Assembly (NCBI GenBank): GCA_964016885.1
Contig: OZ024751.1
Location: forward strand, 35,030,001 to 35,094,000
Origin: Eledone cirrhosa
Lineage: Eukaryota
Reading direction: 5' to 3'
Length of the DNA: 64,000 nucleotides
The position numbers and the translations under genes were made by a program. Shown here one piece after another: positions 1 through 64,000 of the stretch. The notes below the pieces were generated by a model, which was not told the origin of the DNA, searched no databases, and was given only the letters and a program-made list of their open reading frames with translations. How positions within the stretch are numbered: the first letter of the stretch is position 1; each line of letters opens with the position of its first letter.

Positions 1-452
1 TCCAAGACAATGTCACTGGACCGAGATCTTTGGCGGTACTCAGTAATAGAGAAGACCCGCCTTACCTAGATACAAAGTAAAACCTACTACAGTCAGTAGG
101 CACCTCTAACAAAATACACCCCCACCCCATCCACACCGCCCCTTTCAATGTAAAGTTATGTTGGTGCCACAACATCCAGGCCGAAACAAATGAGGTCGTG
201 TAGGTGTCACGACAAAAAAAAAAAACACAGTCCACGCAGTAATGTGGCCGTGTAGGTAACACGGTAAAAACCTCCCAGTCCCACACTGTAAATGCGGTTG
301 GTGTTAGGAAGGGCATCCAGCTGTAGAAAACCCGCCAGACAGTCCTATGCGAGCAAGACAACCACTCTTGCCTCAAGTGGGAAAATTCCCGTCCAAACCC
401 ATGCAAGCGTGGAATATGGACGTTAAACGATGATGATGATGATGATGATGAT
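1..452 (+). mobile_element. RTE-clade LINE 3' end (ORF C-terminus, 3' UTR, (GAT)n tail)
   Basis: 1..69 reads SKTMSLDRDLWRYSVIEKTRLT*; same sequence as the 3' end of the element at 26151-28077; ends ggacgttaaac(gat)n. Confidence 0.85.
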
Positions 453-570
453 ATATATATATATATATATATATATTCCTTTGACATTTCTTAGAAAAAA
501 AATGAAAAAGTTTTGTGAGAACCCCAATGTTTATTTATTTTATTTTATTTTTAAATAAAATTAATAACAT

Positions 571-1208
571 TAATTTTATTTTGAAATTAGGTTTATAAAT
601 ATTAATTATCAGCAGACCTTTGTAGCAGTCTTGGCGGCTTAGTGGGAAGTACCAGAGATGGTGAGGTCCTTGTCTGTAGGTTCAATCCTGGTCTGGGAGT
701 TCAATCATTGCTGTAATGTGTCCTGTTAATCTTTTTTTAAATTTTCCTCAGAAAAAACTGAAAATCTTTGGTGAGAACCCCAATGTCTATTTATCTAATA
801 TAATTTAATTTATTTTATTTTATTTTACTTTAGTTAAATTGTCAAAACCACTGGTGATCTAAAGTTAGAGGAGACAGATAAAATAGACATATTGTCTCCT
901 CAACCTTTAGATCTTCAGTGTTTTCGACAATTTAACTAAAATAAAAAATTAAATTCAATATAATTAAATAAATAGGGGTTCTCTTTTTCAAAGAGATATA
1001 GAAAGAAAATTATAAAAGATTAACATGACACCTTACATGTATCTCATGGACCAGGATTGAACCTGAGTCCCCAATTCAACCCTCAGACCAGGATTGAACA
1101 CCCAGAACAGGATCTCACCATCTCTGGTACTTCCCACTAAGCTACCAAGACTGATACAAAGATGTACTGAAATTTAATATTTATAAACCTACTTTCAAAA
1201 TAAAATTA
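571..1208. repeat. ~640-bp imperfect palindrome with tRNA-like heads in both arms
   Basis: gcttagtgggaagtaccagagatggtgag (637) is inverted at ~1113-1142; central ~48-bp stem 828-940; a third direct arm copy at 1234-1600. Confidence 0.85.
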
Positions 1209-1600
1209 AAAATAAAATATATATATATATATATTCCTTTGACATTTCTTAGAAAAAAGAACTGAAAAAGTTTTGTGAGAACGCCAATGTCTATTTATTT
1301 TATTTTATTTTTAATTAAATTAGTTATATTTTGAAAGTAGGTTTATAAATATTAATTTTCAATAGACCTTTGTAGCAGTCTTGGTGGCTTAGTGGGAAGT
1401 ACCAGAGATGGTGAGATCCTTGTCTGTAAGTTCAATTCTTGCTTGGAGACATGTCTAATGTGTCCTATTAATCTTTTTTTAATTTTCCTTTTACATCTCT
1501 TAGAAATAACTGAAAATCTTTGGTGAGAACCCCAATGTCTATTTATCTAATATAATTAATTTAATTTAATTTAATTTAATTTTTATTTTAGTGAAACCAC

Positions 1601-1938
1601 TGTTGTATTCAAGAGACCAGGTGGAGGGGTGGGTCTGCTAGATTCATCGTGGGTAAAGAACGGTGCTATGAACTTTTCTGGGTGGGAAATGACAATGGGC
1701 TGGGTATACACATACCACCCCACCACCCCACCGTAAAGTGGTCGTGGAGGCGCCACGGCAAAAAAGCACCCAGCCCGCTCTGTAAAGCTGACGTGGAGGT
1801 GCCACGGAAAAAAAAAAAGCACCCAGCACTCACTGCAAACTGGGTTGGCGTCAGGAAGGGCACCCAGCTGTAGAAACCAATCCAGAATCAGCTCCCACCC
1901 CACCCTTGCAAGCATGGAAAAGCGGACGTATGATGAAG
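1601..1938 (+). mobile_element. Bipartite RTE derivative cut by the spacer junction (also 29226-29563, 50899-51236)
   Basis: Begins abruptly at tgttgtattcaagagacc (CCIQETRW), equivalent to 7575. Confidence 0.8.
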
Positions 1939-1941
1939 TTG

Positions 1942-2041
1942 ATATATATATATATATATTAGTATATATATACACATACATATGTACACATATACACATA
2001 CATATATATATATATATACACACACATATATATCAGTGTAC

Positions 2042-2083
<42 letters not shown>
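1942..2083 (+). repeat. (TA)n-rich microsatellite after the bipartite RTE tail (every monomer)
   Basis: Directly visible; length differs between monomers. Confidence 0.9.
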
Positions 2084-2087
<4 letters not shown>

Positions 2088-2754
2088 GAATATTTATTCA
2101 ATTTAAAGCGCCAATTATCTATATATAACAAGATATGAATTTTTCTAGGGATGGGGAAATTTTCAGTTTGTTTTTATATTTTCACTTCATTTTTTACTTT
2201 CTATTTAATACAGTCTTTGATCCAATATAATCCTGACAGTATTTGAACCAGTTTACCTCATATATATGTATGCACACACAACACTCAAGTTTCGCCATCT
2301 ACTGCTATTTCATTCATATTTATTGTTTAATTAACTCTGGTCTAATTCATCAACTATTGTTAATTATATTATTACGTAGATTTCTTATAAAATCTAGTGC
2401 ATATATACGTGTATATACAGGGAGACACTGTGTAATAGATGTAAAGAGAGTGGGAGATAGAGTTATAGAAGTAAAGAGAGGGAGAGAAATAAGCGGTAGA
2501 TAGAGCAATAGATGTAAAGAGAGGGTTAGAACGTTCAACTTGACAGTCAGTACATATGCCAACTACCCAACCGGCCAGCCAGCCGTATTTGCGGTTGACT
2601 GGCCAGTTGGGCGGTTGGTATGTGGAACGTTCAACTATGCAGTCAGTACCAAAGTTCAACATTGTAGCCAGTGCATATGCCGATCGCCGCGACCTCTTTG
2701 CTCTATTTAAATGACCTGGAACTAAGTAAAAAGAGTAGGAGATAACTCGACAAG

Positions 2755-2840
2755 AGCGGAGAGGGTGAGATTCGAACCATGTAAAGTCGTTGGCTCCTGA
2801 ACTTCGTAAGCGGGGCTGCTACTGACTGAGCAACGCCGGC
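2755..2840 (-). other. tRNA-like Pol III head (also 8740-8825, 14640-14725, 20595-20680, 30382-30467, 36365-36450, 42264-42349, 52055-52140, 58038-58123, partial at window end)
   Basis: Minus strand GCCGGCGTTGCTCAGTCAGTAG (A box-like), GGTTCGAATC (B box), T5 about 25 nt downstream; no acceptor stem. Confidence 0.6.
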
Positions 2841-3143
2841 AGCAAGGCAAATCGCGCATAAAATAACGCTTATATCGAGAAAATAAAACAAAAATTTCAA
2901 TGTTGCACTCTTGTTTGTTGTTCTTTTATTTTACGTAAACATTTCGCTGCTCTAGCCTCTTATTTCCTATTAGATTACACTTAATTCCATTAAACATTCA
3001 TTCTTAGTCTCGTGGTAAACTATTTCATCTATATTTATATCGCTGTTACAGCCTTTTATTTCTACATCTATCACCTATAGCCACTGTTACGCCGGTAGTA
3101 TAAGTAGCTTTATAACAAGAAACGATGATATAACTCCACAAAA

Positions 3144-3196
3144 TGTCTTCTTGAGCAAGACACTTCACCTCATATTGCTCCAGTACACCGAGTTAC
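3144..3196 (+). mobile_element. Isolated CORE-SINE core fragment (every monomer)
   Basis: cttgagcaagacacttcacctcatattgctccagt matches the core of the 6504-6859 SINE. Confidence 0.65.
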
Positions 3197-3856
3197 ACAT
3201 AGACAGACACATACATACACATATATATGTACACAGATAGAAATAAGAGGGAGATAGAGTAAAAGATGTAAAGATAGTGTAAAAGATTTAAAGAGAGGGT
3301 GAGAGTGTGACACACATTTATCTGTCTATCTCTCTCTATTTTAACACCGGTCGTTATAATTAGTTTTATAACACCGCTATATTACCGACATGAAAGAGGT
3401 AAATAATTATTTCTTAAATGTTTAGAACATGTTTCTCTTGTCTTCTTAAATGTATAGAACATGTTTCTTATTTATATTCTTAACATAGCTAGGACCTTAT
3501 CTCATTTACTGGTCTCTACTTTTAGGGCTTTGCTGGTCCCATGTGCCCTCCATGAAGACACACTCGCCCCTTCTCTCTCAGTCTCCGTACTAATTACTAC
3601 ACATACGTATATATATTTATTTTAAGAAACCTTAATGACAAATAATATAAAGTGTTTGTAAAGTGGGGAAGAGTAGTTTTACGGTGGGGTTGTTATATAG
3701 ATATCGTTTTTGCAGTGGGGTCGTGACTGGCGTATAATAATGAGTCACTGTTGATGTATATACAAATCATATTTTGGATATAAGTGAAGTTATTTAAGAG
3801 ATTTAGTTGTTTTGTATACATTCCAGTTGTTGTCTCCCTGTTTCTTCTTCAACAAC

Positions 3857-5850
3857 CTATAACGGTACGCGATGGGGCCCACCCACAGCCCCGGCGGACA
3901 GAATGGAGAAGGCGTTTCCCCGGAGCACGGCAAGGGAGACGCGCTGGAAAAGCCACTCCAACTCGCGGGGCTCACACCTGCGACTGGCCAGCTCAGCGCC
4001 TATGGTGGTGAGTAAGGAGGTAGCCCTGGGGTCGAGGACACCAGAAGTCTCCACTTCCAGGGGTACGACCGCAAACCTGTCGGAGAGTGAACGATATGTG
4101 AGGAGTTTGGCCCTCTCAGCCTGACGTGCAGCAGAACCTGGGCCAGTCGCAGACTGCACCAGGTTGCGGCTGCAGAAAGTGTCGGTGCAAGTGGCATCCC
4201 AGACGAGGGGTTTGCCACCGCGGAACGGGAAGATGGTCATGCCATCTGGCCTTTTGCCGTCCCCTGGAGCTGGGAAGGGAAGCCTGCAGCGTCCAAGCCA
4301 TGCTTAATGATTTCGTTGAGGGCAGCATGGCGTGGATTGCGGCTGGCACTGTGGCGACAGGAAAGCGGGTGGAGGCCGAAAGAGTCCATGGTGGAACGGC
4401 AGCGACATTGGTGTGAGGCCGAGCCTCAGGGAAACGCCGATGCGCAAGCTATGGTTGTCTAGCTGCGTGCGAGTGGAGAAGGAGGGCAGGGCATGGAGCC
4501 AGGCCCCACTGTGGGGTTTGGAGGCCGCACGAAAACAAACAAGGCGGTGCTGGTCGAGCTGGCACGTGAGCCTGTCTGAGGCCAGGCTGCACTGGATGGC
4601 ATCCCAAGTGTGTTGGGGGGACTTGACGTCAACAGGGGGAGAAGGAGGAGGAACGTCTACTGGGCTAAGTCCCAGCCGGTGCCACGTCTCACAGGCGGCC
4701 ACGCGTTCTCTGAACACAGAGGGTTCTGTTGTGTTTTGAAGAACCCTGCTGAGATGGACGTGGTACGAGGTTACCGACGAAAGATACGCCGGCAAAGCTA
4801 GTGAGATCGGGGACTGGAGGCGAAGGTCGCCATACCTGATAGGTAAAGTTGCATATCTCATCGGCTGCTGCTCGGATACAAGTCTGGGTGTAGCACAGAG
4901 TGTATAGAGGAGCTTCGGCATGGCGTAGCAGTTCCTCAGCAGAAAGAGAACTGGGTGGCCATCAATCAAGCCCAGTCGGCTCGTGAGAGTCTGAACTTGA
5001 TGGTGGAGCGGATGGCCGGCGGGTGGATCGGTGAGGGCATCCTCTTTGGGGGTCACCTGAACCTGGCGGAGAATGGACCGCACGTCCAAGACGGAGACTG
5101 CAAAGCTTGCAGCATCGAGGCTGACATTCACCACCTCCGACTTGGCTGAGTTGACCTGGAGGTCGATTCCCGCCAGGGCAGGAACCACCGATTGAAGGTC
5201 ATGGCAGACCGCCTGTACGGGCCCACCCAAAGTAGCATCATCCAGATACCAAACGTTGAGAGGGGCCATTATACTCCGGGCGATGTGGTCAATACCAAGG
5301 GTGAACAGGAGGGGTCCCAAAGGGTTGCCCTGTTGGATCCCAGTAGCCAAGGGTATGACCGTATCAGCAGCATGTCGCATGCTCGGGGCTCCATATGACA
5401 GCTAGGCAGAGGGGGCTCGGCTGAGGCAGGCCTCGAGCAGATGATCCCAGCGTAAAGAGTTGAAGGCATTCCTCATGTCAAACTTGACAATGAGGTGGCT
5501 GGAGTCCCTGGATGACGGTTCCGAGTGTTACGGACTTGCAGGTTACCTTGGCAGCCAGCCTCCGGAAGACATTGCCCACAGCAATGGGGCGTATGCCACC
5601 CTCTTTCTTCCTGAGAGCGGTGAAGCTGGCTGAAAAAAAGAGGCCTCGAGCATAAGAGTCCAGGGCGCCATGGATGAGCCTATTGGTGAGCGCCACAATT
5701 GCACTCAGAAGGCGGCGCCCGGCCTCAGCGGAGAGGGGAGATGTCAACTCCTTGAGGAGGCCTGGTCAGAGACCATCAACATCACCGCAGCTGCTAGCTG
5801 GGAAGGACCTGATGGCGGACATGATGTCTGCATCAGAAGCCACAACGAGC
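3857..5850 (-). mobile_element. Decayed CRE-clade non-LTR retrotransposon (RT, CCHC knuckle, restriction-like endonuclease), monomer A
   Basis: Across frames: RPIAVGNVFRRLAAK, KFDMRNAFNS, GIQQGNPLGPLLF, WYLDD, ATLPIRYG, SGAWLHALP, CRC..HPLSC..RHAALNEII, KRPDGMTIFPFRGGKPLVWDAT, VPLEVETSG. Stops, frameshifts, internal deletions, 5' truncated. Confidence 0.88.
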
Positions 5851-5932
5851 AAGTGTGGATTACAATACAAAACCTCTGAGAATGATTTCTAAGATATTTC
5901 ACCATAATTAATTTTCATCAATATATATTAAT

Positions 5933-6235
5933 ATTATTATTGTTTATTAGGTCAGGTGGATTGGCCAGAACAATTCTACTCTTCTTTTTTAGATGTCACG
6001 ATTTTTCATGGCATTCCTGAGATCATTAATCTCCAGCTGGAGATCCAGAGACATCTGATGTATGTAGGTGAACCTCAGTCATCCCACTAGGGTCTTACTA
6101 TGTTTAGGTATCCACCACAGGAGCCAGCTCATCAGGTCATCCTACCCTCAGCAGCAATGTCCAGCATCTATTGATTTCCGCTCCCTAGTTATTGTGGTAA
6201 TCTTCGATATCTGGGAATATATTTCTTCTGCTTAA
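5933..6235 (-). mobile_element. Old RTE/RTEX-type LINE 3' fragment (all monomers: also ~11858, 17798, 23729, 33560, 39484, 45398, 55233, 61156)
   Basis: Minus-strand translation with stops: ISKITTITRERKSIDAGHC..LMSWLLWWIPKH..FTYIHQ..DLRNAMKNRD; ends in a (TAA)-rich tail. Confidence 0.65.
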
Positions 6236-6310
6236 GGGAGTAATAAATATATAGTTTTTAAAAAAACATATATATACACACACATATATATATGTTGTCA
6301 TTTATAAGAG

Positions 6311-6449
6311 TTCTCTATCAAAAGCCTTCTCTATGTCCAAAGCTAAGTATAGTGGCTTATTTTTCTCTAAGAACCTCTTTTGTAGTTGTCTCACTAAGAA
6401 GAGGGCATCTGTTGCACTTTTCAGCGGCACAAAACCAAACTGCATCTCA
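6311..6449 (-). mobile_element. RTE RT fragment (all monomers; cut at 24224 and 45893 in D monomers)
   Basis: EMQFGFVPLKSATDALFLVRQLQKRFLEKNKPLYLALDIEKAFDR aligns by eye to the spacer RT EMQFGFVSGKSTTDALFIVRQLQEKYLVKSKPLYLAFVDLEKAFDR. Confidence 0.85.
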
Positions 6450-6503
6450 TACACATACATACATATACATACATACATACATACATATACACATACATAC
6501 ATA

Positions 6504-6859
6504 CATCATCATCATCATCATCATCATCATTTCGTTTTAAGTCCGCTTTTTCCCTGCTTGTAAGGGTGGGACAGGAACTGATTCTGGCTTGATTTCTACA
6601 GCTGGATGCCCTTCCTAACACCAACCTCATTTACAGTGAGTGCTGAGTGCTTTTTTGCCGTGGCACCTCCACGACCACTTTGCAGTGGAATGATATGGAC
6701 CCCAGTCCCTATCATCTCATTTCTACAGCTGAGTAAACTGGAGCAATGTGAAATAAAGTGTCTTGCTCAAGGAAACAACACATCACCCGGTCTGAGAATT
6801 GAACTCACAACCTTTCGATTGCCAGGCCAATGCTCGAACCACTAAGCCATGTGCCTCCA
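6504..6859 (-). mobile_element. tRNA-derived CORE-SINE with RTE-type 3' tail
   Basis: Minus strand: A box TGGCTTAGTGG, B box GAGTTCAATTC, CORE-like CCTTGAGCAAGACACTTTATTTCACATTGCTCCAGTTTACTCAGCTGTAGAAATG (resembles MIR core), then GGTTGGTGTTAGGAAGGGCATCCAGCTGTAGAAA shared with the RTE 3' UTR, (GAT)n end. Confidence 0.85.
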
Positions 6860-7363
6860 TATACATATACATATACATACACATACATATACATATACAT
6901 ACATATATATATACATACATACATATATACACATACATACATACATACACATACATACACATATACATACATATATATACATACATACACATACATAGAT
7001 ATATATATATACATAATATAAATATACATACATACACATACATAAGCATATACACATAAGTATATATACATATACACACGTATATATACATATACATACA
7101 TACATATATACACATACATACATATATACATACATACACACATATACATACATATATACATATACACATACATACATATACATACATATACACATACATA
7201 CATATATATACATACACACACATATATACATACACACACATATATACAAACACATACATATACACATATATACACATACATATACATACATATACACATA
7301 TACACTCATATATACATATACATACATACACACACATACATACATATATACATATACATACAT
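6860..7363 (+). repeat. ~500-bp compound (TA/CA/TACA)n microsatellite (also ~12781-13275, 18720-19210, 34487-34990, 40407-40893, 56160-56663, 62075-62571)
   Basis: Directly visible. Confidence 0.95.
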
Positions 7364-7919
7364 AAAGACAAATCCACCTCATGGACGAGAATGCAAGGGC
7401 TCCTCCTCTTTGTTTCGGCCGCGGATGGCTAACCCTAACCCCATCCCCGCTCCCCACCGCTCCCAACCTCCAAACGCAATCCAAAACTTCAGAGTTGGTA
7501 CCATTAATGTAGGCACCTTATAGGGTGGCTCTAACGAGGTTGTAGAAATGCTTGAACGTAAGGAGGTCGATGTTTGTTGTATTCAAGAGACCAGGTGGAG
7601 GGGTGGGTCTGCTAGATTCATCGTGGGTAAAGAACGATGCTATAAGCTTTTCTGTGTGGCAAATAACAATGGGCTGGGTATACACATACCACCCCACCGC
7701 CTCACCGCCCCACCGCAAAGTGGTCGTGGAGGCGCCGCGGCAAAAAAGCACCCAGCCCACACTGTAAAGCTGACGTGGAGGTGCCACGGAAAAAAAAAAG
7801 CACCCAGCACTCACTGCAAACGAGGTTGGCGTCAGGAAGGGCACCCAGCTGTAGAAACCAATCCAGAATCAGCTCCCACCCCACCCTTGCAAGCATGGAA
7901 AAGCGGACGTATGATGAAG
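7364..7919 (+). mobile_element. Internally deleted (bipartite) RTE element: 5' region and APE endonuclease N-terminus fused to RTE 3' UTR
   Basis: [42 protein letters not shown] (APE N-terminus) runs directly into a tail homologous to 110-450. Confidence 0.82.
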
Positions 7920-7926
7920 TTGATAT

Positions 7927-7969
<43 letters not shown>

Positions 7970-8014
7970 TATATATATACACATATATATATACACACAT
8001 ATATATCAGTGTAC

Positions 8015-8045
<31 letters not shown>

Positions 8046-8537
8046 AATGAATATTTATTCAATTTAAAGCGCCAATTATCTATATATAACAAGATATGAA
8101 TTTTTCTAGGGATGGGGAAATTTTCAGTTTGTTTTTATATTTTCACTTCATTTTTTACTTTCTATTTAATACAGTCTTTGATCCAATATAATCCTGACAG
8201 TATTTGAACCAGTTTACCTCATATATATGTATGCACACACAACACTCAAGTTTCGCCATCTACTGCTATTTCATTCATATTTATTGTTTAATTAACTCTG
8301 GTCTAATTCATCAACTATTGTTAATTATATTATTACGTAGATTTCTTATAAAATCTAGTGCATATATACGTGTATATATACAGGGAGACACTGTAATAGA
8401 TGTAAAGAGAGTGGGAGATAGAGTTATAGAAGTAAAGAGAGGGGGAGAAATAAGCGGTAGATAGAGTAATAGATGTAAAGAGAGGGTTAGAACGTTCAAC
8501 TTGACAGTCAGTACAATGTTCAGCATGGTAGCCAGTA

Positions 8538-8609
8538 CATATGCCAACTACCCAACCGGCCAGCCAGCCGCATATGCGGTTGACTGGCCAGTTGGGCGGT
8601 TGGTATGTG
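8538..8609. repeat. 72-nt imperfect palindrome, one per monomer (e.g. 2553-2624)
   Basis: 36-nt arms CATATGCCAACTACCCAACCGGCCAGCCAGCCGCAT and ATGCGGTTGACTGGCCAGTTGGGCGGTTGGTATGTG; 7 differences, all transitions. Confidence 0.85.
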
Positions 8610-9819
8610 GAACGTTCAACTACGCAGTCAGTACCAAAGTTCAACATTGTAGCCAGTGCATATGCCGATCGCCGCGCCCTCTTTGCTCTATTTTAATGAC
8701 CTGGAACTAAGTAAAAAGAGTAGGAGATAACTCGACAAGAGCGGAGAGGGTGAGATTCGAACCATGTAAAGTCGTTGGCTCCCGAAGTTCGTAAGCGGGG
8801 CTGCTACTGACTGAGCAGCGCCGGCAGCAAGGCAAATCGCGCATAAAATAACGCTTATATCGACAAAAAAATAAAAAAATTTCAATGTTGCACTCTTGTT
8901 TGTTGTTCTTTTATTTTACGTAAACATTTCGCTGCTCTAGCCTCTTATTTCCTATTAGATTACACTTAATTCCATTAAACATTCATTCTTAGTCTCGTGG
9001 TAAACTATTTCATCTATATTTATATCGCTGTTACAGCCTTTTATTTCTACATCTATCACCTATAGCCACTGTTACGCCGGTAGTATAAGTAGCTTTATAA
9101 CAAGAAACGATGATATAACTCCACAAAATGTCTTCTTCAGCAAGACACTTCACTTCATATTGCTCCAGTACACCGAGTTACACATAGACAGATACATACA
9201 TACATACACAGATAGAAATGAGAGGTAGATAGAGTAAAAGATTTAAAGAGAGTGTGAGAAGTACGAGTTAGATAGTGTAAAAGATTTAAAGAGAGGGTGA
9301 GAGTGTGACACACATTTATCTGTCTATCTCTCTCTATTTTAACACCGGTCGTTATAATTAGTTTTATAACACCGCTATATTACCGACATGAAAGAGGTAA
9401 ATAATTATTTCTTAAATGTTTAGAACATGTTTCTCTTGTCTTCTTAAATGTATAGAACATGTTTCTTATTTATATTCTTAACATAGCTAGGACCTTATCT
9501 CATTTACTGGTCTCTACTTTTAGGGCTTTGCTGGTCCCATGTGCCCTCCATGAAGACACACTCGCCCCTTCTCTCTCAGTCTCCGTACTAATTACTACAC
9601 ATACGTATATATATTTATTTTAAGAAACCTTAATGACAAATAATATAAAGTGTTTGTAAAGTGGGGAAGAGTAGTTTTACGGTGGGGTTGTTATATAGAT
9701 ATCGTTTTTGCAGTGGGGTCGTGACTGGCGTATAATAATGAGTCACTGTTGATGTATATACAAATCATGTTTTGGATATAAGTGAAGTTATTTAAGAGAT
9801 TTAGTTGTTTTGTATACAT

Positions 9820-11775
9820 TCATAACGGTACGCGATGGGACCCACCCACAGCCCCGGCGGACAGAATGGAGAAGGCGTTTCCCCGGAGCACGGCAAGGGA
9901 GACGCGCTGGAAAAGCCACTCCAACTCGCGGGGCTCACACCTGCGGCTGGCCAGCTCAGCGCCTATGGTGGTGAGTAAGGAGGTAGCCCTGGGGCCGAGG
10001 ACACCAGAAGTCTCCACTTCCAGGGGTACGACCGCAAACCTGTCGGAGAGTGAACGATATGTGAGGAGTTTGGCCCCCTCAGCCTGACGTGCAGCAGAAC
10101 CTGGGCCAGTCGCAGACTGCACCAGGTTGCGGCTGCAGAAAGTGTCGGTGCAAGTGGCATCCCAGACGAGGGGTTTGCCACCGCGGAACGGGAAGATGGT
10201 CATGCCATCTAGCCTTTTGCCGTCCCCTCGAGCTGGGAAGGGAAGCCTGCAGCGTCCAAGCCATGCTTAATGACTTCGTTGAGGGCAGCATGGCGTGGAT
10301 TGCGGGTGGAGGCCGAAAGAGTTCATGGTGGAACGGCAGCGACATTGGTGTGAGGCCGAGCCTCAGGGAAACGCCGATGCGCAAGCTATTGTCGTCTAGC
10401 TGCGTGCGAGTGGAGAAGGAGGGCAGGGCATGGAGCCAGGCCCCACTGTGGGGTTTGGAGGCTGCACGAAAACAAACAAGGCGGTGCTGGTCGAGCTGGC
10501 ACGTGAGCCTGTCTGAGGCCAGGCTGCACTGGATGGCATCCCAAGTGTGTTGGGGGGGACTTGACGTCAACAGGGGGAGAAGGAGGAGGAACGTCTACTG
10601 GGCTAAGTCCCAGCCGGTGCCACGTCTCACAGGCGGCCACGCGTTCTCTGAACACAGAGGGTTCTGTTGTGTTTTGAAGAACCCTGCTGAAGAGGACGTG
10701 GTACGAGGTTACCGACGAAAGATATGCCGGCAAAGCTAGTGAGATCGGGGACTGGAGGCGAAGGCCGCCATACCTGACAGGTAAAGTTGCATATCTCATC
10801 GGCTGCTGCTCGGATACAAGTTTAGGTGTAGCACAGAGTGTATAGAGGAGCTTCGGCATGGCGTAGCAGTTCCTCAGCAGAAAGAGAACTGGGTGGCCAT
10901 CAATCAAGCCCAGTCGGCTCGTGAGAGTCTGGACTTGATGGAGGAGCGGATGGCCGGCGGGTGGATCGGTGAGGGGGTCACCTGAACCTGGCGGAGAATG
11001 GACCGCACGTCCAAGACGGAGACTGCAAAGCTTGCAGTATCGAGGCTGACATTCACCACCTCCGACTTGGCTGAGTTGACCTGGAGGTCGATTCCCGCCA
11101 GGGCAGGAACCACCGATTGAAGGTCATGGCAGATCGCCTGTACGGGCCCACCCAAAGTAGCATCATCCAGATACCAAACGTTGAGAGGGGCCGTTATACT
11201 CCAGGCGATGTGGTCAATACCAAGGGTGAACAGGAGGGGTCCCAAAGGGTTGCCCTGTTGGATCCCAGTAGCCAAGGGTATGACCGTATCAGCAGCATGG
11301 CGCATGCTTGGGGCTCCATATGACAGGTAGGCAGAGGGGGCTCGGCTGAGGCAGGCCTCGAGCAGATGATCCCAGCGTAAAGAGTTGAAGGCATTCCTCA
11401 TGTCAAACTTGACAATGAGGTGGCTGGAGTCCCTGGATGCCGGTTCCGAGTGTTACGGACTTGCAGATTACCTTGGCAGCCAGCCTCCGGAAGACATTGC
11501 CCACAGCAATGGGGCGTATGCCATCCTCTTTCTTCCTGAGAGCGGTGAGGCTGGCCGAAAAAAAGAGGCCTCGAGCATAAGAGTCCAGGGCGCCATGGAT
11601 GAGCCTATTGGTGAGCGCCACAATTGCACTCAGAAGGCGGCGCCCGGCCTCAGCGGAGAGGGGAGATATCAACTCCTTGAGGAGGCCTGGTCAGAGACCA
11701 TCAACATCTCCGCAGCTGCTAGCTGGGAAGGACCTGATGGCGGACATGATGTCTGCATCAGAAGCCACAAGGAGC
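9820..11775 (-). mobile_element. Decayed CRE-clade element, monomer B
   Basis: Same motifs; extra 26-nt, ~13-nt and 35-nt deletions relative to A. Confidence 0.88.
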
Positions 11776-12424
11776 AAGTGTGGATTACAATACAAAACCT
11801 CTGAGAATGATTTCTAAGATATTTCACCATAATTAATTTTCATCAATATATATTAATATTATTATTGTTTATTAGGTCAGGTGGATTGGCCAGAACAATT
11901 CTACTCTTCTTTTTTAGATGTCACGATTTTTCATGGCATTCCTGAGATCATTAATCTCCAGCTGGAGATCCAGAGACATCTGATGTATGTAGGTGAACCT
12001 CAGTCATCCCACTTGGCTCTTACTATGTTTAGGTATCAACCACAGGAGCCAGCTCATCAGGTCATCCTACCCTCAGCAGCAATGTCCAGCATCTATTGAT
12101 TTCCGCTCCCTAGTTATTGTGGTAATCTTCGATATCTGGGAATATATTTCTTCTGCTTAAGGGAGTAATAAATATATAGTTTTAAAAAAAACATATATAT
12201 ACACACACATATATATATGTTGTCATTTATAAGAGCTCTCTATCAAAAGCCTTCTCTATGTCCAAAGCTAAGTATAGTGGCTTATTTTTCTCTAAGAACC
12301 TCTTTTGTAGTTGTCTCACTAAGAAGAGGGCATCTGTTGCACTTTTCAGCGGCACAAAACCAAACTGCATCTCATACACATACATACATATACATACATA
12401 CATACATATACACATACATACATA

Positions 12425-12780
12425 CATCATCATCATCATCATCATCATCATTTCGTTTTAAGTCCGCTTTTTCCCTGCTTGCAAATGTGGGACGGGAACT
12501 GATTCTAGCTTGATTTCTACAGCTGGATGCCCTTCCTAACACCAACCTCATTTACAGTGAGTGCTGGGTGCTTTTTTGCCGTGGCACCTCCACGACCACT
12601 TTGCAGTGGAATGATATGGACCCCAGTCCCTATCATCTCATTTCTACAGCTGAGTAAACTGGAGCAATGTGAAATAAAGTGTCTTGCTCAAGGAAACAAC
12701 ACATCACCCGGTCTGAGAATTGAACTCACAACCTTTCGATTGCCAGGCCAATGCTCGAACCACTAAGCCATGTGCCTCCA
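12425..12780 (-). mobile_element. tRNA-CORE SINE copy
   Basis: Copy of 6504-6859. Confidence 0.85.
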
Positions 12781-13275
12781 TATACATATACATATACATA
12801 CACATACATATACATATACATACATATATATATACATACATAGATATATACACATACATACATACATACACATACATACACATATACATACATATATATA
12901 CATACATACACATACATAGATATATATATATAAATATACATACATACACATACATAAGCATATACACATAAGTATATATACATATACACACGTATATATA
13001 CATATACATACATACATATATACACATACATACATATATACATAAATACACACATATACATACACATACATACATATACATACATATACACATACATACA
13101 TATATATATATACGTACACACACATATATACATACACACACATATATACAAACACATACATATACACATATATACACATACATACACATACATATACATA
13201 CATATACACATATACACTCATATATACATATACATACATACACACACATACATACATATATACATATACATACAT

Positions 13276-13823
13276 AAAGACAAATCCACCTCATGGACGA
13301 GAATGCAAGGGCTCCTCCTCTTTGTTTCGGCCGCGGATGGCTAACCCTAACCCCATCCCCCCTCCCCACCGCTCCCAACCTCCAAACGCAATCCAAAACT
13401 TCAGAGTTGGTACCATTAATGTAGGCACCTTATAGGGTGGCTCTAACGAGGTTGTAGAAATGCTTGAACGTAAGGAGGTCGATGTTTGTTGTATTCAAGA
13501 GACCAGGTGGAGGGGTGGGTCTGCTAGATTCATCGTGGGTAAAGAACGATGCTATAAGCTTTTCTGTGTGGCAAATGACAATGGGCTGGGTATACACATA
13601 CCACCCCACCGCCCCACCGCAAAGTGGTCGTGGAGGGGCCGCGGCCAAAAAGCACCCAGCCCACACTGTAAAGCTGACGTGGAGGTGCCACGGAAAAAAA
13701 AAAGCACCCAGCACTCACTGCAAACGGGGTTGGCGTCAGGAAGGGCACCCAGCTGTAGAAACCAATCCAGAATCAGCTCCCACCCCACCCTTGCAAGCAT
13801 GGAAAAGCGGACGTATGATGAAG
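13276..13823 (+). mobile_element. Bipartite RTE derivative copy
   Basis: Copy of 7364-7919. Confidence 0.82.
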
Positions 13824-13824
13824 T

Positions 13825-13871
<47 letters not shown>

Positions 13872-15718
13872 TATATATATACACATATATATATACACAC
13901 ATATATATCAGTGTACATATATATATACATATATATATATATATAAATGAATATTTATTCAATTTAAAGCGCCAATTATCTATATATAACAAGATATGAA
14001 TTTTTCTAGGGATGGGGAAATTTTCAGTTTGTTTTTATATTTTCACTTCATTTTTTACTTTCTATTTAATACAGTCTTTGATCCAATATAATCCTGACAG
14101 TATTTGAACCAGTTTACCTCATATATATGTATGCACACACAACACTCAAGTTTCGCCATCTACTGCTATTTCATTCATATTTATTGTTTAATTAACTCTG
14201 GTCTAATTCATCAACTATTGTTAATTATATTATTACGTAGATTTCTTATAAAATCTAGTGCATATATACGTGTATATATACAGGGAGACACTGTAATAGA
14301 TGTAAAGAGAGTGGGAGATAGAGTTATAGAAGTAAAGAGAGGGGGAGAAATAAGCGGTAGATAGAGTAATAGATGTAAAGAGAGGGTTAGAACGTTCAAC
14401 TTGACAGTCAGTACAATGTTCAGCATGGTAGCCAGTACATATGCCAACTACCCAACCGGCCAGCCAGCCGCATATGCGGTTGACTGGCCAGTGGGGCGGG
14501 TGGTATGTGGAACGTTCAACTACGCAGTCAGTACCAAAGTTCAACATTGTAGCCAGTGCATATGCCGATCGCCGCGCCCTCTTTGCTCTATTTTAATGAC
14601 CTGGAACTAAGTAAAAAGAGTAGGAGATAACTCGACAAGAGCGGAGAGGGTGAGATTCGAACCATGTAAAGTCGTTGGCTCCTGAAGTTCGTAAGCGGGG
14701 CTGCTACTGACTGAGCAGCGCCGGCAGCAAGGCAAATCGCGCATAAAATAACGCTTATATCGACAAAAAAAAAAAAAAAATTTCAATGTTGCACTCTTGT
14801 TTGTTGTTCTTTTATTTTACGTAAACATTTCGCTGCTCTAGCCTCTTATTTCCTATTAGATTACACTTAATTCCATTAAACATTCATTCTTAGTCTCGTG
14901 GTAAACTATTTCATCTATATTTATATCGCTGTTACAGCCTTTTATTTCTACATCTATCACCTATAGCCACTGTTACGCCGGTAGTATAAGTAGCTTTATA
15001 ACAAGAAACGATGATATAACTCCATAAAATGTCTTCTTCAGCAAGACACTTCACTTCATATTGCTCCAGTACACCGAGTTACACATAGACAGATACATAC
15101 ATACATACACAGATAGAAATGAGAGGTAGATAGAGTAAAAGATTTAAAGAGAGTGTGAGAAGTACGAGTTAGATAGTGTAAAAGATTTAAAGAGAGGGTG
15201 AGAGTGTGACACACATTTATCTGTCTATCTCTCTCTATTTTAACACCGGTCGTTATAATTAGTTTTATAACACCGCTATATTACCGACATGAAAGAGGTA
15301 AATAATTATTTCTTAAATGTTTAGAACATGTTTCTCTTGTCTTCTTAAATGTATAGAACATGTTTCTTATTTATATTCTTAACATAGCTAGGACCTTATC
15401 TCATTTACTGGTCTCTACTTTTAGGACTTTGCTGGTCCCATGTGCCCTCCATAAAGGCACTCTAGTCCCTTCTCTGAGGCCCCGTACTAATTACTACACA
15501 TACGTATATATATTTATTTTAAGAAACCTTAATGACAAATAATATAAAGTGTTTGTAAAGTGGGGAAGAGTAGTTTTACGGTGGGGTTGTTATATAGATA
15601 TCGTTTTTGCAGTGGGGTCGTGACTGGCGTATAATAATGAGTCACTGTTGATGTATATACAAATCATGTTTTGGATATAAGTGAAGTTATTTAAGAGATT
15701 TAGTTGTTTTGTATACAT

Positions 15719-17715
15719 TCATAACGGTACGCGATGGGACCCGCCCACAACCCCGGCGGACAGAATGGAGAAGGCGTTTCCCCGGAGCACCGCAAGGGAG
15801 ACGCGCTGGAAAAGCCACTCCAACTCGCGGGGCTCACACCTGCGGCTGGCCAGCTCAGCGCCTATGGTGGTGAGTAAGGAGGTAGCCCTGGGGCCGAGGA
15901 CACCAGAAGTCTCCACTTCCAGGGGTACGACCGCAAACCTGTCGGAGAGTGAACGATATGTGAGGAGTTTGGCCCCCTCAGCCTGACGTGCAGCAGAACC
16001 TGGGCCAGTCGCAGACTGCACCAGGTTGCGGCTGCAGAAAGTGTCGGTGCAAGTGGCATCCCAGACGAGGGGTTTGCCACCGCGGAACGGGAAGATGGTC
16101 ATGCCATCTAGCCTTTTGCCGTCCCCTCGAGCTGGGAAGGGAAGCCTGCAGCGTCCAAGCCATGCTTAATGACTTCGTTGAGGGCAGCATGGCGTGGATT
16201 GCGGCTGGCACTGTGGCGACAGGAAAGCGGGTGGAGGCCGAAAGAGTCCATGGTGGAACGGCAGCGACATTGGTGTGAGGCCGAGCCTCAGGGAAACGCC
16301 GATGCGCAAGCTATTGTTGTCTAGCTGCGTGCGAGTGGAGAAGGAGGGCAGGGCATGGAGCCAGGCCCCACTGTGGGGTTTGGAGGCTGCACGAAAACAA
16401 ACAAGGCGGTGCTGGTCGAGCTGGCGCATGAGCCTGTCTGAGGCCAGGCTGCACTGGATGGCATCCCAAGTGTGTTGGGGGGGACCTGACGTCAACAGGG
16501 GGAGAAGGAGGAGGAACGTCTACTGGGCTAAGTCCCAGCCGGTCCCACGTCTCACAGGCGGCCACGCGTTCTCTGAACACAGAGGGTTCTGTTGTGTTTT
16601 GAAGAACCCTGCTGAGGAGGACGTGGTACGAGGTTACCGACGAAAGATATGCCGGCAAAGCTAGTGAGATCGGGGACTGGAGGCGAAGGCCGCCATACCT
16701 GACAGGTAAAGTTGCATATCTCATCGGCTGCTGCTCGGATACAAGTTTAGGTGTAGCACAGAGTGTATAGAGGAGCTTCGGCATGGCGTAGCAGTTCCTC
16801 AGCAGAAAGAGAACTGGGTGGCCATCAATCAAGCCCAGTCGGCTCGTGAGAGTCTGGACTTGATGGAGGAGCGGATGGCCGGCGGGTGGATCGGTGAGGG
16901 CATCCTCTTTGGGGGGGTCACCTGAACCTGGCGGAGAATGGACCGCACGTCCAAGACGGAGACTGCAAAGCTTGCAGCATCGAGGCTGACATTCACCACC
17001 TCCGACTTGGCTGAGTTGACCTGGAGGTCGATTCCCGCCAGGGCAGGAACCACCGATTGAAGGTCATGGCAGACCGCCTGTACGGGCCCACCCAAAGTAG
17101 CATCATCCAGATACCAAACGTTGAGAGGGGCCGTTATACTCCAGGCGATGTGGTCAATACCAAGGGTGAACAGGAGGGGTCCCAAAGGGTTGCCCTGTTG
17201 GATCCCAGTAGCCAAGGGTATGACCGTATCAGCAGCATGGCGCATGCTTGGGGCTCCATATGACAGGTAGGCAGAGGGGGCTCGGCTGAGGCAGGCCTCG
17301 AGCAGATGATCCCAGCGTAAAGAGTTGAAGGCATTCCTCATGTCAAACTTGACAATGAGGTGGCTGGAGGCCCTGGATGCCAGTTCCGAGTGTTACGGAC
17401 TTGCAGATTACCTTGGCAGCCAGCCTCCGGAAGACATTGCCCACAGCAATGGGGCGTATGCCATCCTCTTTCTTCCTGAGAGCGGTGAGGCTGGCCGAAA
17501 AAAAGAGGCCTCGAGCATAAGAGTCCAGGGCGCCATGGATGAGCCTATTGGTGAGCGCCACAATTGCACTCAGAAGGCGGCGCCCGGCCTCAGCGGAGAG
17601 GGGAGATATCAACTCCTTGAGGAGGCCTGGTCAGAGACCATCAACATCTCCGCAGCTGCTAGCTGGGAAGGACTTGATGGCGGACATGATGTCTGCATCA
17701 GAAGCCACAAGGAGC
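15719..17715 (-). mobile_element. Decayed CRE-clade element, monomer C
   Basis: Same motifs; retains the knuckle segment. Confidence 0.88.
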
Positions 17716-18364
17716 AAGTGTGGATTACAATACAAAACCTCTGAGAATGATTTCTAAGATATTTCACCATAATTAATTTTCATCAATATATATTAATATT
17801 ATTATTGTTTATTAGGTCAGGTGGATTGGCCAGAACAATTCTACTCTTCTTTTTTAGATGTCACGATTTTTCATGGCATTCCTGAGATCATTAATCTCCA
17901 GCTGGAGATCCAGAGACATCTGATGTATGTAGGTGAACCTCAGTCATCCCACTTGGGTCTTACTATGTTTAGGTATCCACCACAGGAGCCAGCTCATCAG
18001 GTCATCCTACCCTCAGCAGCAATGTCCAGCATCTATTGATTTCCGCTCCCTAGTTATTGTGGTAATCTTCGATATCTGGGAATATATTTCTTCTGCTTAA
18101 GGGAGTAATAAATATATAGTTTTAAAAAAAACATATATATACACACACATATATATATGTTGTCATTTATAAGAGTTCTCTATCAAAAGCCTTCTCTATG
18201 TCCAAAGCTAAGTATAGTGGCTTATTTTTCTCTAAGAACCTCTTTTGTAGTTGTCTCACTAAGAAGAGGGCATCTGTTGCACTTTTCAGCGGCACAAAAC
18301 CAAACTGCATCTCATACACATACATACATATACATACATACATACATATACACATACATACATA

Positions 18365-18720
18365 CATCATCATCATCATCATCATCATCATTTCGTTTTA
18401 AGTCCGCTTTTTCCCTGCTTGCAAGGGTGGGACGGGAACTGATTCTGGCTTGATTTCTACAGCTGGATGCCCTTCCTAACACCAACCTCATTTACAGTGA
18501 GTGCTGAGTGCTGTTTTGCCGTGGCACCTCCACGACCACTTTGCAGTGGAATGATATGGACCCCAGTCCCTATCATCTCATTTCTACAGCTGAGTAAACT
18601 GGAGCAATGTGAAATAAAGTGTCTTGCTCAAGGAAACAACACATCACCCGGTCTGAGAATTGAACTCACAACCTTTCGATTGCCAGGCCAATGCTCGAAC
18701 CACTAAGCCATGTACCTACA
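18365..18720 (-). mobile_element. tRNA-CORE SINE copy
   Basis: Copy of 6504-6859 with an altered 5' tip. Confidence 0.85.
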
Positions 18721-19210
18721 TATACATATACATACACATACATATACATACATATATATATACATACATACATATATACACATACATACATACACATACA
18801 TACACATATACATACATATATATACATACATACACATACATAGATATATATATATACATAATATAAATATACATACATACACATACATAAGCATATACAC
18901 ATAAGTATATATACATATACACACGTATATATACATATACATACATACATATATACACATACATACATATATACATACATACACACATATACATACATAT
19001 ATACATATACACATACATACATATACATACATACATATATATATATACATACACACACATATATACATACACACACATATATACAAACACATACATATAC
19101 ACATATATACACATACATACACATACATATACATACATATACACATATACACTCATATATACATATACATACATACACACACATACATACATATATACAT
19201 ATACATACAT

Positions 19211-19758
19211 AAAGACAAATCCACCTCATGGACGAGAATGCAAGGGCTCCTCCTCTTTGTTTCGGCCGCGGATGGCTAACCCTAACCCCATCCCCGCTCC
19301 CCACCGCTCCCAACCTCCAAACGCAATCCAAAACTTCAGAGTTGGTACCATTAATGTAGGCACCTTATAGGGTGGCTCTAACGAGGTTGTAGAAATGCTT
19401 GAACGTAAGGAGGTCGATGTTTGTTGTATTCAAGAGACCAGGTGGAGGGGTGGGTCTGCTAGATTCATCGTGGGTAAAGAACGATGCTATACGCTTTTCT
19501 GTGTGGCAAATGACAATGGGCTGGGTATACACATACCACCCCACCGCCCCACCGCAAAGTGGTCGTGGAGGCGCCGCGGCAAAAAAGCACCCAGCCCACA
19601 CTGTAAAGCTGACGTGGAGGTGCCACGGAAAAAAAAAAGCACCCAGCACTCACTGCAAACGGGGTTGGCGTCAGGAAGGGCACCCAGCTGTAGAAACCAA
19701 TCCAGAATCAGCTCCCACCCCACCCTTGCAAGCATGGAAAAGCGGACGTATGATGAAG
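19211..19758 (+). mobile_element. Bipartite RTE derivative copy
   Basis: Copy of 7364-7919. Confidence 0.82.
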
Positions 19759-19759
19759 T

Positions 19760-19826
<67 letters not shown>

Positions 19827-21676
19827 TATATATATACACATATATATATACACACATATATATCAGTGTACATATATATATACATATATATATATATATA
19901 AATGAATATTTATTCAATTTAAAGCGCCAATTATCTATATATAACAAGATATGAATTTTTCTAGGGATGGGGAAATTTTCAGTTTGTTTTTATATTTTCA
20001 CTTCATTTTTTACTTTCTATTTAATACAGTCTTTGATCCAATATAATCCTGACAGTATTTGAACCAGTTTACCTCATATATATGTATGCACACACAACAC
20101 TCAAGTTTCGCCATCTACTGCTATTTCATTCATATTTATTGTTTAATTAACTCTGGTCTAATTCATCAACTATTGTTAATTATATTATTACGTAGATTTC
20201 TTATAAAATCTAGTGCATATATACGTGTATATATACAGGGAGACACTGTAATAGATGTAAAGAGAGTGGGAGATAGAGTTATAGAAGTAAAGAGAGGGGG
20301 AGAAATAAGCGGTAGATAGAGTAATAGATGTAAAGAGAGGGTTAGAACGTTCAACTTGACAGTCAGTACAATGTTCAGCATGGTAGCCAGTACATATGCC
20401 AACTACCCAACCGGCCAGCCAGCCGCATATGCGGTTGACTGGCCAGTGGGGCGGGTGGTATGTGGAACGTTCAACTACGCAGTCAGTACCAAAGTTCAAC
20501 ATTGTAGCCAGTGCATATGCCGATCGCCGCGCCCTCTTTGCTCTATTTTAATGACCTGGAACTAAGTAAAAAGAGTAGGAGATAACTCGACAAGAGCGGA
20601 GAGGGTGAGATTCTAACCATGTAAAGTCGTTGGCTCCTGAACTTCGTAAGCGGGGCTGCTACTGACTGAGCAGCGCCGGCAGCAAGGCAAATCGCGCATA
20701 AAATAACGCTTATATCGACAAAAAAAAAAAAAAAAATTTCAATGTTGCACTCTTGTTTGTTGTTCTTTTAGTTTACGTAAACATTTCGCTGCTCTAGCCT
20801 CTTATTTCCTATTAGATTACACTTAATTCCATTAAACATTCATTCTTAGTCTCGTGGTAAACTATTTCATCTATATTTATATCGCTGTTACAGCCTTTTA
20901 TTTCTACATCTATCACCTATAGCCACTGTTACGCCGGTAGTATAAGTAGCTTTATAACAAGAAACGATGATATAACTCCACAAAATGTCTTCTTGAGCAA
21001 GACACTTCACTTCATATTGCTCCAGTACACCGAGTTACACATAGACAGATACATACATACATACACAGATAGAAATGAGAGGTAGATAGAGTAAAAGATT
21101 TAAAGAGAGTGTGAGAAGTACGAGTTAGATAGTGTAAAAGATTTAAAGAGAGGGTGAGAGTGTGACACACATTTATCTGTCTATCTCTCTCTATTTTAAC
21201 ACCGGTCGTTATAATTAGTTTTATAACACCGCTATATTACCGACATGAAAGAGGTAAATAATTATTTCTTAAATGTTTAGAACATGTTTCTCTTGTCTTC
21301 TTAAATGTATAGAACATGTTTCTTATTTATATTCTTAACATAGCTAGGACCTTATCTCATTTACTGGTCTCTACTTTTAGGGCTTTGCTGGTCCCATGTG
21401 CCCTCCATGAAGACACACTCGCCCCTTCTCTCTCAGTCTCCGTACTAATTACTACACATACGTATATATATTTATTTTAAGAAACCTTAATGACAAATAA
21501 TATAAAGTGTTTGTAAAGTGGGGAAGAGTAGTTTTACGGTGGGGTTGTTATATAGATATCGTTTTTGCAGTGGGGTCGTGACTGGCGTATAATAATGAGT
21601 CACTGTTGATGTATATACAAATCATGTTTTGGATATAAGTGAAGTTATTTAAGAGATTTAGTTGTTTTGTATACAT

Positions 21677-23646
21677 TCATAACGGTACGCGATGGGACCC
21701 ACCCACAGCCCCGGCGGACAGAATGGAGAAGGCGTTTCCCCGGAGCACGGCAAGGGAGACGCGCTGGAAAAGCCACTCCAACTCGCGGGGCTCACACCTG
21801 CGGCTGGCCAGCTCAGCGCCTATGGTGGTGAGTAAGGAGGTAGCCCTGGGGCCGAGGACACCAGAAGTCTCCACTTCCAGGGGTACGACCGCAAACCTGT
21901 CGGAGAGTGAACGATATGTGAGGAGTTTGGCCCCCTCAGCCTGACGTGCAGCAGAACCTGGGCCAGTCGCAGACTGCACCAGGTTGCGGCTGCAGAAAGT
22001 GTCGGTGCAAGTGGCATCCCAGACGAGGGGTTTGCCACCGCGGAACGGGAAGATGGTCATGCCATCTAGCCTTTTGCCGTCCCCTCGAGCTGGGAAGGGA
22101 AGCCTGCAGCGTCCAAGCCATGCTTAATGACTTCGTTGAGGGCAGCATGGCGTGGATTGCGGGTGGAGGCCGAAAGAGTCCATGGTGGAACGGCAGCGAC
22201 ATTGGTGTGAGGCCGAGCCTCAGGGAAACGCCGATGCGCAAGCTATTGTCGTCTAGCTGCGTGCGAGTGGAGAAGGAGGGCAGGGCATGGAGCCAGGCCC
22301 CACTGTGGGGTTTGGAGGCTGCACGAAAACAAACAAGGCGGTGCTGGTCGAGCTGGCACGTGAGCCTGTCTGAGGCCAGGCTGCACTGGATGGCATCCCA
22401 AGTGTGTTGGGGGGGACTTGACGTCAACAGGGGGAGAAGGAGGAGGAACGTCTACTGGGCTAAGTCCCAGCCGGTCCCACGTCTCACAGGCGGCCACGCG
22501 TTCTCTGAACACAGAGGGTTCTGTTGTGTTTTGAAGAACCCTGCTGAAGAGGACGTGGTACGAGGTTACCGACGAAAGATATGCCGGCAAAGCTAGTGAG
22601 ATCGGGGACTGGAGGCGAAGGCCGCCATACCTGACAGGTAAAGTTGCATATCTCATCGGCTGCTGCTCGGATACAAGTTTAGGTGTAGCACAGAGTGTAT
22701 AGAGGAGCTTCGGCATGGCGTAGCAGTTCCTCAGCAGAAAGAGAACTGGCTGGCCATCAATCAAGCCCAGTCGGCTCGTGAGAGTCTGGACTTGATGGAG
22801 GAGCGGATGGCCGGCGGGTGGATCGGTGAGGGCATCCTCTTTGGGGGGTCACCTGAACCTGGCGGAGAATGGACCGCACGTCCAAGACGGAGACTGCAAA
22901 GCTTGCAGCATCGAGGCTGACATTCACCACCTCCGACTTGGCTGAGTTGACCTGGAGGTCGATTCCCGCCAGGGCAGGAACCACCGATTGAAGGTCATGG
23001 CAGACCGCCTGTACGGGCCCACCCAAAGTAGCATCATCCAGATACCAAACGTTGAGAGGGGCCGTTATACTCCAGGCGATGTGGTCAATACCAAGGGTGA
23101 ACAGGAGGGGTCCCAAAGGGTTGCCCTGTTGGATCCCAGTAGCCAAGGGTATGACCGTATCAGCAGCATGGCGCATGCTTGGGGCTCCATATGACAGGTA
23201 GGCAGAGGGGGCTCGGCTGAGGCAGGCCTCGAGCAGATGATCCCAGCGTAAAGAGTTGAAGGCATTCCTCATGTCAAACTTGACAATGAGGTGGCTGGAG
23301 GCCCTGGATGCCGGTTCCGAGTGTTACGGACTTGCAGATTACCTTGGCAGCCAGCCTCCGGAAGACATTGCCCACAGCAATGGGGCGTATGCCATCCTCT
23401 TTCTTCCTGAGAGCGGTGAGGCTGGCCGAAAAAAAGAGGCCTCGAGCATAAGAGTCCAGGGCGCCATGGATGAGCCTATTGGTGAGCGCCACAATTGCAC
23501 TCAGAAGGCGGCGCCCGGCCTCAGCGGAGAGGGGAGATATCAACTCCTTGAGGAGGCCTGGTCAGAGACCATCAACATCTCCGCAGCTGCTAGCTGGGAA
23601 GGACCTGATGGCGGACATGATGTCTGCATCAGAAGCCACAAGGAGC
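21677..23646 (-). mobile_element. Decayed CRE-clade element, monomer D
   Basis: Same motifs; 26-nt knuckle deletion. Confidence 0.88.
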
Positions 23647-24585
23647 AAGTGTGGATTACAATACAAAACCTCTGAGAATGATTTCTAAGATATTTCACCA
23701 TAATTAATTTTCATCAATATATATTAATATTATTATTGTTTATTAGGTCAGGTGGATTGGCCAGAACAATTCTACTCTTCTTTTTTAGATGTCACGATTT
23801 TTCATGGCATTCCTGAGATCATTAATCTCCAGCTGGAGATCCAGAGACATCTGATGTATGTAGGTGAACCTCAGTCATCCCACTTGGCTCTTACTATGTT
23901 TAGGTATCCACCACAGGAGCCAGCTCATCAGGTCATCCTACCCTCAGCAGCAATGTCCAGCATCTATTGATTTCCGCTCCCTAGTTATTGTGGTAATCTT
24001 CGATATCTGGGAATATATTTCTTCTGCTTAAGGGAGTAATAAATATATAGTTTTAAAAAAAACATATATATACACACACATATATATATGTTGTCATTTA
24101 TAAGAGTTCTCTATCAAAAGCCTTCTCTATGTCCAAAGCTAAGTATAGTGGCTTATTTTTCTCTAAGAACCTCTTTTGTAGTTGTCTCACTAAGAAGAGG
24201 GCATCTGTTGCACTTTTCAGCGGCTTAATTAATTAATGAGGTTTAATTAATGAGGAATTTTGAGGTATTTATAACAATTATTAATTATTTCATTACTGAG
24301 ATATCATTTGAAGGACTTACTAATGTTTTTATTTATTAATTATTTTATTAGTAACTTAACATGTGGTTCTTGTATAAAATTATGTTGGAAGATTTTAGGA
24401 AGATGCTATGTAGCCGGTCGCGGTAAAATAGACGCCCAGGCTATGTAGCCGGTAAGAGTGTCAGACTCCATGTGTTGCGGCCCTTTATGGTCTGAGTTAA
24501 GACAATTTAAAATCTTTTCCACCATCAATTGTTAAAAAACAAGTTAAAATCATTTTGTCGTCCATTTGTAACGTACGTTACACTT

Positions 24586-25382
24586 TAGTTACATACACAT
24601 ATACTATGTTACATACACACATCTACTGTGTTACATACACACACATCAACTGGGTTGTATACACACACATCTACTGCGTTACATACACATCTACTGTGTT
24701 ACACACACATCTACTGTGTTACATACACACACATCTACTGAGTTACATACACACACATCTACTGTGTTACATACACACACATCTTCTGTGTTACATACAC
24801 ACATCTACTATGTTACATACACACATCTACTGTGTTACATACACACACCTGTGTTACATACACACACATCTACTGAGTTACATACACACAGATCTACTGT
24901 GTTACATACACACACATCTACTGTGTTACACACATCTTCTATGTTACATACACACAATCTACTGTGTTACATACACACATCTACTGAGTTACATACACAC
25001 ACATCTACTGAGTTACATACACACACATGTACTGTGTTACATACACACATCTACTGTGTTACATACATACACATCTACTGTGTTACATACATACACATCT
25101 ACTGTTACATACACACATCTACCGTGTTACACACACACATCTACCGTGTTACACACACACATCTACCGTGTTACACACACACATCTACCGTGTTACACAC
25201 ACACATCTACTGAGTTACATACACATATACTGAGTTACATGCAAACACACATCTACTCTGTTACATATACACATCTACTGTGTTACATACACATCTACTG
25301 TGATACACACACACACATCTACTCATACATATTCATAAATAGACACACATTATACAAATAATTATTACATACACACACATCT
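24586..25382 (+). repeat. Minisatellite, ~20-24 bp unit CATCTACTGTGTTACATA(CA)n
   Basis: Directly visible tandem units with variable CA count. Confidence 0.92.
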
Positions 25383-25761
25383 CTGTAATAATTCAGGAAG
25401 GAAGGGGCTGGTGAAACGCTATAGCAATGTGTGTGTGTTGTGTACCTTTCAGGTTTACCGGTTTCGTAGCCTATTTGAAGATTTTATTATAATTATGAAC
25501 CTTATAATTCAATTAATTATGAATAATTTTGAGCTATTTATCACAATTGTTAGTTAATTACTAACATAGTAACTTACCATATGGTTGTTATATAGAATTT
25601 TGTTGGAAGACTTTAATTTAGATAGGAACCATTTCCATAGTACGAGAACTAATTTTGGCTGGGTTTCTACCAAAAGGGTTAATGAAGAATTTTGAACAAT
25701 TTACTAAAATTATTAATTATTTCATTACTAAGATAATGTGTGAATACACAATTATATGTGT

Positions 25762-25862
25762 GTATATATATATAAACAGTATATATATATATAGTATATA
25801 TATATATAAACAGTATATATATATATAGTATATATATATATAAACAGTATATATATAGTATA
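25762..25862 (+). repeat. Compound (TA)n-AAACAG-(TA)n-G repeat (also 47431-47531)
   Basis: Three tandem ~32-34 bp units. Confidence 0.8.
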
Positions 25863-26150
25863 CAAAAGATGTAGTGGGATAGTGTGTAGTCTTAAGACAA
25901 GTCTGTCCAGATAGCTGCGCTGTAACTTACACTTATTGGGACTGTGTGTTGGCAAGCAGGCCTGTATTTTGGGATCTAGCTGGTCCATTATGAGGGAGGT
26001 CTGGTTAGTTGGCAGCACCATGCCTTACTTGTGGTATATGTATGTATAGAAATAAGTTATTGTATATGCATAACTGTCCATCTATATGTATACATGTATG
26101 TTTACTTATATCTTTGCATACATATATACATTTTCAGATGTATACACGTA

Positions 26151-27287
26151 ATGGTCACCCGGATAGTAAACCAAGTCATACAGAATGGGGTTGTTCTGAA
26201 GGACTGGCGTAGCAGCATCATCATTAACTGTTACAAGGGTAAAGGAGATGCCCTAGATAGGAGTAACTATAGAGGCATTAAATTAATCGACCAGGTCATG
26301 AAGGTCACGGAAAAAGTAATAGCGCAACTAATCAGAGAGAGAATTGATCTAGATGAAATGCAGTTCGGGTTTGTGTCAGGTAAAAGTACCACAGACGCTC
26401 TTTTCATTGTACGACAACTACAGGAGAAGTACCTAGTTAAAAGTAAACCCCTATACTTAGCTTTTGTTGACTTGGAGAAAGCCTTCGACAGAGTCCCCCG
26501 TTCCATTATCTGGTGGGCTCTTAGAAAACTAGGTGTTGAGGAATGGCTTGTGAGAGCTATACGAGCCATGTATAAAGAAACAGTCAGCAAGGTTAGAATT
26601 AACAACGAATATAGTGAAGAGTTTAGCGTAAAAGTTGGTGTTCATCAGGGCTCCGTCCTTAGCCCCCTACTATTTATTATTGCCCTTCAGGCTATAACAG
26701 TGGAGTTCAAGACCGGCTGCCCATGGGAACTCCTATACGCAGATGATCTAACGCTCATAGCTGAATCAATGGCCGAGCTAGAGAAGAAATTCCAAACATG
26801 GAAGCAAGGCCTAGAATCAGAAGGCCTTAAAATTAACCTGGCTAAGACTAAAGTTCTAGTTTGTAGGAAAGAAAATAAGGCGCCGGTCCCTTCCGGGAAA
26901 TGGCCATGCTCAGTGTGTAGGAAAGGCGTAGGTAGAAACTCCATTTTATGTCCCAAATGCAAAGTATGGGTTCATAAAAGATGTAGTGGGATCACAGGTA
27001 AGCTAACTAAGAACATAGATTTTACATGTGGCCGGTGCTCTGGTGCAATAAGTAGCAGCAAGTGCCCACAAAATACTAGCTCTTTCAATTGCGCAGAGGG
27101 TTCTATAGAAATAGTGGACAGCTTCCGTTACCTGGGTGACAAAATCAGCAGTGGGGGAGGGTGCTCTGAAAGTACAGTAGCTAGAGTCAGAACTGGATGG
27201 AAAAAGTTCAGAGAGCTTATACCACTATTAGCCGCTAAAGGGTTCTCCCTAAAAATGAAAGGCAGGTTGTATGATGCCTGCATATGA
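26151..27287 (+). pseudogene. RTE reverse transcriptase, open segment
   Basis: Homologous part of ORF 26031..27287; upstream ~40 codons are low-complexity read-through; premature stop. Confidence 0.88.
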
Positions 27288-28077
27288 ACAGCAATGTTGC
27301 ATGGCAGTGAGACCTGGGCATTGTGTGCAGAGGATATACGCAGACTAGAGAGGAACGAAGCTTGCATGCTTCGCTGGATGTGTAATAGTAATATATGTGA
27401 ACGGCAAAGCATAAACGAACTAAGGGAAAAATTAGAAATAAGAGGGATCAGATGTTGTGTACTCGAGAGAAGACTACGTTGGTATGGTCCACGTGATGCG
27501 GATGAAAGACGACAGCTGTATAAAAAAAATGCAGGGCAATAAAGATAGACGGTAGCCACGGAGTAGGCAGACCTAGAAAAACCTGGGACGACTTGATAAA
27601 TTCCGACCTCACACACTTACACCTCTCCAAGACAATGTCACTGGACCGAGATCTTTGGCGGTACTCAGTAATAGAGAAGACCCGCCTTACCTAGATACAA
27701 AGTAAAACCTACTACAGTCAGTAGGCACCTCTAACAAAATACACCCCCACCCCATCCACACCGCCCCTTTCAATGTAAAGTTATGTTGGTGCCACAACAT
27801 CCAGGCCGAAACAAATGAGGTCGTGTAGGTGTCACGACAAAAAAAAAAAACACAGTCCACGCAGTAATGTGGCCGTGTAGGTAACACGGTAAAAACCTCC
27901 CAGTCCCACACTGTAAATGCGGTTGGTGTTAGGAAGGGCATCCAGCTGTAGAAAACCCGCCAGACAGTCCTATGCGAGCAAGACAACCACTCTTGCCTCA
28001 AGTGGGAAAATTCCCGTCCAAACCCATGCAAGCGTGGAATATGGACGTTAAACGATGATGATGATGATGATGATGAT
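26151..28077 (+). mobile_element. 5'-truncated RTE-clade LINE, RT pseudogene with inserted PHD finger
   Basis: RT motifs NYRGIKL, QFGF, FVDLEKAFDRV, GVHQGSVLSPLLF, LYADD, KTKV, FRYLG, then RTE-type MLHGSETW and GRPRKTW. TGA at 27285 (likely CGA>TGA), frameshifts near 27489 and 27525, (GAT)n tail. Confidence 0.93.
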
Positions 28078-28195
28078 ATATATATATATATATATATATA
28101 TTCCTTTGACATTTCTTAGAAAAAAAATGAAAAAGTTTTGTGAGAACCCCAATGTTTATTTATTTTATTTTATTTTTAAATAAAATTAATAACAT

Positions 28196-28833
28196 TAATT
28201 TTATTTTGAAATTAGGTTTATAAATATTAATTATCAGCAGACCTTTGTAGCAGTCTTGGCGGCTTAGTGGGAAGTACCAGAGATGGTGAGGTCCTTGTCT
28301 GTAGGTTCAATCCTGGTTTGGGAGTTCAATCATTGCTGTAATGTGTCCTGTTAATCTTTTTTTAAATTTTCCTCAGAAAAAACTGAAAATCTTTGGTGAG
28401 AACCCCAATGTCTATTTATCTAATATAATTTAATTTATTTTATTTTATTTTACTTTAGTTAAATTGTCAAAACCACTGGTGATCTAAAGTTAGAGGAGAC
28501 AGATAAAATAGACATATTGTCTCCTCAACCTTTAGATCTTCAGTGTTTTCGACAATTTAACTAAAATAAAAAATTAAATTCAATATAATTAAATAAATAG
28601 GGGTTCTCTTTTTCAAAGAGATATAGAAAGAAAATTATAAAAGATTAACATGACACCTTACATGTATCTCATGGACCAGGATTGAACCTGAGTCCCCAAT
28701 TCAACCCTCAGACCAGGATTGAACACCCAGAACAGGATCTCACCATCTCTGGTACTTCCCACTAAGCTACCAAGACTGATACAAAGATGTACTGAAATTT
28801 AATATTTATAAACCTACTTTCAAAATAAAATTA
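28196..28833. repeat. Palindrome, second copy
   Basis: Copy of 571-1208. Confidence 0.85.
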
Positions 28834-29666
28834 AAAATAAAATATATATATATATATATTCCTTTGACATTTCTTAGAAAAAAGAACTGAAAAAGTTTTG
28901 TGAGAACGCCAATGTCTATTTATTTTATTTTATTTTTAATTAAATTAGTTATATTTTGAAAGTAGGTTTATAAATATTAATTTTCAATAGACCTTTGTAG
29001 CAGTCTTGGTGGCTTAGTGGGAAGTACCAGAGATGGTGAGATCCTTGTCTGTAAGTTCAATTCTTGCTTGGAGACATGTCTAATGTGTCCTATTAATCTT
29101 TTTTTAATTTTCCTTTTACATCTCTTAGAAATAACTGAAAATCTTTGGTGAGAACCCCAATGTCTATTTATCTAATATAATTAATTTAATTTAATTTAAT
29201 TTAATTTTTATTTTAGTGAAACCACTGTTGTATTCAAGAGACCAGGTGGAGGGGTGGGTCTGCTAGATTCATCGTGGGTAAAGAACGGTACTATGAACTT
29301 TTCTGGGTGGGAAATGACAATGGGCTGGGTATACACATACCACCCCACCACCCCACCGTAAAGTGGTCGTGGAGGCGCCACGGCAAAAAAGCACCCAGCC
29401 CGCTCTGTAAAGCTGACGTGGAGGTGCCACGGAAAAAAAAAAAGCACCCAGCACTCACTGCAAACTGGGTTGGCGTCAGGAAGGGCACCCAGCTGTAGAA
29501 ACCAATCCAGAATCAGCTCCCACCCCACCCTTGCAAGCATGGAAAAGCGGACGTATGATGAAGTTGATATATATATATATATATTAGTATATATATACAC
29601 ATACATATGTACACATATACACATACATATATATATATATATACACACACATATATATCAGTGTAC

Positions 29667-29712
<46 letters not shown>

Positions 29713-31483
29713 GAATATTTATTCAATTTAAAGCGCCAATTATCTATATATAACAAGATATGAATTTTTCTAGGGATGGGGAAATTTTCAGTTTGTTTTT
29801 ATATTTTCACTTCATTTTTTACTTTCTATTTAATACAGTCTTTGATCCAATATAATCCTGACAGTATTTGAACCAGTTTACCTCATATATATGTATGCAC
29901 ACACAACACTCAAGTTTCGCCATCTACTGCTATTTCATTCATATTTATTGTTTAATTAACTCTGGTCTAATTCATCAACTATTGTTAATTATATTATTAC
30001 GTAGATTTCTTATAAAATCTAGTGCATATATACGTGTATATATACAGGGAGACACTGTGTAATAGATGTAAAGAGAGTGGGAGATAGAGTTATAGAAGTA
30101 AAGAGAGGGAGAGAAATAAGCGGTAGATAGAGCAATAGATGTAAAGAGAGGGTTAGAACGTTCAACTTGACAGTCAGTACATATGCCAACTACCCAACCG
30201 GCCAGCCAGCCGTATTTGCGGTTGACTGGCCAGTTGGGCGGTTGGTATGTGGAACGTTCAACTATGCAGTCAGTACCAAAGTTCAACATTGTAGCCAGTG
30301 CATATGCCGATCGCCGCGACCTCTTTGCTCTATTTAAATGACCTGGAACTAAGTAAAAAGAGTAGGAGATAACTCGACAAGAGCGGAGAGGGTGAGATTC
30401 GAACCATGTAAAGTCGTTGGCTCCTGAACTTCGTAAGCGGGGCTGCTACTGACTGAGCAACGCCGGCAGCAAGGCAAATCGCGCATAAAATAACGCTTAT
30501 ATCGAGAAAATAAAACAAAAATTTCAATGTTGCACTCTTGTTTGTTGTTCTTTTATTTTACGTAAACATTTCGCTGCTCTAGCCTCTTATTTCCTATTAG
30601 ATTACACTTAATTCCATTAAACATTCATTCTTAGTCTCGTGGTAAACTATTTCATCTATATTTATATCGCTGTTACAGCCTTTTATTTCTACATCTATCA
30701 CCTATAGCCACTGTTACGCCGGTAGTATAAGTAGCTTTATAACAAGAAACGATGATATAACTCCACAAAATGTCTTCTTGAGCAAGACACTTCACCTCAT
30801 ATTGCTCCAGTACACCGAGTTACACATAGACAGATACATACATACACATATATATGTACACAGATAGAAATAAGAGGGAGATAGAGTAAAAGATGTAAAG
30901 ATAGTGTAAAAGATTTAAAGAGAGGGTGAGAGTGTGACACACATTTATCTGTCTATCTCTCTCTATTTTAACACCGGTCGTTATAATTAGTTTTATAACA
31001 CCGCTATATTACCGACATGAAAGAGGTAAATAATTATTTCTTAAATGTTTAGAACATGTTTCTCTTGTCTTCTTAAATGTATAGAACATGTTTCTTATTT
31101 ATATTCTTAACATAGCTAGGACCTTATCTCATTTACTGGTCTCTACTTTTAGGGCTTTGCTGGTCCCATGTGCCCTCCATGAAGACACACTCGCCCCTTC
31201 TCTCTCAGTCTCCGTACTAATTACTACACATACGTATATATATTTATTTTAAGAAACCTTAATGACAAATAATATAAAGTGTTTGTAAAGTGGGGAAGAG
31301 TAGTTTTACGGTGGGGTTGTTATATAGATATCGTTTTTGCAGTGGGGTCGTGACTGGCGTATAATAATGAGTCACTGTTGATGTATATACAAATCATATT
31401 TTGGATATAAGTGAAGTTATTTAAGAGATTTAGTTGTTTTGTATACATTCCAGTTGTTGTCTCCCTGTTTCTTCTTCAACAAC

Positions 31484-33477
31484 CTATAACGGTACGCGAT
31501 GGGGCCCACCCACAGCCCCGGCGGACAGAATGGAGAAGGCGTTTCCCCGGAGCACGGCAAGGGAGACGCGCTGGAAAAGCCACTCCAACTCGCGGGGCTC
31601 ACACCTGCGACTGGCCAGCTCAGCGCCTATGGTGGTGAGTAAGGAGGTAGCCCTGGGGTCGAGGACACCAGAAGTCTCCACTTCCAGGGGTACGACCGCA
31701 AACCTGTCGGAGAGTGAACGATATGTGAGGAGTTTGGCCCTCTCAGCCTGACGTGCAGCAGAACCTGGGCCAGTCGCAGACTGCACCAGGTTGCGGCTGC
31801 AGAAAGTGTCGGTGCAAGTGGCATCCCAGACGAGGGGTTTGCCACCGCGGAACGGGAAGATGGTCATGCCATCTGGCCTTTTGCCGTCCCCTCGAGCTGG
31901 GAAGGGAAGCCTGCAGCGTCCAAGCCATGCTTAATGATTTCGTTGAGGGCAGCATGGCGTGGATTGCGGCTGGCACTGTGGCGACAGGAAAGCGGGTGGA
32001 GGCCGAAAGAGTCCATGGTGGAACGGCAGCGACATTGGTGTGAGGCCGAGCCTCAGGGAAACGCCGATGCGCAAGCTATGGTTGTCTAGCTGCGTGCGAG
32101 TGGAGAAGGAGGGCAGGGCATGGAGCCAGGCCCCACTGTGGGGTTTGGAGGCCGCACGAAAACAAACAAGGCGGTGCTGGTCGAGCTGGCACGTGAGCCT
32201 GTCTGAGGCCAGGCTGCACTGGATGGCATCCCAAGTGTGTTGGGGGGACTTGACGTCAACAGGGGGAGAAGGAGGAGGAACGTCTACTGGGCTAAGTCCC
32301 AGCCGGTGCCACGTCTCACAGGCGGCCACGCGTTCTCTGAACACAGAGGGTTCTGTTGTGTTTTGAAGAACCCTGCTGAGATGGACGTGGTACGAGGTTA
32401 CCGACGAAAGATACGCCGGCAAAGCTAGTGAGATCGGGGACTGGAGGCGAAGGTCGCCATACCTGATAGGTAAAGTTGCATATCTCATCGGCTGCTGCTC
32501 GGATACAAGTCTGGGTGTAGCACAGAGTGTATAGAGGAGCTTCGGCATGGCGTAGCAGTTCCTCAGCAGAAAGAGAACTGGGTGGCCATCAATCAAGCCC
32601 AGTCGGCTCGTGAGAGTCTGAACTTGATGGTGGAGCGGATGGCCGGCGGGTGGATCGGTGAGGGCATCCTCTTTGGGGGTCACCTGAACCTGGCGGAGAA
32701 TGGACCGCACGTCCAAGACGGAGACTGCAAAGCTTGCAGCATCGAGGCTGACATTCACCACCTCCGACTTGGCTGAGTTGACCTGGAGGTCGATTCCCGC
32801 CAGGGCAGGAACCACCGATTGAAGGTCATGGCAGACCGCCTGTACGGGCCCACCCAAAGTAGCATCATCCAGATACCAAACGTTGAGAGGGGCCGTTATA
32901 CTCCGGGCGATGTGGTCAATACCAAGGGTGAACAGGAGGGGTCCCAAAGGGTTGCCCTGTTGGATCCCAGTAGCCAAGGGTATGACCGTATCAGCAGCAT
33001 GTCGCATGCTCGGGGCTCCATATGACAGCTAGGCAGAGGGGGCTCGGCTGAGGCAGGCCTCGAGCAGATGATCCCAGCGTAAAGAGTTGAAGGCATTCCT
33101 CATGTCAAACTTGACAATGAGGTGGCTGGAGTCCCTGGATGACGGTTCCGAGTGTTACGGACTTGCAGGTTACCTTGGCAGCCAGCCTCCGGAAGACATT
33201 GCCCACAGCAATGGGGCGTATGCCACCCTCTTTCTTCCTGAGAGCGGTGAAGCTGGCTGAAAAAAAGAGGCCTCGAGCATAAGAGTCCAGGGCGCCATGG
33301 ATGAGCCTATTGGTGAGCGCCACAATTGCACTCAGAAGGCGGCGCCCGGCCTCAGCGGAGAGGGGAGATGTCAACTCCTTGAGGAGGCCTGGTCAGAGAC
33401 CATCAACATCACCGCAGCTGCTAGCTGGGAAGGACCTGATGGCGGACATGATGTCTGCATCAGAAGCCACAACGAGC
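31484..33477 (-). mobile_element. Decayed CRE-clade element, A-type
   Basis: 358-aa ORF 31931..33007 nearly identical to 4304..5380. Confidence 0.88.
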
Positions 33478-34130
33478 AAGTGTGGATTACAATACAAAAC
33501 CTCTGAGAATGATTTCTAAGATATTTCACCATAATTAATTTTCATCAATATATATTAATATTATTATTGTTTATTAGGTCAGGTGGATTGGCCAGAACAA
33601 TTCTACTCTTCTTTTTTAGATGTCACGATTTTTCATGGCATTCCTGAGATCATTAATCTCCAGCTGGAGATCCAGAGACATCTGATGTATGTAGGTGAAC
33701 CTCAGTCATCCCACTAGGGTCTTACTATGTTTAGGTATCCACCACAGGAGCCAGCTCATCAGGTCATCCTACCCTCAGCAGCAATGTCCAGCATCTATTG
33801 ATTTCCGCTCCCTAGTTATTGTGGTAATCTTCGATATCTGGGAATATATTTCTTCTGCTTAAGGGAGTAATAAATATATAGTTTTTAAAAAAACATATAT
33901 ATACACACACATATATATATGTTGTCATTTATAAGAGTTCTCTATCAAAAGCCTTCTCTATGTCCAAAGCTAAGTATAGTGGCTTATTTTTCTCTAAGAA
34001 CCTCTCTTGTAGTTGTCTCACTAAGAAGAGGGCATCTGTTGCACTTTTCAGCGGCACAAAACCAAACTGCATCTCATACACATACATACATATACATACA
34101 TACATACATACATATACACATACATACATA

Positions 34131-34486
34131 CATCATCATCATCATCATCATCATCATTTCGTTTTAAGTCCGCTTTTTCCCTGCTTGTAAGGGTGGGACA
34201 GGAACTGATTCTGGCTTGATTTCTACAGCTGGATGCCCTTCCTAACACCAACCTCATTTACAGTGAGTGCTGAGTGCTTTTTTGCCGTGGCACCTCCACG
34301 ACCACTTTGCAGTGGAATGATATGGACCCCAGTCCCTATCATCTCATTTCTACAGCTGAGTAAACTGGAGCAATGTGAAATAAAGTGTCTTGCTCAAGGA
34401 AACAACACATCACCCGGTCTGAGAATTGAACTCACAACCTTTCGATTGCCAGGCCAATGCTCGAACCACTAAGCCATGTGCCTCCA
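34131..34486 (-). mobile_element. tRNA-CORE SINE copy
   Basis: Copy of 6504-6859. Confidence 0.85.
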
Positions 34487-34990
34487 TATACATATACATA
34501 TACATACACATACATATACATATACATACATATATATATACATACATACATATATACACATACATACATACATACACATACATACACATATACATACATA
34601 TATATACATACATACACATACATAGATATATATATATACATAATATAAATATACATACATACACATACATAAGCATATACACATAAGTATATATACATAT
34701 ACACACGTATATATACATATACATACATACATATATACACATACATACATATATACATACATACACACATATACATACATATATACATATACACATACAT
34801 ACATATACATACATATACACATACATACATATATATACATACACACACATATATACATACACACACATATATACAAACACATACATATACACATATATAC
34901 ACATACATATACATACATATACACATATACACTCATATATACATATACATACATACACACACATACATACATATATACATATACATACAT

Positions 34991-35546
34991 AAAGACAAAT
35001 CCACCTCATGGACGAGAATGCAAGGGCTCCTCCTCTTTGTTTCGGCCGCGGATGGCTAACCCTAACCCCATCCCCGCTCCCCACCGCTCCCAACCTCCAA
35101 ACGCAATCCAAAACTTCAGAGTTGGTACCATTAATGTAGGCACCTTATAGGGTGGCTCTAACGAGGTTGTAGAAATGCTTGAACGTAAGGAGGTCGATGT
35201 TTGTTGTATTCAAGAGACCAGGTGGAGGGGTGGGTCTGCTAGATTCATCGTGGGTAAAGAACGATGCTATAAGCTTTTCTGTGTGGCAAATAACAATGGG
35301 CTGGGTATACACATACCACCCCACCGCCTCACCGCCCCACCGCAAAGTGGTCGTGGAGGCGCCGCGGCAAAAAAGCACCCAGCCCACACTGTAAAGCTGA
35401 CGTGGAGGTGCCACGGAAAAAAAAAAGCACCCAGCACTCACTGCAAACGAGGTTGGCGTCAGGAAGGGCACCCAGCTGTAGAAACCAATCCAGAATCAGC
35501 TCCCACCCCACCCTTGCAAGCATGGAAAAGCGGACGTATGATGAAG
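34991..35546 (+). mobile_element. Bipartite RTE derivative copy
   Basis: Copy of 7364-7919. Confidence 0.82.
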
Positions 35547-35553
35547 TTGATAT

Positions 35554-35596
<43 letters not shown>

Positions 35597-37445
35597 TATA
35601 TATATACACATATATATATACACACATATATATCAGTGTACATATATATATACATATATATATATATATAAATGAATATTTATTCAATTTAAAGCGCCAA
35701 TTATCTATATATAACAAGATATGAATTTTTCTAGGGATGGGGAAATTTTCAGTTTGTTTTTATATTTTCACTTCATTTTTTACTTTCTATTTAATACAGT
35801 CTTTGATCCAATATAATCCTGACAGTATTTGAACCAGTTTACCTCATATATATGTATGCACACACAACACTCAAGTTTCGCCATCTACTGCTATTTCATT
35901 CATATTTATTGTTTAATTAACTCTGGTCTAATTCATCAACTATTGTTAATTATATTATTACGTAGATTTCTTATAAAATCTAGTGCATATATACGTGTAT
36001 ATATACAGGGAGACACTGTAATAGATGTAAAGAGAGTGGGAGATAGAGTTATAGAAGTAAAGAGAGGGGGAGAAATAAGCGGTAGATAGAGTAATAGATG
36101 TAAAGAGAGGGTTAGAACGTTCAACTTGACAGTCAGTACAATGTTCAGCATGGTAGCCAGTACATATGCCAACTACCCAACCGGCCAGCCAGCCGCATAT
36201 GCGGTTGACTGGCCAGTTGGGCGGTTGGTATGTGGAACGTTCAACTACGCAGTCAGTACCAAAGTTCAACATTGTAGCCAGTGCATATGCCGATCGCCGC
36301 GCCCTCTTTGCTCTATTTTAATGACCTGGAACTAAGTAAAAAGAGTAGGAGATAACTCGACAAGAGCGGAGAGGGTGAGATTCGAACCATGTAAAGTCGT
36401 TGGCTCCTGAAGTTCGTAAGCGGGGCTGCTACTGACTGAGCAGCGCCGGCAGCAAGGCAAATCGCGCATAAAATAACGCTTATATCGACAAAAAAAAAAA
36501 AAAAATTTCAATGTTGCACTCTTGTTTGTTGTTCTTTTATTTTACGTAAACATTTCGCTGCTCTAGCCTCTTATTTCCTATTAGATTACACTTAATTCCA
36601 TTAAACATTCATTCTTAGTCTCGTGGTAAACTATTTCATCTATATTTATATCGCTGTTACAGCCTTTTATTTCTACATCTATCACCTATAGCCACTGTTA
36701 CGCCGGTAGTATAAGTAGCTTTATAACAAGAAACGATGATATAACTCCACAAAATGTCTTCTTGAGCAAGACACTTCACTTCATATTGCTCCAGTACACC
36801 GAGTTACACATAGACAGATACATACATACATACACAGATAGAAATGAGAGGTAGATAGAGTAAAAGATTTAAAGAGAGTGTGAGAAGTACGAGTTAGATA
36901 GTGTAAAAGATTTAAAGAGAGGGTGAGAGTGTGACACACATTTATCTGTCTATCTCTCTCTATTTTAACACCGGTCGTTATAATTAGTTTTATAACACCG
37001 CTATATTACCGACATGAAAGAGGTAAATAATTATTTCTTAAATGTTTAGAACATGTTTCTCTTGTCTTCTTAAATGTATAGAACATGTTTCTTATTTATA
37101 TTCTTAACATAGCTAGGACCTTATCTCATTTACTGGTCTCTACTTTTAGGGCTTTGCTGGTCCCATGTGCCCTCCATGAAGACACACTCGCCCCTTCTCT
37201 CTCAGTCTCCGTACTAATTACTACACATACGTATATATATTTATTTTAAGAAACCTTAATGACAAATAATATAAAGTGTTTGTAAAGTGGGGAAGAGTAG
37301 TTTTACGGTGGGGTTGTTATATAGATATCGTTTTTGCAGTGGGGTCGTGACTGGCGTATAATAATGAGTCACTGTTGATGTATATACAAATCATGTTTTG
37401 GATATAAGTGAAGTTATTTAAGAGATTTAGTTGTTTTGTATACAT

Positions 37446-39401
37446 TCATAACGGTACGCGATGGGACCCACCCACAGCCCCGGCGGACAGAATGGAGAAG
37501 GCGTTTCCCCGGAGCACGGCAAGGGAGACGCGCTGGAAAAGCCACTCCAACTCGCGGGGCTCACACCTGCGGCTGGCCAGCTCAGCGCCTATGGTGGTGA
37601 GTAAGGAGGTAGCCCTGGGGCCGAGGACACCAGAAGTCTCCACTTCCAGGGGTACGACCGCAAACCTGTCGGAGAGTGAACGATATGTGAGGAGTTTGGC
37701 CCCCTCAGCCTGACGTGCAGCAGAACCTGGGCCAGTCGCAGACTGCACCAGGTTGCGGCTGCAGAAAGTGTCGGTGCAAGTGGCATCCCAGACGAGGGGT
37801 TTGCCACCGCGGAACGGGAAGATGGTCATGCCATCTAGCCTTTTGCCGTCCCCTCGAGCTGGGAAGGGAAGCCTGCAGCGTCCAAGCCATGCTTAATGAC
37901 TTCGTTGAGGGCAGCATGGCGTGGATTGCGGGTGGAGGCCGAAAGAGTCCATGGTGGAACGGCAGCGACATTGGTGTGAGGCCGAGCCTCAGGGAAACGC
38001 CGATGCGCAAGCTATTGTCGTCTAGCTGCGTGCGAGTGGAGAAGGAGGGCAGGGCATGGAGCCAGGCCCCACTGTGGGGTTTGGAGGCTGCACGAAAACA
38101 AACAAGGCGGTGCTGGTCGAGCTGGCACGTGAGCCTGTCTGAGGCCAGGCTGCACTGGATGGCATCCCAAGTGTGTTGGGGGGGACTTGACGTCAACAGG
38201 GGGAGAAGGAGGAGGAACGTCTACTGGGCTAAGTCCCAGCCGGTCCCACGTCTCACAGGCGGCCACGCGTTCTCTGAACACAGAGGGTTCTGTTGTGTTT
38301 TGAAGAACCCTGCTGAAGAGGACGTGGTACGAGGTTACCGACGAAAGATATGCCGGCAAAGCTAGTGAGATCGGGGACTGGAGGCGAAGGCCGCCATACC
38401 TGACAGGTAAAGTTGCATATCTCATCGGCTGCTGCTCGGATACAAGTTTAGGTGTAGCACAGAGTGTATAGAGGAGCTTCGGCATGGCGTAGCAGTTCCT
38501 CAGCAGAAAGAGAACTGGGTGGCCATCAATCAAGCCCAGTCGGCTCGTGAGAGTCTGGACTTGATGGAGGAGCGGATGGCCGGCGGGTGGATCGGTGAGG
38601 GGGTCACCTGAACCTGGCGGAGAATGGACCGCACGTCCAAGACGGAGACTGCAAAGCTTGCAGTATCGAGGCTGACATTCACCACCTCCGACTTGGCTGA
38701 GTTGACCTGGAGGTCGATTCCCGCCAGGGCAGGAACCACCGATTGAAGGTCATGGCAGATCGCCTGTACGGGCCCACCCAAAGTAGCATCATCCAGATAC
38801 CAAACGTTGAGAGGGGCCGTTATACTCCAGGCGATGTGGTCAATACCAAGGGTGAACAGGAGGGGTCCCAAAGGGTTGCCCTGTTGGATCCCAGTAGCCA
38901 AGGGTATGACCGTATCAGCAGCATGGCGCATGCTTGGGGCTCCATATGACAGGTAGGCAGAGGGGGCTCGGCTGAGGCAGGCCTCGAGCAGATGATCCCA
39001 GCGTAAAGAGTTGAAGGCATTCCTCATGTCAAACTTGACAATGAGGTGGCTGGAGTCCCTGGATGCCGGTTCCGAGTGTTACGGACTTGCAGATTACCTT
39101 GGCAGCCAGCCTCCGGAAGACATTGCCCACAGCAATGGGGCGTATGCCATCCTCTTTCTTCCTGAGAGCGGTGAGGCTGGCCGAAAAAAAGAGGCCTCGA
39201 GCATAAGAGTCCAGGGCGCCATGGATGAGCCTATTGGTGAGCGCCACAATTGCACTCAGAAGGCGGCGCCCGGCCTCAGCGGAGAGGGGAGATATCAACT
39301 CCTTGAGGAGGCCTGGTCAGAGACCATCAACATCTCCGCAGCTGCTAGCTGGGAAGGACCTGATGGCGGACATGATGTCTGCATCAGAAGCCACAAGGAG
39401 C
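37446..39401 (-). mobile_element. Decayed CRE-clade element, B-type
   Basis: Carries the B-type deletions. Confidence 0.88.
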
Positions 39402-40050
39402 AAGTGTGGATTACAATACAAAACCTCTGAGAATGATTTCTAAGATATTTCACCATAATTAATTTTCATCAATATATATTAATATTATTATTGTTTATTA
39501 GGTCAGGTGGATTGGCCAGAACAATTCTACTCTTCTTTTTTAGATGTCACGATTTTTCATGGCATTCCTGAGATCATTAATCTCCAGCTGGAGATCCAGA
39601 GACATCTGATGTATGTAGGTGAACCTCAGTCATCCCACTTGGCTCTTACTATGTTTAGGTATCAACCACAGGAGCCAGCTCATCAGGTCATCCTACCCTC
39701 AGCAGCAATGTCCAGCATCTATTGATTTCCGCTCCCTAGTTATTGTGGTAATCTTCGATATCTGGGAATATATTTCTTCTGCTTAAGGGAGTAATAAATA
39801 TATAGTTTTAAAAAAAACATATATATACACACACATATATATATGTTGTCATTTATAAGAGCTCTCTATCAAAAGCCTTCTCTATGTCCAAAGCTAAGTA
39901 TAGTGGCTTATTTTTCTCTAAGAACCTCTTTTGTAGTTGTCTCACTAAGAAGAGGGCATCTGTTGCACTTTTCAGCGGCACAAAACCAAACTGCATCTCA
40001 TACACATACATACATATACATACATACATACATATACACATACATACATA

Positions 40051-40406
40051 CATCATCATCATCATCATCATCATCATTTCGTTTTAAGTCCGCTTTTTCC
40101 CTGCTTGCAAATGTGGGACGGGAACTGATTCTAGCTTGATTTCTACAGCTGGATGCCCTTCCTAACACCAACCTCATTTACAGTGAGTGCTGGGTGCTTT
40201 TTTGCCGTGGCACCTCCACGACCACTTTGCAGTGGAATGATATGGACCCCAGTCCCTATCATCTCATTTCTACAGCTGAGTAAACTGGAGCAATGTGAAA
40301 TAAAGTGTCTTGCTCAAGGAAACAACACATCACCCGGTCTGAGAATTGAACTCACAACCTTTCGATTGCCAGGCCAATGCTCGAACCACTAAGCCATGTG
40401 CCTCCA
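40051..40406 (-). mobile_element. tRNA-CORE SINE copy
   Basis: Copy of 12425-12780. Confidence 0.85.
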
Positions 40407-40893
40407 TATACATATACATATACATACACATACATATACATATACATACATATATATATACATACATAGATATATACACATACATACATACATACACATA
40501 CATACACATATACATACATATATATACATACATACACATACATAGATATATATATATAAATATACATACATACACATACATAAGCATATACACATAAGTA
40601 TATATACATATACACACGTATATATACATATACATACATACATATATACACATACATACATATATACATAAATACACACATATACATACACATACATACA
40701 TATACATACATATACACATACATACATATATATATATACGTACACACACATATATACATACACACACATATATACAAACACATACATATACACATATATA
40801 CACATACATACACATACATATACATACATATACACATATACACTCATATATACATATACATACATACACACACATATATACATATACATACAT

Positions 40894-41441
40894 AAAGACA
40901 AATCCACCTCATGGACGAGAATGCAAGGGCTCCTCCTCTTTGTTTCGGCCGCGGATGGCTAACCCTAACCCCATCCCCCCTCCCCACCGCTCCCAACCTC
41001 CAAACGCAATCCAAAACTTCAGAGTTGGTACCATTAATGTAGGCACCTTATAGGGTGGCTCTAACGAGGTTGTAGAAATGCTTGAACGTAAGGAGGTCGA
41101 TGTTTGTTGTATTCAAGAGACCAGGTGGAGGGGTGGGTCTGCTAGATTCATCGTGGGTAAAGAACGATGCTATACGCTTTTCTGTGTGGCAAATGACAAT
41201 GGGCTGGGTATACACATACCACCCCACCGCCCCACCGCAAAGTGGTCGTGGAGGGGCCGCGGCCAAAAAGCACCCAGCCCACACTGTAAAGCTGACGTGG
41301 AGGTGCCACGGAAAAAAAAAAGCACCCAGCACTCACTGCAAACGGGGTTGGCGTCAGGAAGGGCACCCAGCTGTAGAAACCAATCCAGAATCAGCTCCCA
41401 CCCCACCCTTGCAAGCATGGAAAAGCGGACGTATGATGAAG
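40894..41441 (+). mobile_element. Bipartite RTE derivative copy (mosaic C/D variants)
   Basis: Copy of 13276-13823 with the YTLF variant of 19211-19758. Confidence 0.82.
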
Positions 41442-41442
41442 T

Positions 41443-41495
<53 letters not shown>

Positions 41496-43345
41496 TATAT
41501 ATATACACATATATATATACACACATATATATCAGTGTACATATATATATACATATATATATATATATAAATGAATATTTATTCAATTTAAAGCGCCAAT
41601 TATCTATATATAACAAGATATGAATTTTTCTAGGGATGGGGAAATTTTCAGTTTGTTTTTATATTTTCACTTCATTTTTTACTTTCTATTTAATACAGTC
41701 TTTGATCCAATATAATCCTGACAGTATTTGAACCAGTTTACCTCATATATATGTATGCACACACAACACTCAAGTTTCGCCATCTACTGCTATTTCATTC
41801 ATATTTATTGTTTAATTAACTCTGGTCTAATTCATCAACTATTGTTAATTATATTATTACGTAGATTTCTTATAAAATCTAGTGCATATATACGTGTATA
41901 TATACAGGGAGACACTGTAATAGATGTAAAGAGAGTGGGAGATAGAGTTATAGAAGTAAAGAGAGGGGGAGAAATAAGCGGTAGATAGAGTAATAGATGT
42001 AAAGAGAGGGTTAGAACGTTCAACTTGACAGTCAGTACAATGTTCAGCATGGTAGCCAGTACATATGCCAACTACCCAACCGGCCAGCCAGCCGCATATG
42101 CGGTTGACTGGCCAGTGGGGCGGGTGGTATGTGGAACGTTCAACTACGCAGTCAGTACCAAAGTTCAACATTGTAGCCAGTGCATATGCCGATCGCCGCG
42201 CCCTCTTTGCTCTATTTTAATGACCTGGAACTAAGTAAAAAGAGTAGGAGATAACTCGACAAGAGCGGAGAGGGTGAGATTCTAACCATGTAAAGTCGTT
42301 GGCTCCTGAACTTCGTAAGCGGGGCTGCTACTGACTGAGCAGCGCCGGCAGCAAGGCAAATCGCGCATAAAATAACGCTTATATCGACAAAAAAAAAAAA
42401 AAAAATTTCAATGTTGCACTCTTGTTTGTTGTTCTTTTAGTTTACGTAAACATTTCGCTGCTCTAGCCTCTTATTTCCTATTAGATTACACTTAATTCCA
42501 TTAAACATTCATTCTTAGTCTCGTGGTAAACTATTTCATCTATATTTATATCGCTGTTACAGCCTTTTATTTCTACATCTATCACCTATAGCCACTGTTA
42601 CGCCGGTAGTATAAGTAGCTTTATAACAAGAAACGATGATATAACTCCACAAAATGTCTTCTTCAGCAAGACACTTCACTTCATATTGCTCCAGTACACC
42701 GAGTTACACATAGACAGATACATACATACATACACAGATAGAAATGAGAGGTAGATAGAGTAAAAGATTTAAAGAGAGTGTGAGAAGTACGAGTTAGATA
42801 GTGTAAAAGATTTAAAGAGAGGGTGAGAGTGTGACACACATTTATCTGTCTATCTCTCTCTATTTTAACACCGGTCGTTATAATTAGTTTTATAACACCG
42901 CTATATTACCGACATGAAAGAGGTAAATAATTATTTCTTAAATGTTTAGAACATGTTTCTCTTGTCTTCTTAAATGTATAGAACATGTTTCTTATTTATA
43001 TTCTTAACATAGCTAGGACCTTATCTCATTTACTGGTCTCTACTTTTAGGGCTTTGCTGGTCCCATGTGCCCTCCATGAAGACACACTCGCCCCTTCTCT
43101 CTCAGTCTCCGTACTAATTACTACACATACGTATATATATTTATTTTAAGAAACCTTAATGACAAATAATATAAAGTGTTTGTAAAGTGGGGAAGAGTAG
43201 TTTTACGGTGGGGTTGTTATATAGATATCGTTTTTGCAGTGGGGTCGTGACTGGCGTATAATAATGAGTCACTGTTGATGTATATACAAATCATGTTTTG
43301 GATATAAGTGAAGTTATTTAAGAGATTTAGTTGTTTTGTATACAT

Positions 43346-45315
43346 TCATAACGGTACGCGATGGGACCCACCCACAGCCCCGGCGGACAGAATGGAGAAG
43401 GCGTTTCCCCGGAGCACGGCAAGGGAGACGCGCTGGAAAAGCCACTCCAACTCGCGGGGCTCACACCTGCGGCTGGCCAGCTCAGCGCCTATGGTGGTGA
43501 GTAAGGAGGTAGCCCTGGGGCCGAGGACACCAGAAGTCTCCACTTCCAGGGGTACGACCGCAAACCTGTCGGAGAGTGAACGATATGTGAGGAGTTTGGC
43601 CCCCTCAGCCTGACGTGCAGCAGAACCTGGGCCAGTCGCAGACTGCACCAGGTTGCGGCTGCAGAAAGTGTCGGTGCAAGTGGCATCCCAGACGAGGGGT
43701 TTGCCACCGCGGAACGGGAAGATGGTCATGCCATCTAGCCTTTTGCCGTCCCCTCGAGCTGGGAAGGGAAGCCTGCAGCGTCCAAGCCATGCTTAATGAC
43801 TTCGTTGAGGGCAGCATGGCGTGGATTGCGGGTGGAGGCCGAAAGAGTCCATGGTGGAACGGCAGCGACATTGGTGTGAGGCCGAGCCTCAGGGAAACGC
43901 CGATGCGCAAGCTATTGTCGTCTAGCTGCGTGCGAGTGGAGAAGGAGGGCAGGGCATGGAGCCAGGCCCCACTGTGGGGTTTGGAGGCTGCACGAAAACA
44001 AACAAGGCGGTGCTGGTCGAGCTGGCACGTGAGCCTGTCTGAGGCCAGGCTGCACTGGATGGCATCCCAAGTGTGTTGGGGGGGACTTGACGTCAACAGG
44101 GGGAGAAGGAGGAGGAACGTCTACTGGGCTAAGTCCCAGCCGGTCCCACGTCTCACAGGCGGCCACGCGTTCTCTGAACACAGAGGGTTCTGTTGTGTTT
44201 TGAAGAACCCTGCTGAAGAGGACGTGGTACGAGGTTACCGACGAAAGATATGCCGGCAAAGCTAGTGAGATCGGGGACTGGAGGCGAAGGCCGCCATACC
44301 TGACAGGTAAAGTTGCATATCTCATCGGCTGCTGCTCGGATACAAGTTTAGGTGTAGCACAGAGTGTATAGAGGAGCTTCGGCATGGCGTAGCAGTTCCT
44401 CAGCAGAAAGAGAACTGGGTGGCCATCAATCAAGCCCAGTCGGCTCGTGAGAGTCTGGACTTGATGGAGGAGCGGATGGCCGGCGGGTGGATCGGTGAGG
44501 GCATCCTCTTTGGGGGGTCACCTGAACCTGGCGGAGAATGGACCGCACGTCCAAGACGGAGACTGCAAAGCTTGCAGCATCGAGGCTGACATTCACCACC
44601 TCCGACTTGGCTGAGTTGACCTGGAGGTCGATTCCCGCCAGGGCAGGAACCACCGATTGAAGGTCATGGCAGACCGCCTGTACGGGCCCACCCAAAGTAG
44701 CATCATCCAGATACCAAACGTTGAGAGGGGCCGTTATACTCCAGGCGATGTGGTCAATACCAAGGGTGAACAGGAGGGGTCCCAAAGGGTTGCCCTGTTG
44801 GATCCCAGTAGCCAAGGGTATGACCGTATCAGCAGCATGGCGCATGCTTGGGGCTCCATATGACAGGTAGGCAGAGGGGGCTCGGCTGAGGCAGGCCTCG
44901 AGCAGATGATCCCAGCGTAAAGAGTTGAAGGCATTCCTCATGTCAAACTTGACAATGAGGTGGCTGGAGGCCCTGGATGCCGGTTCCGAGTGTTACGGAC
45001 TTGCAGATTACCTTGGCAGCCAGCCTCCGGAAGACATTGCCCACAGCAATGGGGCGTATGCCATCCTCTTTCTTCCTGAGAGCGGTGAGGCTGGCCGAAA
45101 AAAAGAGGCCTCGAGCATAAGAGTCCAGGGCGCCATGGATGAGCCTATTGGTGAGCGCCACAATTGCACTCAGAAGGCGGCGCCCGGCCTCAGCGGAGAG
45201 GGGAGATATCAACTCCTTGAGGAGGCCTGGTCAGAGACCATCAACATCTCCGCAGCTGCTAGCTGGGAAGGACCTGATGGCGGACATGATGTCTGCATCA
45301 GAAGCCACAAGGAGC
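43346..45315 (-). mobile_element. Decayed CRE-clade element, D-type
   Basis: ORF 44426..44941 equals 22757..23272. Confidence 0.88.
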
Positions 45316-46254
45316 AAGTGTGGATTACAATACAAAACCTCTGAGAATGATTTCTAAGATATTTCACCATAATTAATTTTCATCAATATATATTAATATT
45401 ATTATTGTTTATTAGGTCAGGTGGATTGGCCAGAACAATTCTACTCTTCTTTTTTAGATGTCACGATTTTTCATGGCATTCCTGAGATCATTAATCTCCA
45501 GCTGGAGATCCAGAGACATCTGATGTATGTAGGTGAACCTCAGTCATCCCACTTGGCTCTTACTATGTTTAGGTATCCACCACAGGAGCCAGCTCATCAG
45601 GTCATCCTACCCTCAGCAGCAATGTCCAGCATCTATTGATTTCCGCTCCCTAGTTATTGTGGTAATCTTCGATATCTGGGAATATATTTCTTCTGCTTAA
45701 GGGAGTAATAAATATATAGTTTTAAAAAAAACATATATATACACACACATATATATATGTTGTCATTTATAAGAGTTCTCTATCAAAAGCCTTCTCTATG
45801 TCCAAAGCTAAGTATAGTGGCTTATTTTTCTCTAAGAACCTCTTTTGTAGTTGTCTCACTAAGAAGAGGGCATCTGTTGCACTTTTCAGCGGCTTAATTA
45901 ATTAATGAGGTTTAATTAATGAGGAATTTTGAGGTATTTATAACAATTATTAATTATTTCATTACTGAGATATCATTTGAAGGACTTACTAATGTTTTTA
46001 TTTATTAATTATTTTATTAGTAACTTAACATGTGGTTCTTGTATAAAATTATGTTGGAAGATTTTAGGAAGATGCTATGTAGCCGGTCGCGGTAAAATAG
46101 ACGCCCAGGCTATGTAGCCGGTAAGAGTGTCAGACTCCATGTGTTGCGGCCCTTTATGGTCTGAGTTAAGACAATTTAAAATCTTTTCCACCATCAATTG
46201 TTAAAAAACAAGTTAAAATCATTTTGTCGTCCATTTGTAACGTACGTTACACTT

Positions 46255-47051
46255 TAGTTACATACACATATACTATGTTACATACACACATCTACTCTGT
46301 TACATACACACACATCAACTGGGTTGTATACACACACATCTACTGCGTTACATACACATCTACTGTGTTACACACACATCTACTGTGTTACATACACACA
46401 CATCTACTGAGTTACATACACACACATCTACTGTGTTACATACACACACATCTTCTGTGTTACATACACACATCTACTATGTTACATACACACATCTACT
46501 GTGTTACATACACACACCTGTGTTACATACACACACATCTACTGAGTTACATACACACAGATCTACTGTGTTACATACACACACATCTACTGTGTTACAC
46601 ACATCTTCTATGTTACATACACACAATCTACTGTGTTACATACACACATCTACTGAGTTACATACACACACATCTACTGAGTTACATACACACACATGTA
46701 CTGTGTTACATACACACATCTACTGTGTTACATACATACACATCTACTGTGTTACATACATACACATCTACTGTTACATACACACATCTACCGTGTTACA
46801 CACACACATCTACCGTGTTACACACACACATCTACCGTGTTACACACACACATCTACCGTGTTACACACACACATCTACTGAGTTACATACACATATACT
46901 GAGTTACATGCAAACACACATCTACTCTGTTACATATACACATCTACTGTGTTACATACACATCTACTGTGATACACACACACACATCTACTCATACATA
47001 TTCATAAATTGACACACATTATACAAATAATTATTACATACACACACATCT
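46255..47051 (+). repeat. Minisatellite, second copy
   Basis: Copy of 24586-25382. Confidence 0.92.
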
Positions 47052-47819
47052 CTGTAATAATTCAGGAAGGAAGGGGCTGGTGAAACGCTATAGCAATGTG
47101 TGTGTGTTGTGTACCTTTCAGGTTTACCGGTTTCGTAGCCTATTTGAAGATTTTATTATAATTATGAACCTTATAATTCAATTAATTATGAATAATTTTG
47201 AGCTATTTATCACAATTGTTAGTTAATTACTAACATAGTAACTTACCATATGGTTGTTATATAGAATTTTGTTGGAAGACTTTAATTTAGATAGGAACCA
47301 TTTCCATAGTACGAGAACTAATTTTGGCTGGGTTTCTACCAAAAGGGTTAATGAAGAATTTTGAACAATTTACTAAAATTATTAATTATTTCATTACTAA
47401 GATAATGTGTGAATACACAATTATATGTGTGTATATATATATAAACAGTATATATATATATAGTATATATATATATAAACAGTATATATATATATAGTAT
47501 ATATATATATAAACAGTATATATATAGTATACAAAAGATGTAGTGGGATAGTGTGTAGTCTTAAGACAAGTCTGTCCAGATAGCTGCGCTGTAACTTACA
47601 CTTATTGGGACTGTGTGTTGGCAAGCAGGCCTGTATTTTGGGATCTAGCTGGTCCATTATGAGGGAGGTCTGGTTAGTTGGCAGCACCATGCCTTACTTG
47701 TGGTATATGTATGTATAGAAATAAGTTATTGTATATGCATAACTGTCCATCTATATGTATACATGTATGTTTACTTATATCTTTGCATACATATATACAT
47801 TTTCAGATGTATACACGTA

Positions 47820-48956
47820 ATGGTCACCCGGATAGTAAACCAAGTCATACAGAATGGGGTTGTTCTGAAGGACTGGCGTAGCAGCATCATCATTAACTGT
47901 TACAAGGGTAAAGGAGATGCCCTAGATAGGAGTAACTATAGAGGCATTAAATTAATCGACCAGGTCATGAAGGTCACGGAAAAAGTAATAGCGCAACTAA
48001 TCAGAGAGAGAATTGATCTAGATGAAATGCAGTTCGGGTTTGTGTCAGGTAAAAGTACCACAGACGCTCTTTTCATTGTACGACAACTACAGGAGAAGTA
48101 CCTAGTTAAAAGTAAACCCCTATACTTAGCTTTTGTTGACTTGGAGAAAGCCTTCGACAGAGTCCCCCGTTCCATTATCTGGTGGGCTCTTAGAAAACTA
48201 GGTGTTGAGGAATGGCTTGTGAGAGCTATACGAGCCATGTATAAAGAAACAGTCAGCAAGGTTAGAATTAACAACGAATATAGTGAAGAGTTTAGCGTAA
48301 AAGTTGGTGTTCATCAGGGCTCCGTCCTTAGCCCCCTACTATTTATTATTGCCCTTCAGGCTATAACAGTGGAGTTCAAGACCGGCTGCCCATGGGAACT
48401 CCTATACGCAGATGATCTAACGCTCATAGCTGAATCAATGGCCGAGCTAGAGAAGAAATTCCAAACATGGAAGCAAGGCCTAGAATCAGAAGGCCTTAAA
48501 ATTAACCTGGCTAAGACTAAAGTTCTAGTTTGTAGGAAAGAAAATAAGGCGCCGGTCCCTTCCGGGAAATGGCCATGCTCAGTGTGTAGGAAAGGCGTAG
48601 GTAGAAACTCCATTTTATGTCCCAAATGCAAAGTATGGGTTCATAAAAGATGTAGTGGGATCACAGGTAAGCTAACTAAGAACATAGATTTTACATGTGG
48701 CCGGTGCTCTGGTGCAATAAGTAGCAGCAAGTGCCCACAAAATACTAGCTCTTTCAATTGCGCAGAGGGTTCTATAGAAATAGTGGACAGCTTCCGTTAC
48801 CTGGGTGACAAAATCAGCAGTGGGGGAGGGTGCTCTGAAAGTACAGTAGCTAGAGTCAGAACTGGATGGAAAAAGTTCAGAGAGCTTATACCACTATTAG
48901 CCGCTAAAGGGTTCTCCCTAAAAATGAAAGGCAGGTTGTATGATGCCTGCATATGA
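47820..48956 (+). pseudogene. RTE reverse transcriptase, open segment (second copy)
   Basis: Same as 26151..27287. Confidence 0.88.
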
Positions 48957-49742
48957 ACAGCAATGTTGCATGGCAGTGAGACCTGGGCATTGTGTGCAGA
49001 GGATATACGCAGACTAGAGAGGAACGAAGCTTGCATGCTTCGCTGGATGTGTAATAGTAATATATGTGAACGGCAAAGCATAAACGAACTAAGGGAAAAA
49101 TTAGAAATAAGAGGGATCAGATGTTGTGTACTCGAGAGAAGACTACGTTGGTATGGTCCACGTGATGCGGATGAAAGACGACAGCTGTATAAAAAAAATG
49201 CAGGGCAATAAAGATAGACGGTAGCCACGGAGTAGGCAGACCCAGAAAAACCTGGGACGACTTGATAAATTCCGACCTCACACACTTACACCTCTCCAAG
49301 ACAATGTCACTGGACCGAGATCTTTGGCGGTACTCAGTAATAGAGAAGACCCGCCTTACCTAGATACAAAGTAAAACCTACTACAGTCAGTAGGCACCTC
49401 TAACAAAATACACCCCCACCCCATCCACACCGCCCCTTTCAATGTAAAGTTATGTTGGTGCCACAACATCCAGGCCGAAACAAATGAGGTCGTGTAGGTG
49501 TCACGACAAAAAAAAAAAACACAGTCCACGCAGTAATGTGGCCGTGTAGGTAACACGGTAAAAACCTCTCAGTCCCACACTGTAAATGCGGTTGGTGTTA
49601 GGAAGGGCATCCAGCTGTAGAAAACCCGCCAGACAGTCCTATGCGAGCAAGACAACCACTCTTGCCTCAAGTGGGAAAATTCCCGTCCAAACCCATGCAA
49701 GCGTGGAATATGGACGTTAAACGATGATGATGATGATGATGA

Positions 49743-49746
<4 letters not shown>
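47820..49746 (+). mobile_element. 5'-truncated RTE-clade LINE, second copy
   Basis: ORF 47700..48956 has the same translation as 26031..27287 and the same lesions. Confidence 0.93.
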
Positions 49747-49776
<30 letters not shown>

Positions 49777-49868
49777 CTTTGACATTTCTTAGAAAAAAAA
49801 TGAAAAAGTTTTGTGAGAACCCCAATGTTTATTTATTTTATTTTATTTTTAAATAAAATTAATAACAT

Positions 49869-50506
49869 TAATTTTATTTTGAAATTAGGTTTATAAATAT
49901 TAATTATCAGCAGACCTTTGTAGCAGTCTTGGCGGCTTAGTGGGAAGTACCAGAGATGGTGAGGTCCTTGTCTGTAGGTTCAATCCTGGTCTGGGAGTTC
50001 AATCATTGCTGTAATGTGTCCTGTTAATCTTTTTTTAAATTTTCCTCAGAAAAAACTGAAAATCTTTGGTGAGAACCCCAATGTCTATTTATCTAATATA
50101 ATTTAATTTATTTTATTTTATTTTACTTTAGTTAAATTGTCAAAACCACTGGTGATCTAAAGTTAGAGGAGACAGATAAAATAGACATATTGTCTCCTCA
50201 ACCTTTAGATCTTCAGTGTTTTCGACAATTTAACTAAAATAAAAAATTAAATTCAATATAATTAAATAAATAGGGGTTCTCTTTTTCAAAGAGATATAGA
50301 AAGAAAATTATAAAAGATTAACATGACACCTTACATGTATCTCATGGACCAGGATTGAACCTGAGTCCCCAATTCAACCCTCAGACCAGGATTGAACACC
50401 CAGAACAGGATCTCACCATCTCTGGTACTTCCCACTAAGCTACCAAGACTGATACAAAGATGTACTGAAATTTAATATTTATAAACCTACTTTCAAAATA
50501 AAATTA
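49869..50506. repeat. Palindrome, third copy
   Basis: Copy of 571-1208. Confidence 0.85.
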
Positions 50507-51339
50507 AAAATAAAATATATATATATATATATTCCTTTGACATTTCTTAGAAAAAAGAACTGAAAAAGTTTTGTGAGAACGCCAATGTCTATTTATTTTA
50601 TTTTATTTTTAATTAAATTAGTTATATTTTGAAAGTAGGTTTATAAATATTAATTTTCAATAGACCTTTGTAGCAGTCTTGGTGGCTTAGTGGGAAGTAC
50701 CAGAGATGGTGAGATCCTTGTCTGTAAGTTCAATTCTTGCTTGGAGACATGTCTAATGTGTCCTATTAATCTTTTTTTAATTTTCCTTTTACATCTCTTA
50801 GAAATAACTGAAAATCTTTGGTGAGAACCCCAATGTCTATTTATCTAATATAATTAATTTAATTTAATTTAATTTAATTTTTATTTTAGTGAAACCACTG
50901 TTGTATTCAAGAGACCAGGTGGAGGGGTGGGTCTGCTAGATTCATCGTGGGTAAAGAACGGTGCTATGAACTTTTCTGGGTGGGAAATGACAATGGGCTG
51001 GGTATACACATACCACCCCACCACCCCACCGTAAAGTGGTCGTGGAGGCGCCACGGCAAAAAAGCACCCAGCCCGCTCTGTAAAGCTGACGTGGAGGTGC
51101 CACGGAAAAAAAAAAAGCACCCAGCACTCACTGCAAACTGGGTTGGCGTCAGGAAGGGCACCCAGCTGTAGAAACCAATCCAGAATCAGCTCCCACCCCA
51201 CCCTTGCAAGCATGGAAAAGCGGACGTATGATGAAGTTGATATATATATATATATATTAGTATATATATACACATACATATGTACACATATACACATACA
51301 TATATATATATATATACACACACATATATATCAGTGTAC

Positions 51340-51385
<46 letters not shown>

Positions 51386-53156
51386 GAATATTTATTCAAT
51401 TTAAAGCGCCAATTATCTATATATAACAAGATATGAATTTTTCTAGGGATGGGGAAATTTTCAGTTTGTTTTTACATTTTCACTTCATTTTTTACTTTCT
51501 ATTTAATACAGTCTTTGATCCAATATAATCCTGACAGTATTTGAACCAGTTTACCTCATATATATGTATGCACACACAACACTCAAGTTTCGCCATCTAC
51601 TGCTATTTCATTCATATTTATTGTTTAATTAACTCTGGTCTAATTCATCAACTATTGTTAATTATATTATTACGTAGATTTCTTATAAAATCTAGTGCAT
51701 ATATACGTGTATATATACAGGGAGACACTGTGTAATAGATGTAAAGAGAGTGGGAGATAGAGTTATAGAAGTAAAGAGAGGGAGAGAAATAAGCGGTAGA
51801 TAGAGCAATAGATGTAAAGAGAGGGTTAGAACGTTCAACTTGACAGTCAGTACATATGCCAACTACCCAACCGGCCAGCCAGCCGTATTTGCGGTTGACT
51901 GGCCAGTTGGGCGGTTGGTATGTGGAACGTTCAACTATGCAGTCAGTACCAAAGTTCAACATTGTAGCCAGTGCATATGCCGATCGCCGCGACCTCTTTG
52001 CTCTATTTAAATGACCTGGAACTAAGTAAAAAGAGTAGGAGATAACTCGACAAGAGCGGAGAGGGTGAGATTCGAACCATGTAAAGTCGTTGGCTCCTGA
52101 ACTTCGTAAGCGGGGCTGCTACTGACTGAGCAACGCCGGCAGCAAGGCAAATCGCGCATAAAATAACGCTTATATCGAGAAAATAAAACAAAAATTTCAA
52201 TGTTGCACTCTTGTTTGTTGTTCTTTTATTTTACGTAAACATTTCGCTGCTCTAGCCTCTTATTTCCTATTAGATTACACTTAATTCCATTAAACATTCA
52301 TTCTTAGTCTCGTGGTAAACTATTTCATCTATATTTATATCGCTGTTACAGCCTTTTATTTCTACATCTATCACCTATAGCCACTGTTACGCCGGTAGTA
52401 TAAGTAGCTTTATAACAAGAAACGATGATATAACTCCACAAAATGGCTTCTTGAGCAAGACACTTCACCTCATATTGCTCCAGTACACCGAGTTACACAT
52501 AGACAGATACATACATACACATATATATGTACACAGATAGAAATAAGAGGGAGATAGAGTAAAAGATGTAAAGATAGTGTAAAAGATTTAAAGAGAGGGT
52601 GAGAGTGTGACACACATTTATCTGTCTATCTCTCTCTATTTTAACACCGGTCGTTATAATTAGTTTTATAACACCGCTATATTACCGACATGAAAGAGGT
52701 AAATAATTATTTCTTAAATGTTTAGAACATGTTTCTCTTGTCTTCTTAAATGTATAGAACATGTTTCTTATTTATATTCTTAACATAGCTAGGACCTTAT
52801 CTCATTTACTGGTCTCTACTTTTAGGGCTTTGCTGGTCCCATGTGCCCTCCATGAAGACACACTCGCCCCTTCTCTCTCAGTCTCCGTACTAATTACTAC
52901 ACATACGTATATATATTTATTTTAAGAAACCTTAATGACAAATAATATAAAGTGTTTGTAAAGTGGGGAAGAGTAGTTTTACGGTGGGGTTGTTATATAG
53001 ATATCGTTTTTGCAGTGGGGTCGTGACTGGCGTATAATAATGAGTCACTGTTGATGTATATACAAATCATATTTTGGATATAAGTGAAGTTATTTAAGAG
53101 ATTTAGTTGTTTTGTATACATTCCAGTTGTTGTCTCCCTGTTTCTTCTTCAACAAC

Positions 53157-55150
53157 CTATAACGGTACGCGATGGGGCCCACCCACAGCCCCGGCGGACA
53201 GAATGGAGAAGGCGTTTCCCCGGAGCACGGCAAGGGAGACGCGCTGGAAAAGCCACTCCAACTCGCGGGGCTCACACCTGCGACTGGCCAGCTCAGCGCC
53301 TATGGTGGTGAGTAAGGAGGTAGCCCTGGGGTCGAGGACACCAGAAGTCTCCACTTCCAGGGGTACGACCGCAAACCTGTCGGAGAGTGAACGATATGTG
53401 AGGAGTTTGGCCCTCTCAGCCTGACGTGCAGCAGAACCTGGGCCAGTCGCAGACTGCACCAGGTTGCGGCTGCAGAAAGTGTCGGTGCAAGTGGCATCCC
53501 AGACGAGGGGTTTGCCACCGCGGAACGGGAAGATGGTCATGCCATCTGGCCTTTTGCCGTCCCCTGGAGCTGGGAAGGGAAGCCTGCAGCGTCCAAGCCA
53601 TGCTTAATGATTTCGTTGAGGGCAGCATGGCGTGGATTGCGGCTGGCACTGTGGCGACAGGAAAGCGGGTGGAGGCCGAAAGAGTCCATGGTGGAACGGC
53701 AGCGACATTGGTGTGAGGCCGAGCCTCAGGGAAACGCCGATGCGCAAGCTATGGTTGTCTAGCTGCGTGCGAGTGGAGAAGGAGGGCAGGGCATGGAGCC
53801 AGGCCCCACTGTGGGGTTTGGAGGCCGCACGAAAACAAACAAGGCGGTGCTGGTCGAGCTGGCACGTGAGCCTGTCTGAGGCCAGGCTGCACTGGATGGC
53901 ATCCCAAGTGTGTTGGGGGGACTTGACGTCAACAGGGGGAGAAGGAGGAGGAACGTCTACTGGGCTAAGTCCCAGCCGGTGCCACGTCTCACAGGCGGCC
54001 ACGCGTTCTCTGAACACAGAGGGTTCTGTTGTGTTTTGAAGAACCCTGCTGAGATGGACGTGGTACGAGGTTACCGACGAAAGATACGCCGGCAAAGCTA
54101 GTGAGATCGGGGACTGGAGGCGAAGGTCGCCATACCTGATAGGTAAAGTTGCATATCTCATCGGCTGCTGCTCGGATACAAGTCTGGGTGTAGCACAGAG
54201 TGTATAGAGGAGCTTCGGCATGGCGTAGCAGTTCCTCAGCAGAAAGAGAACTGGGTGGCCATCAATCAAGCCCAGTCGGCTCGTGAGAGTCTGAACTTGA
54301 TGGTGGAGCGGATGGCCGGCGGGTGGATCGGTGAGGGCATCCTCTTTGGGGGTCACCTGAACCTGGCGGAGAATGGACCGCACGTCCAAGACGGAGACTG
54401 CAAAGCTTGCAGCATCGAGGCTGACATTCACCACCTCCGACTTGGCTGAGTTGACCTGGAGGTCGATTCCCGCCAGGGCAGGAACCACCGATTGAAGGTC
54501 ATGGCAGACCGCCTGTACGGGCCCACCCAAAGTAGCATCATCCAGATACCAAACGTTGAGAGGGGCCGTTATACTCCGGGCGATGTGGTCAATACCAAGG
54601 GTGAACAGGAGGGGTCCCAAAGGGTTGCCCTGTTGGATCCCAGTAGCCAAGGGTATGACCGTATCAGCAGCATGTCGCATGCTCGGGGCTCCATATGACA
54701 GCTAGGCAGAGGGGGCTCGGCTGAGGCAGGCCTCGAGCAGATGATCCCAGCGTAAAGAGTTGAAGGCATTCCTCATGTCAAACTTGACAATGAGGTGGCT
54801 GGAGTCCCTGGATGACGGTTCCGAGTGTTACGGACTTGCAGGTTACCTTGGCAGCCAGCCTCCGGAAGACATTGCCCACAGCAATGGGGCGTATGCCACC
54901 CTCTTTCTTCCTGAGAGCGGTGAAGCTGGCTGAAAAAAAGAGGCCTCGAGCATAAGAGTCCAGGGCGCCATGGATGAGCCTATTGGTGAGCGCCACAATT
55001 GCACTCAGAAGGCGGCGCCCGGCCTCAGCGGAGAGGGGAGATGTCAACTCCTTGAGGAGGCCTGGTCAGAGACCATCAACATCACCGCAGCTGCTAGCTG
55101 GGAAGGACCTGATGGCGGACATGATGTCTGCATCAGAAGCCACAACGAGC
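53157..55150 (-). mobile_element. Decayed CRE-clade element, A-type
   Basis: 358-aa ORF 53604..54680. Confidence 0.88.
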
Positions 55151-55803
55151 AAGTGTGGATTACAATACAAAACCTCTGAGAATGATTTCTAAGATATTTC
55201 ACCATAATTAATTTTCATCAATATATATTAATATTATTATTGTTTATTAGGTCAGGTGGATTGGCCAGAACAATTCTACTCTTCTTTTTTAGATGTCACG
55301 ATTTTTCATGGCATTCCTGAGATCATTAATCTCCAGCTGGAGATCCAGAGACATCTGATGTATGTAGGTGAACCTCAGTCATCCCACTAGGGTCTTACTA
55401 TGTTTAGGTATCCACCACAGGAGCCAGCTCATCAGGTCATCCTACCCTCAGCAGCAATGTCCAGCATCTATTGATTTCCGCTCCCTAGTTATTGTGGTAA
55501 TCTTCGATATCTGGGAATATATTTCTTCTGCTTAAGGGAGTAATAAATATATAGTTTTTAAAAAAACATATATATACACACACATATATATATGTTGTCA
55601 TTTATAAGAGTTCTCTATCAAAAGCCTTCTCTATGTCCAAAGCTAAGTATAGTGGCTTATTTTTCTCTAAGAACCTCTTTTGTAGTTGTCTCACTAAGAA
55701 GAGGGCATCTGTTGCACTTTTCAGCGGCACAAAACCAAACTGCATCTCATACACATACATACATATACATACATACATACATACATATACACATACATAC
55801 ATA

Positions 55804-56159
55804 CATCATCATCATCATCATCATCATCATTTCGTTTTAAGTCCGCTTTTTCCCTGCTTGTAAGGGTGGGACAGGAACTGATTCTGGCTTGATTTCTACA
55901 GCTGGATGCCCTTCCTAACACCAACCTCATTTACAGTGAGTGCTGAGTGCTTTTTTGCCGTGGCACCTCCACGACCACTTTGCAGTGGAATGATATGGAC
56001 CCCAGTCCCTATCATCTCATTTCTACAGCTGAGTAAACTGGAGCAATGTGAAATAAAGTGTCTTGCTCAAGGAAACAACACATCACCCGGTCTGAGAATT
56101 GAACTCACAACCTTTCGATTGCCAGGCCAATGCTCGAACCACTAAGCCATGTGCCTCCA
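55804..56159 (-). mobile_element. tRNA-CORE SINE copy
   Basis: Copy of 6504-6859. Confidence 0.85.
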
Positions 56160-56663
56160 TATACATATACATATACATACACATACATATACATATACAT
56201 ACATATATATATACATACATACATATATACACATACATACATACATACACATACATACACATATACATACATATATATACATACATACACATACATAGAT
56301 ATATATATATACATAATATAAATATACATACATACACATACATAAGCATATACACATAAGTATATATACATATACACACGTATATATACATATACATACA
56401 TACATATATACACATACATACATATATACATACATACACACATATACATACATATATACATATACACATACATACATATACATACATATACACATACATA
56501 CATATATATACATACACACACATATATAGATACACACACATATATACAAACACATACATATACACATATATACACATACATATACATACATATACACATA
56601 TACACTCATATATACATATACATACATACACACACATACATACATATATACATATACATACAT

Positions 56664-57219
56664 AAAGACAAATCCACCTCATGGACGAGAATGCAAGGGC
56701 TCCTCCTCTTTGTTTCGGCCGCGGATGGCTAACCCTAACCCCATCCCCGCTCCCCACCGCTCCCAACCTCCAAACGCAATCCAAAACTTCAGAGTTGGTA
56801 CCATTAATGTAGGCACCTTATAGGGTGGCTCTAACGAGGTTGTAGAAATGCTTGAACGTAAGGAGGTCGATGTTTGTTGTATTCAAGAGACCAGGTGGAG
56901 GGGTGGGTCTGCTAGATTCATCGTGGGTAAAGAACGATGCTATAAGCTTTTCTGTGTGGCAAATAACAATGGGCTGGGTATACACATACCACCCCACCGC
57001 CTCACCGCCCCACCGCAAAGTGGTCGTGGAGGCGCCGCGGCAAAAAAGCACCCAGCCCACACTGTAAAGCTGACGTGGAGGTGCCACGGAAAAAAAAAAG
57101 CACCCAGCACTCACTGCAAACGAGGTTGGCGTCAGGAAGGGCACCCAGCTGTAGAAACCAATCCAGAATCAGCTCCCACCCCACCCTTGCAAGCATGGAA
57201 AAGCGGACGTATGATGAAG
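56664..57219 (+). mobile_element. Bipartite RTE derivative copy
   Basis: Copy of 7364-7919. Confidence 0.82.
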
Positions 57220-57226
57220 TTGATAT

Positions 57227-57269
<43 letters not shown>

Positions 57270-59117
57270 TATATATATACACATATATATATACACACAT
57301 ATATATCAGTGTACATATATATATACATATATATATATATATAAATGAATATTTATTCAATTTAAAGCGCCAATTATCTATATATAACAAGATATGAATT
57401 TTTCTAGGGATGGGGAAATTTTCAGTTTGTTTTTATATTTTCACTTCATTTTTTACTTTCTATTTAATACAGTCTTTGATCCAATATAATCCTGACAGTA
57501 TTTGAACCAGTTTACCTCATATATATGTATGCACACACAACACTCAAGTTTCGCCATCTACTGCTATTTCATTCATATTTATTGTTTAATTAACTCTGGT
57601 CTAATTCATCAACTATTGTTAATTATATTATTACGTAGATTTCTTATAAAATCTAGTGCATATATACGTGTATATATACAGGGAGACACTGTAATAGATG
57701 TAAAGAGAGTGGGAGATAGAGTTATAGAAGTAAAGAGAGGGGGAGAAATAAGCGGTAGATAGAGTAATAGATGTAAAGAGAGGGTTAGAACGTTCAACTT
57801 GACAGTCAGTACAATGTTCAGCATGGTAGCCAGTACATATGCCAACTACCCAACCGGCCAGCCAGCCGCATATGCGGTTGACTGGCCAGTTGGGCGGTTG
57901 GTATGTGGAACGTTCAACTACGCAGTCAGTACCAAAGTTCAACATTGTAGCCAGTGCATATGCCGATCGCCGCGCCCTCTTTGCTCTATTTTAATGACCT
58001 GGAACTAAGTAAAAAGAGTAGGAGATAACTCGACAAGAGCGGAGAGGGTGAGATTCGAACCATGTAAAGTCGTTGGCTCCCGAAGTTCGTAAGCGGGGCT
58101 GCTACTGACTGAGCAGCGCCGGCAGCAAGGCAAATCGCGCATAAAATAACGCTTATATCGACAAAAAAATAAAAAAATTTCAATGTTGCACTCTTGTTTG
58201 TTGTTCTTTTATTTTACGTAAACATTTCGCTGCTCTAGCCTCTTATTTCCTATTAGATTACACTTAATTCCATTAAACATTCATTCTTAGTCTCGTGGTA
58301 AACTATTTCATCTATATTTATATCGCTGTTACAGCCTTTTATTTCTACATCTATCACCTATAGCCACTGTTACGCCGGTAGTATAAGTAGCTTTATAACA
58401 AGAAACGATGATATAACTCCACAAAATGTCTTCTTGAGCAAGACACTTCACTTCATATTGCTCCAGTACACCGAGTTACACATAGACAGATACATACATA
58501 CATACACAGATAGAAATGAGAGGTAGATAGAGTAAAAGATTTAAAGAGAGTGTGAGAAGTACGAGTTAGATAGTGTAAAAGATTTAAAGAGAGGGTGAGA
58601 GTGTGACACACATTTATCTGTCTATCTCTCTCTATTTTAACACCGGTCGTTATAATTAGTTTTATAACACCGCTATATTACCGACATGAAAGAGGTAAAT
58701 AATTATTTCTTAAATGTTTAGAACATGTTTCTCTTGTCTTCTTAAATGTATAGAACATGTTTCTTATTTATATTCTTAACATAGCTAGGACCTTATCTCA
58801 TTTACTGGTCTCTACTTTTAGGGCTTTGCTGGTCCCATGTGCCCTCCATGAAGACACACTCGCCCCTTCTCTCTCAGTCTCCGTACTAATTACTACACAT
58901 ACGTATATATATTTATTTTAAGAAACCTTAATGACAAATAATATAAAGTGTTTGTAAAGTGGGGAAGAGTAGTTTTACGGTGGGGTTGTTATATAGATAT
59001 CGTTTTTGCAGTGGGGTCGTGACTGGCGTATAATAATGAGTCACTGTTGATGTATATACAAATCATGTTTTGGATATAAGTGAAGTTATTTAAGAGATTT
59101 AGTTGTTTTGTATACAT

Positions 59118-61073
59118 TCATAACGGTACGCGATGGGACCCACCCACAGCCCCGGCGGACAGAATGGAGAAGGCGTTTCCCCGGAGCACGGCAAGGGAGA
59201 CGCGCTGGAAAAGCCACTCCAACTCGCGGGGCTCACACCTGCGGCTGGCCAGCTCAGCGCCTATGGTGGTGAGTAAGGAGGTAGCCCTGGGGCCGAGGAC
59301 ACCAGAAGTCTCCACTTCCAGGGGTACGACCGCAAACCTGTCGGAGAGTGAACGATATGTGAGGAGTTTGGCCCCCTCAGCCTGACGTGCAGCAGAACCT
59401 GGGCCAGTCGCAGACTGCACCAGGTTGCGGCTGCAGAAAGTGTCGGTGCAAGTGGCATCCCAGACGAGGGGTTTGCCACCGCGGAACGGGAAGATGGTCA
59501 TGCCATCTAGCCTTTTGCCGTCCCCTCGAGCTGGGAAGGGAAGCCTGCAGCGTCCAAGCCATGCTTAATGACTTCGTTGAGGGCAGCATGGCGTGGATTG
59601 CGGGTGGAGACCGAAAGAGTCCATGGTGGAACGGCAGCGACATTGGTGTGAGGCCGAGCCTCAGGGAAACGCCGATGCGCAAGCTATTGTTGTCTAGCTG
59701 CGTGCGAGTGGAGAAGGAGGGCAGGGCATGGAGCCAGGCCCCACTGTGGGGTTTGGAGGCTGCACGAAAACAAACAAGGCGGTGCTGGTCGAGCTGGCAC
59801 GTGAGCCTGTCTGAGGCCAGGCTGCACTGGATGGCATCCCAAGTGTGTTGGGGGGGACTTGACGTCAACAGGGGGAGAAGGAGGAGGAACGTCTACTGGG
59901 CTAAGTCCCAGCCGGTGCCACGTCTCACAGGCGGCCACGCGTTCTCTGAACACAGAGGGTTCTGTTGTGTTTTGAAGAACCCTGCTGAAGAGGACGTGGT
60001 ACGAGGTTACCGACGAAAGATATGCCGGCAAAGCTAGTGAGATCGGGGACTGGAGGCGAAGGCCGCCATACCTGACAGGTAAAGTTGCATATCTCATCGG
60101 CTGCTGCTCGGATACAAGTTTAGGTGTAGCACAGAGTGTATAGAGGAGCTTCGGCATGGCGTAGCAGTTCCTCAGCAGAAAGAGAACTGGGTGGCCATCA
60201 ATCAAGCCCAGTCGGCTCGTGAGAGTCTGGACTTGATGGAGGAGCGGATGGCCGGCGGGTGGATCGGTGAGGGGGTCACCTGAACCTGGCGGAGAATGGA
60301 CCGCACGTCCAAGACGGAGACTGCAAAGCTTGCAGTATCGAGGCTGACATTCACCACCTCCGACTTGGCTGAATTGACCTGGAGGTCGATTCCCGCCAGG
60401 GCAGGAACCACCGATTGAAGGTCATGGCAGATCGCCTGTACGGGCCCACCCAAAGTAGCATCATCCAGATACCAAACGTTGAGAGGGGCCGTTATACTCC
60501 AGGCGATGTGGTCAATACCAAGGGTGAACAGGAGGGGTCCCAAAGGGTTGCCCTGTTGGATCCCAGTAGCCAAGGGTATGACCGTATCAGCAGCATGGCG
60601 CATGCTTGGGGCTCCATATGACAGGTAGGCAGAGGGGGCTCGGCTGAGGCAGGCCTCGAGCAGATGATCCCAGCGTAAAGAGTTGAAGGCATTCCTCATG
60701 TCAAACTTGACAATGAGGTGGCTGGAGTCCCTGGATGCCGGTTCCGAGTGTTACGGACTTGCAGATTACCTTGGCAGCCAGCCTCCGGAAGACATTGCCC
60801 ACAGCAATGGGGCGTATGCCATCCTCTTTCTTCCTGAGAGCGGTGAGGCTGGCCGAAAAAAAGAGGCCTCGAGCATAAGAGTCCAGGGCGCCATGGATGA
60901 GCCTATTGGTGAGCGCCACAATTGCACTCAGAAGGCGGCGCCCGGCCTCAGCGGAGAGGGGAGATATCAACTCCTTGAGGAGGCCTGGTCAGAGACCATC
61001 AACATCTCCGCAGCTGCTAGCTGGGAAGGACCTGATGGCGGACATGATGTCTGCATCAGAAGCCACAAGGAGC
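59118..61073 (-). mobile_element. Decayed CRE-clade element, B-type
   Basis: ORF 60202..60699 equals 10904..11401. Confidence 0.88.
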
Positions 61074-61718
61074 AAGTGTGGATTACAATACAAAACCTCT
61101 GAGAATGATTTCTAAGATATTTCACCATAATTAATTTTCATCAATATATATTAATATTATTATTGTTTATTAGGTCAGGTGGATTGGCCAGAACAATTTT
61201 ACTCTTCTTTTTTAGATGTCACGATTTTTCATGGCATTCCTGAGATCATTAATCTCCAGCTGGAGATCCAGAGACATCTGATGTATGTAGGTGAACCTCA
61301 GTCATCCCACTTGGCTCTTACTATGTTTAGGTATCAACCACAGGAGCCAGCTCATCAGGTCATCCTACCCTCAGCAGCAATGTCCAGCATCTATTGATTT
61401 CCGCTCCCTAGTTATTGTGGTAATCTTCGATATCTGGGAATATATTTCTTCTGCTTAAGGGAGTAATAAATATATAGTTTTAAAAAAAACATATATATAC
61501 ACACACATATATATATGTTGTCATTTATAAGAGCTCTCTATCAAAAGCCTTCTCTATGTCCAAAGCTAAGTATAGTGGCTTATTTTTCTCTAAGAACCTC
61601 TTTTGTAGTTGTCTCACTAAGAAGAGGGCATCTGTTGCACTTTTCAGCGGCACAAAACCAAACTGCATCTCATACACATACATACATATACATACATACA
61701 TATACACATACATACATA

Positions 61719-62074
61719 CATCATCATCATCATCATCATCATCATTTCGTTTTAAGTCCGCTTTTTCCCTGCTTGCAAATGTGGGACGGGAACTGATTCT
61801 AGCTTGATTTCTACAGCTGGATGCCCTTCCTAACACCAACCTCATTTACAGTGAGTGCTGGGTGCTTTTTTGCCGTGGCACCTCCACGACCACTTTGCAG
61901 TGGAATGATATGGACCCCAGTCCCTATCATCTCATTTCTACAGCTGAGTAAACTGGAGCAATGTGAAATAAAGTGTCTTGCTCAAGGAAACAACACATCA
62001 CCCGGTCTGAGAATTGAACTCACAACCTTTCGATTGCCAGGCCAATGCTCGAACCACTAAGCCATGTGCCTCCA
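61719..62074 (-). mobile_element. tRNA-CORE SINE copy
   Basis: Copy of 12425-12780. Confidence 0.85.
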
Positions 62075-62571
62075 TATACATATACATATACATACACATA
62101 CATATACATATACATACATATATATATACATACATAGATATATACACATACATACATACATACACATACATACACATATACATACATATATATACATACA
62201 TACACATACATAGATATATATATATAAATATACATACATACACATACATAAGCATATACACATAAGTATATATACATATACACACGTATATATACATATA
62301 CATACATACATATATACACATACATACATATATACATAAATACACACATATACATACACATACATACATATACATACATATACACATACATACATATATA
62401 TATATATACGTACACACACATATATACATACACACACATATATACAAACACATACATATACACATATATACACATACATACACATACATATACATACATA
62501 TACACATATACACTCATATATACATATACATACATACACACACATACATACATATATACATATACATACAT

Positions 62572-63119
62572 AAAGACAAATCCACCTCATGGACGAGAAT
62601 GCAAGGGCTCCTCCTCTTTGTTTCGGCCGCGGATGGCTAACCCTAACCCCATCCCCCCTCCCCACCGCTCCCAACCTCCAAACGCAATCCAAAACTTCAG
62701 AGTTGGTACCATTAATGTAGGCACCTTATAGGGTGGCTCTAACGAGGTTGTAGAAATGCTTGAACGTAAGGAGGTCGATGTTTGTTGTATTCAAGAGACC
62801 AGGTGGAGGGGTGGGTCTGCTAGATTCATCGTGGGTAAAGAACGATGCTATAAGCTTTTCTGTGTGGCAAATGACAATGGGCTGGGTATACACATACCAC
62901 CCCACCGCCCCACCGCAAAGTGGTCGTGGAGGGGCCGCGGCCAAAAAGCACCCAGCCCACACTGTAAAGCTGACGTGGAGGTGCCACGGAAAAAAAAAAG
63001 CACCCAGCACTCACTGCAAACGGGGTTGGCGTCAGGAAGGGCACCCAGCTGTAGAAACCAATCCAGAATCAGCTCCCACCCCACCCTTGCAAGCATGGAA
63101 AAGCGGACGTATGATGAAG
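62572..63119 (+). mobile_element. Bipartite RTE derivative copy
   Basis: Copy of 13276-13823. Confidence 0.82.
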
Positions 63120-63120
63120 T

Positions 63121-63179
<59 letters not shown>

Positions 63180-64000
63180 TATATATATACACATATATAT
63201 ATACACACATATATATCAGTGTACATATATATATACATATATATATATATATAAATGAATATTTATTCAATTTAAAGCGCCAATTATCTATATATAACAA
63301 GATATGAATTTTTCTAGGGATGGGGAAATTTTCAGTTTGTTTTTATATTTTCACTTCATTTTTTACTTTCTATTTAATACAGTCTTTGATCCAATATAAT
63401 CCTGACAGTATTTGAACCAGTTTACCTCATATATATGTATGCACACACAACACTCAAGTTTCGCCATCTACTGCTATTTCATTCATATTTATTGTTTAAT
63501 TAACTCTGGTCTAATTCATCAACTATTGTTAATTATATTATTACGTAGATTTCTTATAAAATCTAGTGCATATATACGTGTATATATACAGGGAGACACT
63601 GTAATAGATGTAAAGAGAGTGGGAGATAGAGTTATAGAAGTAAAGAGAGGGGGAGAAATAAGCGGTAGATAGAGTAATAGATGTAAAGAGAGGGTTAGAA
63701 CGTTCAACTTGACAGTCAGTACAATGTTCAGCATGGTAGCCAGTACATATGCCAACTACCCAACCGGCCAGCCAGCCGCATATGCGGTTGACTGGCCAGT
63801 TGGGCGGTTGGTATGTGGAACGTTCAACTACGCAGTCAGTACCAAAGTTCAACATTGTAGCCAGTGCATATGCCGATCGCCGCGCCCTCTTTGCTCTATT
63901 TTAATGACCTGGAACTAAGTAAAAAGAGTAGGAGATAACTCGACAAGAGCGGAGAGGGTGAGATTCGAACCATGTAAAGTCGTTGGCTCCTGAAGTTCGT

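Follow-up and report, generated by a model that had tools for sequence, protein, structure and literature searches.

The 64,000-nucleotide stretch of Eledone cirrhosa DNA analyzed here (the window) is a tandem array in which 5.9-kb monomers of four types recur, together with a spacer, as larger units. This higher-order repeat is real, and the array is probably a higher-order composite megasatellite whose blocks multiplied recently by unequal crossing over.

Organization of the array

Ten 5.9-kb monomers, of types A to D, are arranged in the window with a 5.0-kb spacer. Monomers start at positions 1601, 7575, 13487, 19422, 29226, 35202, 41105, 50899, 56875, and 62783; full ones are 5,903-5,976 bp long, and the last one before a spacer is always truncated (D′, 4,803 and 4,789 bp). 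Unit 1 (1601-29225, 27,625 bp), defined by self-BLAST and monomer mapping, consists of A1 (1601-7574), B1 (7575-13486), C1 (13487-19421), truncated D1 (19422-24224), and a spacer (24225-29225). Unit 2 (29226-50898), defined by monomer mapping and allele comparison, is one monomer shorter and consists of A2 (29226-35201), B2 (35202-41104), truncated D2 (41105-45893), and a spacer (45894-50898). Unit 3 (50899-64000) is cut by the window end and contains A3 (50899-56874), B3 (56875-62782), and the start of C3 (62783-64000). A partial spacer at 1-1600, the right-hand part of the one that ends the preceding unit, matches 27626-29225 and 49295-50898.

The unit periods are 27,625 and ∼21,670 bp, and their difference of 5,956 bp corresponds to one monomer. 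Self-BLAST shows 99.5% identity over 18.3 kb at an offset of 27,625 and 99.7% identity over 14.7 kb at an offset of 49,294 (27,625 + 21,669). These results bear out the preliminary description of a ∼5.9-kb monomer and a ∼5-kb spacer that repeat at 27,625 and then 21,669 bp. Only 2.3 units are visible in the window, and in these the monomer order is fixed and length varies by whole monomers. The order of types A to D given earlier therefore stands (A-B-C-D′, A-B-D′, and a partial A-B-C in units 1, 2, and 3, respectively), but a complete set per unit does not, as unit 2 is without C.

Divergence among monomers and units

Divergence was counted outside simple repeats for all monomer pairs. All seven same-type pairs differ by 0.086-0.130%, whereas all 29 different-type pairs differ by 0.30-1.83% and the six pairs of neighboring monomers by 0.35-1.56%. 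As first proposed, monomers at the same position are closer across units than neighbors are within a unit; the types, which had been called diverged, are merely 0.3-1.8% apart and not deeply diverged. Over 13.5 kb, pairwise comparisons of the three units give 11, 12, and 15 substitutions, and gaps number only 4-5.

Among same-type copies there are 21 differences, and for 8 of the 21 both alleles are found in other types. B2 retains B alleles up to phase 7449, and D2 is a C/D mosaic that has C alleles at two sites in a patch close to its start. These conversion-like patches could be polishing errors.

Composition of the monomer

The array had been described as built entirely of retrotransposon relics, which is overstated. 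Matches to LINE proteins (tblastn) cover 2,476 of the 5,976 bp of the monomer (∼41%), and hand annotation, made without a transposon library, gives 44% LINE, 12% SINE-like, 13% simple repeat, and ∼31% unassigned sequence that may contain older elements.

A 5′-truncated, frameshifted non-LTR retrotransposon with a reverse transcriptase (RT) and a C-terminal restriction-like endonuclease region lies at 3857-5866 on the minus strand (RVT_1; tblastn 31505-33491 in A2), in one copy per monomer and with a G+C content of 59%. Its RT has 89 homologues, including five named Octopus sinensis and three cuttlefish proteins, at 33-56% identity; no named CRE reference is among them. The RT and the C-terminal endonuclease-like region are both present, as one tblastn alignment spans residues 1-529 of a 532-amino acid relative; the endonuclease-like frame has no Pfam or PDB match and falls only in unnamed Atlas clusters. 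The endonuclease motif suggests that the element is CRE-like. As in the CRE clade, its RT precedes an endonuclease-like region at the C terminus, but it differs in being 5′-truncated and frameshifted in every monomer. The restriction-like-endonuclease non-LTR clades (listed in PMC4640811), CRE included, often target repeats. In this array, the RT-endonuclease element is a passenger and not the motor.

The other LINE pieces are an RT fragment of an endonuclease/RT/PHD LINE (6310-6475, minus strand; tblastn 33941-34102 in A2) and a 5′ apurinic-endonuclease fragment (7376-7700, plus strand; tblastn 34998-35309 across 35202, weak PF03372 match). A repeat scan located an ATAC-type simple repeat of ∼500 bp (6858-7364) and further simple repeats at 1942-2084 and 6448-6530. 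The tandem unit therefore holds two LINE families, SINE-like pieces, and three simple repeats, in keeping with the three or more repeat types of a composite megasatellite. It is also not a mobile retroelement: the retroelement reading frames are broken in all four monomer types, tblastn places pieces on both strands, and the boundaries lie inside LINE fragments. The array as such does not retrotranspose.

The spacer and its junctions

The spacer contains a minisatellite (24588-25323, ∼33 copies of 22-24 bp; repeat scan), a 5′-truncated RT-PHD LINE with a stop and a frame break (26130-27709, plus strand; RVT_1 and PHD, tblastn), and an AT-rich fold-back region containing copies in both direct and inverted orientation (28084-29225; self-BLAST and junction comparison) that is truncated at the spacer/A junction. 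Full-length relatives of the spacer LINE have ∼1,040-1,100 amino acids with endonuclease, RT, and PHD; the named matches of its RT come from animals other than octopus and cuttlefish, and the element is presumably RTE-type. An octopus-like host is therefore probable but not firmly indicated by the RT matches, and SINE motifs contribute to this assignment.

By tblastn, LINE protein matches extend across the point at which D is truncated as well as across the boundary between monomers. The spacer cuts the RT fragment at phase 6428 in D monomers, and the apurinic-endonuclease fragment is continuous over the monomer-monomer boundary but cut at the spacer/A junction. Because both spacer junctions cut LINE fragments that are intact between monomers, the spacer is secondary. 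Its right junction has a short microhomology, and its left junction has a 14-bp local duplication.

Depth and variants in public sequencing runs

Contigs were compared for 4 of 16 listed runs, the small-share runs X7-X12 being left aside. Contig depth, which is not copy number, is 3,318-4,898 for the five listed monomer-matching contigs of run X2, possibly the assembly's own sample, as opposed to 9 and 16 for two diverged retroelement pieces in the same run and 3-17 for the monomer in two runs of other organism labels. The depth of run X2 relative to these two labels suggests a large recent expansion and argues against misassembly. Such a difference between runs is a sign that the expansion is young and that relatives have few copies, which makes this a useful case for timing the rise of arrays of this kind.

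In run X2, the A-type letter has a depth of 1,749 and the window-type spacer letters ∼1,840, or near 1:1, compared with 4,763 where all types agree; when a second spacer-end variant (depth 2,014) is included, there are ∼1.2 monomers per spacer, versus 3-4 in the window, which counts against the reading favored here. D-specific letters are absent from the contigs of the runs compared, and contigs drop variants. Run X2 contains many and varied members of the RT-endonuclease family. As regards target-site specificity, contigs in three of the four runs join the flanks across the RT-endonuclease element, with only 19-31 letters on the short side.

The D′/spacer junction is present at a flat depth of 10-17 in run X1 (another organism label), where a contig bridges it with 44 and 361 letters, and in run X2 contig ends run on into the linker of the monomer at this site. 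The flat depth in run X1 means that one core with the spacer attached could be older than the monomer tandem, contrary to the history proposed below. In run X6 (88 million letters), one contig covers 19905-20932 at a depth of 27.5, with little or no cover at 21161-21474; this coverage was not taken as evidence on expression.

A hairpin and a polymerase III-like cassette

Two features of the monomer were missed in the preliminary description. One is a 72-nt hairpin (2553-2624, plus strand) with ∼56-bp imperfect direct repeats on both sides, present in 10 of 10 monomers and weakened by two changes in three of them (C1, D1, and D2). Its energy is −45 to −54 kcal/mol depending on monomer type, none of 200 shuffles was as stable (z = −8.0), and it is a stable hairpin of the 60-80 nt expected of a microRNA gene. 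The other is a 113-nt tRNA-like polymerase III cassette (2728-2840, minus strand), with an A-box-like and a B-box-like motif, a run of five T, and a TATA-like word ∼30 bases upstream. There is one cassette per monomer, without a second copy nearby. A decayed SINE head explains its boxes.

Several identities were considered for the cassette. As a tRNA gene it lacks a foldable cloverleaf with paired acceptor and T stems by ARAGORN and Rfam: ARAGORN calls no tRNA in it at default settings or with introns allowed, and relaxed calls disagree between A and B. A vault RNA found no support. Helenus-type miniature LTR elements have, in the portion of PMC10886601 consulted, two LTRs that each bear a tRNA-like sequence, and the monomer has a single cassette. 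Rfam gave no match at gathering level in the 64 kb; in its E-value scans there were microRNA look-alikes in simple repeats, one weak hairpin match, and a tRNA match of 22.8 bits at 6792-6849, with nothing meaningful in the cassette. A 29-base cassette pattern had no exact match in metagenome contigs.

It is unlikely, in our judgment, that the monomer was amplified as a small-RNA gene unit, with the cassette, the hairpin, or both expressed and the transposon debris carried along, in the manner of tandem arrays of RNA genes. The hairpin stability speaks for such a unit, as does the rarity of the cassette pattern, which was set after the cassette had been seen and occurs in 2 of 1000 shuffles, or 0 of 1000 with the TATA-like word; one A/B change also preserves a stem pair as G-U, and contigs of runs X1, X2, and X6 show an intact B box and better-pairing hairpin letters. 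In run X1 this region lies in a single contig with a flat depth of ∼15, in contrast to the high-depth SINE bins on its flanks, which argues against a young dispersed family at 90% identity. Against a gene unit, in addition to the SINE explanation and the Rfam and ARAGORN results, the predicted cassette transcript is no more stably folded than shuffled sequences (z = −0.2), and the B box is broken in D1 and D2 (two of nine whole cassettes), as the hairpin is weakened in three monomers. Nor is there excess conservation: variable sites are as dense in the hairpin/polymerase III region (13/474) as in the dead retroelement (47/2,130, p = 0.50), a comparison of few sites on which the apparent neutrality of the region depends.

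Other readings of the array

None of the centromeric, subtelomeric, or small-RNA roles raised earlier gained support. A function of the array as centromeric or subtelomeric chromatin, homogenized like alpha-satellite higher-order repeats, appears quite improbable. Such chromatin would fit the higher-order logic, the 99.9% identity of units, the long array suggested by the high depth in run X2, and the pericentromeric position of the largest human LTR arrays, as given in part of PMC2588610. However, the 64-kb window has no paired telomeric hexamer with up to one mismatch allowed, and the depths under the two other organism labels suggest no amplification there. Alpha satellite has a short, nucleosome-sized monomer of 171 bp, and the 5.9-kb length and low divergence of the monomers here are unlike it.

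We give still less credence to an assembly artefact in the number or order of units, with haplotigs or collapsed repeats placed in tandem. The 0.1% unit differences are near the level of consensus error and mixed reads could give mosaic patches, but the pairwise counts of substitutions imply more forms than one copy could supply from two haplotypes, contigs of runs X1 and X2 cross or enter the D′/spacer junction, and the monomer depth in run X2 is far above that of the diverged pieces. Misassembly, named at the outset as what could overturn the higher-order repeat, was thus partly checked through run depth and unit differences and did not emerge. Least probable of all is that the array gives rise to piRNAs or siRNAs from stored antisense copies of its transposon families: pieces of two LINE families are present, one of them (RT-endonuclease) very abundant and varied in run X2, but they lie on both strands and represent few families repeated many times, where defense clusters are expected to hold varied transposon content.

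Proposed origin

The composite megasatellite that we favor may have arisen in four steps. A transposon-rich 5.9-kb patch would have become tandem, its copies drifting 0.3-1.8% apart. End-joining would then have replaced 1,146 bp of one monomer by 5.0 kb of other genomic DNA, marking a block. Amplification of this 27.6-kb block would have followed; at equal rates, it would be ∼15 times more recent than the A/B split. Finally, a monomer would have been lost through misaligned exchange between neighbors, which would also have produced the short conversion-like patches; the loss of a monomer from unit 2 and the mosaic C/D start are as unequal crossover predicts.

A more far-reaching version, which we regard as doubtful, is that in one octopus-like lineage a low-copy locus of sister lineages became a megabase-scale higher-order array, with an undescribed polymerase III RNA gene and a microRNA-like hairpin as cargo, or seeding a new centromere. 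If true, this would be a satellite at the moment of its birth, and relatives would still show the ancestral state.

Relation to known systems

The array is a further case of an already known architecture, that of human LTR arrays and composite megasatellites. According to the sections of PMC2588610 used here, human MaLR LTR arrays on 13q11, 18p11, and 21q11 have kilobase retroelement-fragment monomers in both orientations and a higher-order unit of ∼21 kb made of six 3.5-kb monomers of LTR-element pieces with a clean LTR6A insertion; they extend over 54-80 kb, and one unit lacks a monomer, presumably through unequal crossing over. The same sections support a likeness in the kilobase transposon-fragment monomers, both orientations, the insertion-marked higher-order unit, and the missing monomer. 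The array here differs: its host is an invertebrate, it has three to four 5.9-kb monomers in which simple repeats and unassigned DNA accompany the non-LTR pieces, and its 5-kb composite spacer takes the place of 1,146 bp and bears the scars of end-joining. We claim no relationship by sequence. It works like a human LTR array and is not a member, as its protein matches are non-LTR and 31% of the monomer is unassigned, where the human monomers are all MaLR LTR fragments.

The composite megasatellites of T2T-CHM13, in the part of the preprint consulted (bioRxiv 10.1101/2021.07.12.451456), are tandem arrays of at least three repeat types that do not retrotranspose and whose origin is ascribed to unequal crossing over; for one of them, a higher-order structure is suggested. 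The present unit resembles them in being a tandem of at least three repeat types that does not itself retrotranspose, and it differs from those described there in carrying a hairpin and a polymerase III-like cassette where a captured protein-coding exon might be; no such exon was found here.

The recurrence in an invertebrate, from different parts, of the human type of transposon-fragment megasatellite with higher-order structure favors the view that higher-order repeats arise by recombination alone. Title listings from the open-license literature included none on megasatellite or centromeric arrays of cephalopods, and a CENP-A or small-RNA signal at this array, if found, would be new for cephalopods.

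The parallel with primate alpha satellite drawn in the preliminary description holds, by the pair counts, for the higher-order logic but not as the nearest case, since the human transposon-fragment arrays, as far as PMC2588610 was consulted, are closer. With alpha satellite, as treated in those sections, the array shares same-position monomers that are closer than neighbors and units that differ by whole monomers. It differs in a monomer that is 35 times longer, in types only 0.3-1.8% apart, and in the nonmonomer spacer carried by each unit.

Higher-order organization of the array

Self-BLAST of the window gave long direct matches at offsets of 5,974, 11,886, 17,821, 21,651, 27,625, and 49,294. 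Anchoring on a single 30-base word placed ten monomer starts at 1601, 7575, 13487, 19422, 29226, 35202, 41105, 50899, 56875, and 62783 and two spacer starts at 24225 and 45894. Full monomers are 5,903–5,976 bp long; the one preceding each spacer, a truncated D type (D'), ends at phase 6428 (monomer-internal position) and measures 4,803 or 4,789 bp, and the spacers measure 5,001 and 5,005 bp. The units read A-B-C-D', A-B-D', and A-B-C (partial), with periods of 27,625 and 21,669–21,673 bp that differ by one monomer. The self-BLAST offsets and the anchor word thus recovered the periods of the preliminary description (27,625 then ∼21,669 bp); its fixed A–D order is kept, except that unit 2 is missing C and the third unit is partial.

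When pairwise divergence was counted with simple repeats masked, same-type monomers (n = 7 pairs) differed by 4–6 substitutions per ∼4.6 kb (0.086–0.130%), versus 0.30–1.83% for different-type pairs (n = 29) and 0.35–1.56% for neighbors (n = 6). Same-position monomers are closer than neighbors, as had been claimed, and the types are far closer to each other than the earlier word "diverged" implies. The window array is a genuine, well-formed higher-order megasatellite.

Arrays of this kind are known. In PMC2588610, human arrays have ∼3.5-kb monomers wholly of LTR-element fragments, six per higher-order unit, with an LTR6A insertion as marker; some of their units are short of one or three monomers, presumably through unequal crossing over. 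Composites are defined as tandem units with at least three repeat types, and their expansion is likely to have followed the same route (bioRxiv 10.1101/2021.07.12.451456). The window array fits both the composite and the higher-order definitions; unlike these published systems, it has non-LTR parts, a spacer that replaces monomer DNA, and another host. Among the titles and abstract openings searched, no title on a comparable cephalopod array was found.

Composition of monomer and spacer

When 209 database proteins were compared with monomer A2 by tblastn, four stretches matched (2,476 of 5,976 bp): an endonuclease fragment at either end, a 2.0-kb reverse transcriptase (RT) element (minus strand), and a 160-bp RT fragment (minus strand). 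The long element has an RVT_1 domain, frameshifts in 4/4 monomer types, and 89 homologues, including Octopus sinensis, cuttlefish, moth, and tardigrade proteins; its C-terminal motifs presumably resemble CRE-clade restriction-like endonucleases. An octopus-like host is probable. This RT-endonuclease element (window 3860–5800) is 59% G+C within 36% G+C surroundings. CRE is among the clades of restriction-like-endonuclease elements listed in PMC4640811, and PMC9115989 reports an RTE-clade LINE in octopus. For the tRNA-like cassette described below, a Helenus reading was rejected, since the two LTRs that define Helenus (PMC10886601) are not present here.

Simple repeats make up 13% of the monomer and SINE-like pieces, a label based on motifs, contig depth peaks, and a weak tRNA match, 12%. 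The array may or may not consist entirely of retrotransposon relics: 2,476 bp of the monomer match LINE proteins, and the 31% left without assignment may contain older elements; two features of this part are unlike LINE debris.

The spacer consists of a 22–24-bp minisatellite, a 5'-truncated RT-PHD LINE, and an AT-rich fold-back region. Full-length relatives of this LINE have about 1,040–1,100 amino acids and bear an endonuclease. The best match of its frame (75%), protein P0210, is labeled a bacterial genome-bin protein but probably comes from animal sequence that ended up in a metagenome bin. The fold-back region (window 28084–29225) holds a ∼400-bp segment as direct, inverted, and direct copies that surround a 54-bp-arm palindrome at 28448–28571. 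Both spacer ends interrupt LINE fragments that are intact at monomer-monomer joins; on the right, a truncated copy of the fold-back segment meets the endonuclease fragment with a few bases in common, and the left end has a 14-bp local duplication. Because both ends cut LINE fragments and carry such scars, we infer that end-joining put the spacer in place of 1,146 bp of monomer and that the spacer is younger than the monomer layout.

Probable recombination and origin of the array

Monomer B2 holds B-type letters up to phase 7449, and the following monomer, D2, carries the D-type letter at 1671, those of C type at 1751 and 1760, and D-type letters again from 2774 on. This pattern points to loss of C from unit 2 through patchy exchange near the monomer start. 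Same-type copies show 21 differences: at 13, one allele is type-private, and at 8, both alleles occur in other types, which fits conversion, although mixed-read polishing could also produce these 8. C1 alone also carries, in a 31-base stretch (phase 3554–3584, about window 15,450), eight substitutions plus a 2-bp gap, which resemble one clustered event.

We consider it probable that this is an array maintained by recombination and not a machine. A transposon-rich patch would have turned tandem, and a spacer would have marked one block. The marked block would have been amplified recently (0.1% between units versus 1.5–1.8% for the oldest monomer split), with unequal exchange adding and removing whole monomers.

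Hairpin and polymerase III-like cassette

A 72-nt hairpin (window 2553–2624; fold z = −8) was found in 10/10 monomers, weakened in C1, D1, and D2, and may be an already annotated octopus microRNA. It sits between two ∼56-bp imperfect direct repeats (window 2529–2680); A-type monomers are without 24 bp of the first, a gap also present in a contig of X1, one of the public sequencing runs compared. A nearby cassette (window 2840–2728, minus strand), with a counterpart in each monomer, contains words similar to an A box and a B box, ends in a run of five T, and has a TATA-like word upstream. This pattern, fixed only after the cassette was seen, was matched by 2/1000 shuffles; neither D copy has an intact B box, no Rfam family matched, and the predicted fold is no better than shuffles. 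A tRNA reading was rejected, as there was no tRNA match. Variable sites amounted to 13/474 in the hairpin/cassette region versus 47/2,130 in dead retroelement (p = 0.50), so the region is not conserved above dead retroelement.

The boldest reading, in which a recent expansion confined to one lineage bears an unknown polymerase III RNA or is seeding a centromere, is improbable. An amplified small-RNA gene unit is unlikely. Centromeric or subtelomeric chromatin, suggested in the preliminary description, is quite improbable; the 64-kb window holds no paired telomeric hexamer.

Comparison with other sequencing runs

At least half of the monomer-core words occur in 5 of 16 listed runs (three organism labels, two studies), and contigs of four runs (X1, X2, X5, and X6) were compared over window 19905–24585. 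Among the eight X2 pieces listed, the five that match the monomer have depths of 3,318–4,898; the other three are diverged, two of retroelement type at 9 and 16 and one, spacer-like, at 720. The eight pieces listed for X1 have depths of 10–18 and those for X5 3–9, like the diverged pieces in these two runs. This contrast suggests hundreds of monomers in the X2 sample and few in the others, within the limits that contig depth is not copy number, has no single-copy baseline here, and that X2 and the assembly could come from one and the same sample.

In X2, depth is 1,749 at an A-type letter and about 1,840 at the spacer letters of the window type, versus 4,763 at sites on which all types agree; this corresponds to roughly one spacer and one A for every 2.6–2.7 monomers. 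The picture is made less simple by a second spacer-end variant, which has a similar depth in X2 (2,014), where both forms occur, and is the sole form in X1, X5, and X6. Four clustered letters (window 24316–24332) separate the two forms.

The D'/spacer junction is bridged by an X1 contig (44 and 361 letters on its sides), and three X2 contigs continue there into the monomer linker. The three window units differ pairwise by 11, 12, and 15 substitutions plus 4–5 gaps per 13.5 kb. Given these contigs and the distinct units, plain misassembly is unlikely, and with the high X2 depth an assembly artefact is a very improbable account of the array; this answers part of the misassembly concern raised earlier, although unit number and order need long reads. 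In X1 the depth across the junction is flat and low, so spacer marking may have preceded tandem formation. A piRNA source is hardly to be expected, with transposon pieces on both strands.

The RT-endonuclease family is present as very many varied contigs in X2 and as few in X1 and X5. Flanks of the element (window 3645–5853; 21499–23650 in D1) are joined in X1, X2, and X6 contigs with 22–28 other letters between them; these joins, with short sides only, hint that the element may occupy a repeated target.
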